Below, one piece after another: positions 1-64,000 of a stretch of 64,000 nt of DNA. The position numbers were made by a program, and so were the translations under genes. How positions within the stretch are numbered: the stretch's first letter is position 1; each line of letters starts with the position of its first letter. A model generated the notes under the pieces. That model made no database searches. It saw only the letters and a list, made by a program, of their open reading frames with translations, and was not told the origin of the DNA. Origin of the DNA: Callorhinchus milii (lineage: Eukaryota); contig NW_024704742.1 of assembly GCF_018977255.1 (NCBI RefSeq), positions 137,702,001 to 137,766,000 of the forward strand, in the 5' to 3' direction.

Positions 1-1366
1 GATCCGCACTGTAAGAAGGTGATGGAAAAGGTGCAATTTAGATTTACTGTGATGTCCCCAGGGATTTAGGGGTTTGAGTTACTAAAAGAGATTTGAGAGG
101 ATTTGGCTTTTTTTATGAAGCTGAGAAGGTTAGGAGTGACCTGATAGAGGTCACAAAAAGTCAAAGAGTCACAACAATAGATTTTTCCTCTCATCAGCCG
201 GTCAGCCACAAGAGGAATAAATCTAAAAACATCATTAAAAAAAAGGAAATTAGGAGGAGATTAGAAAGATTCTCTCTACACAGAGACGATGGGATTGTGG
301 AATCAGCTGCCACAAACGGAGTTGAGGCAAAGTCTGTCAATAATAATAATAATCCTTGCATTTGATATAGCACCTTATCACGTCTTCGAGACGTCTCAAA
401 GCACTTCACAGAATATACTGTAAAGTGAATTGACTGCATATTTTGTTGGCAAAACTCAGCAGCCTATTGTGCCCAGCAGTGATTCACAAACTGTCGGGGA
501 TTGAGTGACCAATTACTTATTACTCACGGAAAAGTGATCTGCCAATCAACTAACAAGCGGGTTCCTACTTACTGCGAGATAAACAGAGCGGTGTGGAGCA
601 AGGCAACTTGCACAACCTTTCACACTATCCGGAGTGCTCAAACCACTGAGCTACAGGAACCCACAGGCAAGTCTACCAAAGGCAATTGGATTGATGTTTG
701 AAGAGGAGAAATATTAAACGGTTTGGGGGTGGGACATAGAGTGATCGGGACAAAAGGTGTGACTGAGCAGCTTGTGAAAAATATAACACTTTTTAAAATG
801 GAATGAACGGGCGGATGGGCTAGTTTGTGCTATAAGAATACCGTAATTTTAACTGTCAGAAACTGGATGAGAATAAAGAGCTGCAGTGAGAACTAGCGCC
901 AGCACAGACACTTTGTTTGCGGTCAGCCGGGTGTCTGATAACAGAGGAAACTCATCACTGCGCTGAAGAGTCTTCAAACCAAACTACTCAGAATTCCACC
1001 TATATCTGGAAATGTCTGTGTGTCTGGAATGAGATGTGCACTTTGTCCCCAGAGGGACGTATCCTGCTCACCTCATCACAGACAGTATTCTGCGCAGGAT
1101 GGGAAGATCACCGATTCAACAACAAATTGTATAGCACCTTTCATGTCGGGAGGACATCAAGAGAGGGGTGAGGGGAAGGGACTGTGGGATGGAGTTCCAA
1201 AGGGTGAGGCAAACACTTACACTGTGGGGCTCAGTGAGTAACACAGTTCTGTTCAGTTTAGAGACGGGAATCTTATTTGCAGGAGATATCACATGACTGT
1301 AATTATTCCAGTAAAAGGTAAAGCAGTAATTAAAGCCAGTCAGGTTTCTGATTGGAAAGTACGTAC

Positions 1367-1418
1367 GGAAGGCAGAGGCTGACAGGACCAGGGTACAGAG
1401 CACAGCTCCCAGCATCAT
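1367..1418 (-). CDS. Leader (signal peptide) exon of a Siglec-15-like gene continuing left of the window
   Basis: ATG at 1418 reads [17 protein letters not shown] plus 1 nt, then the donor GTACGT (52 nt, phase 1). It is nearly identical to the leader exons of genes A, B and C. Confidence 0.8.
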
Positions 1419-1760
1419 CGTCCCTCACTCAGGACACACTCCTTCCCCGCGCACGTCTGCCTCGCACTGGCACAGATGGTCACCCTTCTCTTTCCTTCCT
1501 CCTCTCGTTCTGTGGTCACCACCAGAGCTCCACCCCACACATCCGCTTTGTTCTGATGCTCCGTCATGTTTCTCCCCAACACTAACCCGCCCTCACCCCC
1601 TGTCACAGTAACTGGGTGACTTTTAATCCTCTATTACATTTCACACCCTTTTTATATTCGCAGCGTTTACATGGGAACACAAGAATTTGCTGGCGAAGAC
1701 AAAGGTCCATCTTGTTTGCCTTCCACCATCCTGGCAGTCGCTTGACGTGTCATGTCCCAG
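1419..1760 (-). promoter_or_regulatory. Conserved 5'UTR/proximal promoter block upstream of each leader exon
   Basis: Nearly identical upstream of the leaders at 1418, 12042, 32453, 35639 and 53857. It contains a purine-rich GAGGAGGAAGGAAAG (ETS-like) stretch and a GATTAAAA TATA-like word. Function is inferred from position only. Confidence 0.4.
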
Positions 1761-1859
1761 TGTAGCCCAAGATATTATTTTTCTAGCAGAAGTCTAATTT
1801 GTTCTTGAAACAGACAAACCTCTTTGTTTCCAACTGTGTTAACTGTTTTTGTGAACCAT

Positions 1860-2109
1860 TAATCTGGTTGATCGTCGCGCAGGAAGCCGGGAGGAACTCG
1901 CTTCTCTTTTCCATCAGTGTCGAGGGATCTTTAATGTCAGGCAAACAGGTCCTTGGTTTAACGTCTCATCTGAAGGACGGCAACTCTGACGATGTACAGC
2001 TCCCCCTGGGCTGGAGCATCAGCCTGGACTCTGAGCACAATCCCGACATGGGCACGAACCCAGGCTTTAGACCCAGAGGTGAGAGTGTGACTGACTGAGC
2101 CAAACTGAC
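1860..2109 (-). mobile_element. Deu-domain (AmnSINE/SacSINE-like) tRNA-headed SINE
   Basis: GGTTTAACGTCTCATCTGAAGGACGGCA...CAGCCTGGA matches the Deu core as I recall it. Other copies lie at about 13860-14050, 16620-16800, 33085-33335, 36080-36330 and 55000-55190. Confidence 0.7.
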
Positions 2110-2499
2110 TTCCTGCGTTATGTTAAGGTCAGAGAAGTGGAGCTGCTGTCCATGTGATTTGTTGGTTTACGGCACAGAAGCCTTCCCCCCCTCTGCTGTC
2201 TGTGCTGGTGATCGCTCTTTACTGGGGCTCTATACGGCAGCTCTCTGTGTGTCTATGATTGTGTCTCTCTGTGTGTGTGAATGAATGTGTTCATCTTTCT
2301 CTATGTGTCTGTGTTTGTGTCTCTCTCCGTGTCTGTGTTTGCGTCACTCTCTGTGTGAGTGACTGTGTGTGTCTTTCGCTCTCTTTGTGTCTGTGAGTGA
2401 ATATGTCTCTCGCTATGACGTGAGTCTCTCTCTGTGTTGGTCTCTCACTCTGTGTGTGTGTGTGAGTGTGTCTCTCTGTATGTCTGTATATGGTGGAGG

Positions 2500-2960
2500 C
2501 CTTGAGAGCTCTGCAGCTCATGTCCTCTCCTGCACCTGGCGCTGTGACCCTGTCACCCCCACCCTCGCCCGGCGTCACTGGCTCCACTTCCCGCAGAGGA
2601 TAGAGTTCAAAATCCTCATCTTTGCCTTCAGGGCCCCCCACGGCCTCGCTCTTTCCTACCTCTGTGACCTGCTAACCCCATACCAATTTGCGCACTCCCT
2701 CCACACAGGAGGCTTCGGCCCACACCAGGTCTGCCCTCCTTCCCACCATCAGGAGTGGGCATTCAACCTCTCCGTCCCCATCCTTTGGAACTCTACCCAA
2801 CAGTCTCTCCACTGCGCTCCCACCCTCGCCTCTTTCCAGGTACGTCTCAAGATCCGCTGCTTCGACATTGCCTTCGGGAACTCTCCTACAGCAACAGCAC
2901 AACAACAAAATTACATTTCTTAAGCACTTTTCACGTCGCGAGGACGTCCCAAATTGCTGG
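2500..2960 (+). mobile_element. Degenerate L2 3' end
   Basis: LHWL..QRIEFKIL motif and the L2 3' tail; duplicated at about 36720-37170. Confidence 0.8.
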
Positions 2961-2999
2961 ACAGACAGAGTTACGGACCCGAACTGGGGGTTGGGGTTG

Positions 3000-4260
3000 G
3001 GGAGTGTGGAGGGCAGTGGGGGAAGCAGGGAGATCAAAAGAAATGTCGAAGGGGAGGGTTGAGTTGGGTCTTGAAGTTGGCAAGGGAGGGGGCGATGCGG
3101 AGGGACTGCGGGATAGAGTTCCAGTGGATGGGGTCAGAGTGGAAGATGTCCCGCCTGCCAATAGTGGCGCAGGTGAGGCGAGGAACATGATGCAGGGCAG
3201 AGCCCACTGAACAGAGGGAGTGAGCAGTATGGTAGGTGGTTAGAAAGTCACAGATGTGGGGGTGAGCAAGACCATGGAGGGTTTTAAATGTGAGGACCGG
3301 GGTCTTGAACTGTATCCTCTGGGTGATGGGAAGCCAGTGGTGTTAGGCGAGGATAAGATCATGGAGATTAGTGCGGGAGAGGATACAGGCTGCAGAGTTC
3401 TGGATGATCTGCGGCTTATGGAGGGAGGAGTTGGGGAGGCCGAGAAGCAATGGGTTTGCAAAGCCAAGCCACGATGTAATGAAAGCGGCCTGCGGGGTGA
3501 GACAGTGGCGGAGCCGGGCGATGTTGCAGAGGTGGGAAGCCAGAGCGGGTCGTGATGCATATGTGGGGTAGAAAGGAAAGTTTGGCTCAAACAAGACCCC
3601 GAGGTTCCGTGCTGCTCAGTGAGGTGGAGTGTGCAACCATGGATGGTGGTGCTGTCAGCGCCTGAGGTGAGGAGGTGCTGACGGGAGCCAATCGGGAGAG
3701 CCTCGGTCTTGTTGACGTTTAACTGAAGGAAGTTCGCTCTCATCCAGGACTTGATGTCTGACAGACATTCTGTCAGGACAGCAGTGGTCCTGGAGTTCAG
3801 GGTGGAGGCAGAGAGGTTCAGTTGGGTGTCATCTGCATACGTGTGGAAGTTGACCCCATGTCTGCGGATGATGTCACCGAGAGGGGGCATATAGATATTG
3901 AAGAGGAGGGAACCAAGGACAGAGCCCTGAGAAACACTGCACGAGACGGTGGGGATCCCAGAGGAGAAGCCGTTTGTGGAGATGAAGAGGAGGTGGTGTG
4001 AGAGGTACGATCTGAACCAGTCAAGGACAGAGCCATGAACGTTGAGGTGAGAGGAGGCAGTGGATGAGGACAGAAAGGTCGATGGTGTCGAAGGCAGCAG
4101 AGAGGTCAAGGAGGACGAGTAGACAGAGGGAGCCCTGGTCCCAGATAGACAGAGCGTCATTTGTCAGTTTGTCACTCCGACCCTCCTTGCCCTCCGCCAT
4201 CCCTGATCCCAATAACTCTCCTGCACGGATCTAAATGCCTGACTGTCCAACCTCTTGGGA
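3000..4260 (-). mobile_element. Degenerate L2 3' fragment (RT)
   Basis: VSQGSVLG and YADD motifs in ORF 3240-4160; duplicated at about 37200-38520. Confidence 0.85.
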
Positions 4261-4714
4261 TATCCTTCCAATGTGAACGGCGCTATACAAATCTAATGTT
4301 GTATTGTCATTTTGTATTGTAATAATCCTTCCCTGGATATAACGCATTATCACGTCTTTGAGACGTCTGAAATCTCTTCACAGAATATACTGTCAGGTGC
4401 ATTGCCTCTATATTTTGTCGGCAAAATGCGGCAGCGAATTGAACACATCAGTGCCAGTCGTGGATTGAGTGAACAACTTTTTTTTAAGGGATTATTACCT
4501 TCCTGAAAAGCGATCAACTTAAACAGAGGTGTGTGAAGTCAGGAAACTACCGATCATTTACCCTGTCCAGGAATTGAACCCAGATCCTCTCACTTGCGAG
4601 GCCAGAGCTCAAAGCTACAGGACCACTAAGCTACAGGACTCGATTATTGTACCACAGATTCACCCGCCTGCAGACACACTAACCCACACGACTGAGTGAT
4701 ACCTTCACAAGTAT

Positions 4715-4720
4715 TTTATT
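4715..4720 (-). terminator. Candidate poly(A) signal of gene A (AATAAA)
   Basis: AATAAA on the minus strand about 680 nt past the stop. It lies in a segment also conserved at 14474-14479 (gene B), 39244-39249 (gene C) and inverted at 54557-54562. Confidence 0.45.
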
Positions 4721-5396
4721 CAGTCATTTGGAAAACAGAATATTTACTAAGGAGCACAGGTTTAGTAGCAAAAGGAGTTCATGAGAGAGTCCCATTCAAT
4801 GTCTTGGAATCAACGATGTTCTTCAAGGTTGGAGGTTGGAGGTTCCAACAACCCATTGGAAAGGATGAGATTCCAGGAAGCCGCGAGGAGTTGATGAGAT
4901 GTGTGAAGTTGAAGGCACGGGATGAGCACAACCCCTGAATACACTGAGCGTTTCACAGTGGGTGAGAAGAACGGTGAGATCAGGATTCTCACTGCAGCGA
5001 TTGGAACAGAGGTAAGAAGTCATCTTTTCAAACACAGCTATTTAGAACATGGAAGGCTTTGACATGAGTGGCTGCTGGAGGTCATAACCTTCAACCTAAC
5101 AGCAACAACGTGCATTTATGCAGCGCCCTTCACATGGGGCAGCGTCAGAAGCAGAATGCTTCACAGTGGCGTAGCCTGACGCCAAGCCGGGGGGACAGAG
5201 GAGGTGACTGTGAACGTCGTCGAAGCAGCTCAATGCTATAATGGGAGGACTGCAGGCTGGCGCTTATTGCAAGGATGAGATCTTATAGGCCAAAAGGTCT
5301 CGATCATCAGAAGCTCTGCCTGACTTGAAGCTCTTGTGATCTTGTATGAGACACTTTCATGGCCACTGGAGACAGGCACAGGTGAGAGAGCGGGAA

Positions 5397-5446
5397 CTAT
5401 ACAGAGCTCCTTCTTTTCTTGGCCTCAGGATGGAGACGCCTTGAAT
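5397..5446 (-). CDS. Gene A terminal cytoplasmic exon (no Tyr motif)
   Basis: A polypyrimidine tract ending TCATAG precedes AT TCA AGG...GTA TAG, in frame after the phase-1 TM exon. The same exon occurs at 40008-39959. Confidence 0.7.
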
Positions 5447-8400
5447 CTATGAGTGAAGAAAAAGAATGAGATCATGTTTCAGCCAAACAAACACTGTTAT
5501 TGGGAGTCACGGGTTCCCATGTTCTCAAAGGCTCAACAGAATCGCAAAATTCCACCTCATCTCAGCCCTTGAGATGTTTTGCCCTCAAATATCGGATGGT
5601 CCAGACTAGGGGTAAATCCAACAACAACTTGTATTCACACAGGACACGTCTCAGAGCTCTTTATCGTGGCAAGGTTGGATGCCAAGCAAAAGGGGCAGCC
5701 AGAGGAGTGGGCTATGAGGAGACGAGACCTTCCCCATATTCATGTAGGTCTCAAGGTGGGATTTCTCCGAGGGTCCTGGCCAGCAATCCTCCAGATGAAT
5801 TGGTCGCCCACATCACTGCTGGGTGTGGGGGATTTGCTGCGCACTGACTGGCTGCAGCGTTTGCTGACAGAAACACAGTCACTACATCTGACAAAGCACA
5901 TTAGTTATAATAATGCTTCCATTGGATGCAGCGCCTCATCACATGGTTAGACATCTGAATACTCTTCACAGGATGTTTGTTACTGTGAAGTGTAGTGACT
6001 GTGCTTGTTTTGGAATAATAATAATTCTTGCATTTGATACAACGCCTTATCATGATTTCAGGATATCTCAAAGTGTTTCAGGAGATTTTACTGGAAAATA
6101 GTGACTGTGTATTGTGTTGTGTATTATAACCTCTGGAGTGGTGTTCAGTGGTTTTGTATTTAAGATACAAACAGCAAAGGATTGACAAACCTTGTGTTTT
6201 ACAGAGGAGAACGATCCCGATCACCAACAGAAAGAGACATTTAGCTGCTGGCATCAGCCACAGCATCACAGTGATGAAGCTGCCATCACTCTGTGGTCCA
6301 GGTGCGAGGATGTCTCGGGAGTCCCTGCCCTGTGTGTTCTCAGCTACACAGCGGTAAGTTCCCCTCAGCCTCGGGCCCCGGATCTCCCCCACGGTTTGAT
6401 GCTTGTCCGGTACATGTGTGACTGGCGTGTGGTTGGTGTTAATGGGCAGCGTGTTATGCTCGGGGTCGATCCATGTGATGTTGGCCGGTGGTTCCCCCTC
6501 AGCCGAGCACACAATGTCACCTCCGGCCACGAGGGACAGACTCAGGATGACGGCCGGAGCTTCAGGTATAAAGAAACACAGAGATATTCAAACCAAACAA
6601 CTGTCCCCATCGTGTCTGTGCTGGTGCTCACTCCCCCATTGGAGCTCTCTACTCAAACCCCATTCCCTGCTCTCTCCCCATCGTGTCTGTGCTGGTGCTC
6701 GCTCCCCCACTGGAGCTCTCTACTCTAACCACATTCCCTGACTGGAGCTCTCTACTCTAACCACATTCCCTGCTCTCTCCCCATCGTGTCTGTGCTGGTG
6801 CTCACTCCCCCACTGGAGCTCTCTACTCTAACCCCATTCCCTGCTCTCTCTCTCCCCATCGTGTCTGTGCTGGTGTTCGCTCCCCCACTGGAGCTCTCTA
6901 CTCAAACCCCATTCCCTGCTCTCTCCCCATCGTGTCTGTGCTGGTGCTCACTCCCCCACTGGAGCCCTCTACTCAAACCCCATTCCCTGCTCTCTCCCCA
7001 TCGTGTCTGTGCTGGTGCTCGCTCCCCCACTGGAGCTCTCTACTCTAACCACATTCCCTGCTCTCTCCCCATCGTGTCTGTGCTGGTGTTCGTTCCCCCA
7101 CTGGAGCTCTCTACTCTAATCCCTTCTCTTTTCTTGTACATGTTGTTCATAGTGTTCCGCTACAACCACTTTACAAAATATTTTTTTAATATTCGAGTCT
7201 ATTCGAGTCTCAGGGCCTCAGGACGTCTTTTTGTTGGGAAAGACGCTATGCAAATGTAATTTGTATCAATTGTATCAATGTAATTGATAAAATCTCAAGA
7301 GAGTTTTGTGTGAAGAAAATGCTTCAGCCCATTTGACCTCAAAGTTCCCAATCCCCCCCCCACCCCACTGTCGATGTTACAGCATCGACCTCTTTCTGTA
7401 ATAAGCCCCAGTGTCCGGCCTCAACCACCCTTCCTGGTAACTTCCTGTCATTAATTACCTTCTGGACAAAGAAATACTTCCGGGTATCTGTTCTTATTTT
7501 GACCATCACAACCCTGACCCTGTGCCCTCGTGACGTATCTGAGAGCAATGACGTATTTCTTATCAAATCCGTGAAGAAAATCAGTAACTTCTACACCGTG
7601 TGCTGTCGGGTAACTAAATATTGCTGTTCTGATGGCAGTGCAGTGTCTGGGATGGTAACCAGTCTGTCTTATTCCGACACTGATGGACCTGGTCGTGTGT
7701 TTAAGTTTTGCTTTACTCGGAGGGTAATCAGGGATTGGAACAGGTGGCCAGGAAGGGTGGCTGAGGCCAGGACACTGGGACTCATTTAAAAAGCAGTTGA
7801 TACTGTGATTGGGAGTGGGAGGGGCGGTGTTCTGTAAGGATAAGACCAGATGGACCTTCTTCATTCAGACCAATCCTGGACTTGTGAAAAACACATTATT
7901 TATTGTTGGGAAGCTTCCCGCTGCTTGTCCAGCGAGGATCACCCTGGGCTTTAGCTTGTAGGGTTAACAGGAGACAAGTGGGAAGAAACCCTGTCCCCAG
8001 TAACATACTAAAGTCTCCTCCTTTTGAAACCATGTTTCTTGTGCTAATTAACACATGAGGAACAGGGTAAGGAATGAGACAAACATCGTCTGTAGCATTG
8101 CGTCAGTGATGACCTGTTCATTCATCCTTTTCCGTGTCCCACAGAGACAAGAGATCTCTTACCAACAACCTGCAGCCGTGACATGTCCTGTGTCACCTGG
8201 TCCACAAAAAACATGACGTGTACGTGACAGAAATACCGTCCGGTGTCGTTTAACTCCAGGCCCCTGATCTTCAGGGAAGCGTCTCCATCTCCCACATTCC
8301 TGACCAGCTTGTAGCGATTTCCTTCATTCACTGTCTCTGACTCCCTGGAGTTGGTGTGGGCGGTGAGGCCAAGAGTGTAATTAAACACCAGCTGCCCATG

Positions 8401-11400
8401 TGGACTCCCTCTCCTCCAAAGCACTGTGACTGTGGCACGATTCTGGTATGTGTTGGGGATGGTGAAGGAGCAGGGCAGTGTGGCATCACCTCCCTTGGTA
8501 CCAGTCACTGACCGGAGCTTCTCTTCATGACCTGAGACAGGAACAGGATTGGAATAGTGCAGAGCAGTCAGTGTGACAGAGTACATGTTACACACTGTAA
8601 ATCCTGGATATGTTACCTGGTCTTCATGGCACCATCTCCCTCAGGCCTGTGCTCCTCACTCACCCTCTATGAGCCTATGTCCAACACAATGTCTCACACA
8701 CAAAACATGGTATTTTTATAGGACCAATAACATGATTACTGGCAAGTGTAGTGACTGTTTTGCAGCGAATTTACTCAGATGAAGGACCCCCAATGCTTAT
8801 GAAGGCTCTGGGATGCTGCCCTGCATGAGGAGTGCTGTATAAATGCACGTTATCGTTGTTGTTGAACAATCTAATTCAGATGGAGGTTTGGTGGTGTAAA
8901 GAAAATCCCTCCTCATGTTTTGGGGCAGTCGGTTTCCTGATACGTACAGATATCTGTCACCGTTGTTAAGAGTATCTAAACCAGAGAGAGACTTCCACAT
9001 ATATATCCACTCTGAGTATGTATTTCAGAGAGTATTATGTTTGGGGCAATTTGGAGTTCAACCAGCGAAAGCAGCATAATAATAATCATAATAATACCTG
9101 GATTTGATATCTCGCTATTGAGACATCTCAAAGCGCTTCACCAAATATACTGTCCAGTGAATTGACTGTACATCTTGTGGGAGAAATACACCAGTCAATT
9201 GTGCCAGCAGCGATCCAACAACCGTCATGGATTGAGAGAGCAAATTTTTAAAAAATTATTTTTGGAGAGATTTTTGCCCCCAGAGGTGATCCACCAATCG
9301 ACTAAACTACCGGCTTCCTACTTACTGCGAGGTAAACAGAGGCGTGTATAGCAAGGAAACTTGCTCAAGGTTTCTTCCTGCCCAGGAATCAAACCCAAGT
9401 CCTCTCGCTTGTGAGGCGAGTGCTCTAACCACTACACTACAGGACTCCACAGCACAGTTGGCCAGTGACGGCACTGTGTGGCAAGCTTCCTGCTGCTTGT
9501 GTAGATCTGTGGTGTTATTGAGCTGAGTGGGAATGGTCGCGCCCAGTGACTGGTCTGCCAATGAGGCTGATGCCAAATCAGCAGTGCCCTGGAGTACTGC
9601 GACCGCCTGGCTCAGGAACCAGACTAGAGACCCCCACAGAGGGTTGACTCCTGCCCGACGTCCTGTGGCCTTGTATGTCACTGTGGAGCCAGTCCCTGCT
9701 TTACACCGGCTTTTTTGTGGTGGGAGAAACATACAGGGCAGTTTGTGACCTGCCAGCCACCTTGATGTTCTCGAGATCCATTGCCGCGTCCCAGGCTTAC
9801 TGATCACCAGCTGCTGAATCCAGGTCCTCATGTGAGGGGCCTCGGCAAATAGACAACCCACAGTGAGGCCGCCTCAGCCTCCAGGTGCTCAGTGACAGGT
9901 CAGTGTACAGCACAGCCCTCCCTCCCTGCAGCCGCTCACTCACTGTCACCTGTCAGCTCCCTGCTACACACCGTCCATCACAGGGACCACTGGCTCTCTA
10001 TTGCCCGTCCTGGGACGGGACACTTCCCACTGACTCCGGCCCCAGTGAGGAACGTCACGTCTCATTCCCACTTCCCATCGTTCCTCACCTGTAACAATTA
10101 GACGGGTTCCGTGTCCAGTTTCAAACTTTCCGTCCTCACCCTGGAGCTCCACACAACAGGACCATAGCTTATTATTGTCCTCTCCCCTCAGTTGGTTTAT
10201 CTCTATTGTTGCGTCGTTCCTCCTCGGGTTCCCAATCACTCGGTGTCGTTCTCCCTCGTTTACATCAATGACATTTTGATACTTTCGCTGTGAATCCGGC
10301 CCATAATTTGTATATTTAATATACACAGGACCAGTCCTTCCTGCCTTCCACATGATGGTGATGTTCCCTGTGTATCTGGGGTGAGGGTGAGTGAACTTGC
10401 AGTACACGGTGACCGGTGACCCTAACCTGCCGGTCACTGTATCGGGGGTCTCCATCGTCCAGCCATTCCTACTGAGCCCTGTGAGGACACACATGGTGTA
10501 ATGTGAACCAGAACACAACATAAAAGCAAACAGGTAACACTGAGCTTGTACAAGAGCTTGGTTAGGTCACAGCGGGGAGTAATGTGGATAGTATTGCGAT
10601 CCCCACTGTAAGAAGGATAAAAAAGTGATGGAAAAGTTGCAGCTTAGATTCACTGCGATGTCCCCAGGGTTTAGCGGTTTAAGTTTGTAAAGGAGATTTG
10701 AAAGGTTGGGACTTTTTTAGCAAACTGAGAAGGTTAGGGGTGATCTGATAGCGGTCGCTAAACCTCAAAGAGTCACAAAAGATTTTCCTCTCATCAGCCA
10801 GTCAGTCACAAGAGGAATAAATCTAAAACAATCACAAAAAATTAACTAAGAGAGGGTTAGAAACCTTCACTTTACACAGAGAGGATGGGATTGTGGAATC
10901 CTCTGCCACAGACGGAGTTGAGGCAAAGTCCGTCAATAATAATAATGAGTCTTGCATTTCATACAGGTTTGATCACATCTTCGAGATGTCCCAAAGTGCA
11001 TCATAGAATACACTGTAAAGTGAATTGACAGTATATTTTGTGGGCGAAACGCATCAGCCAATTGCGCAGCTGTGTCTCACAAACAGTCGTGGATTGAACG
11101 ACATATTTATAATTTTTTTTGAAGGAATTATTCCCCACGAAAATGTGAACCGCCATTCAACTAACAACCAGGTTCCTACTTACTGCTAAGATAACAGAAG
11201 CGTGTGGTGAGAGGAAAATTGCCCAACTTATGCTAATCGAACCCAAGTCTTGCCTGCGAGGCGAGTGCTCTAACCACTGAGCTACAGGAATCCACAGTCA
11301 AGTCCATAAAAGGGAATTGTTGTTCGAAGTGTATTAAATTAAATGGTGTTGGGGGGAGGGAGAGTGAGCGAGACACAGGGTGGGACTGAGCATCATGTGA

Positions 11401-12042
11401 ACAAAATAAAACTTGTCAAAATGGAATGAACGGGCGGAGCGGCTGTTTTCATGCTATAAAAATACCACCATTTTAACAGTCAGAAACGGGAGTAGAATAC
11501 AGAGCTGCAGTGAGAACCAGCGCCGGCACAGACACTTTGTTTGCGGTCAGCCGGGTGTCTGATAACAGAGGAAACTCATCACTGCGCTGAAGAGTCTTCA
11601 AACCAAACTACTCAGAATTCCACTTATATCTGGAAACGTCTGTGTGTCTGGAATGAGATGTGCACTTTGTCCCCAGAGGGACGTATCCTGCTCACCTCAT
11701 CACAGACAGTATTCTGCGCAGGATGGGAAGATCACCGATTCAACAACAAATTGTATAGCACCTTTCATGTCGGGAGGACATCAAGAGAGGGGTGAGGGGA
11801 AGGGACTGTGGGATGGAGTTCCAAAGGGTGAGGCAAACACTTACACTGTGGGGCTCAGTGAGTAACACAGTTCTGTTCAGTTTAGAGACGGGAATCTTAT
11901 TTGCAGGAGATATCACATGACTGTAATTATTCCAGTAAAAGGTAAAGCAGTAATTAAAGCCAGTCAGGTTTCTGATTGGAAAGTACGTACGGAAGGCCGA
12001 GGCTGACAGGACCAGGGTACAGAGCACAGCTCCCAGCATCAT
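5397..12042 (-). CDS. SIGLEC15-like: Gene A: Siglec-15-like activating-type receptor (leader-V1-V2-C2/TM with Lys-short tail), 409 aa
   Basis: Exons 12042-11991, 10478-10089, 8531-8163, 6559-6191 and 5446-5397 all have AG/GT boundaries and phase-1 junctions, totalling 1230 nt in one frame. V1 motifs CKFTHPHPRYTG and GNPRRND, C2 motif CSAEGEPP and [10 protein letters not shown] resemble Siglec-15 as I recall it. The tail is [16 protein letters not shown]. Confidence 0.85.
6191..6559 (-). CDS. Gene A C2-set Ig plus transmembrane exon (TM Lys codon 6240-6242)
   Basis: CTGAAG acceptor; APAVILSL...[14 protein letters not shown]...GTYRCVAEN...[29 protein letters not shown]; GTTTGT donor; 369 nt. 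Confidence 0.88.
6603..7125. repeat. About 71-bp minisatellite just upstream of the C2 exon acceptor
   Basis: Units recur at about 6608, 6679, 6782, 6857, 6928, 6999 and 7070. Copy number differs in genes B (about 1), C (about 4) and D (about 5). Confidence 0.9.
8163..8531 (-). CDS. Gene A second V-set Ig exon (V2)
   Basis: TCTCAG acceptor and GTAAGA donor, 369 nt. V-set hallmarks: ATLPCSF, VLWRR, DASLKI, DTGRYFC. Confidence 0.9.
9090..9450 (-). mobile_element. tRNA-derived SINE with L2-like 3' tail
   Basis: Head GGAGTCCTGTAGTGTAGTGGTTAGAGCACTCGCCTCACAAGCGAG with A/B boxes and an (ATT)n tail. Many copies, e.g. about 285-660, 4320-4640, 10930-11300, 14100-14400, 29820-30145, 31630-31990, 43430-43790 and 52750-53105. 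Confidence 0.75.
10089..10478 (-). CDS. Gene A N-terminal Siglec-15-like V-set exon (V1; F-strand Arg replaced by Cys)
   Basis: CTCACAG acceptor and GTGAGG donor, 390 nt. WTMETP...YCKFTHPHPRY...MWKAG...GNPRRND...WSCCVELQG. Confidence 0.9.
11991..12042 (-). CDS. Gene A leader exon
   Basis: [17 protein letters not shown] plus GTACGT donor. It splices in frame to V1 (C|GG = Arg). Confidence 0.85.
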
Positions 12043-12460
12043 CGTCCCTCACTCAGGACACACTCCTTCCCCGCGCACGTCTGCCTCGCACTGGCACAGA
12101 TGGTCACCCTTCTCTTTCCTTCCTCCTCTCGTTCTGTGGTCACCACCAGAGCTCCACCCCACACATCCGCTTTGTTCTGATGCTCTGTAATGTTTCTCCC
12201 CAACACTAACCTGCACTCGTCCCCTGTCACAGTAACTGGGTGACTTTTAATCCTCTATTACATTTCACACCCTTGTTATATTGGCCACGTTTACATGGGA
12301 ACATACAAATTTGTTGGCGAAGGAACGCAAAGGTCCATCTCGTTCGCCTTCCACCATCCTGGCAGTCGCTTGACATGTCATTTCCCAAACCATACAGTGT
12401 ATCCTGAGATATTATTTTTCTTGCAGAAATCTATCTAATTTGTTCTTGAAACAAACAACT

Positions 12461-13203
12461 ATGGAAGAAGCAAACAAAATTGGGGGAGGGATCAGAAGGA
12501 AATGACCCAAGCTGGACCGAAGTCACAAATAAGGAGAATATAAGTGGTCAGGGACCTAATACAATTATAGAACAGAAGGGTGAAAAGACTTTCAAAAATA
12601 AAATGAGAGGAGCAACGAATAATAATGAATGAAACTGTCTGTACAGCAATGTTCACAGCATCCGAAATAAAACAGGAGGACTGAGGCAGTAATTCGTAGT
12701 GAGGAAACAGATATATTTGGGATTACTGAAACGTGGCTACAGAAAGACCAGGACTGGCAATTAAACATTGCAGGTGTAACATATTTAGATAGGATAGAGA
12801 TGGGGTAAAAGGGCCATGGAGTAGCTGAACATGTTAGGGATAACATCATGGCAGTAGAAAAAAGGAAATCGGGAGATCAAAACCAGGGGCCATCAATATA
12901 AAATTGTCACAAGTGGATTAAATAGGGAAGTTAGACGTTTGCAGAAATGTCTTCACACACAGAGTAGTGAGAATGTGGAACATCTGCCACAAGGAGTTGT
13001 TGAGGCTAATAGCATCGATGTATTTAAGAGGAAGCTGGAGAGGTACTTGAGGGAGAAAGGAATAGAAGGTGATGCTTGATGGCTTAGTTGAGGAAGAGCA
13101 GGAGGAGGCTCATGTGGAGCTAAACACCGGCATAGACCAGTTGGGCTGAATGGCCGGTTTCTGTGCAATATATTCTAATGTTTTCTAATGTATTCTAACA
13201 CAA
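12461..13203 (+). mobile_element. CR1-clade LINE fragment (endonuclease N-terminus plus 3' tail) upstream of the gene A leader
   Basis: Reads as ...NVHSIRNK...GITETWLQK.... The empty site is seen at about 32850. An inverted copy lies at about 55840-56525. Confidence 0.7.
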
Positions 13204-14473
13204 TTTGCTTCCACCGTCTCCAAAGGGAACCCTCCATAAGTTACTACTCTCTCACTGAAGTAGTGAACAAATGTTTGAATAAGCGTTACATTTCTGTATT
13301 TGATGCAGAATCTGTAATGTTAGAAAGTTTCAAAGGTCTTCAACAGGTACTGACTGTGTTCGTGGACAAACACAGCAACCACTTTGCACACAGCCATATC
13401 ATCTGAAAGAAATAAAAAGAGTTTTTTGTTAAAGCGCTGAATAAGGTGAAGGACAAAACAGAGATGAGGTTCAGGGCAGTTCTGAGATAAAGTGTGTCGG
13501 AGCTGCTGAAGGGAAAGGTTGAGAGTTTGCACGTGTCGGCACACGCTGGAGACAGTAGATATCATGAGTCGGCAAGAACAGTGATCAGAAGAGCGCTGAA
13601 TTTTGATGATTGTGGGTGGATTAAAAGCAGGAAGGGTGGAATTTCAGAGGGAATCCATATGGAATTAGTTGCAGTTTAAGACAGTTACTGAGGAAAGAGA
13701 TGTGGCTGTGAAAACAGGTTTTAATGAAAACATCAAACACAAGAAGGGAAACAGATAGCTAAGAAGGTGAGCAGGGTAAAAGGGAAGAAAGAAAGTCACG
13801 GTGAAGTGAAGAGCAGAACTTCTTCAAGGTAGGCATTCCTAGAAGACAATTAGTCTACAATTCATCTGGTTGATTGTCGCGCAGGAAGCCGGGAGGAACT
13901 CGCTTCTCTTTTCCATCAGTGTCGAGGGATCTTTAATGTCAGGCAAACAGGTCCTTGGTTTAACGTCTCATCTGAAGGACGGCACCTGGATGGTGAACAC
14001 CACAACCCGCTGACCCAGAGGCGAGAGTGCTACTGACTCACCAGACTGACACCTGATGAGTAATGGGTGCACAGAGGCAGCTGTGGGAGAAGACGAGGAG
14101 AGATAATGACAATTTATTATAATATATTTTGTGGGTGAAACGCGGCAGATAATTGCGCACATCAGTGTCCCACAAACAGTCGTGGATTGAGTGACCAAAT
14201 CAAAAAAGAGAAATGTTTTGAAGGGATTGTTACCCCCAGAAAAGCGATGCACCAATCGACTAACAACCGGGTTCCTTGTTACTGCTGTGTAAACACCGGC
14301 GGTGGAGTTAGGAAACTTGACTACCGTTTGGGTCGGCCCGGAATCGAACCCGGGAACTGTTGCTTGCGACGAGTGCTGTCACCACTGAACTACAATACTC
14401 CATTACTGTCTCACAGGTTCGCCTGACTGCGGCCACATTAACATACACCACCGAGCCATACGTTCACAAGCAT

Positions 14474-14479
14474 TTTATT
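14474..14479 (-). terminator. Candidate poly(A) signal of gene B (AATAAA)
   Basis: Occupies the homologous position to 4715-4720 within a diverged shared 3' segment. Confidence 0.4.
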
Positions 14480-14579
14480 CAGTCAATTTCAGAACAGAAT
14501 ATTTACTGTGGAGATCAGGTTCAGTAGGAAAAATAGTGAATAAGACAATCTGATTCAATGCCTTGGAATCAACGATGCA

Positions 14580-14960
14580 GTGGGTTTGGGGGGAGAGTGT
14601 GTGAGGGGGGAGGCAATGAGGTTGGTATTGAGGAGGGGGACAGTGAGGCATGTCAGTGAGGGGGTAGTTCGGTGGTCAGTCAGTGGGGCAGCGAGGAGGG
14701 GGTAGTGAGGGGGGGGCAGTGAGGGGGGGCAGTTAGGGGTTGATAATGAGGGGGGGCAGTGAAGGGGGGCACAGTGAGGGGGGGCGGTGAAGATGGGGCG
14801 GTGAGATGGGAGCACTGAGAGGAGACAATGAGGGGATAGTGCGGGGCGGTGAGGGGTGGGCAGTGATGAGGGGCAGTGAGGGGGCAGAAATGAGTGGGAA
14901 GTGATTGGTCCAGTGAGGGGGTGGCAATGAGGGGGAGCAGAGTGGTGGCCAGTGAGGTGG
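14580..14960. repeat. G-rich low-complexity tract (CAGTGAGGGGGG-like units)
   Basis: Repeated CAGTGAGGGG words. Confidence 0.7.
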
Positions 14961-15569
14961 GGGCACTGAAGGGGGAGAACTTGCTGCAAACTTTCTCCCT
15001 CGCCCTCGGCTTTGCCCAGTTAGGAGCCCACAGTTGGTGAGGAGACCCACTTGCCTTCCCCTCAGCTCGAGAGCGACTTCCTGACAGTCTGCAGGAACAG
15101 CCGCCATAATCAATGATGTCCTCCCACATTAAGAGAGAATAAGAGAATTATTTAGGGAGGACAAGTTTGCAGGGCTATGGGGAGAGAGCGGGGGAGGGGG
15201 ATTGATTTGGAAGCTGTTTCAAAGAGCCGTCACAGACACGATGGGTCGAATGGCCTCCTTCTGTGGTGTATAATTCTATGATTGTGTGAATTGGCTACTC
15301 AATGCTGGAATGGCCACCAAGTGGCAGTGTGTCCCTCCTGACCGGGAATGGACTCTTCCTCTTCCAGGCCAGACCGCCACCATCTTTGATTTCCCTGAAG
15401 TGGAGATAAACACAATTGTAAATTGCAGACCTCGGGGCCGCCCGTGAATACACAGCAATAACGTGTTCACATAGAGCAGGGCCGCAAGCCACAGCCGCGC
15501 TATAAACACACTCGGACTATAATGAGCCGAGCTCTCGGGGACGGACTGTACAATGTTGATGCATTGACT

Positions 15570-16080
15570 GCTGTTCCTGATGGGGTCGATAGGCTCCATG
15601 ACCCTATCACCCCCATCCTCGCCCGACTCCACTGGCTTCCCATCACACAGAGGATACAGTTCAAGATCCTGGTCCTCACGATCAAAGCTTTCCATGGTCT
15701 TGCTGCCCCCTACCTCCGAGACCTCCTACCCCCTAGCATCCTGCTCACTCCCTCCACTCAGCAGCTTCCAGACTGCTTCATGTCCCCCGCCTCGCTCGCC
15801 CCACTCTTGGCGTCTGGACTTCTGCCACTATGCCCCCAACCTCTGGAACTCCATCCCACAATCTCTACGCCTTGCCCCCTCCCTTGCCACCCTCAAGACC
15901 CATCTCAAGACCCTCTCCTTCCACCATCCTTTCGATCTTCTTGCTCCCCCCCTGCCCTCCACACTCCGCCACCCCGACCCCCAGCTCGGGTCCGTAACTC
16001 TGTCTGACTAGCCCCTTGGGACGTCCTCCCGACGTGAAACGCACTTTACAAATGTAATTTTGTTGTTGTTGTTGTTGTTT
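15570..16080 (+). mobile_element. L2 3' fragment
   Basis: [15 protein letters not shown] motif and (TTG)n tail. Confidence 0.8.
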
Positions 16081-16153
16081 CGGGCTCGATATAAGTCACT
16101 ACAGGTCTCACCTGTATAAATGGCGGACAGCAGACTCTGGGCGGGACCAGTGT

Positions 16154-16206
16154 TCACTGCTCAGCTGATCTCCCATTCGATTTGGTGACAACAGCATAAA
16201 TCACAT
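16154..16206 (-). CDS. Gene B terminal exon with ITIM ([17 protein letters not shown])
   Basis: Strong acceptor TTTGTTTCTCTTCCAG. The phase-1 reading gives a V-x-Y-x-x-V ITIM and then TGA. Confidence 0.78.
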
Positions 16207-19200
16207 CTGGAAGAGAAACAAAATGGAGTCAGGACATGTCCCACCACTTGCTGAGAGCTCTGATATAACGTGTGACCCACGTTAAAGTCTATTAGAACTT
16301 TAATATAACTTTTCTAAGGTCCAAATGTCTCAAAGCGAATCACTGTCAAGTGTAGTGACTGTGTATTTTATCAGCAAACCTGGCGGCTAATTTGAATTCA
16401 ACAATGTCCACATACAGCCAAGAAATGGGTGACCAATTTTATTTGGAGAATTGTTGGCCCGGACACCAGGAGAGAGAAATTCCCTTCCCTTTTCCAACAG
16501 CACATTGCATTCCAGACACAGGGAAATTTCCATGTGGAGGTGACATATATATGTGGAATTCTCATTCTGGTTTGGATACTCTTGAGAAGGTGATGTTGGT
16601 TGACCCAAAAAACCTCAATAGATACAGACGGGATCTTGGTTTAACATCGCAATTAAAGGACAGCACTTCTGACAATGTAGCGCTCCTCCCAGTACTGCAC
16701 TGGAGCATCAGCCTGGACTGTGAGCTCGAGGGCCCTGATTTAGGGGCTCGAATCCCCAACCTCCTGACCCAGAGCCAGAGTGCGAGCAGCGAGGCGACTG
16801 GATACACAATAAACCAGAAAAGGCTGACAATACTCACTGTCATCAGAGGCTCTGATGGTGGAATTTGCGTACACTTGGGAAGGAGAGAGAGACAATTATT
16901 AGTAAATAATTTCAATATTGATAACATTTCCATCAGAAATGGGAATCAACTTCACAAAGAAACTATGACACTGGTTATCAAACGGAGTGCGTATATACTG
17001 TACCCGTGGAAATACAGAGAGTGGAGTGCAATGTCTGAAGCTCAGGCCCCAAAATGGGACAGAGTACGAGGAATGAACAGTGAACTGGGGATTGGTGCTA
17101 CTCCAACGCAAGTCACTGGGATCTGATGCTACTCTAATGTCAGGCCCTGGGGATTGGTGAGCACCAACCACAGAGCTAAGACTTCAGGTCTAATCTGTGC
17201 AGTGTAGTGACTGTGTGTCTGTTGGTGAACGCAGCAGCCAATTTGCACTCAGCAATGTTCCACAATCAACCGGGAAGTTTTATAACCAATTTAATCCGGA
17301 CACCCAGAGAAACTCCCTTCTCTTTTCCAAGTGCCGCGGGACATTTAACATTCACCTGAACAGGGACAGATGAGACCTCAGTTTAATATCTCATCTGATG
17401 GACGACGCCTCATACAATGCAGTGTTCCTCCTGCACCGTGCAGCCTGGATTATGTGAATAAAAGACCCAATGTGGGGCTTGAACCCACAATTATCTGACT
17501 GAGGTGAGAGTTGCTGCCGCCTGTGCCAGGCTGAGAGTTGACCCCGGACAGGAAGGGGAACGCAGACTCTTGTCGGCTGAGAGGCAAGGCAATGCTGGCT
17601 CCCCCCGTGTGATACGTTTCAAGCCAGTCAGGAAACTTGGCGTCTTGTTCGACCCTTAACTGTCCTTTCTACCCCATATCCATGCCATGACCCACCTTGG
17701 CTTCCCCCACCTACGCAACATTGCCCAACTCCCCCACTGCCTCTCCCCTCAGACTGCCGACAACTTCATACACACACTCATCACCTCAAGGCTCGACTAC
17801 AGAAAATACCTCCTTGTTGGCCTCCAAAACTCTTCCCTCCACAAGCTTCAGATCATCCAGAACTCTGCAGCTTGTGTCTTCCCCACAGCAGCTCCATAAT
17901 CCAATCATCCTCACCCACGCCCTCCTACATCTCTGACCTGCTAACACCCTATCAACCTGTTTGCTCCCTCCATTCAGCAAACTCCGGCCTGCTTCATGTC
18001 TCCAACCAGATGCCCCCCTCCATTGGCGGCCTGGCCCTACCCTTTGGAACGCCATCCCACAATCCCTTCTCCTCGCTCTCTCCACTGCCTCCTTCAAGGC
18101 CCGAATCATGACTCTCCTTTTCGTGCGTGACTTCAGCCGCCCACCTACATCTCTGTGACCCACGTTAAAGTCTATTAGAACTTTAATATAACTTTTCTAA
18201 AGTCCAAATGTCTCAAAGCGAATCACTGTCAAGTGTAGTGACTGTGTATTTTGTCAGCAAACCTGGCGGCTAATTTGAATTCAACAATGTCCACATACAG
18301 CCAAGAAATGGGTGACCAATTTTATTTGGAGAATTGTTGGCCCGGACACCAGGAGAGAGAAATTCTCTTCCCTTTTCCAACAGCACATTGCATTCCAGAC
18401 ACAGGGAAATTTCCATGTGGAGGTGACATATATATGTGGAATTCTCATTCTGGTTTGGATACTCTTGAGAAGGTGATGTTGGTTGACCCAAAAAACCTCA
18501 ATAGATACAGACGGGATCTTGGTTTAACATCGCAATTAAAGGACAGCACTTCTGACAATGTAGCGCTCCTCCCAGTACTGCACTGGAGCATCAGCCTGGA
18601 CTGTGAGCTCGAGGGCCCTGATTTAGGGGCTCGAATCCCCAACCTCCTGACCCAGAGCCAGAGTGCGAGCAGCGAGGCGACTGGATACACAACAAACCAG
18701 AAAAGGCTGACAATACTCACTGTCATCAGAGGCTCTGATGGTGGAATTTGCGTACACTTGGGAAGGAGAGAGAGACAATTATTAGTAAATAATTTCAATA
18801 TTGATAAGATTTCCATCAGAAATGGGAATCAACTTCACAAAGAAACTATGACACTGGTTATCAAACGGAGTGCGTATATACTGTACCCGTGGAAATACAG
18901 AGAGTGGAGTGCAATGTCTGAAGCTCAGGCCCCAAAGCTGGGACAGAGTACGAGGAATGAACAGTGAACTGGGGATTGGTGCTACTCCAACGCAAGTCAC
19001 TGGGATCTGATGCTACTCTAATGTCAGGCCCTGGGGATTGGTGAGCACCAACCACAGAGCTCATACTTCACAGGTCTAATCTGTGCAGTGTAGTGACTGT
19101 GTGTCTGTTGGTGAACGCAGCAGCCAATTTGCACTCAGCAATGTTCCACAATCAACCGGGAAGTTTTATAACCAATTTAATCCGGACACCCAGAGAAACT

Positions 19201-22200
19201 CCCTTCTCTTTTCCAAGTGCCGCGGGACATTTAACATTCACCTGAACAGGGACAGATGAGACCTCAGTTTAATATCTCATCTGATGGACGACGCCTCATA
19301 CAATGCAGTGTTCCTCCTGCACCGTGCAGCCTGGATTATGTGAATAAAAGACCCAATGTGGGGCTTGAACCCACAATTATCTGATTGAGGTGAGAGTTGT
19401 TGCCGCCTGTGCCAGGCTGAGAGTTGACCCCGGACAGGAAGGGGAACGCAGACTCTTGTCGGCTGAGAGGCAAGGCAATGCTGGCTCCCCCCGTGTGATA
19501 CGTTTCAAGCCAGTCAGGAAACTTGGCGTCTTGTTCGACCCTTAACTGTCCTTTCTACCCCATATCCATGCCATGACCCACCTTGGCTTCCCCCACCTAT
19601 GCAACATTGCCCAACTCCCCCACTGCCTCTCCCCTCAGACTGCTGACAACTTCATACACACACTCATCACCTCAAGGCTCGACTACAGAAAATACCTCCT
19701 TGTTGGCCTCCAAAACTCTTCCCTCCACAAGCTTCAGATCATCCAGAACTCTGCAGCTTGTGTCTTCCCCACAGCAGCTCCATAATCCAATCATCCTCAC
19801 CCACGCCCTCCTACATCTCTGACCTGCTAACACCTATCAACCTGTTTGCTCCCTCCATTCAGCAAACTCCGGCCTGCTTCATGTCTCCAACCAGATGCCC
19901 CCCTCCATTGGCGGCCTGGCCCTACCCTTTGGAACGCCATCCCACAATCCCTTCTCCTCGCTCTCTCCACTGCCTCCTTCAAGGCCCGAAACATGACTCT
20001 CCTTTTCGTGCGTGACTTCAGCCGCCCACCTACATCTCTGCCCTCCCTCACCACATCCCTGCTCCCTCCACGCTCGGGTCCTGATCCCCGATTCTCCAGC
20101 GACGTGCGACGTCCTCCCGTCTTGAAAGACACTTCACAAATGTAATTTTGTTGTTGTTTCTTACCTGAATCTGTTTGCCGGGCCGGTGCTGGGGTAACCA
20201 CACTGTAGATCACAGCAGCTTCGTCTGTCAGAGACACAACAGTCAGCTCCTTCTCCAGGTCTCTGCAGCTTCCCCTTTGCCACATTCTACCTTCCCTGGT
20301 ATTTATTTATTATTGTTTTGTTTTGGAGGGATTATTATTAGGCTCTGTGTGGAGTAAGGAAACTTGCCCAAGGTTTCACCCTCTGCGTGGAATTGAACAC
20401 AGGTGTCTCATTTGCAAAGCGAGTGCTCTAACCACTGAGCTACAGGACTCCAGACCATTCAGAATACTGCAGCTCATGTCCTTCCCCGCACCAGACTCCA
20501 TGATACCATCACCCCCACTCTCGCGCAGCTCCACTGGCTCCCAAACCCTCATTGGATAGAATTCAAAATCCTCATCCTTGCCTTCAAGGCCCTCGACAGA
20601 CTTCTGCCCTCCTATATCTCTGTGACCCGCTAACTCCTTATCAAACTGTCCACTCCCTCCACTCAGCAGGCTGCGGCCTGCTCCACATTCACCGCTCAGC
20701 CCGCCCCACCATCGGCAGCCATGCCTTCAGCCTCTCACCTACCCTTTGGAAAGCCATCCCACATTCCCTTTGCCGTGCTCCCTCCCTTGCCTCCTTCAAG
20801 GCATGTCTCAAGACTCTCTTTTCGACTGTGTGTTCGGCCACTCCGGCCCTCCACCATCCCTTACCCCAAAACCCCAGGTCCAAATCCCTGACTGTCCAGC
20901 GCCTTGGGACACCCTCCCGACGTGATACAAATGCAGTTTGCATTGTATTGTAAACCTGACAGCCAATGTGCATTCAGCAATGTCCCACAAACAGCTATGA
21001 AGTGGGTGACCAATTATGTTTGGAGCATTGTTGGCCAGGACATCAGGAGAGAGAAAGTCCCTTCTCTTTTCCAATATCACATTGCATTCCAGACACAGGG
21101 ACATTTCCATCTGACTGAGAGGTGAGAGTGCTGCCAACTGAGCCAGGCTGACAGTTAACCCCGGACAGGAGAGGGAACGCAGATCTCTGTCGGCTGAGAA
21201 CCGACACAATGCCGGCTCCGTCCCCGTGTGATACGTTTAATTACCTGAATCTGTTTGCCGGGCCGGTGCTGGGGGAAACACACTGTAGATCACAGCAGCT
21301 TCGTCTGTCAGAGACACAACAGTCAGCTCCTTCCTCCAGTTTCCCCTTTACCACATTTTACCATGTCCCAGGGTGGACGTAGCCTCTATAAGGCTCCCTC
21401 TCAGCCGTCCCAGGACAGAGCCCTGAGGTTCCCTCTCACTACAGCACCAATTGTACAATCAGAACATTTATACCCATTTGGAGGCCCTTTGACTGTGAGG
21501 CTCTGAAAGGCTCTCCCTTTAGCCCCACTCCCCTTTTCCCATTGGCTTTCCAAATATTATTGGTGACTTGGTAGGTGCATTTTGCCGACTCCCAGGTCCG
21601 GGGCACAGCTGTGAGCTGTATATTCTCCGAAATGAGGTAAGCAGGATGAGTCTCTCCGTGGAGACAGACAGAGTGAGCCATTCCATATATGGAAATTTCC
21701 ACGTGTAGGTGACTTACATGGGTGGAATTCTCAGTCTGGTTTGGATGCTCTGAAGCACAGTGATGGGTTTCTGTGTGTGAAGACACCCAGAGCCAGAGGT
21801 GAGAGGGTCACTGACTGAGCTCGGCTGAGACCCAGTGACGGGATATTGAAAGCACGGGGTCAAAATTGTGGCATCGCAAATCGAGACAGAACAGTTACCG
21901 TCTCCTGCAGGCGGCTGAGGTCGGACCATGTCATTGCTAACCATTTGATGACTGAAAAAAAGAGAAAACGTTTTATATTGTACATTTTATAGAGGTTGGA
22001 AGATAAAACCTTATTTGTAATAATGCTTACATTTCATTCAGCGTCTTTCACGTCAGAAGGACAGACGTTCATAACACTTCACAGTGTAGGAGTCAGTAAT
22101 TAATATGTTAAATAATATCTTAAATGATATTTGCGATGTTTATATATTTGAAACATATGATCAATCTCATATGAGGGGAGTCGGTTGTGATGAGCTTTGT

Positions 22201-25200
22201 AGAGTGGAAATAAAAGCCTATTTATAAGCAACAAACTGTTTTCATTCCTTATCAGTCATTTTCTCATGGAAATATGTTCTGCTGCTGGAGAGAGCCTGTG
22301 TTGCATTAGTTTTTACAAGGGAACCATCTTGCAAAAGTGAAAGGTCGCCTCATCAACAGCTCGAGGATGGAGTGGAGGGAGAGGTGAGAGCAAAGATGGT
22401 CAGCAACAACCCATGGCATAAACTGAGATCGATTCGAAGGAGAAAAAAGAAATTGGAACTTGGAGTCGCGAATCATATTCCAGCTTCTAAAGAAGGAAGA
22501 TCAAGATTGTGATTTAAACAACTCTAAATGTGCAATAATACCTGGATATGTTTGGGTGATATCCAACTGGGAACCGTACAATAATACTTGGATCCCTTTT
22601 GATGGACATATATTTGGATTAAAAAGGATACATTAAAATGGACGTTACATTGGACATTGCTCCTCTATCTCTCCCACACGATGTGATTAATAAGTCTTAA
22701 ATCGTTGTGAACTACAGGATACGTCAGCATAATTCGATGCATTTTAGTTACTTATAACCATTATTAATCTGAATTAATAAACCTTGGTTAATTGCATAAC
22801 ATTTTTGTCAGTCCTTACTTCGCCACATGGTAAATAAATTAACCCTCACAACAGGATTTAGTGTAAAGTGTAGTGATGGCGTATTTTGTAAGAATGCACC
22901 AGACAATGTGCACACAGGAACTTCCCCACAAACAATCATGGAGTGAATGATCAAGTTTATTGAGGGGATTGATGGCCAGGGCACCGGGAGACACCATCTT
23001 CTCTGAAGGGTCCAAACCTCAGCTCGGCCACAACAGTGTGTTTAGTTCTGGGCAGCGAGTTACAGGAAGGATATAAAAGGCCGAGCCTGGGGGACGAGGG
23101 GACCATAGGAACAGTTGAATAGGAAGGTCTTCAGGCACGACCTGAAGATGGAAAAGGCAATGTGGTGGGATAGAGGAAGAGTGTTCCAGGGTTTTGGAGT
23201 TTTTGGCTGAAAGCTCGGCCACCAACGGTGTAACGGAGAAAACGAGGGACATGCTGAAGCCAATCGAGGGGAGGCAGGGGCGGTAAGCGATTCGGGAAGG
23301 TCGGGAGGTGCCAGAGCATGAAGGGATTTGAAAACGAGTCTGAGGATCTTGAAATCGATCCGATTAGCAATGGGGAGCCATTGACTGGCTTGACTGCTGT
23401 GATGGGGGATACAGAGCTTAGTACAGGTGAGTAAGTGGGCAGCAGAGTATTGGATCAGCTGGATCCTGTGTATGATGGCACTGGAGAGAGCGGCAAAGAG
23501 GGCGTTTGAAAAGGTGAGTCGGGAGGGCAGAGCTAAACCACATTGCAAGGGCTCGAGTATGGAGTGGAGGGAGAGGTGAGAGCAAAGATGGTGAGCAACA
23601 ACCCATGGCAGAGCTTTGGCAAGGAAGGGCAGGTTGGAAATGGGTCGGTAATTTATGTGTTTGAAAGGTGCTTTATAAGGGCAAGTTGTTGTTTTACACT
23701 TGACACAACCTCTTTGTGTGTGTGTTTGTGTGTGTGTGTCTGTCTGTGTGGGAGTGGGTGTTTGTCTGTCTGTGTGTATTTGTGTGTGTGTGTGTGTGTG
23801 TGTGAGTGAGTGTGTGTGCGGGCAGTGTGAGTTGGGGTGAGTTGGTGTGTTTCTATGTGTGTGTGAGTGTGGACTCTGTGCTGCTGAGATAGCAGGAGCT
23901 GAGTGGGAAGAATCGCTGCTCTCAGTAGTGCAGAGTAGACACCAGTTGGTCATTTGGGGACGGTGTCTCTTTGGGCTTTTCTGGCTGCAAAGTTAGATGT
24001 TTGGCAACGGAATGCGATGGTCTCGAGTTCGGTTCAGTGCTGCGAAGGTCTGCAGTGGGTCTGCACTTGGAAGGGCAGAGCAGTCACTGGGGGCAGGGAA
24101 TCCTCCCACTCAGCTCCTGCTAACCCTGCAAGTCAAAGCCCTAACAGTGAGGGTGGTCCAAGCTGGAGAGGGAAGCAGGAAGCTTTCCAGATACAGGGCT
24201 CAACAGCAATTAGGAACTTGGAAGTGGATGTAACAGTGAAGGGATTAGAAAGACGCTCTCACCTCTCTGAACACTGACAGCAATGTCCGACACCATCACC
24301 TAAAGAGACCAAAGAAAGATGAGAGATTGATTTAGATGGTTTGCTGATGACGTTCGTTAGTGCACATGTTATTATAGGGAAAGACTTGTGCAAACCCTCC
24401 TCTTCCTGTTGTGTGGTGTAACCATGGTTACTGAAGCAGGAAGCCAGGCTCATATCACCATCCAAAGCCATTAGCTCCACTGTGTCTGTGCTGGTGCTCT
24501 CTCCCCCACTGGAGCTCTCTACCCTAATCCCATCCCTGCTCTCTCTCCCCATGGCGTCTGTGCTGGTGCTCTCTCCCCCACTGGAGCTCTCTACCCTAAT
24601 CCCATCCCTGCTCTCTCTCCCCATGGCGTCTGTGCTGGTGCTCTCTCCCCCACTGGAGCTCTCTACCCTAATCCCATCCCTGCTCTCTCTCCCCATGGCG
24701 TCTGTGCTGGTGCTCTCTCCCCCACTGGAGCTCTCTACCCTAATCCCATCCCTGCTCTCTCTCCCCATGGCGTCTGTGCTGGTGCTCTCTCCCCCACTGG
24801 AGCTCTCTACCCTAATCCCATCCCTGCTCTCTCTCCCCATGGCGTCTGTGCTGGTGAAGGAGAGATTGATAGCTCCAATAATTGTTACTGGGCACTTTGT
24901 GTGAGGATAATAATAATAATAAACCTTGCATTTGATATAGCGCTTTTCACGTCTTCTCGGCATCTCAAAGCGCTTCACAGAACACACTGTAAAGTGAATT
25001 GACTGTACATTTGTGCAGCCAATTGCGCACAGCAATGTCCCACAAACAGTCGTGGATTGATAATGACCAATTTATTATTGTTTTGTTTTGGAGGGATTAT
25101 TATTAGGCTCTGTGTGGAGTAAGGAAACTTGCCCAAGGTTTCGCCCTCTGCCTGGAATTGAACCCCAGGTGTCTCGCTTGCAAAGCGAGTGCTCTAACCA

Positions 25201-28200
25201 CTGAGCTGCAGGACATCAGGTTTCCATGTGTTTCTCTCTGCCTCTCTAACTGTATGTGGGGATTTATCTCCTAACAATCAATGGATATTGCGACACCCTG
25301 TCTGTGCTGGCGCTCAAGTGAATAAGGTAATAGGAGGATATCTGATGATTAGGTAACAGCAGAGGGAATATCTCGCCTGTGGTTATCAGGATCTGGGGCG
25401 ACCCGTCCTGTGTCTGAGCAGATACCCAGTGTGTGGATACACAGCGTTACACAGCAATTACAATTGAAAGTGAATGCTGTTATGGAGGTAACCGCGGCAG
25501 ATAATCTGCTGAGCCAGAGGTGAGAGTGCGAGCGGCTGAGACAGACTCACTTGGAATAAACATTACCTTTGTCTGTAAACACCTACCTCTCTTTACCCGC
25601 CAGATAATGATGGCAGTCACCAGAACGAGCAGCACCACAATGGATACCACGATATATACAGTCTGACCACCATTGCTCTGTGGTCCAGGTGCGAGGATGT
25701 CTCGGGCGTCTCTGCCCTGTGTGTTCTCAGCTACACAGTGGTAAGTTCCCCTCAGCCTCGGGCCCCGGATCTCCCCCACGGTTTGATGCTTGTCCGGTAC
25801 ATGTGTGACTGGCGTGTGGCTGGTGTTAATGGGCAGCGTGTTATTCTCAGGGTCGATCCATGTGATGTTGGCCGGTGGTTCCCCCTCAGCCGAGCACACA
25901 ATGTCACCTCCGGCCACGAGGGACAGACTCAGGATAACGGCCGGAGCTTCAGGTATAAAGAAACACAGAGATATTCAAACCAAACCACTGTCCCCATCGT
26001 GTCTGTGCTGGTGCTCACTCCCCCACTGGAGCTCTCTACTCTAAGTCCTTCCCTTTTGCAGTAGATTTTCATGTTGTTCACAATCTTCCCTTTCAAACAC
26101 AAAATTCCTTTTTCCAATATTCAAGTCTATTCGGGTCCCAGGGCCTTGGGACTTCAACCTTCACTTCACCCCCTCCTGCTCTACCTCTGCTGACTTCTCC
26201 TCCCTCATCTTCTCCCTCAACATCTCCCTCCACATCCACTCTGCCACCCAATTCCGCGGTTACCCCCTCAACCTGGAGATCACTTGGGGTCGTCTTGTCT
26301 CGTATCTCACCATCACCGACAAAGCCATCTGGGACCATCACTTCATCTCCCTTAACTCCTCAATCCCTCTCCCCACCGCCATCCAACCAACTTCAATCAC
26401 CCACCACCTCTGGAAAAAAATCTCCCTCTCCCTCTTTGCCTGTCTACTCACGGACATCATAAACCTCTCTCTGCCCACTTGTACCATTCGCACCCCTTTA
26501 ATATCATTCATCATCACTCCTCTCCTTAACAATACCTGCCGTGGACCCATTCCTGTTCTCAAATTGCAGCCCTATCTCCAACCTCCCTTTCCTCTCCAAA
26601 GTCCTGGAAAGAGTCGATGCTTCCTATCTTCGTCTTTCCTTTCCAGCCACTCCCTTCACGAACCCCTCCAATCAGGTTTCCATGCCACCCACAGCATGGA
26701 AACAGCCCTGGTCAAAGTGACAAATGACATTCTGTTCATCGGCAACGAGCGCTGCCTCTGCCTCCTCATTCTCCTTGACCTCTCTGCTGTCTTTGGCACT
26801 GTTGACCATTCTATCCTCATCTGCCGCCTCTTCTCTCACCTCAACCTTCACGGTTCTGTCCTTGAATAGTTGATATCGTACCTCTCACAATGCCTCCACT
26901 TAATCTCCAAAAACATTTTGTCCTCTAGCCCCGCACCGTCTCGTGCGGAGTTCCTCAGGGCTCTGTCCTTGGTTCCCTCCTCTTCAATATCTATATGCTC
27001 CCTCTTGGTGACATCATCCGCAGACATGGGGTCAACTTCCACATGTATGTGGATGACACCCAACTCTCCTCTCTGCCTCCACCCTTGACTCCAGGACCCA
27101 CTACTCTCCTGACACAATGTCTGTCAGACATCAAGTCCTGGATGAGAGCGAACTTTCTACAGTTGAACGTCGACAAGATCGAGGCTCTCCTGATTGGCTC
27201 CCGTCAGCGACTCCTCACCTCAGGCGCTGACAGCATTACCGTCCATGTTGCACACTCCACCTCACTGAGCAGCACGGATCCTTGGGGTCTTGCTGACCCT
27301 CAACTTTCTGCCTTTCTGTCCCACATCTGTGCCATGACCTGCTCTGCCCTCCCCTGCATCCACAATATCGCCCGGCACCGCCACTGTCCCATACCACAAG
27401 CCACTGAAACCCTCATACAGCTTTCATTGCATCCCGGCTTGACTGCAAACTCCTTGTTTGTCGACCTCATCACCTCCTCCCTCCATAGTCTACAGAACAG
27501 TCAGAACTCTGCAGCTCATGTCCTCTCCCACACCATACCCTCTAAGCCCCATCCTGGCCCGACTTCACTGGCCTCCCAACACACAGAGGATACAGTTCAA
27601 AATCCTAGTCATCACCTTTCAAAGCCCTTGAAGGCCTCGCTCCCCCCTACCCCTGTGACCTCCTAACACACTATCAACCTCCTCAATCCCTCCGCTCAGC
27701 GGGCTCCAGCCTGCATCACGTCCCCCGCCTGCACTCCCCACCAATGACGGGCCGGCCTTCAGCCACTCTGCACCCACCCTCTGCAACTCCATCCTGCAGT
27801 GCCTCCACATCACCTCTGCCTTGCCTCTTTGAAGACGCATCTCAAGACCCTCCTCTTCAACCGTGTTTTTGATCAACACCCTTCCCCCATTGCCCTTCAC
27901 GCTCCCCAATCCCGACCCCCAGCTCGAGTCCAACACACCAACTTTCCAGGGCTTTGGGCCTGACATGAAAGACAATATACAAATTTACTTTGTTGTATTT
28001 TGTTTCTTTAGATATTTGTTAATAAGAAATATCTAAGATCAAATGTGAAAAAAAATTAGTATTTCAGACATTTGATAACCACAAGAGCACAAGAGAGGTT
28101 TGTGTGAAGAAAGTGTCCGGCCTCAACCACCCTTCCTGGTAACCGCTTCCAGCCATTAATTACCCTCTGGGCAAAGAAATACTTCCTGTTCTTATTTTGA

Positions 28201-31200
28201 CCTTCACAACCCTGACCCTGTGCCCTCCTGACGTACCTGAGAGCAATGACGTATTTCTTATCAAATCCGTGAAGAAAATCAGTCAGTTCTACACTGTCTG
28301 CTGTTGGGAAGCTAAATATCGCCTTCTAATAGTATGCGGTGTCTGGGATGGTAACCAGTCTGTCTTGTTCTGACACCGATGGACCTGGTCGTGTGTTTAA
28401 GTTTTGCTTTACTCGGAGGGTAATCAGGGATTGGAACAGGTGGCCAGGAAGGGTGGCTGAGGCCAGGACACTGGGACTCATTTAAAAAGCAGTTGATACT
28501 GTGATTGGGGGGGGGGGGGTGGTGTTCTGTAAGGATAAGACCAGATGGACCTTCTTCATTCAGACCAATCCTGGATCTTGTGAAAAACACATTATTTATC
28601 GTTGGGAAGCTTCCCGCTGCTTGTCCAGCGAGGATCACCCTGGGCTTTAGCTTGTAGGGTTAACAGGAGACAAGTGGGAAGAAACCCTGTCCCCAGTAAC
28701 AAACTAAAGTCTCCTCCTTTTGATACCATGTTTCTTGTGCTAATTAACACATGAGGAACAGGGTAAGGAATGAGACACCTCGTCTGTAACATTGCGTCAC
28801 TGATGACCTGTTCATTCACCCCTTTCCGTGTCCCACAGAGACAAGAGATCTCTTACCAACAACCTGCAGCCGTGACATGTCCTGTGTCACCTGGTCCTGA
28901 TGGGATCCTTCCATTATAAACATGACGTGTACGTGACAGAAATACCGGCCGGTGTCGTTTAACTCCAGGCCCCTGATCTTCAGGGAAGCGTCTCCATCTC
29001 CCACATTCCTGACCAGCTTGTAGCGATTTCCTTCATTCACTGTCTCTGACTCCCCGGAGTTGGTGCGGGCGGTGAGGCCAAGAGTGTAATTAAACACCAG
29101 CTGCCCATGTGGCCTCCCTCTCCTCCAAAGCACTGTGACTGTGGCACGATTCTGGTATGTGTTGGGGATGGTGAAGGAGCAGGGCAGTGTGGCATCACCT
29201 CCCTTGGTACCAGTCACTGACCGGAGCTTCTCTTCATGACCTGAGACAGGAACAGGATTGGAATAGTGCAGAGCAGTCAGTGTGACAGAGTACATGTTAC
29301 ACACTGTGAAATCCTGGATATGTTACCTGCTCTTCATGGCACCATCTCCCTCAGGCCTGTGCTCCTCACTCACCCTCTATGAGCCTATGGGCAGCACAAG
29401 GTCTCACACACAAAACCTGGGATTTTTTTAGGTCCAATAAAATAATTACTGGCAAGTGTAGTGACTGTTTTGCAGCGAATTTACTCAGATGATGGACCCC
29501 CCAATGGTCATGAAGACTCCAGGATTCTACCCTGCACCCTGAAAGTTTATGAAAAGCCAATTCAGATTGAGGATTGTTGGTGAAGACCGAAGGAGAAAAC
29601 CCCTCCTCATGTGTTGGGGCAGCCGATTGCCTGATACATACAGAAATATGTCACCATTGTAAAGAGTATCTAAACCAGAGAGTGAGTACTACATATATAT
29701 CCACTCTGAGTATCTAATTCAGAGAGTATTATGCACATGTTGGCAAGTGCAAGGCTTGGGGACACCAGAGTATGTGTTTGGGGCAATTTGGAATTCAACC
29801 AACGAAAACAGCATAATATTAATAATAATAATAAGAATTATTATTGATACAGCGCTTTTCATGTCTTTAGATGTCTCTGTTCCCTGTGATGGACGGTGTG
29901 TAGCAGAATATGCTGTAAAGTGAATTGACTGTATATTTGTGGGTGAAATGCAGCAGCCAAGTGCGCACAGCAGTGTCCCACAAACAGTCGTGGATTGATA
30001 ATGACCAATTTCTTTTTCTCTTGAGGCATTATTATCAGGTGTGTGGCGTCAGGAAACTTGCCCAAGGTTTGACACTGCTGGGAATCGAACTCAGGCCTTC
30101 TCGCTTGTGAGGCGAGTGCTCTAACCACTACACTACAGGACTCCACAGCACAGTTGGCCAGTGACGGCACTGTGTGGCAAGCTTCCTGCTGCTTGTGTAG
30201 ATCTGTGGTGTTATTGAGCTGAGTGGGAATGGTCGCGCCCAGTGACTGGTCTGCCAATGAGGCTGATGCCAAATCAGCAGTGCCCTGGAGTACTGCGACC
30301 GCCTGGCTCAGGAACCAGACTAGAGACCCCCACAGAGGGTTGACTCCTGCCCGACGTCCTGTGGCCTGGTATGTCACTGTGGAGCCAGTCCCTGCTTTAC
30401 ACCGGCTTTTTTGTGGTGGGAGAACCTTACAGGGCAGTTTGTGACCTGCCAGCCACCTTGATGTTCTCGAGATCCATTGCCAGGTCCCAGGCTTACTGAT
30501 CACCAGCTGCTGAATCCAGGTCCTCATGTGAGGGGCCTCGGCAAATAGACAACCCCACAGTGAGGCCGCCTCAGCCACCAGGTGCTCAGTGACAGGTCAG
30601 TGTACAGCACAGCCCTCCCTTCCTGCAGCCGCTCACTCACTGTCACCTGTCAGCTCCCTGCTACACACCGTCCATCACAGGGAACACTGGCTCTCTATTG
30701 CCCGTCCTGGGACGGGACACTTCCCACTGACTCCGGCCCCAGTGAGGAACGTCACGTCTCATTCCCACTTCCCATCGTTCCTCACCTGTAACAATCAGAC
30801 GTGCTCCGGGGTCAGTTTCAAACTTTCCGTCCCCACCCTGGAGCTCCACACGACAGGACCACAGCTTATTATTGTCCTCTCCCCTCAGTTGGTTTATCTT
30901 TATTGTAGCGTCGTTTCTCCTCGGGTTCCCAATCACTCGATATCGCTCTCCCTCGTTTACATCAATGACATTTTGATACTTTCCCTGTGAATCCGGCCTA
31001 TAATTTGTATATTTAATATACACAGGACCAGTCCTTCCTGCCTTCCACATGATGGTGATGTTCCCTGTGTATCTGGGGTGAGGGGGAGTGAACTTGCAGT
31101 ACACAGTGACCGGTGACCCTAACCTGCCGGTCACTGTATCGGGGGTCTCCATCGTCCAGCCATTCCTACTGAGCCCTGTGAGGACACACATGGTGTAATG

Positions 31201-32453
31201 TGAACCAGAACACAACATAAAAGCAAACAGGTAACACTGAGCTTGTACAAGAGCTTGGTTAGGTCACAGCGGGGAGTAATGTGGATAGTATTGGGATCCC
31301 CACTGTAAGAAGGATAAAAAAGTGATGGAAAAGTTGCAGCTTAGATTCACTGCGATGTCCCCAGGGTTTAGCGGTTTAAGTTTGTAAAGGAGATTTGAAA
31401 GGTTGGGGCTTTTTTAGCAAACTGAGAAGGTTAGGGGTGACCTGATAGCGGTCGCTAAACCTCAAAGAGTCACAAAAGATTTTCCTCTCATCAGCCAGTC
31501 AGTCACAAGAGGAATAAATCTAAAACAATCACAAAAAATTAACTAAGAGAGGGTTAGAAACCTTCACTTTACACAGAGAGGATGGGATTGTGGAATCCTC
31601 TGCCACAGACGGAGTTGAGGCAAAGTCCGTCAATAATAATAATGAGTCTTGCAGTTCATACAGGTTTGATCACATCTTCGAGATGTCTCAAAGTGCATCA
31701 TAGAATACACTGTAAAGTGAATTGACAGTATATATTGTGGGCGAAACGCAGCAGCCAATTGCGCAGCTGTGTCTCACCAACAGTCGTGGATTGAACAACA
31801 TATTTATAATTTTTTTTGAAGGAATTATTCCCCACGAAAATGTGAACCACCAATCAACTAACAACCAGGTTCCTACTTACTGCTAAGTAAACAGAAGCGT
31901 GTGGTGAGAGGAAAATTGCCCAACTTATGCTAATTGAACCCAAGTCTCTTGCCTGCGAGGCGAGTGCTCTAACCACTGAGCTACAGGAATCCACAGTCAA
32001 GTCAATAAAAGGGAATTGATGTTCGAAGAGGAGGAAATTAAATGGTGTTGGGGGGAGGGAGAGTGAGCGAGACACAGGGTGGGACTCAGCGTCATGTGAA
32101 CAAAATAAAACTTGTCAAAATGGAATGAACGGGCGGAGGGGCTGTTTTCATGCTATAAAAATACCATCATACCTTTCATGTCGGGAGGACATCAAGAGAG
32201 GGGTGAGGGGAAGGGACTGTGGGATGGAGTTCCAAAGGGTGAGGCAAACACTTACACTGTGGGGCTCAGTGAGTAACACAGTTCTGTTCAGTTTAGAGAC
32301 GGGAATCTTATTTGCAGGAGATATCACATGACTGTAATTATTGCAGTAAAAGGTAAAGCAGTAATTAAAGCCAGTCAGGTTTCTGATTGGAAAGTACGTA
32401 CGGGAGGCAGAGGCTGACAGGACCAGGGTACAGAGCACAGCTCCCAGCATCAT
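16154..32453 (-). CDS. SIGLEC15-like: Gene B: Siglec-15-like inhibitory-type receptor (leader-V1-V2-C2/neutral TM-multi-ITIM tail), about 506 aa
   Basis: Exons 32453-32402, 31175-30786, 29240-28857, 25946-25587, 24299-24263, 21951-21899, 21304-21245, 20224-20165, 18756-18721, 16873-16838 and 16206-16154 total 1521 nt in one frame with AG/GT boundaries. Motifs are VIYSVF, VIYSVV and VIYAVV. Which tail exons are actually used is inferred. Confidence 0.8.
16838..16873 (-). CDS. Gene B 36-nt cytoplasmic mini-exon ([12 protein letters not shown]), copy 2
   Basis: TACTAAT branch-like motif, TCTCTCTCTCCTTCCCAAG acceptor and GTGAGT donor; phase 1-1. Confidence 0.65.
18721..18756 (-). CDS. Gene B 36-nt cytoplasmic mini-exon ([12 protein letters not shown]), copy 1
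   Basis: Same splice signals as 16838-16873; part of a 1883-bp tandem duplication. Confidence 0.65.
20165..20224 (-). CDS. Gene B 60-nt ITIM mini-exon ([20 protein letters not shown])
   Basis: TCTCTGACAG acceptor and GTAAGA donor; phase 1-1; canonical VIYSVV. Confidence 0.75.
21245..21304 (-). CDS. Gene B 60-nt ITIM-like mini-exon ([20 protein letters not shown])
   Basis: Paralog of 20165-20224, 1080 bp away; GTAATT donor; the Y+3 residue is Phe. Confidence 0.65.
21718..21770 (-). CDS. Candidate cytoplasmic exon [18 protein letters not shown] (phase 1 to 0)
   Basis: CACACACAG acceptor and perfect GTAAGT donor. It is frame-compatible on entry, but it has no unambiguous phase-0 partner exon. 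Confidence 0.45.
21899..21951 (-). CDS. Gene B cytoplasmic exon 2 ([18 protein letters not shown])
   Basis: TTTTCTCTTTTTTTCAG acceptor and GTAACT donor. It is phase 2 to 1, which restores the frame after the 37-nt exon. Confidence 0.72.
23040..23650 (-). mobile_element. L2 fragment
   Basis: [10 protein letters not shown] and RIDFKIL motifs in ORF 23060-23953. Confidence 0.75.
23710..23880. repeat. (TG)n-rich microsatellite
   Basis: Seen directly. Similar tracts occur at about 2240-2500, 36460-36720 and 59380-59470. Confidence 0.85.
24263..24299 (-). CDS. Gene B cytoplasmic exon 1 ([12 protein letters not shown])
   Basis: CTTTCTTTGGTCTCTTTAG acceptor and GTGAGA donor; 37 nt, phase 1 to 2. 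Confidence 0.7.
24482..24856. repeat. 72-bp minisatellite (about 5 copies) in the TM-cyt1 intron
   Basis: 24-aa periodicity in ORF 24259-25035; about 4 copies at about 60080-60380. Confidence 0.92.
25587..25946 (-). CDS. Gene B C2-set plus uncharged TM exon
   Basis: The C2 part is nearly identical to gene A. The TM is [20 protein letters not shown] followed by RVKR; GTAGGT donor; 360 nt. Confidence 0.88.
26150..27980 (+). mobile_element. Degenerate L2 (RT half)
   Basis: QSGF..HSMETAL and YVDD motifs with frameshifts; duplicated at about 61700-63490. Confidence 0.85.
28857..29240 (-). CDS. Gene B V2 exon
   Basis: 384 nt with the same splice sites as gene A V2; [18 protein letters not shown]. 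Confidence 0.9.
30786..31175 (-). CDS. Gene B V1 exon (retains F-strand Arg, WSCRVE)
   Basis: 390 nt; CGT codon at 30850-30852. Confidence 0.9.
32402..32453 (-). CDS. Gene B proximal leader exon
   Basis: [17 protein letters not shown] plus GTACGT donor. Confidence 0.82.
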
Positions 32454-33559
32454 CGTCCCTCACTCAGGACACACTCCTTCCCCGCGCACGTCTGCCTCGC
32501 ACTGGCACAGCTGGTCACCCTTCTCTTTCCTTCCTCCTCTCGTTCTGTGGTCAACACCAGAGCTCCAACCCCCACATCCGCTTTGTTCTGATGCTCCGTC
32601 ATGTTTCTCCCCAACACTAACCCGCCCTCACCCCCTGTCACAGTAACTGGGTGACTTTTAATGCTCTATTACATTTCACACCCTTTTTATATTCGCAGCG
32701 TTTACATGGGAACACAAGAATTTGCTGATGAAGACAAAGGTCCATCTTGTTTGCCTTCCACCATCCTGGCAGTCGCTTGACGTGTCATGTCCCAGTGTAT
32801 CCCAAGATATTATTTTTCTAGCAGAACTCTAATTTGTTCTTGAAACAGACAACTCTCTTTGCTTCCACCATCTTCCTCAGGAACCTTCCATAAGTTTCCT
32901 ACTCTCTCACTGAAATACCGATCAAATGTTTTAATAACCTTTCCATTTCTGTATTTGATGCAGAATTTGTAATGTTAGAAAGTCTTGAAGGTTTTCAACA
33001 GATCGTGACTGTGTTCATGGACAAACACAGCAGCGAGTTTGCAAACAGCGATATCACAAAAACAGCCAGAAGGTAAATGAACCATTAATCTGGTTGATTG
33101 TCGCGCAGGAAGCCGGGAGGAACTCGCTTCTCTTTTCCATCAGTGTCGATGGATCTTTAATGTCAGGCAAACAGGTCCTTGGTTTAACGTCTCATCTGAA
33201 GGACGGCAACTCTGACGATGTACAGCTCCCCCTGTGCTGGAGCATCAGCCTGGACTCTGAGCACAATCCCGACATGGGCACGAACCCAGGCTTTAGACCC
33301 AGAGGCGAGAGTGTGACTGACTGAGCCAAACTGACTTCCTGCGTTATGTTAAGGTCAGAGAAGTGGAGCTGCTGTCCATGTGATTTGTTGGTTTACAGCA
33401 CAGAAGCCTTCCCCCCCTCTGCTGTCTGTGCTGGTGATCGCTCTTTACTGGGGCTCTAGCTTCTCTTTTCCATTAATGTTGAGGGATCTTTAATGTCAGG
33501 CAATTGGGTCCTTAATTAGGGACGGCGTTGTTGGTACTTAGAAAATCGTAACATGATTA

Positions 33560-34448
33560 GGCAGAGTCAACATGGCTTTGCGAAAGGGAAATCATGTTTA
33601 ACAAATCTTTTAGAGTTTTTTGAGGATGTAACTGGCAGATTACATAGAGGGGAAACCAGCAGATGTGGTGTATTCGGATTTCCTGAAGGCATTCGACAAG
33701 ATGCCAAATATAACACTTTTGCATAAGATTACAACCCATGGGATTGAAGGAAATATATTAGCATGGATTGGAGAGTGGCTAACAGGAAGAAAACAGAGAG
33801 TAATGTTCAACAGTTCCTTCGCAGATTGGCAGGATGTGACTAGTGGGGTGCCACAAGGATCAGTGCTTGGGCCTCAGTTATTTACAGTCTATATCAATGA
33901 TTTACCTGAGGAAATAGAACTTAACCTATCTAAATTCGCGGACGATACAAAGCTAGTTGGGAGAGTAAGCTGTGAGGATGACAAATGAAGAATGCAAAGG
34001 AAAATAGACAGGCGAGGTGAATGGGCAAGAATGTGGCAGATGGAGTATAATATGGGGAAGTGTGAAGTTATTACCTAGTTGGTAAAAATAGAAAAGCGGA
34101 TTATTTTCTAGAGGCGGAGAGACTAGGTAGTGTTAAAAAGGACATACTCGCCTTAGAGGGGGTACAGAATTGTACAACGTAGATTCACTAGATTGGTTCC
34201 TGGGATGAGGGGATTGGCCTATGAGGAGAGATTGAGTAAACTGTGAATGCTGTGGATGCTCAGACCTTGAACATATTCAAGACTGAGGTTGATAGATATC
34301 TAGAGGATAGAGGAATTAAGGGATATGGGGATAGGGCGGGTAAATGGAATTAAGTTAGAAGATCAGCCATGATCTTATTAAATGGCGGAGCAGGCTCAAG
34401 GGGCTGAATGGCTTACTCCTACTTCTACATCTTATGGTCTTATGGTCT
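33560..34448 (+). mobile_element. CR1-clade LINE 3' fragment
   Basis: [18 protein letters not shown] and FADDTKL motifs (ORF 33665-33988) and a (TTATGGTC)n tail. Confidence 0.88.
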
Positions 34449-34959
34449 TTCTCGCTGCCTCCACCCTTGCCTCTACCTTTGAATCCAGGACCAATGCTAT
34501 CCTGACAGAATGTCTGTCAAACATCATAAGAACATAAAGATTTGTTAGGCGAAAGAAGACCAAGGGGTCTTCGCCTTCCACCATCCTGGCAGTGCCTTGG
34601 CATATCATGTCCCAAACTACACACTGTATCCTGAGATATTATTTTCTAGCAGAAATGCATCTTTTTTTTTAATGACATTTTCTGTTTCCACTGTGTCCCT
34701 AGGGAGGCTTTTCATTAGTTTACTATTCTGTCACTTAAATAGTGTTTCCACAGAATTGTTCTGAATTTACCCCCTTCAGTCTTAGTCCACTGTTTCCATT
34801 GTGCAGTACAAAATAAAACAGCTTGTCATGATCTACATTATCTATTTCCTTCAGAATCTTAAAGAACAGTAATCATATCGCCCTCAACCTTCTCTCCTCC
34901 CGTGTGAACATGCCCAGTTTATCTAATCGCTCCTCGTTGTCCAGTCCCTCCATCCCCTC

Positions 34960-35545
34960 AACATCAAGTCTTGGATGAGAGCTAACTACAGTTGAACGTC
35001 AACGAGACTGAGGCCCACCTGATTGGCTCCCGTCAGCGACTCCACACCTCAGGCACTGACAGCATCTTCATCCAAGAATATACACTCCACCTCACTGAGA
35101 CAGTCTGGAACCTTGGCATTTTGTTTGACCCTCATCTGTACTCTCTGCCCCACATCCGAGACATGACACACTCTGCTCTCCGCATCTCCTCAACATCCCC
35201 ACTCCGCCACTGTCTCATCCCTTCAGGTCGCCGAAATCTTCATCATCCATTTATTTCATCTAGGCTTTACTATGCCAACTCCCTGCTTGATGGCCTCCCC
35301 AACTTTTCACTCCACAAACTGCTGATCATCCAGAATTCCGTAGTTCGTGTCCCTTCCTGTACCTGGCGCTGTGATCCTATCACCCCAATGCTCACCCGGC
35401 TTCACTGGCTCTACATGCCCCAGAAGATAGAGTTCAAAATCCTCGTCCTTGCCTTCAGGGCCCTCCACGGCCTCACTCCTTCCTACGTCTGTGACTACTA
35501 ACCCCATATCAACTTGCCCAATCCCTCAGCACAGCAGGCTTCGGC
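34960..35545 (+). mobile_element. L2 fragment abutting the distal leader duplication
   Basis: ORF 34992-35501 matches the L2 RT C-terminus. Confidence 0.8.
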
Positions 35546-35587
35546 AGTAATTAAAGCCAGTCAGGTTTCTGATTGGAAAGTACGTAC

Positions 35588-35639
35588 GGGAGGCAGAGGC
35601 TGACAGGACCAGGGTACAGAGCACAGCTCCCAGCATCAT
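35588..35639 (-). CDS. Extra intact leader exon upstream of gene B (distal alternative first exon or orphan)
   Basis: Intact ATG, signal peptide and donor, with no V exon of its own between it and gene B. Confidence 0.55.
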
Positions 35640-38600
35640 CGTCCCTCACTCAGGACACACTCCTTCCCCGCACACGTCTGCCTCGCACTGGCACAGCTGG
35701 TCACCCTTCTCTTTCCTTCCTCCTCTCGTTCTGTGGTCACCACCAGAGCTCCACCCCACACATCCGCTTTGTTCTGATGCTCCGTCATGTTTCTCCCCAA
35801 CACTAACCCGCCCTCACCCCCTGTCACAGTAACTGGGTGACTTTTAATCCTCTATTACATTTCACACCCTTTTTATATTCGCAGCGTTTACATGGGAACA
35901 CAAGAATTTGCTGATGAAGACAAAGGTCCATCTTGTTTGCCTTCCACCATCCTGGCAGTCGCTTGACGTGTCATGTCCCAGTGTAGCCCAAGATATTATT
36001 TTTCTAGCAGAAGTCTAATTTGTTCTTGAAACAGACAAACCTCTTTGTTTCCAACTGTGTTAACTGTTTTTGTGAACCATTAATCTGGTTGATCGTCGCG
36101 CAGGAAGCCGGGAGGAACTCGCTTCTCTTTTCCATCAGTGTCGAAGGATCTTTAATGTCAGTTAAACAGGTTCTTGGTTTAACGTCTCGTCTGAAGGACG
36201 GCAACTCTGAGGATGTACAGCTCCCCCTGGGCTGGAGCATCAGCCTGGACTCTGAGCACAATCCCGACATGGGCACGAACCCAGGCTTTAGACCCAGAGG
36301 TGAGAGTGTGACTGACTGAGCCAAACTGACTTCCTGCGTTATGTTAAGGTCAGAGAAGTGGAGCCGCTGTCCATGTGATTTGTTGGTTTACAGCACAGAA
36401 GCCTTCCCCCCCTCTGCTGTCTGTGCTGGTGATCGCTCTTTACTGGGGCTCTATACGGCAGCTCTCTGTGTGTCTATGATTGTGTCTCTGTGTGTGTGAA
36501 TGAATGTGTTCATCTTTCTCTATGTGTCTGTGTGTGTGTCTCTCTCTGTGTCTGTGTTTGCGTCACTCTCTGTGTGAGTGACTGTGTGTGTCTTTCGCTC
36601 TCTTTGTGTCTGTGAGTGAATATGTCTCTCGCTATGACGTGAGTGTATGTTAGTCTCTCTCTGTGTTGGTCTCTCACTGTGTGTGTGTGAGTGTCTCTCT
36701 GTATGTCTGTACATGGTGGAGGCCTTGAGAGCTCTGCAGCTCATGTCCTCTCCTGCACCTGGCGCTGTGACCCTGTCACCCCCACCCTCGCCCGGCGTCA
36801 CTGGCTCCACTTCCCGCAGAGGATAGAGTTCAAAATCCTCATCTTTGCCTTCAGGGCCCCCACGGCCTCGCTCTTTCCTACCTCTGTGACCTGCTAACCC
36901 CATATCAATTTGCGCACTCCCTCCACACAGCAGGCTTCGGCCCACACCAGGTCTGCCCTCCTGCCCACCATCAGGAGTGGGCATTCAGCCTCTCCGTCCC
37001 CACCCTTTGGAACTCTACCCAACAGTCCCTCCACTGCGCTCCCACCCTCGCCTCTTTCCAGGTACGTCTCAAGATCCGCTGCTTCGACATTGCCTTCGGG
37101 AACTCTCCTACAGCAACAGCACAACAACAAAATTACATTTGTAAAGCACCTTTCACGTCGTGAGGACGTCCCAAATTGCTGGACAGACAGAGTTACGGAC
37201 CCGAACTGGGGGTTGGGGTCGGGGAGTGTGGAGGGCAGTGGGGGAAGCAGGGAGATCAAAAGAAATGTCGAAGGGGGGGGTCTTGAGTTGGGTCTTGAAG
37301 TTGGCAAGGGAGGGGGCGATGCGGAGGGACTGCGGGATGGAGTTCCAGTGGATGGGGTCAGAGTGGAAGATGTCCCGCCTGCCAATAGTAGCGCAAGTGA
37401 GGCGGGGAACATGATGCAGGGCAGAGCCCACTGAACAGAGGGAGTGAGCAGGATGGTAGGTGGTTAGAAAGTCACAGAGGTGGGGGGAGCAAGACCATGG
37501 AGGGTTTTGAATGTGAGGACCGGGGTCTTGAACTGTATCCTCTGGGTGATGGGAAGCCAGTGGTGTTAGGCGAGGATAAGATCATGGAGATTAGTGCGGG
37601 AGAGGATACAGGCTGCAGAGTTCTGGATGATCTGCGGCTTATGGAGGGAGGAGTTGGGGAGGCCGAGAAGCAATGGGTTTGCAAAGCCAAGCCACGATGT
37701 AATGAAAGCGGCCTGCGGGGTGAGACAGTGGCGGAGCCGGGCGATGTTGCAGAGGTGGGAAGCCAGAGCGGGTCGTGATGCATATGTGGGGTAGAAAGGA
37801 AAGTTTGGCTCAAACAAGACCCCAAGGTTCCGTGCTGCTCAGTGAGGTGGAGTGTGCAACCATGGATGGTGGTGCTGTCAGCGCCTGAGGTGAGGAGGTG
37901 CTGACGGGAGCCAATCGGGAGAGCCTCGGTCTTGTTGACGTTCAACTGAAGGAAGTTCGCTCTCATCCAGGACTTGATGTCTGACAGACATTCTGTCAGG
38001 ACAGCAGTGGTCCTGGAGTTCAGGGTGGAGGCAGAGAGGTTCAGTTGGGTGTCATCTGCATACGTGTGGAAGTTGACCCCATGTCTGCGGATGATGTCAC
38101 CGAGAGGGGGCATATAGATATTGAAGAGGAGGGAACCAAGGACAGAGCCCTGAGAAACACTGCACGAGACGGTGGGGATCCCAGAGGAGAAGCCGTTTGT
38201 GGAGATGAAGTGGAGGCGGTGTGAGAGGTACGATCTGAACCAGTCAAGGACAGAGCCATGAACGTTGAGGTGAGAGGAGAGGCAGTGGATGAGGATAGAA
38301 TGGTCGATGGTGTCGAAGGCAGCAGAGAGGTCAAGGAGGACGAGTAGACAGAGGGAGCCCTGGTCCCAGATAGACAGAGCGTCATTTGTCAGTTTGTCAC
38401 TCCGACCCTCCTTGCCCTCCGCCATCCCTGATCCCAACAACTCTCCTGCACGGATCTAAATGCCTGACTGTCCAACCTCTTGGGATATCCTCCCAATGTG
38501 AACGGCGCTATACAAATCTAAAGTTGTATTGTCATTTTCTTTGTAATAAATCTTGCAATTGATACAATGCGTTGTCACATCTTTGAGACGTCTCATAGCG

Positions 38601-39958
38601 CTTCACAGAGTATACTGTAAAATGCATTGACTGTGTATTTTTAAGGAGAAATGTAGCTGCTAATTGCATACAGCAGTGTCCCACAAACAAAGTGACCAAA
38701 TTACTTTAAAAACAATTTCTTTGAAGAGTATTACACTGAAAGCGATCGACTAACCTGTTTATTTCCCACTGTCTGATAGGTAAACAAAGGCACGTGGAGG
38801 AAACGTACAGCGCTATACAATCTAATGTTGTATTGTCATTTTGTATTGTAATAATCCTTCCCTGGATATAGCGCATTATCACGTCTTTGAGACGTCTGAA
38901 ATCGCTTCACAGAATATACTGTCAGGTGCATTGCCTCTATATGTTGTCGGCAAAATGCGGCAGCGAATTAAACACATCAGTGCCAGTCGTGGATTGAGTG
39001 AACAACTTTTTTTAAGGGATTATTACCTTCCGGAAAAGCGATCAACTTAAACAGAGGCGTGTGAAGTCAGGAAACTACCGATCATTTCACCCTGTCCGGG
39101 AATTGAACCCAGATCCTCTCACTTGCGAGGCCAGAGCTCAAAGCTACAGGACCACTAAGCTACAGGACTCGATTATTGTCTCACAGATTCACCCGCCTGC
39201 AGACACACTAACCCACACGACTGAGTGATACCTTCACAAGTATTTTATTCAGTCATTTGGAAAACAGAATATTTACTAAGGAGCACAGGTTTAGTAGCAA
39301 AAGGAGTTCATGAGAGAGTCCCATTCAATGTCTTGGAATCAACGATGTTCTTCAAGGTTGGAGGTTTCTCCGAGCAGTGGAGGTTCCAACCGCCTGCTAA
39401 TCATCCAGTCCAAACCCATTGGAAAGGATGAGATTCCAGGAAGCCGCGAGGAGTTGATGAGATGTGTGAAGTTGAAGGCACGGGATGAACACAACCCCTG
39501 AATACACTGAGCGTTTCACAGTGGTGAGAAGAACGGTGAGATCAGGATTCTCACTGCAGCGATTGGAACAGAGGTAAGAAGTCATCTTTTCAAACACAGC
39601 TATTTAGAACATGGAAGGCTTTGACATGAGTGGCTGCTGGAGGTCATAACCTTCAACCTAACAGCAACAACGTGCATTTATGCAGCGCCCTTCACATGGG
39701 GCAGCGTCAGAAGCAGAATGCTTCACAGTGGCGTAGCCTGATGCCAAGCCGGGGGGACAGAGGAGGTGACTGTGAACGTCGTCGAAGCAGCTCAATGCTA
39801 TAATGGGAGGACTGCAGGCTGGCGTTTACTGCAAGGATGAGAACTTATAGGCCAAAAGGTCTCGATCATCAGAAGCTCTGCCTGACTTCAAGCTCTTGTG
39901 ATCTTGTACGAGACACTTTCATGGCCACTGGAGACAGGCACAGGTGAGAGAGCGGGAA

Positions 39959-42900
39959 CTATACAGAGCTCCTTCTTTTCTTGGCCTCAGGATGGAGACG
40001 CCTTGAATCTATGAGTGAAGAAAAAGAATGAGATCATGTTTCAGCCAAACAAACACTGTTATTGGGAGTCACGGGTTCCCATGTTCTCAAAGGCTCAACA
40101 GAATCGCAAAATTCCACCTCATCTCAGCCCTTGAGATGTTTTGCCCTCAAATATCGGATGGTCCAGACTAGGGGTAAATCCAACAACAACTTGTATTCAC
40201 ACAGGACACAGGACAGCGTCTCAGAGCTCTTTATCGTGGCAAGGTTGGATGCCAAGCAAAAGGGGCAGCCAGAGGAGTGGGCTATGAGGAGACGAGACCT
40301 TCCCCATATTTATGTAGGTCTCAAGGTGGGATTTCTCCGAGGGTCCTGGCCAGCAATCCTCCAGATGAATTGGTCGCCCACATCACTGCTGGGTGTGGGG
40401 GACTTTGCTGCGCACTGACTGGCTGCAGCGTTTGCTGACAGAAACACAGTCACTACATCTGACAAAGCACATTAGTTATAATAATACTTCCATTGGATGC
40501 AGCGCATCATCACATGGTTAAACATCTGAATACTCTTCACAGGATGTTTGTTACTGTGAAGTGTAGTGACTGTGCTTGTTTTGGAATAATAATAATTCTT
40601 GCATTTGATACAACGCCTTATCATGATTTCAAGATATCTCAAAGTGTTTCAGGAGATTTTACTGTAAAATAGTGACTGTGTATTGTGTTGTGTTATGTAT
40701 TATAACCACTGGAGTGGTGTTCAGTGGTTTTGTATTTAAGATACAAACAGCAAAGGATTGACAAACCTTGTGTTTTACAGAGGAGAACGATCCCGATCAC
40801 CAACAGAAAGAGACATTTAGCTGCTGGCATCAGCCACAGCATCACAGTGATGAAGCTGCCATCACTCTGTGGTCCAGGTGCGAGGATGTCTCGGGCGTCT
40901 CTGCCCTGTGTGTTCTCAGCTACACAGCGGTAAGTTCCCCTCAGCCTCGGGCCCCGGATCTCCCCCACGGTTAGATGCTTGTCCGGTACATGTGTGACTG
41001 GCGTGTGGTTGGTGTTAATGGGCAGCGTGTTATGCTCGGGGTCGATCCATGTGATGTTGGCCGGTGGTTCCCCCTCAGCCGAGCACACAATGTCACCTCC
41101 GGCCACGAGGGACAGACTCAGGATGACGGCCGGAGCTTCAGGTATAAAGAAACACAGAGATATTCAAACCAAACAACTGTCCCCATCGTGTCTGTGCTGG
41201 TGCTCACTCCCCCATTGGAGCTCTCTACTCTAACCCCATTCACTGCTCTCTCCCCATCGTGTCTGTGCTGGTGCTCACTCCCCACTGGAGCTCTCTACTC
41301 TAACCACATTCCCTGCTCTCTCCCCATCGTGTCTGTGCTGGTGCTCACTCCCCCACTGGAGCTCTCTACTCTAACCCCATTACCTGCTCTCTCCTCATCT
41401 TGTCTGTGCTGGTGCTCACTCCCCCACTGGAGCTCTCTACTCTAATCCCTTCTCTTTTCTTGTACATGTTGTTCATAGTGTTCCGCTACAACCACTTTAC
41501 AAAATATTTTTTTAATATTCGAGTCTATTCGAGTCTCAGGGCCTCAGGACGTCTTTTTGTTGGGAAAGACGCGATGCAAATGTATTTTGTATCAATTGTA
41601 TCAATGTAATTGATAAAATCTCAAGAGAGTTTTGTGTGAAGAAAATGCTTCAGCCCATTTGACCTCAAAGTTCCCAATTCCCCCCCAACCCCACTGTCGA
41701 TGTTACAGCATCGACCTCTTTCTGTAATAAGCCCCAGTGTCCGGCCTCAACCACCCTTCCTGGTAACTTCCTGTCATTAATTACCTTCTGGACAAAGAAA
41801 TACTTCCGGGTATCTGTTCTTATTTTGCCCATCACAACCCTGACCCTGTGCCCTCGTTACGTATCTGAGAGCAATGACGTATTTCTTATCAAATCCGTGA
41901 AGAAAATCAGTAACTTCTACACCGTGTGCTGTTGGGAAACTAAATATTGCTGTTCTGATGGCAGTGCAGTGTCTGGGATGGTAACCAGTCTGTCTTGTTC
42001 CGACACTGATGGACCTGGTCATGTGTTTAAGATTTGCTTTACTCGGAGGGTAATCAGGGATTGGAACAGGTGGCCAGGAAGGGTGGCTGAGGCCAGGACA
42101 CTGGGACTCATTTAAAAAGCAGTTGATACTGTGATTGGGGGAGGGGGGGGTGGTGTTCTGTAAGGATAAGACCAGATGGACCTTCTTCATTCAGACCAAT
42201 CCTGGACTTATGAAAAACACATTATTTATCGTTGGGAAGCTTCCCGCTGCTTGTCCAGCGAGGATCACCCTGGGCTTTAGCTTGTAGGGTTAACAGGAGA
42301 CAGGTGGGAAGAAACCCTGTCCCCAGTAACAAACTAAAGTCTCCTCCTTTTGAAACCATGTTCCTTGTGCTAATTAACACATGAGGAACAGGGTAAGGAA
42401 TGAGACAAACCTCGTCTGTAACATTGCGTCACTGATGACCTGTTCATTCACCCCTTTCCATGTCCCACAGAGACAAGAGATCTCTTACCAACAACCTGCA
42501 GCCGTGACATGTTCTGTGTCACCTGGTCCTGTTGGTACGTTTCCTTTATAAACATGACGTGTACGTGACAGAAATACCGTCCGGTGTCGTTTAACTCCAG
42601 GCCCCTGATCTTCAGGGAAGCGTCTCCATCTCCCACATTCCTGACCAGCTTGTAGCGATTTCCTTCATTCACTGTCTCTGACTCCCTGGAGTTGGTGTGG
42701 GCGGTGAGGCCAAGAGTGTAATTAAACACCAGCTGCCCATGTGGCCTCCCTCTCCTCCAAAGCACTGTGGCTGTGGCACGAATCTGGTATGTGTTGGGGA
42801 TGGTGAAGGAGCAGGGCAGTGTGGCATCACCTCCCTTGGTACCAGTCACTGACCGGAGCTTCTCTTCATGACCTGAGACAGGAACAGGATTGGAATAGTG

Positions 42901-45900
42901 CAGAGCAGTCAGTGTGACAGAGTACATGTTACACACTGTGAAATCCTGGATATGTTACCTGGTCTTCATGGCACCATCTCCCTCAGGCCTGTGCTCCTCA
43001 CTCACCCTCTATGAGCCTGTGGGCAGCACAAGGTCTCACACACAAAACCTGGGATTTTTTTAGGTCCAATAAAATAATTACTGGCAAGTGTAGTGACTGT
43101 TTTGCAGCGAATTTACTCAGATGAGGACCCCCAATGGTATGAAGCTCCAGGATTCTGCCCTGCATGAGGAGTGCTGTATAAATGCACGTTATTGTTGTTG
43201 TTGAACAACCTAATTCAGATGGAGGTTTGGTGGTGTAAAGAAAATCCCTCCTCATGTTTTGGGGCAGTCGGTTTCCTGATACATACAGATATCTGTCACC
43301 ATTGTTAAGAGTATCTAAACCAGAGAGAGACTTCCACATATATATCCACTCTGAGTATGTAATTCAGAGAGTATTATGTTTGGGGCAATTTGGAGTTCAA
43401 CCAGCAAAAGCAGCATAATAATAATCATAATAATACCTGGATTTGATATCTCGCTATTGAGACATCTCAAAGCGCTTCACCAAATATACTGTCCAGTGAA
43501 TTGACTGTATAACTTGTGGGAGAAATACACCAGTCAATTGTGCCAGCAGCGATCCAACAACCGTCATGGATTGAGAGAGCAAATTTTTAAAAAATTATTT
43601 TTGGAGAGATTTTGCCCCCAGAGGTGATCCACCAATCGACTAAACTACCGGCTTCCTACTTACTGCGAGGTAAACAGAGGCGTATATAGCAAGGAAACTT
43701 GCTCAAGGTTTCTTCCTGCCCAGGAATCAAACCCAAGTCCTCTCGCTTGTGAGGCGAGTGCTCTAACCACTACACTACAGGACTCCACAGCACAGTTGGC
43801 CAGTGACGGCACTGTGTGGCAAGCTTCCTGCTGCTTGTGTAGATCTGTGGTGTTATTGAGCTGAGTGGGAATGGTCGCGCCCAGTGACTGGTCTGCCAAT
43901 GAGGCTGATGCCAAATCAGCAGTGCCCTGGAGTACTGCGACCGCCTGGCTCAGGAACCAGACTAGAGACCCCCACAGAGGGTTGACTCCTGCCCGACGTC
44001 CTGTGGCCTGGTATGTCACTGTGGAGCCAGTCCCTGCTTTACACCGGCTTTTTTGTGGTGGGAGAATCTTACAGGGCAGTTTCTGACCTGCCAGCCACCT
44101 TGATGTTCTCGAGATCCATTGCCACGTCCCAGGCTTACTGATCACCAGCTGCTGGTCCTCATGTGAGGGGCCTCGGCAAATAGACAACCCCACAGTGAGG
44201 CCGCCTCAGCCTCCAGGTGCTCAGGGGACTTCCCATCGTTCCTCACCTGTAACAATCAGACGTGTTCTGGGCCCAGTTTCAAACTTTCCGTCCTCACCCT
44301 GGAGCTCCACACAACAGGACAACAGCTTATTATTGTCCTCTCTCCTCAGTTGGTTTATCTCTATTGTGGCGTCGTTCCTTCTCGGGTTCCCAATCACTCG
44401 ATATCGCTCTCCCTCGTTTACATCAATAACATTTTGATACTTTCCCTGTGAATCCGGCCCATAATTTGTATAATTAAAATGCGCAGGACCAGTCCAGTCT
44501 CCCTTCCACATGATGGTGATGTTCCCTGTGTATCTGGGGTGAGGGGGAGTGAACTTGCAGTACACGGTGACCGGTGACCCTAACCTGCCGGTCACTGTAT
44601 CGGGGGTCTCCATCGTCCAGCCATTCTCACTGAGCCCTGTGAGGACACACATGGTGTAATGTGAACCAGAACACAACATAAAAGCAAACAGGTAACACTG
44701 AGCTTGTACAAGAGCTTGGTTAGGTCACAGCGGGGAGTAATGTGGATAGTATTGGGATCCCCACTGTAAGAAGGATATAAAAGTGATGGAAAAGTTGCAG
44801 CTTAGATTCACTGCGATGTCGGGGAGCGGCAGCAGGACAGCGCGGGGAGGAGCCTGGGCCTACTGACCCAGGTACTTAAACTCGACGCCGGAGCGAGTGC
44901 AGCCAGTCGGGGAGCGGCAGCAGGACAGCGCGGGGAGGAGCCTGGGCCTACTGACCCAGGTACTTAAACTCGACGCCGGAGCGAGTGCAGCCAGTCGGGG
45001 AGCGGCAGCAGGACAGCGCGGGGAGGAGCCTGGGCCTACTGACCCAGGTACTTAAACTCGACGCCGGAGCGAGTGCAGCCAGTCGGGGAGCGGCAGCAGG
45101 ACAGCGCGGGGAGGAGCCTGGGCCTACTGACCCAGGTACTTAAACTCGACGCCGGAGCGAGTGCAGCCAGTCGGGGAGCGGCAGCAGGACAGCGCGGGGA
45201 GGAGCCTGGGCCTACTGACCCAGGTACTTAAACTCGACGCCGGAGCGAGTGCAGCCAGTCGGGGAGCGGCAGCAGGACAGCGCGGGGAGGAGCCTGGGCC
45301 TACTGACCCAGGTACTTAAACTCGACGCCGGAGCGAGTGCAGCCAGTCGGGGAGCGGCAGCAGGACAGCGCGGGGAGGAGCCTGGGCCTACTGACCCAGG
45401 TACTTAAACTCGACGCCGGAGCGAGTGCAGCCAGTCGGGGAGCGGCAGCAGGACAGCGCGGGGAGGAGCCTGGGCCTACTGACCCAGGTACTTAAACTCG
45501 ACGCCGGAGCGAGTGCAGCCAGTCGGGGAGCGGCAGCAGGACAGCGCGGGGAGGAGCCTGGGCCTACTGACCCAGGTACTTAAACTCGACGCCGGAGCGA
45601 GTGCAGCCAGTCGGGGAGCGGCAGCAGGACAGCGCGGGGAGGAGCCTGGGCCTACTGACCCAGGTACTTAAACTCGACGCCGGAGCGAGTGCAGCCAGTC
45701 GGGGAGCGGCAGCAGGACAGCGCGGGGAGGAGCCTGGGCCTACTGACCCAGGTACTTAAACTCGACGCCGGAGCGAGTGCAGCCAGTCGGGGAGCGGCAG
45801 CAGGACAGCGCGGGGAGGAGCCTGGGCCTACTGACCCAGGTACTTAAACTCGACGCCGGAGCGAGTGCAGCCAGTCGGGGAGCGGCAGCAGGACAGCGCG

Positions 45901-46133
45901 GGGAGGAGCCTGGGCCTACTGACCCAGGTACTTAAACTCGACGCCGGAGCGAGTGCAGCCAGTCGGGGAGCGGCAGCAGGACAGCGCGGGGAGGAGCCTG
46001 GGCCTACTGACCCAGGTACTTAAACTCGACGCCGGAGCGAGTGCAGCTAGGCAGTGGAGGGAGGTGTGGGGGCGGAGCGGGGGAACTGCGACGTCATAGA
46101 TTAGTTTTCAGGTGAGTGCGCGCGCACAAAAAA

Positions 46134-46172
<39 letters not shown>

Positions 46173-49100
46173 CGCCCCCCCCCCCCCCCCCCCACTATGG
46201 TCCTGTTGGGTTCGATGCCCCAATCTGCGGGATAATGCCATCCACCTGACCGCTCGCTCCCGGTCCCCGCGTGCGCACTATGGCTGCCGCTTTGACCCGA
46301 GCCCCCTCACCCCCTCCCTCCCGCCCCCCTCCTCTCTCCCCCCAAACCCTCCCCCCTCTCCATCTCTCCCGCTCTCTCCTCCTCTCTCTCCGTCCCTCTC
46401 GTCTTCTATCCCCACTTGACCCTCCCACAACCTCCCTCTGTTCCAGTCTGGGAATCCTCCGCCGGGCTCACCGCGGCACTCGGCGTTGGCTGTCCAGCAG
46501 CAGCCACACCGACTGCCCCATTCCCCACCACTCTCGCCAGCCACCCCGGACACAGACCCGGGGAGTCAACCTCTCCTCCCTCATCCCCATTCCCCCCACC
46601 CCTGCCTCACAACCTGGACCCCCTCCCCTCCCACACACCCTTCTGTCAACCGCTCCCTCCACATCGGACTGCAAAATGTCCGCTCCCTCTGCAACAAGGC
46701 CCTGGTCATCAACGATCTCATCCTTGATGAGAACGTTGATATCATGGCCTTGACAGAAACGTGGCTCACCCCAGGCGACACCTTCCCCCTCACGGAGGCC
46801 ACGCCACCCGGCTACACCTCCCACCACATCCCCCGCCCCAACCGCCGTGGCGGTGGTGTTGCCCTTATCTCAAGGACACCACTTGCCCTATCCCCCTACT
46901 CCTCTGGCTCTTTCCCCTCCTTCGAGCACCTCACCCTCTCCCACCCCTCATTCCTCTCCCTTAAAATCCTCCTCCTCTACCGGCCCCCTAAAACCTCTCC
47001 CACCTTCATCTCTGACATTTCAACACTCCTCACATCTCTTTGCCTCTCCTCTGATCGCCTCATCATCCTGGGCGACTTTAACCTACACTTCACCCCCTCC
47101 TGCTCCATCTCCACAGACTTCTCTTCCCTGCTCTCCTCACTCAACCTTTCCCTACACATAAACTCCCCCACTCACAGTCACGGCCACCCACTCGATTTGG
47201 TGATCACCCGGGGCCTCAGTGTCTCGGATGTCACTATTACCGACAAGGCCATCTCCGACCACTACTTCATCTCCTTCACCACCTCCACCCCCCTCCCCAC
47301 CTCCACCAGACCCACCACCATCTTCTACCGCCCTTGGAAGAAGTTACCCCCACAATCCCTAACCGATGCCTTGGAGTCCTCTGAACTCCTCTCCCTCTGG
47401 CCTTCAACCCTCACCGACCCCTCTTCTCCTCTCTCCCTCCTCCACAATATCCTCTCCTCCACACTCGATACTCTTGCCCCCATCACTTCCCGCACTGTCT
47501 CCTACTCCCGCTCCTCCCCCTGGTACACCACCCACCTCCGCTCACTGAAATGCCAGGTGCGGGCTGCTGAGCGCACCTTTGTCAAATCCGGCTTAACGGT
47601 CCACCGACAAATCTGGCTGGACCTCCTCAAAATTTACCGCTCCACTCTAGCCTCGGCCAAGTCGTCCTTCTACTCCAGGATAATCCTGGAGGCGAAGAAC
47701 AACCCCAGGCTACTGTTTTCCACCACATCCCGACTCCTCCGTCCCCCCCGCCACCCCGCGCAGGTCATCTCCTCCAACCTTCACTGCGAGGAGATGCTGG
47801 ATTTCCTTGAATCCAAGATCAAGGGAATCCGCTCCGCGGTCACTTCCCCTCCAACTTCCACCCACCCCTTCCCTCCCACACTCCGACTCCTACCCATCCT
47901 CCCCTACACACCTTCGTACCCGTTTCCCCACCCTCTGTCACTGAACTCATCCTATCCCTAAAACCAACCACCTGCTCCCTTGACCCCATCCCCACTCCAC
48001 TCCTTATCTCCCAGCTCCATTTTCTTGCCCCACACATCACTGACATCATAAACCTGTCCCTCTCCTCTGGCTCTGTCCCCATTCCATTAAAAACTGCCAT
48101 CATCACGCCCACCCTGAAAAAACCCTCCCTTGATGCGTCGCAGCTATCAAGCTACCGGCCCATCTCCAACCTCCCCTTTCTCTCCAAGGTCTTGGAAAGA
48201 GTTGTCGCCTCCCAACTGCGCTCTTTCCTCTCCACCCATTCTCTTTTTGAACCCCTTCAGTCAGGTTTCCGTGCTGCTCATAGCACAGAAACTGCCCTGG
48301 TCAAGGTCACCAATGATATCCTGACCATCTGTGACCAGGGCTCCCTCTGTCTCCTCGTCCTCCTCGACCTATCGGCAGCATTCGATACGGTCGACCACGC
48401 TATCCTACTCCACCGCTTGTCCTCCCACCTCAACCTTCAAGGCACTGTCCTTGAATGGTTTAGCTCTTACCTTTCCCACCGTCTTCACTTCGTCTCAACG
48501 AATGGCTTCTCCTCCACCCCCCGTACTGTCTCATGTGGTGTCCCTCAGGGCTCTGTCCTCGGTCCCCTCCTCTTCACCCTCTATATGCTCCCCCTCGGTG
48601 ACATCATCCGCAAACATGGGGTTAACTTCCACATGTATGCGGATGACACCCAACTCTACCTTTCCTCCTCTACTCTCAACTCCACGACCACCGATGTCCT
48701 GACAGCCTGCCTGTCCGACATCGAGTCCTGGACGAGAGACAACTTTCTTCAGCTCAACGTGCGAAAAACCGAGGCCCTCCTGATTGGCTCACGTCAGCGC
48801 CTCCGCACCTCAGGCGCTGACACCATCAGCATCCAAGGCTGCACTCTCCACCTCTCAAAGCCAGTCAGGAACCTCGGCGTTTTGTTCGACCCTGAGCTGT
48901 CCTTTCTCCCTCACATCCGCACCACAACTGGCACCGCCTTCCATCACCTCCGGAATATCGCCAGATTACGGCACTACCTCACCCCTCACGCTGCTGAAAC
49001 CCTGGTTCACGCCTTTGTCACCTCAAGGCTGGACTATGGGAACTCTCTCCTCGCCGGCCTTCCCGCCACCTCCCTCCACAAGCTGCAGGTCATTCAGAAC

Positions 49101-52100
49101 TCTGCAGCTCGTGTACTGTCCCGCACCAGGCTTCGGGACCACATCACTCCCACCCTCGCTCGCCTCCACTGGCTCCCCATCCCCCAGAGGATTGATTTCA
49201 AGATCCTCATCCTCACCTACAAGGCCATTCACGGCCTTGCTCCCTCCTACCTCTCCAACCTACTATCCCCCTACCTACCTGCCCGTACCCTCCGTTCCTC
49301 TGGCTCCGGTCTGCTCCACGTCCCCCGCCCCAACCGCCCTACTATCGGTGGTCGGGCCTTCAGCCTCTCAGCCCCGAGGCTCTGGAACTCCATCCCCCAG
49401 TGCCTTCGCCTTGCTTCCTCCCTTTCCTCCTTCAAGGCCGGTCTCAAAACCTTTCTCTTTGACCGTGCCTTCAGCTCCCCTCTCGACTCTCTTCCTCCTC
49501 CTCGCTCCCTCCCTTCCCTCCCCTCACCCTGACCATTTCCCCCTCCTCTCTCCCTCCCTTCCCTCCCCTCACCCTGACCATTTCCCCCCTGCTCGGGTCA
49601 TGACCCAACTGTGCAGCGCCTTGGGACGTCCTCCTGACGTGAAAGGCGCTCTATAAATGGAATCTTGTTGTTGTTGTTGTTGTTGATGTCCCCAGGGTTT
49701 AGCGGTTTAAGTTTGTAAAGGAGATTTGAAAGGTTGGGGCTTTTTTAGCAAGCTGAGAAGGTTAGGGGTGACCTGATAGCGGTCGCTAAACCTCAAAGAG
49801 TCACAAAAGATTTTCCTCTCATCAGCCAGTCAGTCACAAGAGGAATAAATGTAAAACCATCACAAAAAATTAACTAACAACAACAACAACAAGATTCCAT
49901 TTATAAAGCGCCTTTCACGTCAGGAGGACGTCCCAAGGTGCTGCACAGTTGGGTCATGACCCGAGCAGGGGGGAAATGGTCAGGGTGAGGGGAGGGAAGG
50001 GAGGGAGCAAGGAGGGGGGAAATGGTCAGGGTGAGGGGAGGGAAAGGAGGGAGCAAGGAGGGGGAAATGGTCAGGGTGAGGGGAGGGAAGGGAGGGAGCG
50101 AGGAGGGGGAAGAGAGTCGAGAGGGGAGCTGAATGCACGGTCAAAGAGAAAGGTTTTGAGACCGGCCTTGAAGGAGGAGAGGGAGGAAGCGGCGAAGGCA
50201 CTGGGGGATGGAGTTCCAGAGCCTGGGGGCTGAGAGGCTGAAGGCCCGACCACCGATGGTAGGGCGGTTGGGGCGGGGGACGTGGAGCAGACCAGAGCCA
50301 GAGGAACGGAGGGTACGGGCAGGTAGGTAGGGGGATAGTAGGTTGGAGAGGTAGGAGGGAGCAAGGCCGTGAATGGCCTTGTAGGTGAGGATGAGGATCT
50401 TGAAATCAATCCTCTGGGGGATGGGGAGCCAGTGGAGGCGAGCGAGGGTGGGAGTGATGTGGTCGCGGTGTCTGGTGCGGGACAGTACACGAGCTGCAGA
50501 GTTCTGAATGACCTGCAGTGTGGAGGGAGGTGGCGGGAAGGCCGACGAGGAGAGAGTTCCCGTAGTCCAGCCTTGAGGTGACAAAGGCGTGAACTAGGGT
50601 TTCAGCCGCGTGAGGGGTGAGGTAGTGCCGTAGTCTGGCGATGTTCCGGAGGTGATGGAAGGCGGTGCCAGTTGTGGTGCGGATGTGAGGGAGAAAGGAC
50701 AGCTCAGGGTCGAACAAAACGCCGAGGTTCCTGATGGCTTTGAGAGGTGGAGAGTGCAGCCTTGGATGCTGATGGTGTCAGCGCCTGAGGTGCGGAGGCG
50801 CTGACGTGAGCCAATCAGGAGGGCCTCGGTTTTTCGCACGTTGAGCTGAAGAAAGTTGTCTCTCGTCCAGGACTCGATGTCGGACAGGCAGCTGTCAGGA
50901 CATCGGTGGTCGTGGAGTTGAGAGTAGAGGAGGAAAGGTAGAGTTGGGTGTCATCCGCATACATGTGGAAGTTAACTCCATGTCTGCGGATGATGTCACC
51001 ACAGGGGGAGCATATAGAGTGTGAAGAGGAGGCGACCGAGGACAGAGCCCTGAGGGACACCACATGAGACAGTGCGGGGGGTGGAGGAGAAGCCATTCGT
51101 CGAGACAAAGTGAAGACGGTGAGAAAGGTACGACCTAAACCATTCAAGGACAGTGCCTTGAAGTTTGAGGTGGGAGGACAAGCGGTGGAGTAGGATAGCG
51201 TGGTCGACCGTATCGAATGCTGCCGATAGGTCGAGGAGGACGAGGAGACAGAGGGAGCCCTGGTCACAGATGGTCAGGATATCATTGGTGACCTTGACCA
51301 GGGCAGTTTCTGTGCTATGGGCAGCACGGAAACCTGACTGAAGGGGTTCGAAAAGAGAATGGGTGGAAAGGAAAGAGCGCAGTTGGGAGGCGACAACTCT
51401 TTCCAAGACCTTGGAGAGAAAGGGGAGGTTGGAGATGGGCCGGTAGCTTGATAGCTGCGACGCATCAAGGGAGGGTTTTTTCAGGGTGGGCGTGATGGTG
51501 GCAGTTTTTAATGGAATGGGGACAGAGCCAGAGGAGAGGGACAGGTTTATGATGTCAGTGATATGTGGGGCAAGAAAGTGGAGCTGGGAGATAAGGAGTG
51601 GAGTGGGGATGGGGTCAAGGGAGCAGGTGGTTGGTTTTAGGGATAGGATGAGTTCAGTGACAGAGGGTGGGGAAACGGGTACGAAGGTGTGTAGGGGAGG
51701 ATGGGTAGGAGTCGGAGTGTGGGAGGGAAGGGGTGGGTGGTGGGTGGAAGTTGGAGGGGAAGTGACCGCGGAGCGGATTCCCTTGATCTTGGATTCAAGG
51801 AAATCCAGCATCTCCTCGCAGTGAAGGTTGGAGGAGATGACCTGCGCGGCGTGGCGGGGGGGACGGAGGAGTCGGGTTGTGGTGGAAAACAGTAGCCTGG
51901 GGTTGTTCTTCGCCTCCAGGATTATCCTGGAGTAGAAGGACGACTTGGCCGAGGCTAGAGTGGAGCGGTAAATTTTGAGGAGGTCCAGCCAGATTTGTCG
52001 GTGGACCGTTAGGCCAGATTTGACACAGGTGCGTTCAACGGCCCGCACCTGACTTTTCAGTGAGCGGAGGTGGGTGGTGTACCAGGGGGAGGAGCGGGAG

Positions 52101-53857
52101 TAGGAGACAGTGCGGGAAGTGATGGGGGCAAGAGTATCGAGTGTGGAGGAGAGGGTATTGTGGAGGAGGGAGAGAGGAGAAGAGGGGTCGGTGAGGGTTG
52201 AAGGCCAGAGGGAGAGGAGTTCAGAGGACTCCAAGGCATCGGTTAGGGATTGTGGGGGTAATTTCTTCCAAGGGCGGTAGAAGATGGTGGTGGGTCTGGT
52301 GGAGGTGGGGAGGGGGGTGGAGGTGGTGAAGGAGATGAAGTAGTGGTCAGAGATGGCCTTGTCGGTAATAGTGACATCCGAGACACTGAGGCCCCGGGTG
52401 ATCACCAAATCGAGTGGGTGGCCGTGACTGTGAGTGGGGGAGTTTATGTGTAAGGAGAGGTTGAGTGAGGAGAGCAGGGAAGAGAAGTCTGTGGAGATGG
52501 AGCAGGAGGGTGTGAAGTGTAGGTTAAAGTCGCCCAGGATGATGAGGCGATCGGAGGGGTGGGAGAGGGTGAAGTGCTCAAAGGAGGGGAAAGAGCCAGT
52601 GGAGTAGGGGGATAGGGCAAGTGGTGTCCTTGAGATAAGGGCAACACCACCGCCACGGTTAGAGAGGGTTAGAAACCTTCACTTTACACAGAGAGGATGG
52701 GATTATGGAATCCTCTGCCACAGACGGAGTTGAGGCAAAGTCCGTCAATAATAATAATGAGTCTTGCATTTCATATAGGGTTTGATCACATCTTTGAGAT
52801 GTCTCAAAGTGCATCATAGAATACACTGTAAAGTGAATTGACAGTATATTTTGTGGGCGAAACGCAGCAGCCAATTGCGCAGCTGTGTCTCACAAACAGT
52901 CGTGGATTGAACGACATATTTATAATTTTTTTTGAAGGAATTATTCCCCACGAAAATGTGAACCGCCATTCAACTAACAACCAGGTTCCTACTTACTGCT
53001 AAGTAAACAGAAGCGTGTGGTGAGAGGAAAATTGCCCAACTTATGCTAATCGAACCCAAGTCTCTTGCCTGCGAGGCGAGTGCTCTGACCACTGAGCTAC
53101 AGGAATCCACAGTCAAGTCCATAAAAGGGAATTGTTGTTCGAAGTGTATTAAATTAAATGGTGTTGGGGGGAGGGAGAGTGAGCGAGACACAGGGTGGGA
53201 CTGAGCATCATGTGAACAAAATAAAACTTGTCAAAATGGAATGAACGGGCGGAGCGGCTGTTTTCATGCTATAAAAATAGCATCATTTTAACAGTCAGAA
53301 ACGGGAGTAGAATACAGAGCTGCAGTGAGAACTAGCGCCAGCACAGACACTTTGTTTGCGATCAGCCGGGTGTCTGATAACAGAGGAAACTCATCACTGC
53401 GCTGAAGAGTCTTCAAACCAAACTACTCAGAATTCCACCTATATCTGGAAATGTCTGTGTGTCTGGAATGAGATGTGCACTTTGTCCCCAGAGGGACGTA
53501 TCCTGCTCACCTCATCACAGACAGTATTCTGCGCAGGATGGGAAGATCACCGATTCAACAACAAATTATATAGCACCTTTCATGTCGGGAGGACATCAAG
53601 AGAGGGGTGAGGGGAAGGGACTGTGGGATGGAGTTCCAAAAGGTGAGGCAAACACTTACACTGTGGGGCTCAGTGAGTAACACAGTTCTGTTCAGTTTAG
53701 AGACGGGAATCTTATTTGCAGGAGATATCACATGACTGTAATTATTCCAGTAAAAGGTAAAGCAGTAATTAAAGCCAGTCAGGTTTCTGATTGGAAAGTA
53801 CGTACGGAAGGCCGAGGCTGACAGGACCAGGGTACAGAGCACAGCTCCCAGCATCAT
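39959..53857 (-). CDS. SIGLEC15-like: Gene C: Siglec-15-like activating-type receptor, 414 aa, intron 1 expanded by two L2 insertions
   Basis: Exons 53857-53806, 44636-44247, 42872-42489, 41135-40767 and 40008-39959 total 1245 nt in frame. TM Lys at 40816-40818; V1 reads LSCCVE. Confidence 0.82.
44821..46047 (+). repeat. Perfect 88-bp tandem monomer array (13 full copies plus 83 bp), GC/CpG-rich
   Basis: The unit GGGGAGCGGC...GGTACTTAAACTCGACGCCGGAGCGAGTGCAGCCAGTC recurs at 44821, 44909 ... 45965. Confidence 0.97.
46280..49532 (+). pseudogene. L2 ORF2 (endonuclease/reverse transcriptase), frameshifted
   Basis: ORF track pieces 46271-46753, 46486-47961 and 48192-49532 overlap in different frames and together form one APE-RT polyprotein. 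Confidence 0.85.
49877..52660 (-). mobile_element. 5'-truncated second copy of the same L2, inverted, tail-to-tail with the first
   Basis: (CAA)n tail at about 49877. ORFs 50996-52408 and 50141-50584 are almost identical to copy 1. There is an internal deletion of about 100 bp near 52560. The flanks rejoin the sequence seen at about 10845-10850; no clear TSD. Confidence 0.93.
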
Positions 53858-54306
53858 CGTCCCTCACTCAGGACACACTCCTTCCCCGCGCACGTCTGCC
53901 TCGCACTGGCACAGCTGGTCACCCTTCTCTTTCCTTCCTCCTCTCGTTCTGTGGTCACCACCAGAGCTCCACCCCACACATCCGCTTTGTTCTGATGCTC
54001 TGTAATGTTTCTCCCCAACACTAACCCGCCCTCACCCCCTGTCACAGTAACTGGGTGACTTTTAATCCTCTATTACATTTCACACCCTTGTTATATTGGC
54101 CACGTTTACATGGGAACATACAAATTTGTTGGCGAAGGAACGCAAAGGTCCATCTCGTTCGCCTTCCACCATCCTGGCAGTCGCTTGACATGTCATTTCC
54201 CAAACCATACAGTGTATCCTGAGATATTATTTTTCTTGCAGAAATCTATCTAATTTGTTCTTGAAACAAACAACTATGGAAGAAGCAAACAAAATTGGGG
54301 GAGGGA

Positions 54307-54331
54307 NNNNNNNNNNNNNNNNNNNNNNNNN
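54307..54331. other. Assembly gap (25 N)
   Basis: Run of N. Confidence 1.
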
Positions 54332-56525
54332 CCCCTCACTGCCCCCCTCACCCCCACTATCCCTCTGCCCCCTACCGACCCCTCAATCCCCCTCGTGGCC
54401 CCCACACTGCCCCCCTCACAAATCTTCCCCCCTCACACACTCTCCCCCAAACCCACTGCATCGTTGATTCCAAGGCATTGAATTCAGATTGTCTTATTCA
54501 CTATTTTTCCTACTGAACCTGATCTCCACAGTAAATATTCTGTTCTGAAATTACTGAATAAAATGCTTGTGAACGTATGGCTCGGTGGTGTATGTTAATG
54601 TGGCCGCAGTCAGGCGAACCTGTGAGACAGTAATGGAGTATTGTAGTTCAGTGGTGACAGCACTCGTCGCAAGCAACAGTTCCCGGGTTCGATTCCGGGC
54701 CGACCCAAACGGTAGTCAAGTTTCCTTACTCCACCGCCGGTGTTTACACAGCAGTAACAAGGAACCCGGTTGTTAGTCGATTGGTGCATCGCTTTTTCTG
54801 GGGTAACAATCCCTTCAAAATATTTCTCTTTTTTCATTTGGTCACTCAATCCACGACTGTTTGTGGGACACTGATGTGCGCAATTATCTGCCGCGTTTCA
54901 CCCACAAAAATATATTATAATAATCTGTCATATCTCTCCTCGTCTTCTCCCACAGCTGCCTCTGTGCACCCATTACTCATCAGGTGTCAGTCTGGTGAGT
55001 CAGTAGCACTCTCGCCTGTGGGTCAGCGGGTTGTGGTGTTCACCATCCAGGTGCCGTCCTTCAGATGAGACGTTAAACCAAGGACCTGTTTGCCTGACAT
55101 TAAAGATCCCTCGACACTGATGGAAAAGAGAAGCGAGTTCCTCCCGGCTTCCTGCGCGACAATCAACCAGATGAATTGTAGACTAATTGTCTTCTAGGAA
55201 TGCCTACCTTGAAGAAGTTCTGCTCTTCACTTCACCGTGACTTTCTTTCTTCCCTTTTACCCTGCTCACCTTCTTAGCTATCTGTTTCCCTTCTTGTGTT
55301 TGATGATGTTTTCATTAAAACCTGTTTTCACAGCCACATCTCTTTCCTCAGTAACTGTCTTAAACTGCAACTAATTCCATATGGATTCCCTCTGAAATTC
55401 CACCCTTCCTGCTTTTAATCCACCCACAATCATCAAAATTCAGCGCTCTTCTGATCACTGTTCTTGCCGACTCATGATATCTACTGTCTCCAGCGTGTGC
55501 CGACACGTGCAAACTCTCAACCTTTCCCTTCAGCAGCTCCGACACACTTTATCTCAGAACTGCCCTGAACCTCATCTCTGTTTTGTCCTTCACCTTATTC
55601 AGCGCTTTAACAAAAAACTCTTTTTATTTCTTTCAGATGATATGGCTGTGTGCAAAGTGGTTGCTGTGTTTGTCCACGAACACAGTCAGTACCTGTTGAA
55701 GACCTTTGAAACTTTCTAACATTACAGATTCTGCATCAAATACAGAAATGTAACGCTTATTCAAACATTTGTTCACTACTTCAGTGAGAGAGTAGTAACT
55801 TATGGAGGGTTCCCTTTGGAGACGGTGGAAGCAAATTGTGTTAGAATACATTAGAATATATTGCACAGAAACCGGCCATTCAGCCCAACTGGGCTTTAGC
55901 TCCACATGAGCCTCCTCCTGCTCTTCCTCAACTAAGCCATCAAGCATCACCTTCTATTCCTTTCTCCCTCAAGTACCTCTCCAGCTTCCTCTTAAATACA
56001 TCTATGCTATCAGCCTCAACAACTCCTTGTGGCAGATGTTCCACATTCTCACTACTCTGTGTGAAGACATTTATTCTTCAAACGTCTAACTTCCCTATTT
56101 AATCCACTTGTGACAATTTTATATTGATGGCCCCTGGTTTTGATCTCCAGATTTCCTTTTTTCTACTGCCATGATGTTATCCTAACATGTCAGCTACTCC
56201 ATGCCCTTTTATCCCATCTCTATCCTATCTAAATATGTTACACCTGCAATGTTTAATTGCCAGTCCTGGTCTTTCTGTAGCCACGTTTCAGTAATCCCAA
56301 ATATATCTGTTTCCTCACTACGAATTACTGCCTCAGTCCTCCTGTTTTATTTCGGATGCTGTGAACATTGCTGTACAGACAGTTTCATTCATTATTATTC
56401 GTTGCTCCTCTCATTTTATTTTTGAAAGTCTTTTCACCCTTCTGTTCTATAATTGTATTAGGTCCCTGACCACTTATATTCTCCTTATTTGTGACTTCGG
56501 TCCAGCTTGGGTCATTTCCTTCTGA
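54332..56525 (-). repeat. Inverted copy of about 12492-14620
   Basis: ORFs 54585-56425 mirror ORFs 12592-14426 on the opposite strand. Confidence 0.92.
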
Positions 56526-59500
56526 CACTCATCACCTCAAGGCTCGACTACAGAAAATACCTCCTTGTTGGCCTCCAAAACTCTTCCCTCCACAAGCTTC
56601 AGATCATCCAGAACTCTGCAGCTTGTGTCTTCCCCACAGCAGCTCCATAATCCAATCATCCTCACCCACGCCCTCCTACATCTCTGACCTGCTAACACCT
56701 ATCAACCTGTTTGCTCCCTCCATTCAGCAAACTCCGGCCTGCTTCATGTCTCCAACCAGATGCCCCCCTCCATTGGCGGCCTGGCCCTACCCTTTGGAAC
56801 GCCATCCCACAATCCCTTCTCCTCGCTCTCTCCACTGCCTCCTTCAAGGCCCGAAACATGACTCTCCTTTTCGTGCGTGACTTCAGCCGCCCACCTACAT
56901 CTCTGCCCTCCCTCACCACATCCCTGCTCCCTCCACGCTCGGGTCCTGATCCCCGATTCTCCAGCGACGTGCGACGTCCTCCCGTCTTGAAAGACACTTC
57001 ACAAATGTAATTTTGTTGTTGTTTCTTACCTGAATCTGTTTGCCGGGCCGGTGCTGGGGTAACCACACTGTAGATCACAGCAGCTTCGTCTGTCAGAGAC
57101 ACAACAGTCAGCTCCTTCTCCAGGTCTCTGCAGCTTCCCCTTTGCCACATTCTACCTTCCCTGGTATTTATTTATTATTGTTTTGTTTTGGAGGGATTAT
57201 TATTAGGCTCTGTGTGGAGTAAGGAAACTTGCCCAAGGTTTCACCCTCTGCGTGGAATTGAACACAGGTGTCTCATTTGCAAAGCGAGTGCTCTAACCAC
57301 TGAGCTACAGGACTCCAGACCATTCAGAATACTGCAGCTCATGTCCTTCCCGCACCAGACTCCATGATACCATCACCCCCACTCTCGCGCAGCTCCACTG
57401 GCTCCCAAACCCTCATTGGATAGAATTCAAAATCCTCATCCTTGCCTTCAAGGCCCTCGACAGACTTCTGCCCTCCTATATCTCTGTGACCCGCTAACTC
57501 CTTATCAAACTGTCCACTCCCTCCACTCAGCAGGCTGCGGCCTGCTCCACATTCACCGCTCAGCCCGCCCCACCATCGGCAGCCATGCCTTCAGCCTCTC
57601 ACCTACCCTTTGGAAAGCCATCCCACATTCCCTTTGCCGTGCTCCCTCCCTTGCCTCCTTCAAGGCATGTCTCAAGACTCTCTTTTCGACTGTGTGTTCG
57701 GCCACTCCGGCCCTCCACCATCCCTTACCCCAAAACCCAGGTCCAAATCCCTGACTGTCCAGCGCCTTGGGACACCCTCCCGACGTGATACAAATGCAGT
57801 TTGCATTGTATTGTAAACCTGACAGCCAATGTGCATTCAGCAATGTCCCACAAACAGCTATGAAGTGGGTGACCAATTATGTTTGGAGCATTGTTGGCCA
57901 GGACATCAGGAGAGAGAAAGTCCCTTCTCTTTTCCAATATCACATTGCATTCCAGACACAGGGAAATTTCCATCTGACTGAGAGGTGAGAGTGCTGCCAA
58001 CTGAGCCAGGCTGACAGTTAACCCCGGACAGGAGAGGGACCGCAGATCTCTGTCGGCTGAGAACCGACACAATGCCGGCTCCGTCCCCGTGTGATATGTT
58101 TACTTACCTGAATCTGTTTGCCGGGCCGGTGCTGGGGGAACCACACTGTAGATCACAGCAGCTTCGTCTGTCAGAGACACAACAGTCAGCTCCTTCTCCA
58201 GTTTCCCCTTTGCCACATTCTACCATGTCCCAGGGTGGACGTAGCCTCTATAAGGCTCCCTCTCAGCCGTCCCAGGACAGAGCCCTGAGGTTCCCTCTCA
58301 CTACAGCACCAATTGTACAATCAGAACATTTATACCCATTTGGAGGCCCTTTGACTGTGAGGCTCTGAAAGGCTCTCCCTTTAGCCCCACTCCCCTTTTC
58401 CCATTGGCTTTCCAAATATTATTGGTGACTTGGCAGATGCATTTTGCCGACTCCCAGGTCCGGGGCACAGCTGTGAGCTGTATATTCTCCGAAATGAGGT
58501 AAGCAGGATGAGTCTCTCCGTGGAGACAGACAGAGTGAGCCATTCCATATATGGAAATTTCCACGTGTAGGTGACTTACATGGGTGGAATTCTCAGTCTG
58601 GTTTGGATGCTCTGAAGCACAGTGATGGGTTTCTGTGTGTGAAGACACCCAGAGCCAGAGGTGAGATGGTCACTGACTGAGCTCGGCTGAGACCCAGTGA
58701 CCGGATATTGAAAGCACGGGGTCAAAATTGTGGCATCGTTAATCGAGACAGAACAGTTACCGTCTCCTGCAGGCGGCTGAGGTCGGACCATTTTGTTGCT
58801 AACCATTTGATGACTGAAAAAAAGAGAAAACGTTTTATATTGTACATTTTATAGAGGTTGGAAGATAAAACCTTATATGTAATAATGCTTACATTTCATT
58901 CAGCGTCTTTCACGTCAGAAAGACGTTCATAACACTTCACAGTGTAGGAGTCAGTAATTAATATGTTAAATAATATCTTAAATGATATTTGCGATGTTTA
59001 TATATTTGAAACATATGATCAATCTCATATGAGGGGAGTCGGTTGTGATGAGCTTTGTAGAGTGGAAATAAAAGCCTATTTATAAGCAACAAACTGTTTT
59101 CATTCCTTATCAGTCATTTTCTCATGGAAATATGTTCTGCTGCTGGAGAGAGCCTGTGTTGCATTAGTTTTTACAAGGGAACCATCTTGCAAAAGTGAAA
59201 GGTCACCTCATCAACAGCTCGAGGATGGAGTGGAGGGAGAGGTGAGAGCAAAGATGGTGAGCAACAACCCATGGCAGAGCTTTGGCAAGGAAGGGCAGGT
59301 TGGAAATGGGTCGGTAATTTATGTGTTTGAAAGGTGCTTTATAAGGGCAAGTTGTTGTTTTACACTTGACACCATCTCTTTGTGTGTGTGTGTTTGTGTG
59401 TGTGTGAGTGAGTGTGTGTGTTGGGGTGAGTTGGGGTGAGTTGGTGTGTTTCTATGTGTGTGTGAGTGTGGACTCTGTGCTGCTGAGATAGCAGGAGCTG

Positions 59501-62500
59501 AGTGGGAAGAATCGCTGCTCTCAGTAGTGCAGAGTAGACACCAGTTGGTCATTTGGGGACGGTGTCTCTTTGGGCTTTTCTGGCTGCAAAGTTAGATGTT
59601 TGGCAACGGAATGCGATGGTCTCGAGTTCGGTTCAGTGCTCGGAAGGTCTGCAGTGGGTCTGCACTTGGAAGGGCAGAGCAGTCACTGGGGGCAGGGAAT
59701 CCTCCCACTCAGCTCCTGCTAACCCTGCAAGTCAAAGCCCTAACAGTGAGGGTGGTCCAAGCTGGAGAGGGAAGCAGGAAGCTTTCCAGATACAGGGCTC
59801 AACAGCAATTAGGAACTTGGAAGTGGATGTAACAGTGAAGGGATTAGAAAGACGCTCTCACCTCTCTGAACACTGACAGCAATGTCCGACACCATCACCT
59901 AAAGAGACCAAAGAAAGATGAGAGATTGATTTAGATGGTTTGCTGATGACCTTTGTTAGTGCACATGTTATTATAGGGAAAGACTTGTGCAAACCCTCCT
60001 CTTCCTGTTGTGTGGTGTAACCATGGCTACTGAAGCAGGAAGCCAGGCTCATATCACCATCCAAAGCCATTAGCTCCACTGTGTCTGTGCTGGTGCTCTC
60101 TCCCCCACTGGAGCTCTCTACCCTAATCCCATCCCTGCTCTCTCTCCCCATGGCGTCTGTGCTGGTGCTCTCTCCCCCACTGGAGCTCTCTACCCTAATC
60201 CCATCCCTGCTCTCTCTCCCCATGGCGTCTGTGCTGGTGCTCTCTCCCCCACTGGAGCTCTCTACCCTAATCCCATCCCTCCTCTCTCTCCCCATGGCGT
60301 CTGTGCTGGTGCTCTCTCCCCCACTGGAGCTCTCTACCCTAATCCCATCCCTGCTCTCTCCCCATGGCGTCTGTGCTGGTGAAGGAGAGATTGGTGGCCC
60401 CATTAATTGTTATGGGGAACTTTGTGTGAGGAATCAGGTTTCCATGTGTTTCTCTCTGCGTCTCTAACTGTATGTGAGGATTTATCTCCTAACAATCAAT
60501 GGATATTGCGACACCCTGTCTGTGCTGGCGCTCAAGTGAATAAGGTAATAGGAGGATATCTGATGATTAGGTAACAGCAGAGGGAATATCTCGCCTGTGG
60601 TTATCAGGATCTGGGGCGACCCGTCCTGTGTCTGAGCAGATACCCAGTGTGTGGATACACAGCGTTACACAGCAATTACAATTGACAGTGAATGTTGTTA
60701 TGGAGGTAACCGCGGCAGATAATCTGCTGAGCCAGAGGTGAGAGTGCGAGCGGCTGAGACAGACTCACTTGGAATAAACATTACCTTTGTCTGTAAACAC
60801 CTACCTCTCTTTACCCGCCAGATAATGATGGCAGTCACCAGAACGAGCAGCACCACAATGGATACCATAATATAGACAGTACGACCACCATTGCTCTGTG
60901 GTCCAGGTGCGAGGATGTCTCGGGCGTCACTACCCTGTGTGTTCTCAGCTACACAGCGGTAAGTTCCCCTCAGCCTCGGGCCCCGGATCTCCCCCACGGT
61001 TTGATGCTTGTCCGGTACATGTGTGACTGGCGTGTGGCTGGTGTTAATGGGCAGCGTGTTATGCTCGGGGTCGATCCATGTGATGTTGGCCGGTGGTTCC
61101 CCCTCAGCCGAGCACACAATGTCACCTCCAGCTCCATCACCGGCCACGAGGGACAGACTCAGGATGACGGCCGGAGCTTCAGGTTTCAAGAAATACAGAG
61201 TTATTCTAACCAAACAACTTTCCCCATCGTGTCTGTGCTGGTGCTCACTCCCCCACTGGAGCTCTCTACTCTAACCCCATTCCCTGCTCTCTCCCCATCG
61301 TGTCTGTGCTGGTGCTCGCTCCCCCACAGGAGCTCTGTGCTCTAACCCTATTCCCTGCTCTCTCCCCATCGTGTCTGTGCTGGTGCTCTCTCTCCCACTG
61401 GAGCTCTCTACTCTAACCCCATTCCCCGCTCTCTCCCCATCGTGTCTGTGCTGGTGTTCGCTCCCCCACTGGAGCTCTCTACTCTAACCCCATTCCCCGC
61501 TCTCTCCCCATCGTGTCTGTGCTGGAGCTCGCTCTCCCACTGGAGCTCTCTACTCTAAGTCCTTCTGTTTTGCAGTAGATTTTCATGTTGTTCACAATGT
61601 TCCCTTTGAAACACAAAATTTATTTTTCCAATATTCAAGTCTATTCGGGTCCCAGGGCCTTGGGACTTCAAACTTCACTTCACCCCCTCCTGCTCTACCT
61701 CTGCTGACTTCTCCTTCCTCATCTCCTTCCTCATCTCCTTCCTCAACATCTCCCTCTAAATCCACTCAGCCACCCAATTCCGCAGATCACTTGCGGTCTC
61801 ACCGTCTCGTATCTCACCATCACCGACAAAGCCATCTCAGACCATCACTTCATCTCCCTTAACCCCTCAATCCCTCTCCCCACCGCCATCCAACCAACCT
61901 CACTCTGGAGAAAAATTTCCCTCATTGCCTGTCTACCCACGGACATCATAAACTTCTCCCTGTCCACTTGTACCATTCCCACCCCTTTAATAACATTCAC
62001 CATCACTCCTCTCCTTAACAATACCTGCCGTGGACCCTTTCCTGTTCTCAAACTGCAGCCCTATCTCCAACCTCCCTTTCCTCTCCAAAGTCCTGGAAAG
62101 AGTCGATGCTTCCTAGCTTCGTCTTTCCTTTCCGGCCACTCCCATCACGAACCCCTCCAATCAGGTTTCCATGCCACCCACAGCATGGAAACAGCCCTGG
62201 TCAAAGTGACAAATGACATTCTGTTCATCGGCAACGAGCGCTGCCTCTGCCTCCTCATTCTCCTTGACCTCTCTGCTGTCTTTGGCACTGTTGACCATTC
62301 TATCCTCATCTGCCGCCTCTTCTCTCACCTCAACCTTCACGGTTCTGTCCTTGAATAGTTGATATCGTACCTCTCACAATGCCTCCACTTAATCTCCAAA
62401 AACATTTTGTCCTCTAGCCCCGCACCGTCTCGTGCGGAGTTCCTCAGGGCTCTGTCCTTGGTTCCCTCCTCTTCAATATCTATATGCTCCCTCTTGGTGA

Positions 62501-64000
62501 CATCATCCGCAGACATGGGGTCAACTTCCACATGTATGTGGATGACACCCAACTCTCCCTCTCTGCCTCTACCCTTGACTCCAGGACCCACTACTCTCCT
62601 GACACAATGTCTGTCAGACATCAAGTCCTGGATGAGAGCGAACTTTCTACAGTTGAACGTCAACAAGATCGAGGCTCTCCTGATTGGCTCCCGTCAGCGA
62701 CTCCTCACCTCAGGCGCTGACAGCATTACCGTCCATGTTGCACACTCCCTCCACCTCACTGAGCAGTACGGAACCTTGGGGTCTTGTTTGACCCTCAACT
62801 TTCTGTCTTTCTGTCCCACATCTGTGCCATGACCTGCTCTGCCCTCCCCCGCATCCACAATATCGCCCGGCACCGCCACTGTCCCATACCAAAGCCACTG
62901 AAACCCTCATACAGCTTTCATTGCATCCCGGCTTGACTGCAAACTCCTTGTTTGTCGACCTCATCAAATCCTCCCTCCATAATCTACAGAACAGTCAGAA
63001 CGCTGCAGCTCATGTCCTCTCCCACACCATACCCTCTAAGCCCCATCCTGGCCCGACTCCACTGGCCTCCCATCACACAGAGGATACAGTTCAATATCCT
63101 GGTCATCACCTTTCAAAGCCCTTGAAGGCCTCGCTCCCCCCTACCCCTGTGACCTCCTAACACACTATCAACCTCCTCAATCCCTCCGCTCAGCGGGCTC
63201 CAGCCTGCATCACGTCCCCCGCCTGCACTCCCACCAATGACGGGCCGGCCTTCAGCCACTCTGCACCCACCCTCTGCAACTCCATCCTGCAGTGCCTCCA
63301 CATCACCTCTGCCTTGCCTCTTTGAAGACGCATCTCAAGACCCTCCTCTTCAACCGTGTTTTTGATCAACACCCTTCCCCCATTGCCCTTCACGCTCCCC
63401 AATCCCGACCCCCAGCTCGAGTCCAACACACCAACTTTCCAGGGCTTTGGGCCTGACATGAAAGACAATATACAAATTTACTTTGTTGTATTTTGTTTCT
63501 TTAGATATTTGTTAATAAGAAATATTTAAGATCAAATGTGTAAAACATTAGTATTTCAGACATTTGATAATCACAAGAACATAAAAGAGGTTTGTGTGAA
63601 GAAAGTGTCCGGCCTCAACCACCCTTCCTGGTAACCGCTTCCAGCCATTAATTACCCTCTTTACAAAGAAATACTTCCTGGTATCTGTTCTTATTCAGGG
63701 TCACAACACTGACCCTGTGCCCTCCTGACGTACCTGAGAGCAATGACGTAGTTCTTATCAAATCCGTGAAGACAATCAATAAGTTCTACACTGTCCCCTG
63801 TCGGGTAACTAAATATTGCTGTTCTGATGGCAGTGCAGTGTCTGGGATGGTAACCAGTCTGTCTTGTTCCGACACTGATGGACCTGGTCGTGTGTTTAAG
63901 TTTTGCTTTACTCGGAGGGTAATCAGGGATTGGAACAGGTGGCCAGGAAGGGTGGCTGAGGCCAGGACACTGGGACTCATTTAAAAAGCAGTTGATACTG
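56526..64000 (+). repeat. Segmental duplicate of about 19670-28500
   Basis: Collinear exons, L2 fragments and minisatellites. Confidence 0.92.
57030..61176 (-). CDS. SIGLEC15-like: Gene D (partial): inhibitory-type paralog of gene B; leader, V1 and V2 expected beyond the right edge
   Basis: Exons 61176-60805 (C2/TM), 59898-59862, 58813-58761, [58632-58580], 58167-58108 and 57089-57030. Both 60-nt exons encode VIYSVV. The YAN and terminal exons are not present at the expected place. Confidence 0.72.

Follow-up and report, generated by a model that had tools for sequence, protein, structure and literature searches.

A tandem array of paired, two-V-set Siglec-15-like receptor genes at the SIGLEC15 locus of Callorhinchus milii

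Mammalian SIGLEC15 is a single gene whose product has one V-set domain, one C2 domain and a transmembrane (TM) Lys that recruits DAP12. The window analysed here, a 64-kb stretch of Callorhinchus milii (MU249832.1:137,702,001-137,766,000) in which a sequence-only reading had claimed an alternating array of four genes, raises the question of whether a Siglec-15-like ancestor could also give rise to paired activating and inhibitory receptors.

Gene models and layout of the array

Minus-strand exon models with consistent splice phases bore out the claimed alternation of four genes, in the order D (inhibitory), C (activating), B (inhibitory) and A (activating), together with the leader exon of a fifth gene (Table 1). 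All modelled exons of A-D have AG/GT borders in phase 1-1, and the span proposed earlier, 5397-61176, ends exactly at A's stop codon and at the start of D's C2 exon. The 409-aa model of A is identical to an NCBI product annotated at MU249832.1, and the C2-TM-tail portion of C is identical to the 146-aa NCBI product P0206; exact look-ups of the full 414-aa model of C and of the model of B returned no identical product on record. Intron 1 of C extends over 9.2 kb and contains a repeat array and LINE copies. The public annotation at the locus was flagged for chimeric, truncated or misnamed gene models, and because NCBI isoform P0001 is chimeric, joining B-type V1/V2 to A's C2/TM, transcript structures at the locus are unsettled.

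Ectodomains (leader-V1-V2-C2) of A, B and C were near-identical, as claimed, at 91-95% (A-B 94.5%, A-C 93.3%, B-C 91.4%), and TM plus tail identity followed receptor type (A-C 100%, B-D 95.7%, activating vs. inhibitory about 20%), a combination that upholds the proposed activating/inhibitory pairing. Homology between A and B extends over introns and stops, at 96.6%, at a breakpoint within exon 3. The pairs would have been generated by recent tandem duplication of a ~35-kb unit (inhibitory plus activating), with homogenisation of paired genes acting 5' of the TM-coding part of exon 3.

Intron 1 of A and B has a homologous stretch at positions 12-1817, and a 2.7-kb insertion separates an orphan leader exon from the leader of B. 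Between C and D, a non-coding run of N (54307-54331) lies 2.7 kb beyond the last exon recognised in D and 450 bp before the ATG of C, and no exon or reading frame spans it. On its two sides, collinearity with the paralogous copy breaks down: the left flank stops at the equivalent of 12491, while the right flank runs inverted from ~14700 to 12492 and meets the equivalent of 19660 at 56525, so that nothing in D corresponds to B's terminal exon and C and D are neighbours by virtue of a scaffold join. A rival reading is that only one real pair exists, with C/D a false haplotype duplicate of A/B set in tandem by the assembler. Identity between the units is indeed 94-99%, the gap, the inverted block and the missing segment fall exactly at the C-D junction, and intron 1 of C carries an 88-bp array of 14 copies that are 100% identical and an inverted LINE pair at 97%. 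However, a 15-bp indel in the V2 FG loop and clustered V1 changes distinguish A from C, the synonymous divergence of these two in V1 (0.11) is not below that of A and B, kb-scale insertions separate the two units, and L001 and older gene sets contain further distinct paralogues (P0002, P0004, P0007, P0008). We consider a false duplicate quite improbable.

Table 1 Features of the window (positions count from its first letter)
Feature	Position	Strand	Remark
Fifth gene, leader exon	1367..1418	-	V1 just before window start; identical leader, GTACGT donor
Gene A, activating	5397..12042	-	Exon model, 409 aa
A leader	11991-12042	-	
A V1	10089-10478	-	
A V1 codon at R143 equivalent	10153-10155	-	TGT (Cys)
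A V2	8163-8531	-	
A C2+TM(Lys)	6191-6559	-	
A/B homology end	6289	-	Between C2 stalk and TM segment of exon 3; B equivalent 25676
A tail	5397-5446	-	No Tyr
Gene B, inhibitory	16154..32453	-	Borders AG/GT, phase 1-1
B leader	32402-32453	-	
B V1	30786-31175	-	
B V1 codon at R143 equivalent	30850-30852	-	CGT (Arg), WSCRVEL; alignment to 7ZOZ
B V2	28857-29240	-	
B C2+neutral TM	25587-25946	-	
B possible extra cytoplasmic exon	21899-21951	-	Phase 2 to 1; homologous to part of P0002 tail
B Tyr-motif exon	21245-21304	-	VIYSVF
B Tyr-motif exon	20165-20224	-	VIYSVV
B terminal exon	16154-16206	-	VIYAVV, then stop
Orphan second copy of B-type leader exon	35588..35639	-	SASASR
Gene C, activating	39959..53857	-	Exon model, 414 aa
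C leader	53806-53857	-	
C V1	44247-44636	-	
C V1 codon at R143 equivalent	44311-44313	-	TGT (Cys)
C V2	42489-42872	-	
C C2+TM(Lys)	40767-41135	-	
C tail	39959-40008	-	
N gap and 2.2-kb inverted copy of 12492 to ~14700	54307..56525	.	C-D junction rearranged or mis-joined
Gene D, inhibitory, partial	57030..61176	-	V1 and V2 past window end
D C2+neutral TM	60805-61176	-	
D copy of candidate extra cytoplasmic exon	58761-58813	-	
D predicted ITIM exons	58108-58167 and 57030-57089	-	Both VIYSVV

Descent from Siglec-15 and distribution of the family

We compared the domains of the window genes with solved structures and with related proteins. V1 matched human Siglec-15 (7ZOZ) with an E value of 4.5e-16, with weaker matches to CD33 (~4e-5) and Siglec-8, and its AF2 model (pLDDT 80) was matched by Foldseek to 7zoz_A (TM score 0.86, rmsd 2.0 Å). 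V1 is clearly a V-set of Siglec-15 type, and membership of the CD33-related Siglecs was rejected on the difference between these E values. C2 was 49% identical to that of shark classical Siglec-15 and 33% identical to a mammalian-type one (P0047), so that the earlier assignment to Siglec-15, outside the CD33-related branch, holds. The second V domain that this lineage was said to have added is present, with the correction that it derives from Siglec-15 itself: V2 also had 7ZOZ as its best PDB match (E 3.5e-9), rather than CD300 or pIgR, and is a diverged V-set of Siglec-15 type.

In the V1 tree, every Siglec-15-type V1 fell into one group, separated at 100/100 from CD300-like V domains. The two-V family with subfamily B formed a chondrichthyan clade (98/94) and the window genes plus P0002 a species-specific clade (100/100), with the C. 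milii classical gene (P0048/P0164) in a different clade (100/99). The genomic position agreed as well: from the window start it is 91 kb to the classical SIGLEC15 gene with its single V-set, on the same strand of MU249832.1, and another family member lies beyond that gene. Orthology to Siglec-15 was rejected on the V1-V2-C2 architecture, the separate clade and the existence of this classical gene besides; the window genes are paralogues of Siglec-15.

With classical Siglec-15 from mammals to fishes (C. milii XP_042192107.1 / V9KK68), the window genes share the V1 motifs WxM(E/Q)xP (at the start), FTHPH and GNPRRND, the canonical B-F disulfide adjoining the Arg position, a homologous C2 and the chromosomal locus, and A and C also share its mid-membrane Lys and short tail. 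They differ from it in the extra V-set between V1 and C2, the ITIM-tailed partners, the many tandem copies and the separate clade, as well as in lacking Tyr87 and the C95-C104 loop and, in A and C, the Arg.

V1-V2(n)-C2 genes in both Lys-TM and ITIM forms occur in sharks, rays and chimaeras, and the V1 tree shows the elasmobranch Lys-TM and ITIM forms to be old, separate lineages. The claim that this lineage independently built a paired family from a Siglec-15-like ancestor is thus right about descent and wrong in making the family private to it; it is the recently homogenised ectodomains, rather than the existence of a two-V family, that distinguish C. milii. Our literature search, in keeping with the sequence-only reading, found no paper describing a two-V Siglec-15-like family in Chondrichthyes.

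Several known systems resemble parts of this arrangement. Primate Siglec-5/14 and Siglec-11/16 are adjacent genes with ectodomains kept near-identical by concerted evolution, an ITIM partner standing beside one with a charged, DAP12-type TM, but they are members of the CD33-related branch that carry a single V-set together with C2 domains and occur in primates only, whereas the window genes come from a Siglec-15 ancestor in Chondrichthyes. Judged by this comparison, the resemblance of the chondrichthyan pairs to the primate ones is convergent. Ray-finned 'siglec15-like' proteins (Conger XP_061119044.1, Polyodon XP_041100982.1, Labeo XP_050988178.1) have V-set and C2 domains of Siglec-15 type, a neutral TM and ITIM-like tails, so the ITIM tails said to have been added in this lineage are not exclusive to the chondrichthyan family; the ray-finned proteins differ in having one V-set only and falling in another V1-tree clade, and they are not known to have near-identical activating partners. 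Multi-V proteins of lungfish, gar and axolotl multiplied the Siglec-15 V exon (in Protopterus, V1-V1-C2 in XP_043934105.1 and seven V1 in XP_043935463.1), yet every one of these repeats is V1-type and retains the Arg, while chondrichthyan V2 is a distinct, old type with His. Skate MDIRs are likewise multi-V Ig receptors of cartilaginous fish, encoded by a multigene family in which some forms are activating and others inhibitory (PMC3031540), but their domains are described as CD300/TREM/pIgR-like, a description from which the window genes would be set apart by the split of V1 from CD300-like V domains and by the best solved match of V2.

Membrane segments, tails and proposed signalling

The genes have the two kinds of ending claimed for them, a Lys-bearing TM with a short Tyr-free tail in A and C, and a neutral TM followed by phase-compatible ITIM exons, whose splicing is predicted, in B and D. 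The TM Lys motif PAAKCLF is present in A and C and absent from B and D, and the Lys-TM motif (CLIPLVKFLLLL) is kept across chimaera, sharks and rays. Given the mid-membrane Lys and short tail, A and C would pair with a DAP12/DAP10/FcRgamma-type ITAM adaptor, by analogy with mammalian Siglec-15. B and D, whose helix is neutral and is followed by two or three predicted ITIMs (VIYSVF, one of the three Tyr motifs of B, is off the ITIM consensus), would recruit SHP-type phosphatases.

The inhibitory assignment would fail if B and D stopped soon after the TM exon by read-through, or used other exons, and the VIYxVV exons were unused relics. No transcript or annotated product with the predicted tails of B or D came up in exact look-ups or in a tail search, Ensembl models of the close paralogues P0003 and P0004 continue past the donor of the TM exon into an ITIM-free tail, the candidate extra exon at 21899-21951 would disrupt the frame if placed directly after the TM exon, and no terminal exon of D was found within the window. 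Against this, the VIYSVV/VIYAVV exons of B and D are intact, with valid splice sites (strong polypyrimidine-AG acceptors, GTAAG-type donors, phase 1-1), and are 100% conserved between the two genes over 576 bp; the tail exon borders of B agree with those of the paralogue model P0002, and the C-terminal ITIM VIYA[VT]V is kept between chimaera, sharks and rays, including the Heterodontus and Heptranchias inhibitory forms. We regard relic exons as unlikely. The SIGLEC15 locus of C. milii probably holds a multigene cluster of paired leader-V1-V2-C2-TM type I membrane receptors that would signal through ITAM adaptors and ITIM tails.

The sialic-acid site and possible ligands

R143 of human Siglec-15 is an essential sialic-acid contact (PMC10264397). 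B retains Arg at the equivalent V1 position, where A and C read WSCCVEL and LSCCVEL, a replacement by Cys that takes one CpG transition and could be recent. The Arg is also replaced in P0002, P0007 and most elasmobranch activating forms (Cys, Trp, Leu), while B and most inhibitory forms retain it along with Trp44, an aromatic residue at 154 and Glu155; the inhibitory paralogue P0002, with Cys, counts against a possible link between activating type and Arg loss. V1 has the B-F disulfide pair (VYCKF ... SC[R/C]VEL; human C64-C142) and lacks the C95-C104 pair and any counterpart of the human contact Tyr87, and V2 has an invariant His at the Arg-equivalent position.

V1 and V2 of both receptor types would recognise the same or overlapping ligands. 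B may sense sialylated self because it retains the sialic-acid Arg, and sialic-acid binding by A and C is probably poor or absent because Cys replaces it, a loss that fits an activating counter-receptor or decoy role. It is also conceivable, if doubtful, that these descendants of Siglec-15 are no longer lectins, that their ligands are protein or non-sialylated and that the state of the Arg is incidental. The widespread Arg replacements, the invariant His of V2, the missing Tyr87 and C95-C104 loop and the poor glycan binding of cloned zebrafish Siglec-15 (PMC7226832) are consistent with such a loss, while the contact residues kept in B and most inhibitory forms, and the single, possibly recent transition that suffices for Arg to Cys, point to retained sialic-acid recognition.

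A broader reading, which we offer only tentatively, is that cartilaginous fishes independently built a fast-evolving paired sialic-acid receptor system from Siglec-15, a counterpart of the mammalian CD33-related cluster in which activating partners repeatedly lost the Arg and inhibitory ones keep it. Loss in activating and retention in inhibitory copies would be expected if activating copies counter pathogens that exploit the inhibitory receptor. In the published view, fishes have four conserved Siglecs (Siglec-1, CD22, MAG and Siglec-15), without an inhibitory family of CD33-related type (PMC7226832). The locus departs from that view for the oldest living jawed-vertebrate lineage, in that Siglec-15, held to be a single conserved gene, gave rise to a clustered family that has gained a V domain and in which activating members are matched by inhibitory ones. 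Such a chondrichthyan family would mean an independent origin of paired-receptor logic within Siglecs, and, because Arg and Cys versions occupy otherwise near-identical ectodomains, it provides a natural experiment on what the essential Arg does.

Gene models and the two tail types

The window corresponds to GCA_018977255.1 MU249832.1:137,702,001-137,766,000: protein hits at 93–100% identity were to C. milii, and the locus retrieved with the gene A model equals positions 3397-14042 at 100% identity. Open reading frames, splice sites and alignment of the paralogues served to build the exon models. All genes start with a leader exon of 52 nt that has a [F/S]R ending and a GTACGT donor, followed by a V1 exon of 390 nt, a V2 exon of 369 or 384 nt and a C2+TM exon (exon 3) of 360–372 nt, and every exon junction in the array genes is phase 1. 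Genes A and C carry a central Lys in the TM helix and a single short last exon without Tyr. The helix of B and D is neutral; 60-nt cassette exons with the translation DEAAVIYSV[V/F].PAPARQTDS lie several kb farther downstream, and beyond them B has a terminal exon and a stop. Ectodomains are 91–95% identical, and the two tail types are unrelated to each other. The sequence-only reading had described a tandem array of paired activating and inhibitory receptors between 5397 and 61176; all of the features it described are present, on the minus strand, and its coordinates are exact.

Some candidate features were rejected. The ORF start before V1 is not the leader, which is encoded by its own exon 1.5 kb farther upstream. 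The 72-bp repeat after the TM exon of B is not a coding repeat but an intronic minisatellite that has no Tyr motif and occurs before exon 3 of all the genes as well. The exon DCGTRHSLQLSE of the C. milii paralogue P0002 had no counterpart in the right place in the B and D tails; the exon that follows it in P0002 exists in B, where an in-frame splice directly onto the TM exon is impossible.

The FG loop of V2 varies among A, B and C. Differences in V2 are mostly non-synonymous, in counts too few for a test, and pN/pS over V1, V2 and C2 rested on too few changes for a claim of selection.

Architecture of the array and its gap

Self-comparison revealed a tandem duplication of ~35 kb; each unit pairs one inhibitory gene with the activating gene that comes after it. 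The array extends past the window, as indicated by a fifth leader exon with intron-1 homology at the window edge. Homology between A and B takes in introns as well as exons from the leader onwards and stops abruptly within exon 3, at the stalk/TM junction (A 6289, B 25676). A minisatellite of 71–72 bp adjoins exon 3 in all four genes. It precedes the exon in each of them, and in B and D it also follows the TM exon; lying near the break in homology between activating and inhibitory genes, it might promote unequal exchange.

The run of Ns between D and C affects no reading frame. Its flanks are not continuous relative to the paralogous unit: the left flank stops at the equivalent of 12491, while the right flank begins within a G-rich minisatellite, as an inverted copy from ~14700 down to 12492, and meets the equivalent of 19660 at 56525. 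This mismatch indicates that ~5 kb of the A/B unit is missing, including the counterpart of the terminal exon of B. D is incomplete at both ends within the window, and the C–D join depends on scaffolding.

Other repeats lie within introns. Intron 1 of C contains, immediately before the V1 exon, 14 copies of an 88-bp unit with 100% identity, which may have expanded very recently or may be a product of misassembly. The same intron holds a large palindrome of two inverted LINE copies with reverse-transcriptase ORFs (97.3% identical), and the last intron of B contains a 1.9-kb tandem duplication.

Features of the array and of the neighbouring SIGLEC15 locus (window coordinates unless a scaffold position is given)
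Feature	Coordinates	Strand	Remark
Tandem duplication, first block	1323-9892 vs 35544-44224		96-98%
Tandem duplication, second block	19660-28501 vs 56525-64000		94-99%
Fifth leader exon	1367-1418	minus	intron-1 homology up to window edge
Orphan second leader	35588-35639	minus	
V2 of A	8163-8531	minus	
V2 of B	28857-29240	minus	
V2 of C	42489-42872	minus	
Part of gene C in NCBI (P0206)	39959-41135	minus	
Exon following DCGTRHSLQLSE exon in P0002	21899-21951		present in B
N run	54307-54331		non-coding, between last recognisable exon of D and leader of C
71-72-bp minisatellite	6604-7123, 24484-24856, 41180-41449, 60083-60381, 61221-61558		
88-bp unit x14	44818-46047		
Inverted LINE copies	47048-49593, 50010-52557		
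Duplication in last intron of B	16271-18155, 18154-20040		99.1%
Classical SIGLEC15	137,599,691-137,611,010	same as array	91 kb below window
Further V1-V2-C2 family member	L001 (fetched classical locus) 28685-31320 = MU249832.1:137,589,691-137,592,326	opposite orientation	far side of classical SIGLEC15

Siglec-15 affinity, locus and relatives

Pfam assigned two V-set domains and one Ig/I-set domain. V1 matched human Siglec-15 (structure 7ZOZ) at E 4.5e-16, with CD33 next at ~4e-5; V1 and human Siglec-15 share the WxMExP start, FTHPH, GNPRRND and the F strand. The AlphaFold model, built on the NCBI isoform P0001, had a mean pLDDT of 80 and a single-domain match to 7zoz_A (TM 0.86, rmsd 2.0 Å), the only informative Foldseek match, as generic multi-Ig proteins dominated for the whole model. 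V2 alone also had 7ZOZ as its top solved match (E 3.5e-9), with CD276 and TIM-3 ranking below it. On this basis V2 is best regarded as an ancient duplicate of the Siglec-15 V exon that has since diverged. C2 shared 49% identity with its counterpart in a classical Siglec-15 from a shark and 33% with that of a mammalian-type protein (P0047).

The array lies at the C. milii SIGLEC15 locus, with the classical one-V-set gene on the same strand. Intergenic blocks of the window recur in the fetched flanks of that gene, which also include exons of a further V1-V2-C2 gene, so the cluster spans at least 176 kb with the classical gene embedded in it.

An exhaustive HMMER search with V1 of B returned 123 proteins, which were classified by domains, TM segments and tails (30 named); a V1-only homologue search with a narrow word pre-filter returned just two C. 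milii proteins. The V1-V2(n)-C2 architecture occurs in the chimaera, in sharks (Heptranchias, Cetorhinus, Chiloscyllium, Heterodontus, Mustelus, Scyliorhinus) and in rays (Pristis, Leucoraja, Amblyraja, Hemitrygon, Rhinoraja, Mobula, Narcine), with up to three V2 copies in skates, and the family includes ITIM forms as well as a conserved Lys-TM form (…CLIPLVKFLLLLITGIIL…KIKD). The paired Siglec-15-like family is real, as first proposed, but is not private to the C. milii lineage. Cartilaginous fishes additionally have classical one-V Siglec-15 (XP_042192107.1 / V9KK68 in C. milii) and a further V1-V2' subfamily. Several ray-finned fishes carry ITIM-tailed 'siglec15-like' genes with a single V-set, and multi-V1 forms were found in the lungfish Protopterus (P0025 and P0028, with up to seven V1 in one model), the gar Atractosteus (P0032) and the axolotl Ambystoma (P0034), where the V-set multiplications are independent.

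The known paired multi-V family of cartilaginous fishes, the MDIRs, was described as CD300/TREM/pIgR-like (PMC3031540), whereas all Siglec-15-type V1 domains separated from CD300-like V domains in our maximum likelihood tree (100/100). The window family and the V1-V2' subfamily formed a clade of chondrichthyans only (98/94), and classical chondrichthyan Siglec-15 formed another (100/99), in an unresolved base common to bony-vertebrate Siglec-15. A, B, C and P0002 formed a tight species-specific clade (100/100), and elasmobranch activating and inhibitory V1 domains were older, separate lineages. This pattern indicates that the activating/inhibitory duality is old; the close match between partners in C. 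milii stems from recent duplication and homogenisation.

Sialic-acid site, annotation and the nature of the family

Sialic-acid recognition by human Siglec-15 depends on a salt bridge from R143 of strand F; W44, Y87, R153, Y154 and E155 contribute as well (PMC10264397). The R143-equivalent is Arg (CGT) in B and Cys (TGT) in A and C, one CpG transition apart, and V2 has an invariant His at the corresponding position. V1 domains in the window retain Trp44, an aromatic residue at 154 and Glu155, and lack Tyr87 and the C95–C104 loop. Activating relatives are mostly without the Arg, having Leu in Cetorhinus, Chiloscyllium, Heterodontus, Pristis and Mobula, Trp in the C. milii paralogue P0007, and Arg in Mustelus only. 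Inhibitory relatives mostly have it (Heptranchias, Pristis, Leucoraja), apart from C. milii P0002, where it is Cys. The independent contrasts were too few for a phylogenetically corrected test of association between Arg loss and activating type.

The NCBI model of A is correct, its 409 aa being identical to our exon model. P0001 (LOC103174418 isoform X1, 414 aa) joins an AFR-type leader and B-type V1 and V2 to the C2, TM and tail of A, and so concerns both 16154-32453 and 5397-12042 of the window. Either the prediction merges near-identical paralogues into a chimera or transcription genuinely reads through; in the second case the product would be an activating receptor bearing the Arg-containing V1. 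Gene C is represented only by P0206, a 146-aa fragment identical to its 3' half, for which 'triple functional domain protein-like' is a misnomer. No product with the modelled tail of B or D was found on record, exact-sequence look-ups of P0001, model B and model C gave no match, and a search for transcript-derived ORFs with the TM and tail of B returned only the truncated NCBI model of C. Relatives elsewhere are named Siglec-15, Siglec-12, CD276-like or uncharacterised.

A study of fish Siglecs recognised only Siglec-1, CD22, MAG and Siglec-15 and stated that fish are without CD33-related inhibitory Siglecs (PMC7226832). Full-text searches on Siglec-15 with shark, Callorhinchus, elephant shark or cartilaginous fish yielded no description of the family, in agreement with the sequence-only reading, which knew of none, and a search on DAP12 in elephant shark yielded nothing relevant. 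Siglecs and paired receptors are known kinds, such that the family is not a new category, and we found no publication on it. The tails of the inhibitory members depend on predicted splicing, the assembly near the gap may not be intact, and the proteins may still bind sialic acid. Most likely, these genes represent a chondrichthyan paired-receptor family derived from Siglec-15 at the SIGLEC15 locus, with predicted adaptor-coupled activating members and predicted ITIM-bearing inhibitory members.

Follow-up and report, generated by a model that had tools for sequence, protein, structure and literature searches.

We report at least 10 Siglec-15-like paired receptors that form a lineage-specific cluster in Callorhinchus milii. 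In some members the ancestral sialic acid-binding Arg of the first V-set domain (V1) has probably been lost through a CpG transition, without a rule that ties the loss to the type of transmembrane (TM) segment. We infer that canonical sialic acid binding was lost with it. The window, i.e., the whole stretch of 64,000 nucleotides that was analyzed, is part of this cluster. TM type does not determine whether the Arg is lost. In the window, two activating-type genes (A and C) have Cys at the essential F-strand position and one inhibitory-type gene (B) retains Arg, a pattern that reflects local sampling from a mixed cluster. The original interpretation, in which the two states followed signalling type, is partly supported as a whole.

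Gene models and the arginine codon

Genes in the cluster share a layout of leader, V1, V2, C2 and TM, so the ectodomain is V1-V2-C2 and not the one V-set and one C2-set domain of Siglec-15. The spliced ORFs of A, B and C in the window are all intact, and canonical splice sites together with intact ORFs are found in A, B, C and G. The features in the window are as follows.

1365..1418, minus strand: leader exon of gene E, inhibitory type, with the remainder past the left end of the window
5397..12042, minus strand: gene A, activating type, 409-aa ORF, all splice sites GT/AG; exons 12042-11991 (leader), 10478-10089 (V1), 8531-8163 (V2), 6559-6191 (C2 and Lys-TM), 5446-5397 (tail and stop)
6191..6290, minus strand: part of exon 4 of gene A that codes for the Lys-TM (equivalent in B, 25587-25677)
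10153..10155, minus strand: gene A V1 F-strand codon, TGT (Cys), at the Siglec-15 R143 position
16154..32453, minus strand: gene B, inhibitory type, inferred 482-aa ORF; 5' exons 32453-32402, 31175-30786 (V1), 29240-28857 (V2), 25946-25587 (C2 and uncharged TM); 3' exons 24299-24263, 21951-21899, 21304-21245 (VIYSVF), 20224-20165 (VIYSVV), 16206-16154 (VIYAVV and stop)
30850..30852, minus strand: gene B V1 F-strand codon, CGT (Arg), presumed ancestral state
39959..44636, minus strand: gene C, activating type; V1 44636-44247, V2 42872-42489, C2 and Lys-TM 41135-40767, tail 40008-39959
44311..44313, minus strand: gene C V1 F-strand codon, TGT (Cys)
53806..53857, minus strand: leader exon, sole candidate for gene C, 9 kb upstream across a tandem and an inverted repeat
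54307-54331: run of N
57028..61189, minus strand: gene D, inhibitory type, 3' part only in the window; C2 and uncharged TM 61180-60803, cytoplasmic ITIM exons near 58171-58106 and 57093-57028

The V1 exon of D, which sits past the right end of the window, and that of E both carry Arg. The span of gene A is also covered by an NCBI model of 409 aa. Gene C is annotated by NCBI only as a 146-aa fragment, and it yields a 414-aa ORF if spliced to the leader at 53857-53806, which is the first exon of NCBI LOC103174418. The X1 and X2 models of LOC103174418 join V1 and V2 of gene B to the Lys-TM exons of gene A; current NCBI models here fuse exons from different paralogues. The exon linkage of B is drawn from co-linearity, and its assignment as inhibitory is therefore putative. 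All cluster counts cover the cluster outside a stretch of ~52 kb (MU249832.1 137,587,466-137,639,548), and a second homologue search with the gene A protein returned no further C. milii paralogues.

On the forward strand the letters at 10153-10155, 30850-30852 and 44311-44313 are ACA, ACG and ACA. Their reverse complements are the codons listed above, and the in-frame translation of gene A around the codon reads KLWSC-C-VELQ; the Cys in A and C and the Arg in B, which the earlier note had described, are thereby borne out. The context is TCC TGT CGT GTG in B and TCC TGT TGT GTG in A and C, and therefore the change is a C-to-T transition at a CpG, as had also been proposed. Duplications of 95-100% identity abound in the region, with a perfect 14 x 88-bp array adjoining gene C, so a sequencing or assembly artefact was considered. 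However, the change is present at three separate loci, and V1 domains with CCVE also occur in protein models from an earlier assembly (P0021-P0023, A-like; P0002, LOC103188801-like). An artefact was rejected, since the older models have the same Cys, and its probability is negligible.

The affected residue aligns with R143 of human Siglec-15 (PDB 7zoz; YFCRVE versus WSCRVE), in a phmmer match to 7zoz_A that covers residues 6-130 (E = 8e-16). V1 scores 31 bits as a Pfam V-set against a cut-off of 26. In the AF2 model (pLDDT 90.3) the residue lies in the middle of the predicted F strand (residues 104-114), and the best PDB fold match by Foldseek is the Siglec-15 V domain 7zoz_A (TM 0.83/0.86, the next ones 0.65-0.71). 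The alignment and the fold match back the claim that this is the Siglec-15-type essential Arg position. In human Siglec-15, R143A abolishes binding (PMC10264397, also the source of the sialic acid contact residues), in agreement with the essential role the note had assigned to this Arg, and its statement that human SIGLEC12 lost the residue by an Arg-to-Cys change agrees with the R122C of Siglec-XII (PMC6288428). Among the other contacts, A, B and C all have Trp at W44 and K-F-E at R153-Y154-E155, and Y87 falls within a two-residue loop deletion in the alignment to 7zoz. The V1 domain of A differs from that of B/D at about 10 of 130 residues. A (409 aa) and C (414 aa), like LOC103188801, have the essential Arg replaced though the ORF is otherwise intact, and we infer that A and C have lost canonical sialic acid binding. 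The Cys would remove the guanidinium that salt-bridges the sialic acid carboxylate. The lectin activity of B is itself putative, because even the Arg-bearing Siglec-15 of zebrafish bound glycans poorly ex vivo (PMC7226832).

Transmembrane type and arginine across paralogues and species

The TM types are as the note had claimed. In A and C a Lys-bearing TM is followed by a 16-residue tail, whereas B has an uncharged TM followed by three ITIM-like motifs (VIYSVF, VIYSVV, VIYAVV), so opposite signalling modules occur within the cluster. The TM of A and C fits the pattern of the C. milii Siglec-15 TM, and DAP12 association is predicted from the Lys. A Lys-TM is absent from B, D, E and H. Nucleotide identity among A, B, C and D is 94-98% over V1, V2 and C2, amino acid identity of V1 among paralogues is 82-90%, and homology to the inhibitory genes ends inside exon 4, just ahead of the Lys-TM coding part.

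The earlier note had drawn from the three genes a rule in which activating members have Cys and inhibitory members have Arg. With three genes, a perfect match arises by chance with a probability of 1/3, which on its own has no statistical weight. The comparison of Arg/Cys state with TM type across paralogues, which had been set beforehand as the refuting check, found exceptions among the neighbouring genes. All three V1 exons of gene G (L003 10001-19301), an intact Lys-TM gene, are CGT, while LOC103188801 (L002 10001-22746) is co-linear and ITIM-bearing with a full ORF, and has TGT. These two genes break the rule. Gene F is a further Lys-TM gene with Arg, but it is frameshifted; the frameshifts of D and F are each of 1 nt. 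Across the 11 V1 exons in the read cluster, 8 are CGT and 3 are TGT, with both TM types in both classes. The Arg is lost in 3/5 activating and 1/5 inhibitory genes (Fisher two-sided p ~0.5, by our own arithmetic).

Orthologues in other species bear on the same question. Lys-TM Siglec-15 orthologues have Leu at this position in nine elasmobranch species and Trp in C. milii, so no sampled activating Siglec-15 orthologue of cartilaginous fishes has the Arg, and most inhibitory paralogues do. Uncharged-TM paralogues carry Arg in Heptranchias, Leucoraja, Pristis and Narcine, and Gln in Mobula birostris and Hemitrygon. In lungfish, teleosts and mammals, Siglec-15 is activating and the Arg is present. 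The sampled cartilaginous fishes partly echo the proposed link between Arg and TM type. This trend represents one or two ancient events only, and selection tied to TM type may have had some part in it.

One explanation for such selection is that it blinds activating members to self sialoglycans, so that they could act against pathogens as counter-receptors, and that the Arg is retained in inhibitory members for the sensing of self. It would account for the Cys of A and C and the Arg of B, and of D and E just outside the window, for the Leu or Trp of the Lys-TM orthologues and the Arg of the four uncharged-TM paralogues, and for R-to-C being the sole V1 CpG transition in three non-sister copies. 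Against it stand the Arg of G, in three V1 exons, and of F, the Cys of the ITIM-bearing LOC103188801, the Gln of Mobula birostris and Hemitrygon, and the Arg of activating Siglec-15 in bony vertebrates. The Leu of elasmobranchs probably goes back to a single ancient event, which leaves few independent cases, and in the known Siglec pairs 5/14 and 11/16 both members have retained the same binding (PMC5701461). As a strict rule this explanation has already failed, and in a looser form we consider it unlikely. With similarly low confidence, the activating member of chondrichthyan Siglec-15 pairs may long have been blind to sialic acid, with gene conversion in the expanded C. milii cluster re-installing an inhibitory-type Arg V1 in activating genes and selection removing the Arg again via the CpG, as in A and C. 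If true, the uncoupling of activating receptors from self sialic acid would be a recurrent, selected outcome, and the textbook conservation of the Siglec-15 Arg throughout vertebrates would be wrong for Chondrichthyes.

Origin and fate of the cysteine codon

The three Cys copies do not form one clade (V1 +/-150 bp), and a single origin of the three TGT codons is rejected by the AU test (p = 0.00015). In the tree of V1 copies, the closest neighbours are B/D for A, F/H for C and E/G for I. Since the Cys copies are not sisters, the codon arose by recurrent mutation or spread by short conversion tracts, which are not separable with these data. V1 has a mean dN/dS of 0.78, with many pairs at or above 1; the whole domain evolves close to the neutral ratio. 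There are 30 possible CpG transitions in V1, and R-to-C alone is carried by three non-sister copies. By codon-by-codon classification, 16/19 nonsynonymous CpG transitions are without any carrier in the 11 copies.

These data bear on neutral decay, in which A, C and LOC103188801 would be redundant and the hypermutable CpG would be the first site to mutate on the way to pseudogenes. The dN/dS of about 0.8 is in keeping with this, as are the frameshifts in the neighbours D and F, the 146-aa annotation of gene C and its sole candidate leader 9 kb away across repeats. In human SIGLEC12, null alleles also came after R122C. However, A, C and LOC103188801 have full ORFs and all canonical splice sites, and the predicted contacts at W44 and R153-Y154-E155 are kept, as Trp and K-F-E. 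Because 16 of 19 nonsynonymous CpG transitions lack a carrier, the V1 domain is not drifting freely. Neutral decay is possible but doubtful.

A gain of function was also considered, in which the unpaired, surface-facing Cys would form disulfide-linked dimers or confer a new ligand specificity. The ectodomain has seven Cys in A and C and six in B, and in a beta strand such as that of the AF2 model the residue after the core-facing Cys is predicted to point out to the GFC face. But a free Cys outside the cell could just as well be capped or hold the protein back in the ER. Human Siglec-XII, which has the same change, is not known to form disulfide dimers. This explanation is improbable, and both pathogen-protein binding and disulfide dimerization, as raised in the earlier note, are speculation.

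We favor a loss of the Arg by CpG transition in a paired cluster, which probably proceeded as follows. Some members have a Siglec-15-type Lys-TM and a short tail (activating, DAP12-type), and others two or three ITIMs after an uncharged TM (inhibitory). The ectodomain exons would be held about 90-97% alike by duplication and gene conversion, with homology stopping before the TM. From a putative ancestral CGT, the hypermutable CpG would have mutated from C to T, giving TGT in A, C and the distant LOC103188801. The signalling modules of A and C would stay intact despite the lost binding, as in human Siglec-XII.

Relation to known Siglecs

The V1 domain is homologous to human Siglec-15 (PDB 7ZOZ; R143, TM Lys274, DAP12-coupled) across the entire V-set domain. 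They have in common the GNPRRND and C-R-V-E motifs, the B-F disulfide, Trp44 and the aromatic-Glu pair of the G strand, and the Lys of A and C is at the matching TM position. Unlike human Siglec-15, the shark genes have a V-like V2 (CHVHV) ahead of C2, lack the C95-C104 loop disulfide and Tyr87, and belong to a multigene cluster with ITIM members, in which A and C have Cys at R143. The Siglec-15 of cartilaginous fishes (NCBI predicted proteins, e.g., XP_007907096 of C. milii, and those of Heterodontus, Pristis and Rhincodon) has the same V1-V2-C2 order as the cluster and a homologous Lys-TM (F-I-x-x-x-L-x-L-x-P-x-x-K...), and is also without the essential Arg. Its Leu or Trp is apparently ancient and fixed, whereas in A and C an Arg-type V1 has recently changed from CGT to TGT.

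As in Siglec-XII, which also has Cys there, and in great-ape Siglec-5/14, a receptor that is otherwise intact and signalling-competent has lost the essential Arg, and as in the Arg-mutated primate Siglecs, the change recurs in a Siglec cluster that evolves fast. Siglec-XII belongs to the CD33-related Siglecs, is inhibitory and has R122C fixed in humans, but the shark genes derive from Siglec-15, and the change is found in activating members (A, C) as well as in an inhibitory one (LOC103188801). Like Siglec-5/14 and Siglec-11/16, the shark genes are neighbours with near-identical ligand-binding exons, gene conversion and relaxed constraint, and have opposite signalling through an ITIM or a charged TM with DAP12. 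The members of those pairs keep similar glycan binding, whereas A/B and C/B differ at the key Arg, and the shark cluster, derived from Siglec-15, has many more members (at least 10 genes).

Literature searches for Siglecs of the elephant shark and for a CpG account of essential-Arg loss, in a limited set of papers, found nothing relevant. The loss of the essential Arg and the pairing of activating and inhibitory members by gene conversion are already known in primate CD33-related Siglecs. That both occur in a chimaera cluster derived from Siglec-15 shows that the same dynamics arose independently near the base of jawed vertebrates. In addition, the natural Arg/Cys pairs on near-identical ectodomains are handy reagents for finding what a Siglec without the Arg binds.

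The F-strand arginine site

The Ig-receptor genes of the window lie on the minus strand. In the tandem Siglec-15-like genes A, B and C, the F strand of V1, the Ig domain homologous to the lectin domain of Siglec-15, carries the following codons.

V1 F-strand codons, read as the reverse complement
10153-10155, minus strand: gene A, TGT (Cys)
30850-30852, minus strand: gene B, CGT (Arg)
44311-44313, minus strand: gene C, TGT (Cys)

The V1 exons of all three genes were translated in frame across the codon. The codon context, TGT-CGT-GTG for Arg and TGT-TGT-GTG for Cys, shows that a CpG has undergone a C-to-T transition. Reverse complement, in-frame translation and codon context bear out the coordinates, residues and mutation type of an earlier note; the Arg-to-Cys change is real and its site was correctly identified.

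The V1 domain (130 residues) fits the Pfam V-set model. Its top match among solved structures is human Siglec-15 (7zoz_A, E = 8e-16); YFCRVE of the human protein aligns with WSCRVE of V1, and both have GNPRRND and FTHPH motifs. In an AlphaFold2 model of gene A V1 (pLDDT 90.3), C108 and C109 are placed mid F strand, and a PDB fold search with this model returns the Siglec-15 V domain first (TM 0.83/0.86, rmsd 2.3 Å), with CRIg/VSIG4 as runners-up (0.65-0.71). The carboxylate of sialic acid is held by a salt bridge to R143 in human Siglec-15, and binding is abolished in the R143A mutant (PMC10264397). Among the other human contacts (PMC10264397), Trp44 is retained in A, B and C, and R153-Y154-E155 is retained as K-F-E; Tyr87 falls within a short loop deletion in the shark V1 alignment. 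In human Siglec-XII the equivalent Arg is replaced (R122C), and the protein cannot bind sialic acid (PMC6288428). Loss of the carboxylate-binding Arg would leave receptors blind to sialic acid with their signalling modules intact, and by analogy with R143A and Siglec-XII this is the best-supported reading. Since zebrafish Siglec-15, which bears the Arg, binds glycans poorly ex vivo (PMC7226832), we can only infer lectin activity for gene B.

Paired receptors in the window

Homology searches place the window in Callorhinchus milii; it corresponds to MU249832.1 137,702,001-137,766,000 of GCA_018977255.1. Gene models were built from exons found by tblastn, and each junction was checked; those of A, B and C are GT/AG throughout. 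A Lys-bearing transmembrane segment (Lys-TM) with a short tail marks the activating type, an uncharged TM with ITIMs the inhibitory type.

Predicted gene structures
12042-11991, 10478-10089, 8531-8163, 6559-6191, 5446-5397, minus strand: gene A, 409 aa, Lys-TM, 16-residue tail
V1 44636-44247 to tail 40008-39959, minus strand: gene C, 414 aa, layout as A, Lys-TM, short tail
53857-53806, minus strand: sole candidate leader of gene C, 9 kb upstream
32453-32402 through 16206-16154, minus strand: gene B, 482 aa, uncharged TM
61189-57028, minus strand: gene D, a partial fourth gene, inhibitory-type
1418-1365, minus strand: leader of gene E, the rest lying beyond the left end of the window

The gene B motifs VIYSVF, VIYSVV and VIYAVV occupy one small exon each. 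Activating and inhibitory genes share 94-98% identity across the ectodomain (V1, V2 and C2), and their similarity ends wholly inside exon 4, precisely at the start of the TM-coding part. Ectodomain identity with a break at the TM is classic paired-receptor architecture. We found no paper on these shark genes in the literature searched; they add a new lineage and a different parent gene to two known Siglec phenomena, paired receptors maintained by gene conversion and an essential Arg that is repeatedly lost.

A perfect 14-copy tandem array of an 88-bp unit (100% matches, window 44818-46047) lies about 180 bp upstream of the gene C V1 exon. The homology of C with A and B stops exactly there, and the array, which has either expanded very recently or arisen as an artefact of assembly, stands between C and any nearby leader exon. 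Gene B has two near-identical leader exons upstream (window 35586-35639 and 32402-32453), a result of the duplication of a 0.5-1.3 kb segment (32171-33458 and 35544-36453); one is presumably an orphan.

Transmembrane type and the essential arginine

The earlier note proposed that activating genes carry Cys and inhibitory genes Arg. We scanned the window flanks and two further cluster pieces (L001-L004) exon by exon, which adds genes F, G, H and LOC103188801 outside the window.

Receptor type and residue at the Arg position
A: activating, Cys, in window
C: activating, Cys, in window
G: activating, Arg in all three V1 exons, intact 684-aa ORF with canonical splice sites
F: activating, Arg, V1 with a 1-nt deletion
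Siglec-15 proper (C. milii): activating, Trp
B: inhibitory, Arg, in window
D: inhibitory, Arg, V2 with a 1-nt insertion
E: inhibitory, Arg
H: inhibitory, Arg
LOC103188801: inhibitory, Cys, co-linear 12.7-kb gene, ITIMs VIYSEV and VIYAVV

Both contrary combinations occur, G and F being activating with Arg and LOC103188801 inhibitory with Cys. The rule tying Cys to activating receptors is thus refuted within the same cluster, and remains as a weak tendency only: Arg is lost in three of five activating and one of five inhibitory genes (Fisher two-sided p about 0.5, not significant). Across the 11 V1 exons scanned, CGT is found in 8 and TGT in 3.

The frameshifts of F and D (L001 ~7345 and ~21597, right of the window) may mark pseudogenes, or assembly or long-read indel errors. 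The second ITIM exon of LOC103188801 (L002 21221-21280) has Tyr replaced by Cys, VICSVV for VIYSVV, leaving two canonical ITIMs. The V1 exons of G are in tandem and in frame, ~1.5 kb apart (L003 11220-14590), and two are identical; the sequence predicts up to three lectin-type domains in the receptor. A lungfish relative (P0028) has seven. Among NCBI models, LOC103174418 X1/X2 (window 5397-53857) joins V1 and V2 of B to the Lys-TM and tail exons of A, LOC103188797 (L003 10001-40022) the three V1 exons of G to the tail of H, and LOC103188796 (L001 10001-30212) the V2 end of F to the TM of D. Since a complete co-linear gene is present for each, these cross-paralogue models look chimeric.

Members of the family were recovered from sharks and rays, lungfish, teleosts and tetrapods by HMMER against 1.8 billion cluster representatives and by two word-based searches. 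Leu follows the F-strand Cys in Lys-TM Siglec-15 orthologues of nine elasmobranchs (Cetorhinus, Pristis, Heterodontus, Heptranchias, Mobula hypostoma, Chiloscyllium, Rhincodon, Leucoraja and Hypanus), and the C. milii orthologue has Trp at the Arg position. The essential Arg is absent from every sampled cartilaginous-fish Lys-TM orthologue (P0008, P0009, P0011, P0015, P0034, P0152, P0153, P0154, P0156; P0006/P0025/P0026), which contradicts the usual claim of vertebrate-wide conservation. Uncharged-TM or ITIM paralogues mostly retain Arg (Heptranchias, Leucoraja, Pristis, Narcine), with Gln in two rays (Mobula birostris, Hemitrygon). Siglec-15 of lungfish, teleosts and mammals is activating with Arg. 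The proposed split therefore has a similar deep trend in cartilaginous fishes (Leu/Trp versus mostly Arg). The independent events behind this trend are very few, and species outside the group, and some within it, contradict it.

Origin of the Cys codons and cluster repeats

The three TGT copies are dispersed in a maximum-likelihood tree of V1 +/-150 bp: A lies beside B/D (97% identity), C groups with F/H, and LOC103188801 groups with E/G; a single clade of the three is rejected (AU p = 0.00015). Either the R-to-C change arose about three separate times at a hypermutable CpG, or conversion tracts below detectable length spread it. It is the sole one of 30 possible V1-exon CpG transitions present in three non-sister copies, and 16 of 19 nonsynonymous ones have no carrier; this Arg loss is therefore at least tolerated and possibly favoured. 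Across the whole V1, mean dS is 0.077 and dN 0.060, and the ratio of 0.78 is consistent with relaxed or diversifying evolution of the ligand-binding domain, as described for SIGLEC11/16 (PMC5701461).

Strong homogenisation of V2 (mean dS 0.017) is accompanied by a dN/dS of ~2.2. Its changes cluster in one short G-strand segment (e.g. MFISKGSQLDQ / MFMKKEFQLDQ) at the exon ends (window 8163-8215, 28857-28925, 42489-42557), where gene A has lost 15 bp in frame (MFFV-----DQ). At the Arg-equivalent position, every V2 domain carries His (CHVHV).

Repeats in the window include a 1.9-kb tandem duplication (99%) in the B 3' region (16271-20040), a 2.5-kb inverted repeat (97.3%; 47048-49593 with 50010-52557) and a 2.1-kb inverted duplication (97.7%; 12492-14611 with 54426-56525), which cuts off D-B homology at 56525. 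The last ITIM exon of D was not found. A probable LINE fragment, an ORF of 307 aa with the reverse-transcriptase motif YADD (3243-4163, minus strand), recurs in introns and between genes of the cluster, with copies near 26713-27931, 37197-38396 and 62202-63424. SINE-like sequences derived from tRNA are present too, e.g. at 30100-30150 and 31960-31990. In several genes the intron 3' of the C2-TM exon holds a ~72 bp minisatellite (~24300-25000, 6750-7120, 60080-61660), which is probably non-coding.

What the first reader, a model, noticed from the sequence alone, without database searches (positions are those of the whole stretch)
16154..21304. Inhibitory tail assembled from tandem-duplicated, symmetric-phase mini-exons
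Seen: two 60-nt ITIM exons (1080 bp apart), two 36-nt YAN exons (1883 bp apart) and a terminal VIYAVV exon. The four internal exons are all phase 1-1, so any subset can be skipped without frameshift. Established: ITIM = (I/V/L/S)xYxx(L/V) recruits SHP-1/2, and pYxN is the Grb2-SH2 consensus. Inference: the number of Tyr motifs is tunable by alternative splicing and by copy-number change, an exon-level dial for signalling strength.
Basis: partly seen in the sequence, partly recalled or inferred. Interest (0 to 1): 0.75.

Follow-up and report, generated by a model that had tools for sequence, protein, structure and literature searches.

The report
Modular inhibitory tail, shark Siglec-like receptor
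The flagged stretch is the 3' half of an elephant-shark immune-receptor gene related to Siglec-15, whose inhibitory signalling tail is built from small, recently duplicated exons; the exons are real, but the design is familiar for this class of receptor.

Summary
On the minus strand there are two 60-nt VIY-motif exons (1080 bp apart), two identical 36-nt YAN exons (1883 bp apart) and a terminal VIYAVV exon. All have AG/GT splice sites and all four internal exons are phase 1-1.

The window is Callorhinchus milii chromosome sequence. It holds a duplicated cluster of Siglec-15-like receptors, some activating (Lys in the transmembrane segment) and some inhibitory (ITIM tail). The flagged exons complete a 506-aa inhibitory gene that RefSeq does not annotate with this tail.

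RefSeq models of paralogs use the same exons: ITIM-YAN-terminal in one, ITIM-ITIM in two others. The 36-nt YxN exon is conserved in the shark Heptranchias perlo.

Exon copy number varies among paralogs (ITIM 1-2, YAN 0-2). Heptranchias isoform models differ by one 72-nt Tyr exon.

Alternative splicing of this particular gene is untested, and one ITIM copy looks degraded (+3 Phe, weaker donor).

Modular, alternatively spliced Tyr-motif tails are already known from PECAM-1, CEACAM1, KIR and LILRB, and ITIM plus pYxN from CD22. Verdict: a new member of a known kind, of modest interest.

The parts
32402..32453 (-). Leader exon ([17 protein letters not shown]), phase 0->1, of inhibitory 'gene 2'
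   Evidence: Identical to the N-terminus of RefSeq P0021.
30786..31175 (-). V-set domain 1 exon (390 nt, phase 1-1), Siglec-15-like, retains the CRVE arginine
   Evidence: Best PDB match is human Siglec-15 7ZOZ, E=7e-20.
28857..29240 (-). V-set domain 2 exon (384 nt, phase 1-1)
   Evidence: Pfam V-set match at 5.8e-23.
25587..25946 (-). C2-set domain plus uncharged transmembrane segment in one exon (360 nt, phase 1-1), ending ...IIIWRVKR
24263..24299 (-).
   Evidence: Homologous to [12 protein letters not shown] of P0022 and identical to P0031.
21899..21951 (-).
   Evidence: Homologous exon is used in P0022, P0028 and P0031.
21245..21304 (-). ITIM exon a (60 nt, phase 1-1): [20 protein letters not shown]. 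Has +3 Phe and a GTAATT donor.
20165..20224 (-). ITIM exon b (60 nt, phase 1-1): [20 protein letters not shown], a canonical VIYSVV motif
   Evidence: 59 of 60 nt identical to the single ITIM exon of LOC103188797 (99% over 102 nt with flanks).
18154..20040 (.). Tandem duplication unit 2 (1.887 kb), carrying YAN exon a
18721..18756 (-). YAN exon a (36 nt, phase 1-1): [12 protein letters not shown], a pYxN-type motif
   Evidence: Homologous to VYANSARARASDD in P0022 and VYENCSTRASED in Heptranchias.
16271..18155 (.). Tandem duplication unit 1 (1.885 kb), carrying YAN exon b
16838..16873 (-). YAN exon b (36 nt, phase 1-1), identical to YAN exon a including its flanks. Reads [12 protein letters not shown] when it follows YAN exon a.
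16154..16206 (-). Terminal coding exon: (N/D)[16 protein letters not shown] plus TGA stop; a canonical ITIM
   Evidence: 94% amino-acid identity (16 of 17) to the C-terminus of P0002.
57030..58167 (-). Paralogous ITIM exon pair of 'gene 4' (58108-58167 and 57030-57089) = RefSeq LOC103188796. Both exons are included in its model.

Best explanation
**Where it is.** Region 16154-21304 is the distal cytoplasmic-tail portion of an intact, minus-strand, 11-exon gene (32453..16154, 506 aa). It lies in the Callorhinchus milii Siglec-15-like receptor cluster.

**The protein.** It reads leader, V-set, V-set, C2-set plus uncharged transmembrane segment, then a tail of seven small exons. The tail carries five tyrosines:
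- VIYSVF: +3 Phe, outside the ITIM consensus.
- VIYSVV: ITIM.
- Two YAN motifs: pYxN, Grb2-SH2 type.
- VIYAVV: ITIM.

**How it most likely works (inferred).** It is the inhibitory partner of neighbouring activating paralogs that have a Lys in the transmembrane segment. After Src-family phosphorylation, the ITIMs would recruit SHP-1/2 and the YxN motif would recruit Grb2. This combination is documented for CD22.

**How it arose.** The doubled exons come from local tandem duplication: a very recent 1.9-kb duplication for YAN and an older or converted duplication for ITIM. All these exons are phase 1-1, so duplication, loss or skipping never breaks the frame. The family therefore shows birth-and-death of Tyr-motif exons. 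Each YAN exon also adds 12 residues between the last two ITIM tyrosines, giving 17, 29 or 41 residues for 0, 1 or 2 copies.

**Shown:** exon anatomy, homology, duplication, and variation among paralogs.

**Inferred:** expression of this tail, motif function, and regulated splicing.
For: **Anatomy**
- Exon coordinates, canonical splice sites and an unbroken 506-aa reading frame.
- Pfam V-set and Ig domains.
- Best PDB relative is human Siglec-15 (7ZOZ, E=7e-20), with CRVE aligned to CRVE.

**Source**
- The window is C. milii GCA_018977255.1 MU249832.1, a 100% match over 50,461 bases.

**Paralog models that use the same exons**
- P0022/P0023 tail...[87 protein letters not shown].
- P0028 has two ITIM exons followed by the terminal exon.
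- P0031, the in-window gene 4, has both ITIM exons.

**Copy-number differences** were read from paralog DNA.

**Deep conservation**
- The Heptranchias perlo tail is built from 72-, 72-, 72-, 72-, 36- and 72-nt phase 1-1 exons.
- Its 36-nt YEN exon shares 29 of 36 nt and the cccaag|TGTA...GACA|gtgagt context with the YAN exon.
- Two of its 72-nt exons are 100% identical, while their flanks are 86.5% identical.
- Isoform X2 lacks exactly one of these exons.

**Paired activating genes** with Lys in the transmembrane segment are in the same window. Their architecture matches chondrichthyan proteins annotated as Siglec-15.

**Literature**
- CD22 combines ITIMs with a pYxN Grb2 site (PMC5302901).
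- Mammalian Siglec-15 has K274 and R143 and lacks an ITIM (PMC13711574).
Against: - No transcript or annotated protein carries this gene's own tail.
- The RefSeq gene LOC103174418 spans window 53857..5397. Its two recorded products start at different leaders but both use the gene 2 V1 and V2 exons joined to the gene 1 C2-TM(Lys) exon, skipping the inhibitory C2-TM and tail exons.
- No AATAAA or ATTAAA lies within 1.6 kb after the stop, and a SINE is inserted about 75 nt downstream.
- ITIMa carries two derived changes: +3 Val->Phe and loss of the +5 G in its donor.
- Motif function (SHP and Grb2 binding) is inferred from consensus only.
- The region is highly duplicated and lies near an assembly gap, so mis-assembly of the 1.9-kb repeat cannot be fully excluded.
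Confidence: 0.8

Rival explanations
1. Neutral birth-and-death without a regulated 'dial'. The duplicated exons are by-products of a very unstable, repeat-rich locus. One copy of each pair is constitutively included or skipped, and some are decaying. Tyr-motif number is then not tuned by splicing in any functional sense.
For: - ITIMa of this gene has a non-consensus +3 Phe and a GTAATT donor. The five other copies have Val and G at +5.
- The second ITIM of LOC103188801 has Tyr->Cys.
- Gene 4 has lost its YAN and terminal exons and ends in a cryptic 'GNPP*' exon.
- The YAN duplication is only about 0.7% diverged, too young for selection to have acted.
- The whole window is a mosaic of segmental duplications and transposable elements.
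Against: - In Heptranchias, duplicated 72-nt Tyr exons are 100% identical while their flanks are 86.5% identical. This argues that duplicates can be maintained.
- RefSeq isoforms X1 and X2 there differ by one such exon.
- The two C. milii ITIM exons plus about 30 nt of flank are 98% identical, while the rest of their introns no longer aligns.
Confidence: 0.4
2. The 1883-bp tandem duplication, and hence the second YAN exon, is an assembly artefact, for example two haplotypes or mis-stacked reads laid in tandem.
For: - The window is dense in near-identical repeats.
- The paralogous copy sits next to an N gap and an inverted block.
- Paralogs elsewhere carry zero or one YAN exon.
Against: - The two units differ by 13 substitutions with a 9:4 transition-to-transversion ratio, plus 4 indel columns. 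They are not identical and the differences are not homopolymer errors.
- The sequence is contiguous, with no N across the junction.
Confidence: 0.12
3. The inhibitory half of gene 2 is a silent relic. Transcripts starting at this gene's leader, V1 and V2 exons splice across about 22 kb to the downstream activating C2-TM(Lys) exon, as in the RefSeq models, and the ITIM and YAN exons are not expressed.
For: - RefSeq products P0001 and P0021 of LOC103174418 have exactly this structure.
- No database protein carries the gene 2 tail.
- There is no nearby poly(A) signal, and a SINE lies just after the stop.
Against: - All eleven exons are intact, with canonical splice sites and an open frame.
- Gnomon models in 94-99% identical paralog arrays are prone to cross-paralog joins.
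- The near-identical gene 4 is modelled with its inhibitory C2-TM and both ITIM exons.
Confidence: 0.15

Closest known systems
Siglec-15 (human/mouse)
   Same: - The N-terminal V-set domain is the best PDB match (7ZOZ, E=7e-20).
- CKFT(H/P)PHPRY, GNPRRND and CRVE blocks are shared, including the Arg aligned with essential R143.
- The AEGEPP block of the C2 domain is shared.
- Neighbouring paralogs have a transmembrane Lys like K274 (PMC13711574).
   Different: - This gene has a second V-set domain and an uncharged transmembrane segment.
- It has a long tail with ITIM and YxN motifs. Mammalian Siglec-15 lacks an ITIM and signals through DAP12 (PMC13711574).
- The C2 and transmembrane regions share one exon here.
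CD22 (Siglec-2)
   Same: An inhibitory Siglec whose tail combines several ITIMs that recruit SHP-1 with a pYxN Grb2-binding tyrosine (PMC5302901).
   Different: - There is no detectable tail sequence homology.
- CD22 has seven Ig domains.
- The motif order and number differ.
- Binding is untested here.
PECAM-1 (CD31)
   Same: The cytoplasmic domain is encoded by a series of short exons (9-16) that are alternatively spliced. Skipping the 19-aa exon 14 removes a signalling tyrosine (PMC2132561).
   Different: - PECAM-1 exons are not recent tandem duplicates of one another.
- Splicing is experimentally documented there and only inferred here.
Paired activating/inhibitory IgSF families with alternatively spliced tails (KIR, LILRB, CEACAM1)
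   Same: These are multigene clusters with copy-number variation. They have activating forms with a charged transmembrane residue and ITIM forms. Extensive splicing alters the cytoplasmic tails (PMC6288254, PMC12827074, PMC11646291).
   Different: - The ectodomain lineage is different (Siglec-15-like).
- The host is a cartilaginous fish.
- Here the Tyr-motif exons themselves are duplicated.
Chondrichthyan 'Siglec-12-like' / uncharacterized LOC proteins (Heptranchias perlo XP_067838215.1; C. milii LOC103188797, LOC103188801, LOC103188796)
   Same: They share the same family and tail exon set. RefSeq already predicts ITIM-YAN-terminal and ITIM-ITIM tails.
   Different: The window gene has the highest module count seen (2 ITIM-type, 2 YAN and a terminal ITIM). 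Its tail is not in any annotated product found.

Membership tests
Siglec-15 family | N-terminal V-set Ig domain homologous to Siglec-15 | tested here: met
   phmmer against PDB: 7ZOZ Siglec-15 is the top hit, E=7.2e-20, query residues 5-130. Pfam V-set match. Chondrichthyan homologs are named Siglec-15 or Siglec-12 by NCBI.
Siglec-15 family | Conserved sialic-acid-binding arginine (human R143, in the motif CRVE) | tested here: met
   The alignment places SCRVEL opposite FCRVEF, and R143 is described as essential in PMC13711574. This is not met in the neighbouring activating genes 1 and 3, which read SCCVEL.
Siglec-15 family | Transmembrane lysine (K274) for DAP12 pairing, short tail without ITIM | tested here: not met
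   The gene 2 transmembrane segment [21 protein letters not shown] has no charged residue, and the tail carries ITIMs. The feature is met by genes 1 and 3, which read ...[12 protein letters not shown]....
Siglec-15 family | V-set + single C2-set ectodomain architecture | tested here: not met
   Two V-set exons precede the C2 exon. The same V-V-C2 layout is found in other chondrichthyan 'Siglec-15' proteins.
Siglec-15 family | Binds sialylated glycans | not testable with these tools
   Requires glycan-binding assays.
ITIM-bearing inhibitory immunoreceptor | Type I IgSF membrane protein with at least one cytoplasmic (I/V/L/S)xYxx(L/V/I) motif | tested here: met
   VIYSVV (exon 20165-20224) and VIYAVV (exon 16154-16206) fit the consensus. 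VIYSVF (exon 21245-21304) fails at +3.
ITIM-bearing inhibitory immunoreceptor | Phosphorylation-dependent recruitment of SHP-1/SHP-2 | not testable with these tools
   Needs phosphopeptide pull-down or co-immunoprecipitation.
Grb2-docking pYxN site (as in CD22 Y828) | Tyr with Asn at +2 in the cytoplasmic tail, conserved among relatives | tested here: met
   YAN occurs twice here. It is YAN in LOC103188797 and YEN in Heptranchias, in an orthologous 36-nt exon. CD22 is the precedent (PMC5302901). Binding itself is untested.
Alternatively spliced modular cytoplasmic tails (PECAM-1 type) | Tail encoded by several short exons of compatible phase | tested here: met
   There are seven tail exons. 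Four are phase 1-1, and a 37+53-nt pair is jointly symmetric. 32 of 64 subsets keep the frame, including all 16 subsets of the four symmetric exons.
Alternatively spliced modular cytoplasmic tails (PECAM-1 type) | Isoforms differing by inclusion of tail exons are actually produced | tested here: inconclusive
   No product with this gene's tail was found in the databases. Indirect support comes from Heptranchias X1 versus X2, which differ by one 72-nt exon, and from Leucoraja X1 versus X3, which differ in tail 3' ends. These are Gnomon models, not reads.

The most novel reading that the evidence does not exclude
In cartilaginous fishes, the Siglec-15 lineage is not a single DAP12-coupled activating receptor as in mammals. 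It is an expanding family of paired activating and inhibitory receptors.

The inhibitory tails evolve by birth-and-death and differential splicing of phase 1-1 Tyr-motif mini-exons: a 60- or 72-nt ITIM-type exon and a 36-nt YxN exon. The YxN exon is shared by a holocephalan and an elasmobranch, so it is presumably more than 400 Myr old.

Exon number would set both motif valency and the spacing between ITIM tyrosines (17, 29 or 41 residues), which would make it a genuine exon-level signalling rheostat.

One lead comes from my memory only and was not tested. The short tail of human Siglec-15 contains a YxN-type tyrosine that could be a vestige of this exon.
Probability: 0.3. Interest if true: 0.5.

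Novelty: new member of a known kind. Interest (0 to 1): 0.3.

Why it matters
**Practical value.** The work corrects an annotation. An intact 506-aa inhibitory Siglec-15-like gene in the elephant-shark reference has no annotated product carrying its tail. The RefSeq model for this locus joins exons of different paralogs instead.

**Biological value.** The locus shows that the Siglec-15 lineage, which is purely activating in mammals, has ITIM-bearing partners in a chimaera. It also gives an unusually clear snapshot of Tyr-motif exons being duplicated, degraded and lost among very young paralogs.

**Limits.** The underlying principle is already established in mammalian receptors. That principle is symmetric mini-exons, ITIM plus Grb2 motifs, and alternatively spliced tails. 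The finding therefore extends known biology to an early-branching vertebrate rather than revealing a new mechanism.

Tried and rejected
1. It keeps the frame, but paralog proteins show two intervening exons of 37 and 53 nt. Including only one of them gives a premature stop.

2. I searched for annotated or transcript-derived proteins carrying this tail. One search used the tail region of the full protein and one used the tail alone. They found only P0002 and P0031, and nothing with two YAN exons.

4. Exact look-ups of P0002, P0005 and P0011 were not on record. P0028 and P0029 were used instead.

5. I ran tblastn with the Heptranchias and Leucoraja tail modules against the window to look for further hidden Tyr exons. 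Only the YAN and terminal exons matched. A 'SESTLYNSV' hit at 34151-34195 was rejected because it has no usable splice sites and sits outside any gene model.

6. A YAN relic in LOC103188801 was sought and not found. The segment is absent there.

7. A poly(A) signal after the stop was sought. None lies within 1.6 kb.

8. Literature searches for elephant-shark or cartilaginous-fish Siglec-15 with ITIM terms returned nothing relevant in the held library. This is weak evidence of novelty only.

9. The N run at 54307-54331 was left untouched. The fetched copy of the same record also carries 25 N.

Full report
**What is in the sequence**

The flagged interval is read on the minus strand.

| Exon | Coordinates | Length | Splice context | Encodes |
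|---|---|---|---|---|
| ITIMa | 21245-21304 | 60 nt | ctgacag\|ACGAAG...TTCAG\|gtaatt | [20 protein letters not shown] |
| ITIMb | 20165-20224 | 60 nt | same acceptor, donor gtaaga | [20 protein letters not shown] |
| YANa | 18721-18756 | 36 nt | cccaag\|TGTACGCAAAT...GATGACA\|gtgagt | [12 protein letters not shown] |
| YANb | 16838-16873 | 36 nt | identical to YANa | same (M for V after YANa) |
| Terminal | 16154-16206 | 53 nt | ttccag\|ATGTGATTTATGC...CAGTGA | (N/D)[16 protein letters not shown] |

The spacings of 1080 and 1883 bp are exact. The four internal exons are phase 1-1.

The repeats are true duplications and not chance.
- The YAN exons sit in a 1.885-kb tandem duplication, 16271-18155 versus 18154-20040. 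The two units are 99.1% identical and differ by 13 substitutions (9 transitions, 4 transversions) and 4 indel columns.
- The ITIM exons share a 93-nt block at 98% identity. The rest of their introns has been overwritten by SINE-like repeats.

**The gene they belong to**

Upstream on the same strand are four further coding exons:
- a leader exon (32402-32453);
- two V-set exons (30786-31175 and 28857-29240);
- an exon encoding a C2-set domain plus an uncharged transmembrane segment (25587-25946).

- 24263-24299, 37 nt, phase 1->2, encoding [12 protein letters not shown];
- 21899-21951, 53 nt, phase 2->1, encoding [18 protein letters not shown].

All eleven exons have AG/GT boundaries and join into an open 506-aa reading frame.

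I enumerated all 64 subsets of the six internal tail exons. Thirty-two keep the frame and reach the normal stop. All 16 subsets of the four symmetric exons are tolerated. The 37- and 53-nt exons must be included or skipped together.

**Identity of the locus**

The window matches Callorhinchus milii GCA_018977255.1, record MU249832.1, at 100% over 50,461 bases. The closest proteins are C. milii 'uncharacterized LOC' proteins and chondrichthyan proteins that NCBI names Siglec-15 or Siglec-12.

Against solved structures the best match is human Siglec-15 (7ZOZ, E=7e-20). The CRVE arginine aligns with the arginine that the literature calls essential (R143) (PMC13711574).

The window holds four genes, all on the minus strand, as a ~35-kb segmental duplication of an activating-plus-inhibitory pair.
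- Genes 1 and 3 have a Lys in the transmembrane segment, like mammalian Siglec-15 K274.
- Genes 2 and 4 have an uncharged transmembrane segment followed by ITIM exons.

The finding is therefore the tail of the inhibitory member of a paired-receptor family.

**Are the mini-exons real coding exons?**

Yes, by homology to annotated models.

- RefSeq LOC103188797 (XP_042192088.1) ends ...[87 protein letters not shown]. This is the same exon order with one ITIM and one YAN exon. Its genomic locus carries exactly one copy of each.
- LOC103188801 uses two ITIM exons and then the terminal exon. Its DNA has no YAN exon.
- Gene 4 of this window is RefSeq LOC103188796, and its model includes both ITIM exons in tandem.

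The 36-nt exon is also conserved outside this species. In Heptranchias perlo the orthologous exon, ctcattcccaag|TGTATGAAAACTGCAGCACCAGAGCCTCTGAGGACA|gtgagt, has the same length and phase. It shares 29 of 36 nt (my count) and keeps Tyr-x-Asn (VYENCSTRASED).

The whole Heptranchias tail is built from phase 1-1 exons of 72, 72, 72, 72, 36 and 72 nt, followed by a terminal exon.

**Evidence bearing on the 'dial' interpretation**

Copy number does vary, but I could show this only among paralogs.

| Gene | ITIM exons | YAN exons | Terminal exon |
|---|---|---|---|
| LOC103188797 | 1 | 1 | present |
| LOC103188801 | 2 | 0 | present |
| Gene 2 (this finding) | 2 | 2 | present |
| Gene 4 | 2 | lost | lost |

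The ITIM pair of LOC103188801 is 87-89% versus 96-97% similar to the window copies. The window pair is 98% alike. This suggests the exon was duplicated, or converted, more than once.

For alternative splicing there is no direct evidence in this gene. Neither a tail-restricted search nor a tail-only search found any protein with its tail. The RefSeq gene that overlaps it (LOC103174418, window 53857..5397) is recorded with products that join the gene 2 V1 and V2 exons to the gene 1 C2-TM(Lys) exon.

Indirect support comes from two observations.
- Heptranchias isoforms X1 and X2 differ by precisely one 72-nt Tyr exon.
- That exon and its distant duplicate are 72/72 identical while their flanks are 86.5% identical. 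This points to selection or conversion acting on duplicated Tyr exons.

Three observations count against a finely tuned dial.
- ITIMa of gene 2 reads VIYSVF, with Phe at +3 outside the consensus, and has lost the +5 G of its donor. The five other copies keep both.
- The second ITIM of LOC103188801 has Tyr->Cys.
- Gene 4 has lost its YAN and terminal exons and is modelled with a cryptic 'GNPP*' end.

**Most likely mechanism**

- Shown: an intact gene for a V-V-C2 type I membrane protein. Its tail carries two canonical ITIMs, one degraded ITIM and two YxN motifs.
- Inferred from established knowledge: phosphorylated ITIMs recruit SHP-1/2 and pYxN recruits Grb2. CD22 combines both (PMC5302901).
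- Inferred: because every Tyr-motif exon is phase 1-1, unequal recombination and exon skipping can add or remove motifs without breaking the frame.
- Each YAN exon adds 12 residues between the last two ITIM tyrosines. The spacing is 17, 29 or 41 residues for 0, 1 or 2 copies (derived). YAN copy number would therefore change ITIM spacing as well as Grb2-site number.

**Comparison with what is known**

- Short-exon tails with alternative splicing that removes signalling tyrosines are classic for PECAM-1, where exons 9-16 encode the tail and exon 14 is the key case (PMC2132561).
- They are also documented for CEACAM1 (PMC11646291), KIR (PMC6288254) and LILRB (PMC12827074).
- Phase 1 symmetry is the general rule for IgSF exons (my own knowledge).
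- Mammalian Siglec-15 lacks an ITIM and pairs with DAP12 (PMC13711574).

ITIM-bearing relatives with an extra V-set domain are therefore a departure from the mammalian picture. I found no paper in the held library that describes them. NCBI already predicts such proteins in several chondrichthyans.

**Verdict**

The structure and the evolutionary copy-number change hold. Regulated splicing remains untested.
- Novelty: a new member of a known kind.
- The useful by-products are a corrected gene model and a clear example of Tyr-motif exon birth-and-death in an early-branching vertebrate.
- Interest is modest, at 0.3.

Noticed in passing
window 54307-56525 and 55800: Gene 4 (RefSeq LOC103188796) is 99% identical to gene 2 down to 56525. 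It then runs into an inverted copy of 12492-14611, followed by the N gap at 54307-54331. It lacks YAN and VIYAVV exons. Its RefSeq model ends in a cryptic exon 'GNPP*' ending at window 55800. This is either a real rearrangement or a mis-oriented assembly block. The gap was not filled.
   Followed up: partly
window 5397-53857: RefSeq gene LOC103174418 spans 48 kb. Its recorded 414-aa products start at a leader at about 53857 or at 32453, then use the V1 and V2 exons of gene 2 joined to the C2-TM(Lys) exon of gene 1. The inhibitory C2-TM exon (25587-25946) and the whole ITIM/YAN tail are left without an annotated product. This is probably a cross-paralog model.
   Followed up: partly
window 10100-10200 (gene 1 V1), 44300-44400 (gene 3 V1), 30840-30860 (gene 2 V1): The arginine aligned with the sialic-acid-binding R143 of human Siglec-15 is kept in inhibitory gene 2 (SCRVEL). 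It is Cys in both activating genes (SCCVEL) and in LOC103188801. Paired members may therefore differ in ligand binding.
   Followed up: partly
window 1-64000: A segmental duplication of about 35 kb carries an activating-plus-inhibitory gene pair: genes 1 and 2 versus genes 3 and 4. Identity is 94-99% and offsets are 34-37 kb, with many LINE and SINE insertions.
   Followed up: partly
window 44818-46047: A perfect 88-nt x 14 tandem array (100% matches) sits immediately upstream of the gene 3 V1 exon, in the 5' flank where genes 1 and 2 still resemble each other.
   Followed up: no
window 24484-24856, 60083-60381, 6741-7123, 41180-41449, 61221-61558: 71- and 72-nt minisatellites flank the C2-TM exons. 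In gene 2 the 72-nt array lies in an open 270-codon minus-strand frame that runs in-frame into the 37-nt exon.
   Followed up: no
window 47048-49593 and 50010-52557: An inverted pair of LINE-like elements is 97.3% identical. One carries a 560-codon reverse-transcriptase-like ORF (50999-52678, minus strand).
   Followed up: no
window 16077-16153: About 75 nt after the stop codon, the 3' flank that is conserved among paralogs is interrupted by a SINE tail of (TTG)n type. A CAG|GTGAGA donor-like site is conserved 45 nt after the stop in all three paralogs, so the 3' UTR may be spliced.
   Followed up: no
L004 (Heptranchias perlo CM068640.1) 20939-21010 and 36209-36280: Two 72-nt Tyr-motif exons 15 kb apart are 100% identical, while their flanks are 86.5% identical. 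RefSeq isoform X2 skips the first of them.
   Followed up: yes

Follow-up and report, generated by a model that had tools for sequence, protein, structure and literature searches.

A young CR1/L2-group LINE of Callorhinchus milii headed by perfect 88-bp tandem repeats, a putative monomeric promoter

LINE clades keep a promoter despite 5′ truncation in different ways. Drosophila jockey, Doc, and I factor have internal Inr-type promoters (Inr plus DPE) that are single-copy and downstream-acting, and trypanosomatid Pr77 is likewise a single-copy, downstream-acting promoter, 77 nt in length. Tandem promoter monomers, in contrast, have been studied well in rodent L1 only. In mouse L1Md, the monomers contain the transcription start site (TSS) and show common truncation sites, and 99% of mouse L1 promoters have 10 monomers or fewer (PMC6454616); several mammalian L1s have tandem duplications at the 5′ end (PMC5381506). 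The route by which monomers are gained is unresolved in mouse and rat L1 (PMC6454616; PMC5381506). A 2026 survey described 1–5 repeating subunits of 100–500 bp near the 5′ UTR of some ORF1-less elements of the CR1 group (PMC13343379, Fig. 4 legend), and stated that the L2 elements of chondrichthyans have no ORF1 (PMC13343379). Here we describe a LINE of Callorhinchus milii with a tandem array at its 5′ end, found in a stretch of 64,000 nucleotides (hereafter the window) to which all coordinates refer.

The sequence from 44821 to 49685 is one insertion with a 5-bp target site duplication (TSD), ATGTC. Two paralogous segments within the window carry the empty site, which reads ...GCGATGTCCCCAGGG... 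and has one ATGTC in each; because these sites hold a single ATGTC, the array and the LINE body arrived in one event. From 5′ to 3′, the insertion consists of the array, an 80-bp tether, an A43/C23 tract, a C-rich leader, an ORF encoding an APE endonuclease and a reverse transcriptase (RT), a 3′ hairpin, and (TTG)7 (Table 1). The empty sites thus establish the array as the 5′ terminus of one TSD-bounded LINE insertion, and they bear out a first-pass annotation of this DNA that had placed the array inside the TSD.

Table 1. Coordinates of the insertion, its parts, and related sites in the window
Feature	Position	Strand	Basis or remark
Empty sites (ATGTC)	10658–10662 and 31355–31359		Paralogous segments, same window
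Left TSD ATGTC	44816–44820		Empty-site comparison
88-bp monomer array	44818–46047	+	TRF and direct periodicity check
TATA-like TACTTAAA, unit 1	44873–44880	+	Every 88 bp, 14 times, last at 46017–46024
Inr-like GCCAGTCG, unit 1	44902–44909	+	Every 88 bp, 13 times, last at 45958–45965
G-rich non-monomeric tether, 80 bp	46048–46127	+	
Homopolymer tract	46128–46193	+	A6CA36 (46128–46170), then C3GC19 (46171–46193)
C-rich leader and Pro/Ser-rich N-terminal region	46194–46674	+	
APE endonuclease domain (Exo_endo_phos)	46675–47262	+	Pfam E 1.3e-15, residues 64–259; ORF piece 46486–47961
Frame-shifting 7-nt deletion	47862–47870	+	Loss of one CCACCCA from a short direct repeat
RT (RVT_1) and C-terminal domain ORF piece	48192–49532	+	Pfam E 1.6e-30; frame open from about 47862
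45-bp tandem repeat, 2.2 units	49492–49588	+	TRF; covers the stop codon and the first part of the 3′ UTR
3′ hairpin	49610–49655	+	AGCGCCTT (49615–49622) pairs with AAGGCGCT (49643–49650); 8-bp stem
(TTG)7 microsatellite tail	49665–49685	+	Same tail in copy 2
Right TSD ATGTC	49686–49690		Empty-site comparison
Copy 2, same family, 5′-truncated	49878–52660	−	BLAST, 95.8% identity overall to copy 1

The element (copy 1), 4.87 kb in length, is a young LINE of the CR1/L2 group that lacks ORF1. It encodes APE and RT domains in a layout colinear with full-length teleost proteins; no second domain-bearing ORF was found by Pfam between the array and the APE domain, and the element ends in a hairpin and a microsatellite, with no poly(A) tail. 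Its RT matches a C. milii RT in UniRef at 99% and teleost LINE RTs, the nearest matches from outside sharks, at 55–60%; the latter are labelled only 'jockey-like'. The first-pass annotation had called the element an L2 LINE; these features place it in the CR1/L2 group, within which the L2 label itself is plausible. The family is young, since the protein of another genomic copy is 98.7% identical over 391 aa and a second insertion (copy 2) lies 193 bp away. The ORF of copy 1 is broken by the 7-nt deletion, called relative to copy 2 and the C. milii proteins in UniRef, and by a second frame break, and it has 2 amino-acid changes of its own among 385 aligned columns. In the leader, a B-box/T-arm-like GGTTCGATGCC lies at 46209–46219. 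The ATG at 46280 and the APE domain are in different frames, and the frame of the APE domain contains no ATG downstream of its preceding stop; the region 46280–46753, which overlaps the APE ORF in another frame, had no match in Pfam.

TRF reported the array with a period of 88, 14.0 copies, 100% matches, and a score of 2460. On direct inspection, the periodicity was perfect over 1230 bp (0 mismatches, 13.98 units) and stopped at both ends of the array, in agreement with the roughly 14 identical monomers noted earlier. When units are numbered so that position 1 is the start of GGGGAG at 44821, the final unit departs after ...GTGCAGC into TAGGCAG and, as had also been noted, is without the Inr-like motif. 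The array has a GC content of 68%, with G (40%) exceeding C (28%), and a CpG observed/expected ratio of 0.80 across its 1.23 kb, compared to 0.38–0.43 in the flanks, so that the monomers are CpG island-like. The predicted RNA structure of the monomer was not unusual (z = +1.06). Rfam and ARAGORN scans of the array, the tether, and the leader were negative, by which an origin of any of the three from a known RNA or tRNA was rejected.

Each unit contains a TATA-like TACTTAAA at positions 53–60 (14 occurrences, one per unit), and 13 of the 14 units have an Inr-like GCCAGTCG 32 nt downstream of it; within the latter, CCAGTC occupies positions 83–88, and the predicted +1 is A85 (A44905 in unit 1). 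The positions and the 32-nt spacing are those given by the first-pass annotation. The fit of the two motifs to consensus is less uniform. TACTTAAA has two mismatches to TATAWAWR and is a weak TATA box, albeit the only 8-mer of the monomer that comes within two mismatches. The claim of an Inr consensus match holds exactly for BBCABW, to which CCAGTCG conforms, and with one mismatch for the older YYANWYY; exact Inr matches occur at only two places in the monomer, one of them being the site 32 nt downstream of TACTTAAA. The motifs were searched for post hoc. The same geometry arose in 0.54% of dinucleotide shuffles and 1.4% of mononucleotide shuffles of the monomer, and the minus strand of the monomer does not have it. 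Neither a DPE at +28 to +32 nor a YY1 site was seen in the unit by hand inspection.

The 5′ end of the element had been placed exactly at the predicted start. It is near, but the three bases GTC at 44818–44820 are common to the target TSD and the monomer end, so the 5′ end may lie anywhere from 44818 to 44821 and does not fall exactly at the predicted +1: in this one copy it is 1–4 nt downstream, i.e., at +2 to +5, inside the GTC microhomology. As GTC occurs once per monomer, microhomology-mediated truncation within a longer array explains this 5′ end equally well. Because the 5′ end coincides with the 3-nt GTC microhomology, we do not count it as independent evidence for the TSS.

The best reading of the locus, to which we assign a probability of roughly 0.5, is that this young LINE has a monomeric promoter head of the mouse L1 type, in which about 14 CpG-rich 88-bp monomers are followed by a non-monomeric tether. 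The rarity of the geometry among shuffled monomers (0.5–1.4%) favors this reading, the CpG richness of the array and the nearness of the 5′ end to the predicted +1 are in keeping with it, and a tandem array at the exact 5′ terminus of a full-length LINE would far more often be the family's own 5′ UTR than a transduced flank. The monomer would be a small Pol II core promoter, with the AT-rich TATA-like box 32 nt upstream of the Inr and G-rich GC/GA boxes flanking the pair. Any unit could start transcription, and each transcript would keep the units downstream of its start, so that 5′-eroded progeny would remain promoter-competent. Such an array would provide redundancy against 5′ loss, not regeneration: a transcript that starts from a unit's Inr drops the upstream part of that unit, and each cycle therefore costs the array at least one unit. 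For this reason, the description of the promoter as "self-regenerating" does not follow, barring a separate process of re-expansion. The units lost would have to be replaced by a duplication process of this kind, of which the perfect identity of the units would be the trace; candidate routes are template jumping of the RT and, at the DNA level, unequal exchange or slippage during replication.

The likeness to L1Md A, Tf, and Gf and to rat L1 lies in the architecture. In both cases, head-to-tail, CpG-rich monomers occupy the very 5′ end within the TSD, the 5′-most unit is incomplete, and a tether precedes the ORF; the proposed logic, whereby every unit can initiate and truncated progeny keep a promoter, is also the same. 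However, L1 has an ORF1 and poly(A), whereas the shark element is ORF1-less, belongs to the CR1/L2 group, and ends in (TTG)n. Its unit is 88 bp in length, compared to about 200 bp in mouse L1 and about 650 bp in rat L1, and its 14 perfect units exceed the limit of 10 that holds for 99% of mouse promoters. The predicted layout of TATA-like box plus Inr also differs from the YY1/AP-1-centred starts of L1, for which activity and TSS are proven in mouse. Compared to the jockey, Doc, I factor, and Pr77 promoters, the shark element would share the principle of a short 5′ core promoter that is transcribed into the RNA and thereby inherited, but those promoters have no tandem upstream TATA-like boxes. 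The arrays in the 2026 survey are closer in clade: they belong to ORF1(−) elements of the CR1, L2, and Rex1 group and consist of species-specific subunits near the 5′ UTR. They have 1–5 subunits of 100–500 bp compared to 14 of 88 bp here, and the survey names neither the array-bearing species nor the families and gives no analysis of promoter motifs, TSS, or TSD (PMC13343379). The novelty that had been claimed for L2 is tempered by these arrays. If the shark head is indeed a monomeric promoter, the same solution would have arisen convergently across deeply separated LINE clades, with a core-promoter grammar in which a TATA-like box and Inr take the place of YY1. The contrast of 14 flawless units with a decayed body, within a single insertion that is dated and has empty paralogous sites for comparison, also offers a handle on monomer gain.

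Only one copy with a 5′ end lies within the window. Copy 2, which is tail-to-tail with copy 1, has no array; its RT region shows 2.0% substitutions relative to copy 1, 98 bp are deleted internally, and its TSD is no longer than 1 bp. Among metagenome-derived relatives, 55 had 400 bp or more of sequence upstream of the APE match; none of these, and neither of two teleost L2-like relative loci, showed a 5′ array. This is weak evidence, as short-read assemblies tend to break at arrays. A 23-mer of the monomer had no match in the metagenome_contigs and genome_contigs collections, which apparently do not include C. milii contigs.

The tether contains a GC box, GGGGCGGAGC, at 46069–46078, a CRE-like GACGTCA at 46090–46096, and a perfect splice-donor consensus, CAG/GTGAGT, at 46109–46117, which lies 11 nt before the A run. 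Strand composition switches from G-rich in the array and tether to C-rich in the leader and body exactly at the A43/C23 tract. Neither the tether nor the leader has similarity to the monomer. The tether was rejected as a degenerate monomer, its alignment score being equal to the shuffle mean; a twin-priming inversion, by which the array would be inverted C-rich L2 sequence, was rejected as well, with no similarity on either strand. No homology to the monomer, the tether, or the leader was found elsewhere in the window by sensitive BLAST and nhmmer.

The weak TATA box, the lack of a DPE and a YY1 site, the G-to-C flip, the splice donor near the tether's end, and the flawless array on a copy with a broken ORF speak against the promoter reading, as does the lack of a second array-bearing copy in the window and of arrays in the relatives examined; the flip at the tract looks like a recombination junction. 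An unlikely alternative is a one-off 5′ capture, in which the array and the tether are foreign and were joined to this single L2 copy. The source could be a minisatellite that is transcribed, or else a CpG-island promoter together with its first exon and splice donor, and the route either 5′ transduction, by read-through from upstream of the source element, or an RT template switch at the 5′ end of the L2 RNA to an A-rich part of a different RNA. The junction would then be the A43/C23 tract, and the family's own 5′ end would lie near 46171–46194, consistent with the flip, the long pure A run between the two parts with the donor just before it, the dissimilarity of the monomer to both tether and leader, and the lack of an array in the other copy in the window and in the relatives examined. 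For L1, there are precedents both of LINE-RNA chimeras and of the replacement of a 5′ UTR (PMC5381506; PMC13174262). The shark element resembles L1 5′ transductions and chimeric retrocopies in having non-LINE sequence 5′ of a LINE inside one TSD, an A-rich tract at the junction, and a compositional break, but differs in that its 5′ part is a perfect tandem array of promoter-like units. We know of no 5′ transduction or RNA chimera documented for L2. The 68 nt that precede the A run contain no poly(A) signal, which makes the run unlikely to be an mRNA tail, and no donor RNA for the 5′ segment was identified in the Rfam and tRNA scans. Moreover, 5′ transductions and chimeras are rare, and the capture of a perfect array that starts at the very end of the insertion seems improbable; a start at the C tract would leave a 5′ UTR of only about 86–109 nt before the ATG at 46280. 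If a captured promoter array were heritable, capture would merge with the preferred reading as the birth of a new 5′ UTR; as a one-off event, it would be a snapshot of a LINE acquiring one.

It is more doubtful that the array is a minisatellite of the family's 5′ UTR, transcriptionally inert or tolerated, in which the spacing of the TATA-like box and Inr is coincidental. The promoter would then reside in the leader or in the tether, with its canonical GC box and near-CRE. The weakness of the TATA-like box, the partial match to the older Inr consensus, and the post hoc motif search are in keeping with this view, and the 45-bp tail repeat, which varies from 2.2 units in copy 1 to 3.1 in copy 2, indicates a family prone to minisatellite formation. 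However, the geometry is rare in shuffles and the CpG richness is like that of known LINE promoters. In addition, the position of the array inside the TSD requires a transcription start within or upstream of it, and a promoter downstream could not pass the array to progeny.

Equally doubtful is the possibility that the number and identity of the units are secondary, in that the retrotransposed RNA had one or a few units and the array expanded later. The expansion could have occurred in situ by slippage or unequal exchange after insertion, or the array could have been homogenized or expanded during assembly or polishing. The absence of any difference in 1230 bp of CpG-rich DNA, next to a body with two frame breaks and private amino-acid changes, would fit such an event, as would the long pure homopolymers that adjoin the array. 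On the other hand, the body defects may predate the insertion if a defective source RNA was mobilized in trans, and the array begins exactly at the 5′ end of the insertion, which is not expected of an internal duplication after insertion. We consider it improbable that a TATA-plus-Inr monomeric promoter arose independently in an L2 lineage and that reverse transcription itself re-amplifies its units. In that case, the RT, at the 5′ end of an RNA started at a unit boundary, would jump back to the boundary of an internal unit by means of those few bases that also pair with the target, and so add perfect units. Such a promoter would be truly self-renewing and would explain 14 flawless units on a damaged body.

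A 71/72-bp minisatellite lies directly upstream of older L2 fragments in the window (61221–61558 before 61664, and 24484–24856). It was rejected as a LINE head, as it also occurs, with its flanks, in L2-free paralogous host segments (6283–7227 and 40859–41553). With respect to the host, the insertion is antisense in an intron of a paralog of a V-set Ig receptor gene.

The array of 88-bp monomers lies in a cluster of V-set Ig receptor genes that are encoded on the minus strand and duplicated in tandem, and this tandem segmental duplication provides empty sites for the L2 insertion. The left flank (44228–44820) has paralogs at 10070–10662 and 30767–31359, which are 95.3–95.6% identical to it over the whole stretch and 98.2–98.6% over the final 220 bp. 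Both paralogs are uninterrupted (...CACTGCGATGTCCCCAGGGTTTAGCGG...) and join the left flank directly to 49686 onwards; therefore, 44821–49685 (4865 bp, copy 1) is one insertion event, with a 5 bp TSD (ATGTC) at 44816–44820 and 49686–49690. Because the array belongs to this TSD-bounded insertion, it is inserted material, neither adjoining satellite nor host sequence. The first-pass annotation had correctly placed it inside the TSD.

A second copy of the same family (copy 2, 49878–52660, minus strand) is 5′-truncated near the point that corresponds to 46838 in copy 1, carries an internal deletion of 98 bp, and stands tail-to-tail with copy 1, 193 bp apart; its TSD is no longer than 1 bp. Both copies are absent from two other paralogous units, and copy 2, of the same young L2 family, inserted independently of copy 1. 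The paralogous segments (8000–12500, 28700–32900, and 42300–54300; also 24200–28100 and 59800–63600) form units that are 92–98.5% identical and carry minus-strand V-set Ig exons (e.g., 44221–44679 and 42448–42936). Copy 1 is antisense to a V-set gene; read in the direction of the gene, it lies about 140–180 bp upstream of one of the V-set exons and probably sits in an intron. The sole N run in the window is 25 N at 54307–54331.

Layout and base composition of copy 1
Feature	Position	Strand	G (%)	C (%)	Detail
Monomers, 13.98 units	44818–46047	+	40	28	
G-rich tether, 80 bp	46048–46127	+	46	16	GC box GGGGCGGAGC, CRE-like GACGTCA, splice-donor consensus CAG/GTGAGT
Homopolymer tract	46128–46193	+			A6CA36 then C3GC19
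C-rich leader	after tract, ATG at 46280	+	16	50	
Body			15	43	
APE domain	copy 1 ORF	+			Pfam E 1.3e-15
RT domain	copy 1 ORF	+			Pfam E 1.6e-30
45-bp repeat	copy 1	+			spans stop codon
Hairpin	49615–49650	+			
(TTG)7 tail	3′ end of copy 1	+			

Copy 1 has no ORF1 and is not intact: relative to copy 2 and UniRef proteins, a 7-nt deletion near 47868 shifts the frame, and the APE frame has no ATG past its upstream stop, the ATG at 46280 being in another frame. Its array was returned by TRF as a single repeat of period 88, with 14.0 copies, 100% matches, and a score of 2460; a direct check found perfect periodicity over 1230 bp, with zero mismatches, that ends at both array edges. With units counted from GGGGAG at 44821, TACTTAAA occupies unit positions 53–60 and CCAGTC positions 83–88, and the array contains 14 occurrences of TACTTAAA and 13 of GCCAGTCG. 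The last unit departs from the monomer after GTGCAGC, where the sequence turns to TAGGCAG, and therefore has no Inr-like motif. The first-pass annotation had described the array, its motifs, and this missing Inr accurately. The array is also island-like (GC 68%, CpG o/e 0.80); CpG o/e is 0.66 in the body and about 0.4 in the flanks.

In the monomer, treated as a circle, we looked for an exact Inr (BBCABW or YYANWYY) preceded by an 8-mer with at most two mismatches to TATAWAWR, starting 28–34 nt upstream. The sole combination pairs TACTTAAA with GCCAGT, whose A (A85, the predicted +1) lies 32 nt further downstream; the same scan found none on the minus strand. Among shuffles of the monomer, this arrangement appeared in 0.54% of those that preserve dinucleotides (5000 shuffles) and in 1.4% of the mononucleotide ones, so the geometry is more than chance, in a test that is post hoc and with a weak TATA match. 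We put the probability that the monomers act as a heritable promoter at roughly 0.5.

Two further claims of the first-pass annotation were not borne out. The 5′ end had been placed exactly at the predicted +1, and it lies instead 1–4 nt downstream of A85; since GTC at 44818–44820 is common to target and monomer, the element starts at either G86 or G1 of the next unit. LINE copies that are 5′-truncated usually form when a cDNA is joined to the target by microhomology. By our estimate, such a cDNA, made as far as some point within a longer array, accounts for this phase no less well than a TSS: GTC occurs only once per unit, so the cDNA would land at the same phase. The position of the 5′ end thus lends the start site no independent support. 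The array had also been called self-regenerating; however, a start at a unit's Inr drops the first 84 nt of that unit, and each cycle thus costs an array one unit or more. Units must be re-expanded by a separate process, which is unresolved in mouse L1 as well (PMC6454616).

The strand composition of G and C flips exactly at the homopolymer tract, shortly after a splice donor and an extended, pure run of A; with these features, the A/C tract looks like a recombination junction, which speaks for a one-off capture of array and tether by 5′ transduction or template switching. We consider such a capture a serious rival, though less likely than a heritable promoter: captures are rare, a perfect array starting at the insertion's very end would be rarer still, and, against a conventional mRNA tail, a poly(A) signal is absent from the 68 nt upstream. 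If a captured array were heritable, capture would be the origin story of the same promoter. An array that is secondary or artefactual, homogenised or expanded later or with units made identical by assembly or polishing, is improbable, although it would fit a flawless array on a damaged copy: were the defects of copy 1 post-insertion, a CpG-rich array of 1.23 kb should have gathered several substitutions, and none is observed. When copy 1, copy 2, and the protein P0029 are compared over 385 columns, 2 amino-acid changes are private to copy 1, in addition to its two frame breaks. Defects older than the insertion, with copy 1 mobilised in trans from a defective RNA, are a further explanation. That the array is an inert minisatellite is doubtful to the same degree.

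The best protein matches are Callorhinchus milii UniRef entries (95–99% identity), followed by teleost LINE RTs labelled 'jockey-like' (55–60%). Chondrichthyan L2s are reported to lack ORF1 (PMC13343379), and copy 1 is plausibly an L2 by architecture and tail. Interspersed with the teleost matches are P0166, P0169, P0170, and P0181, which are 57–58% identical to the shark L2 RT and annotated as 'reverse transcriptase family protein' or hypothetical protein; they come from contigs of about 2 kb in Vibrio and E. coli assemblies and look like contaminating fish DNA.

Copies 1 and 2 were the only DNA of this family within reach of the searches. Arrays are not a general feature among relatives: two teleost relatives have no 5′ array, and an adjacent array was found at 0/55 L2/CR1-like loci from metagenomes whose sequence extends 400 bp or more beyond the APE match on its upstream side, a count that says no more than this because assemblies of short reads are prone to end at such arrays. 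Copy 1 is a LINE with a tandem-monomer head of a kind already known. In function, this head comes closest to the 5′ UTR of mouse and rat L1, with its monomers and tether; in phylogeny, the nearest precedent is found in some ORF1-less CR1-group elements, with 1–5 repeating subunits of 100–500 bp near the 5′ UTR (PMC13343379). Compared to these, copy 1 adds a longer array of shorter units, the TATA-like/Inr geometry, and clean proof of co-insertion.

Several smaller features were noted. The tether's CAG/GTGAGT (46109–46117) fits the 5′ splice-site consensus perfectly and ends 11 nt short of the poly(A) run, and no acceptor is obvious downstream; it could bind U1 near the transcript start, or be what is left of a first exon that was captured. 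The A/C tract is flanked by GCGCAC (46122–46127) and ACTATGG (46194–46200), and GCGCACTATGG stands unbroken at 46273–46283, 80 nt downstream of this split motif; a short motif may thus have been duplicated, with the tract inserting or expanding inside one of its copies. A C/T-rich 71/72-bp minisatellite that recurs in the window (6604–7123, 24484–24856 with 5.2 units at 100% identity, 41180–41449, 60083–60381, and 61221–61558), in places near older L2 fragments, was considered as a LINE head and rejected, as it belongs to duplicated host segments and has the same flanks where no L2 follows. In the leader, GGTTCGATGCC (46209–46219) exactly matches the Pol III B-box/tRNA T-arm consensus GGTTCGANNCC, with a possible T stem (4-of-5 bp) around it; neither ARAGORN nor Rfam called a tRNA here, and the match may be left over from a tRNA-related sequence where the C-rich part begins. 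A weak tRNA-like match at 53038–53106 (minus strand; Rfam RF00005, 23.8 bits against a gathering score of 29) probably marks the head of a SINE derived from a tRNA, and a second B-box match lies at 54686–54696.
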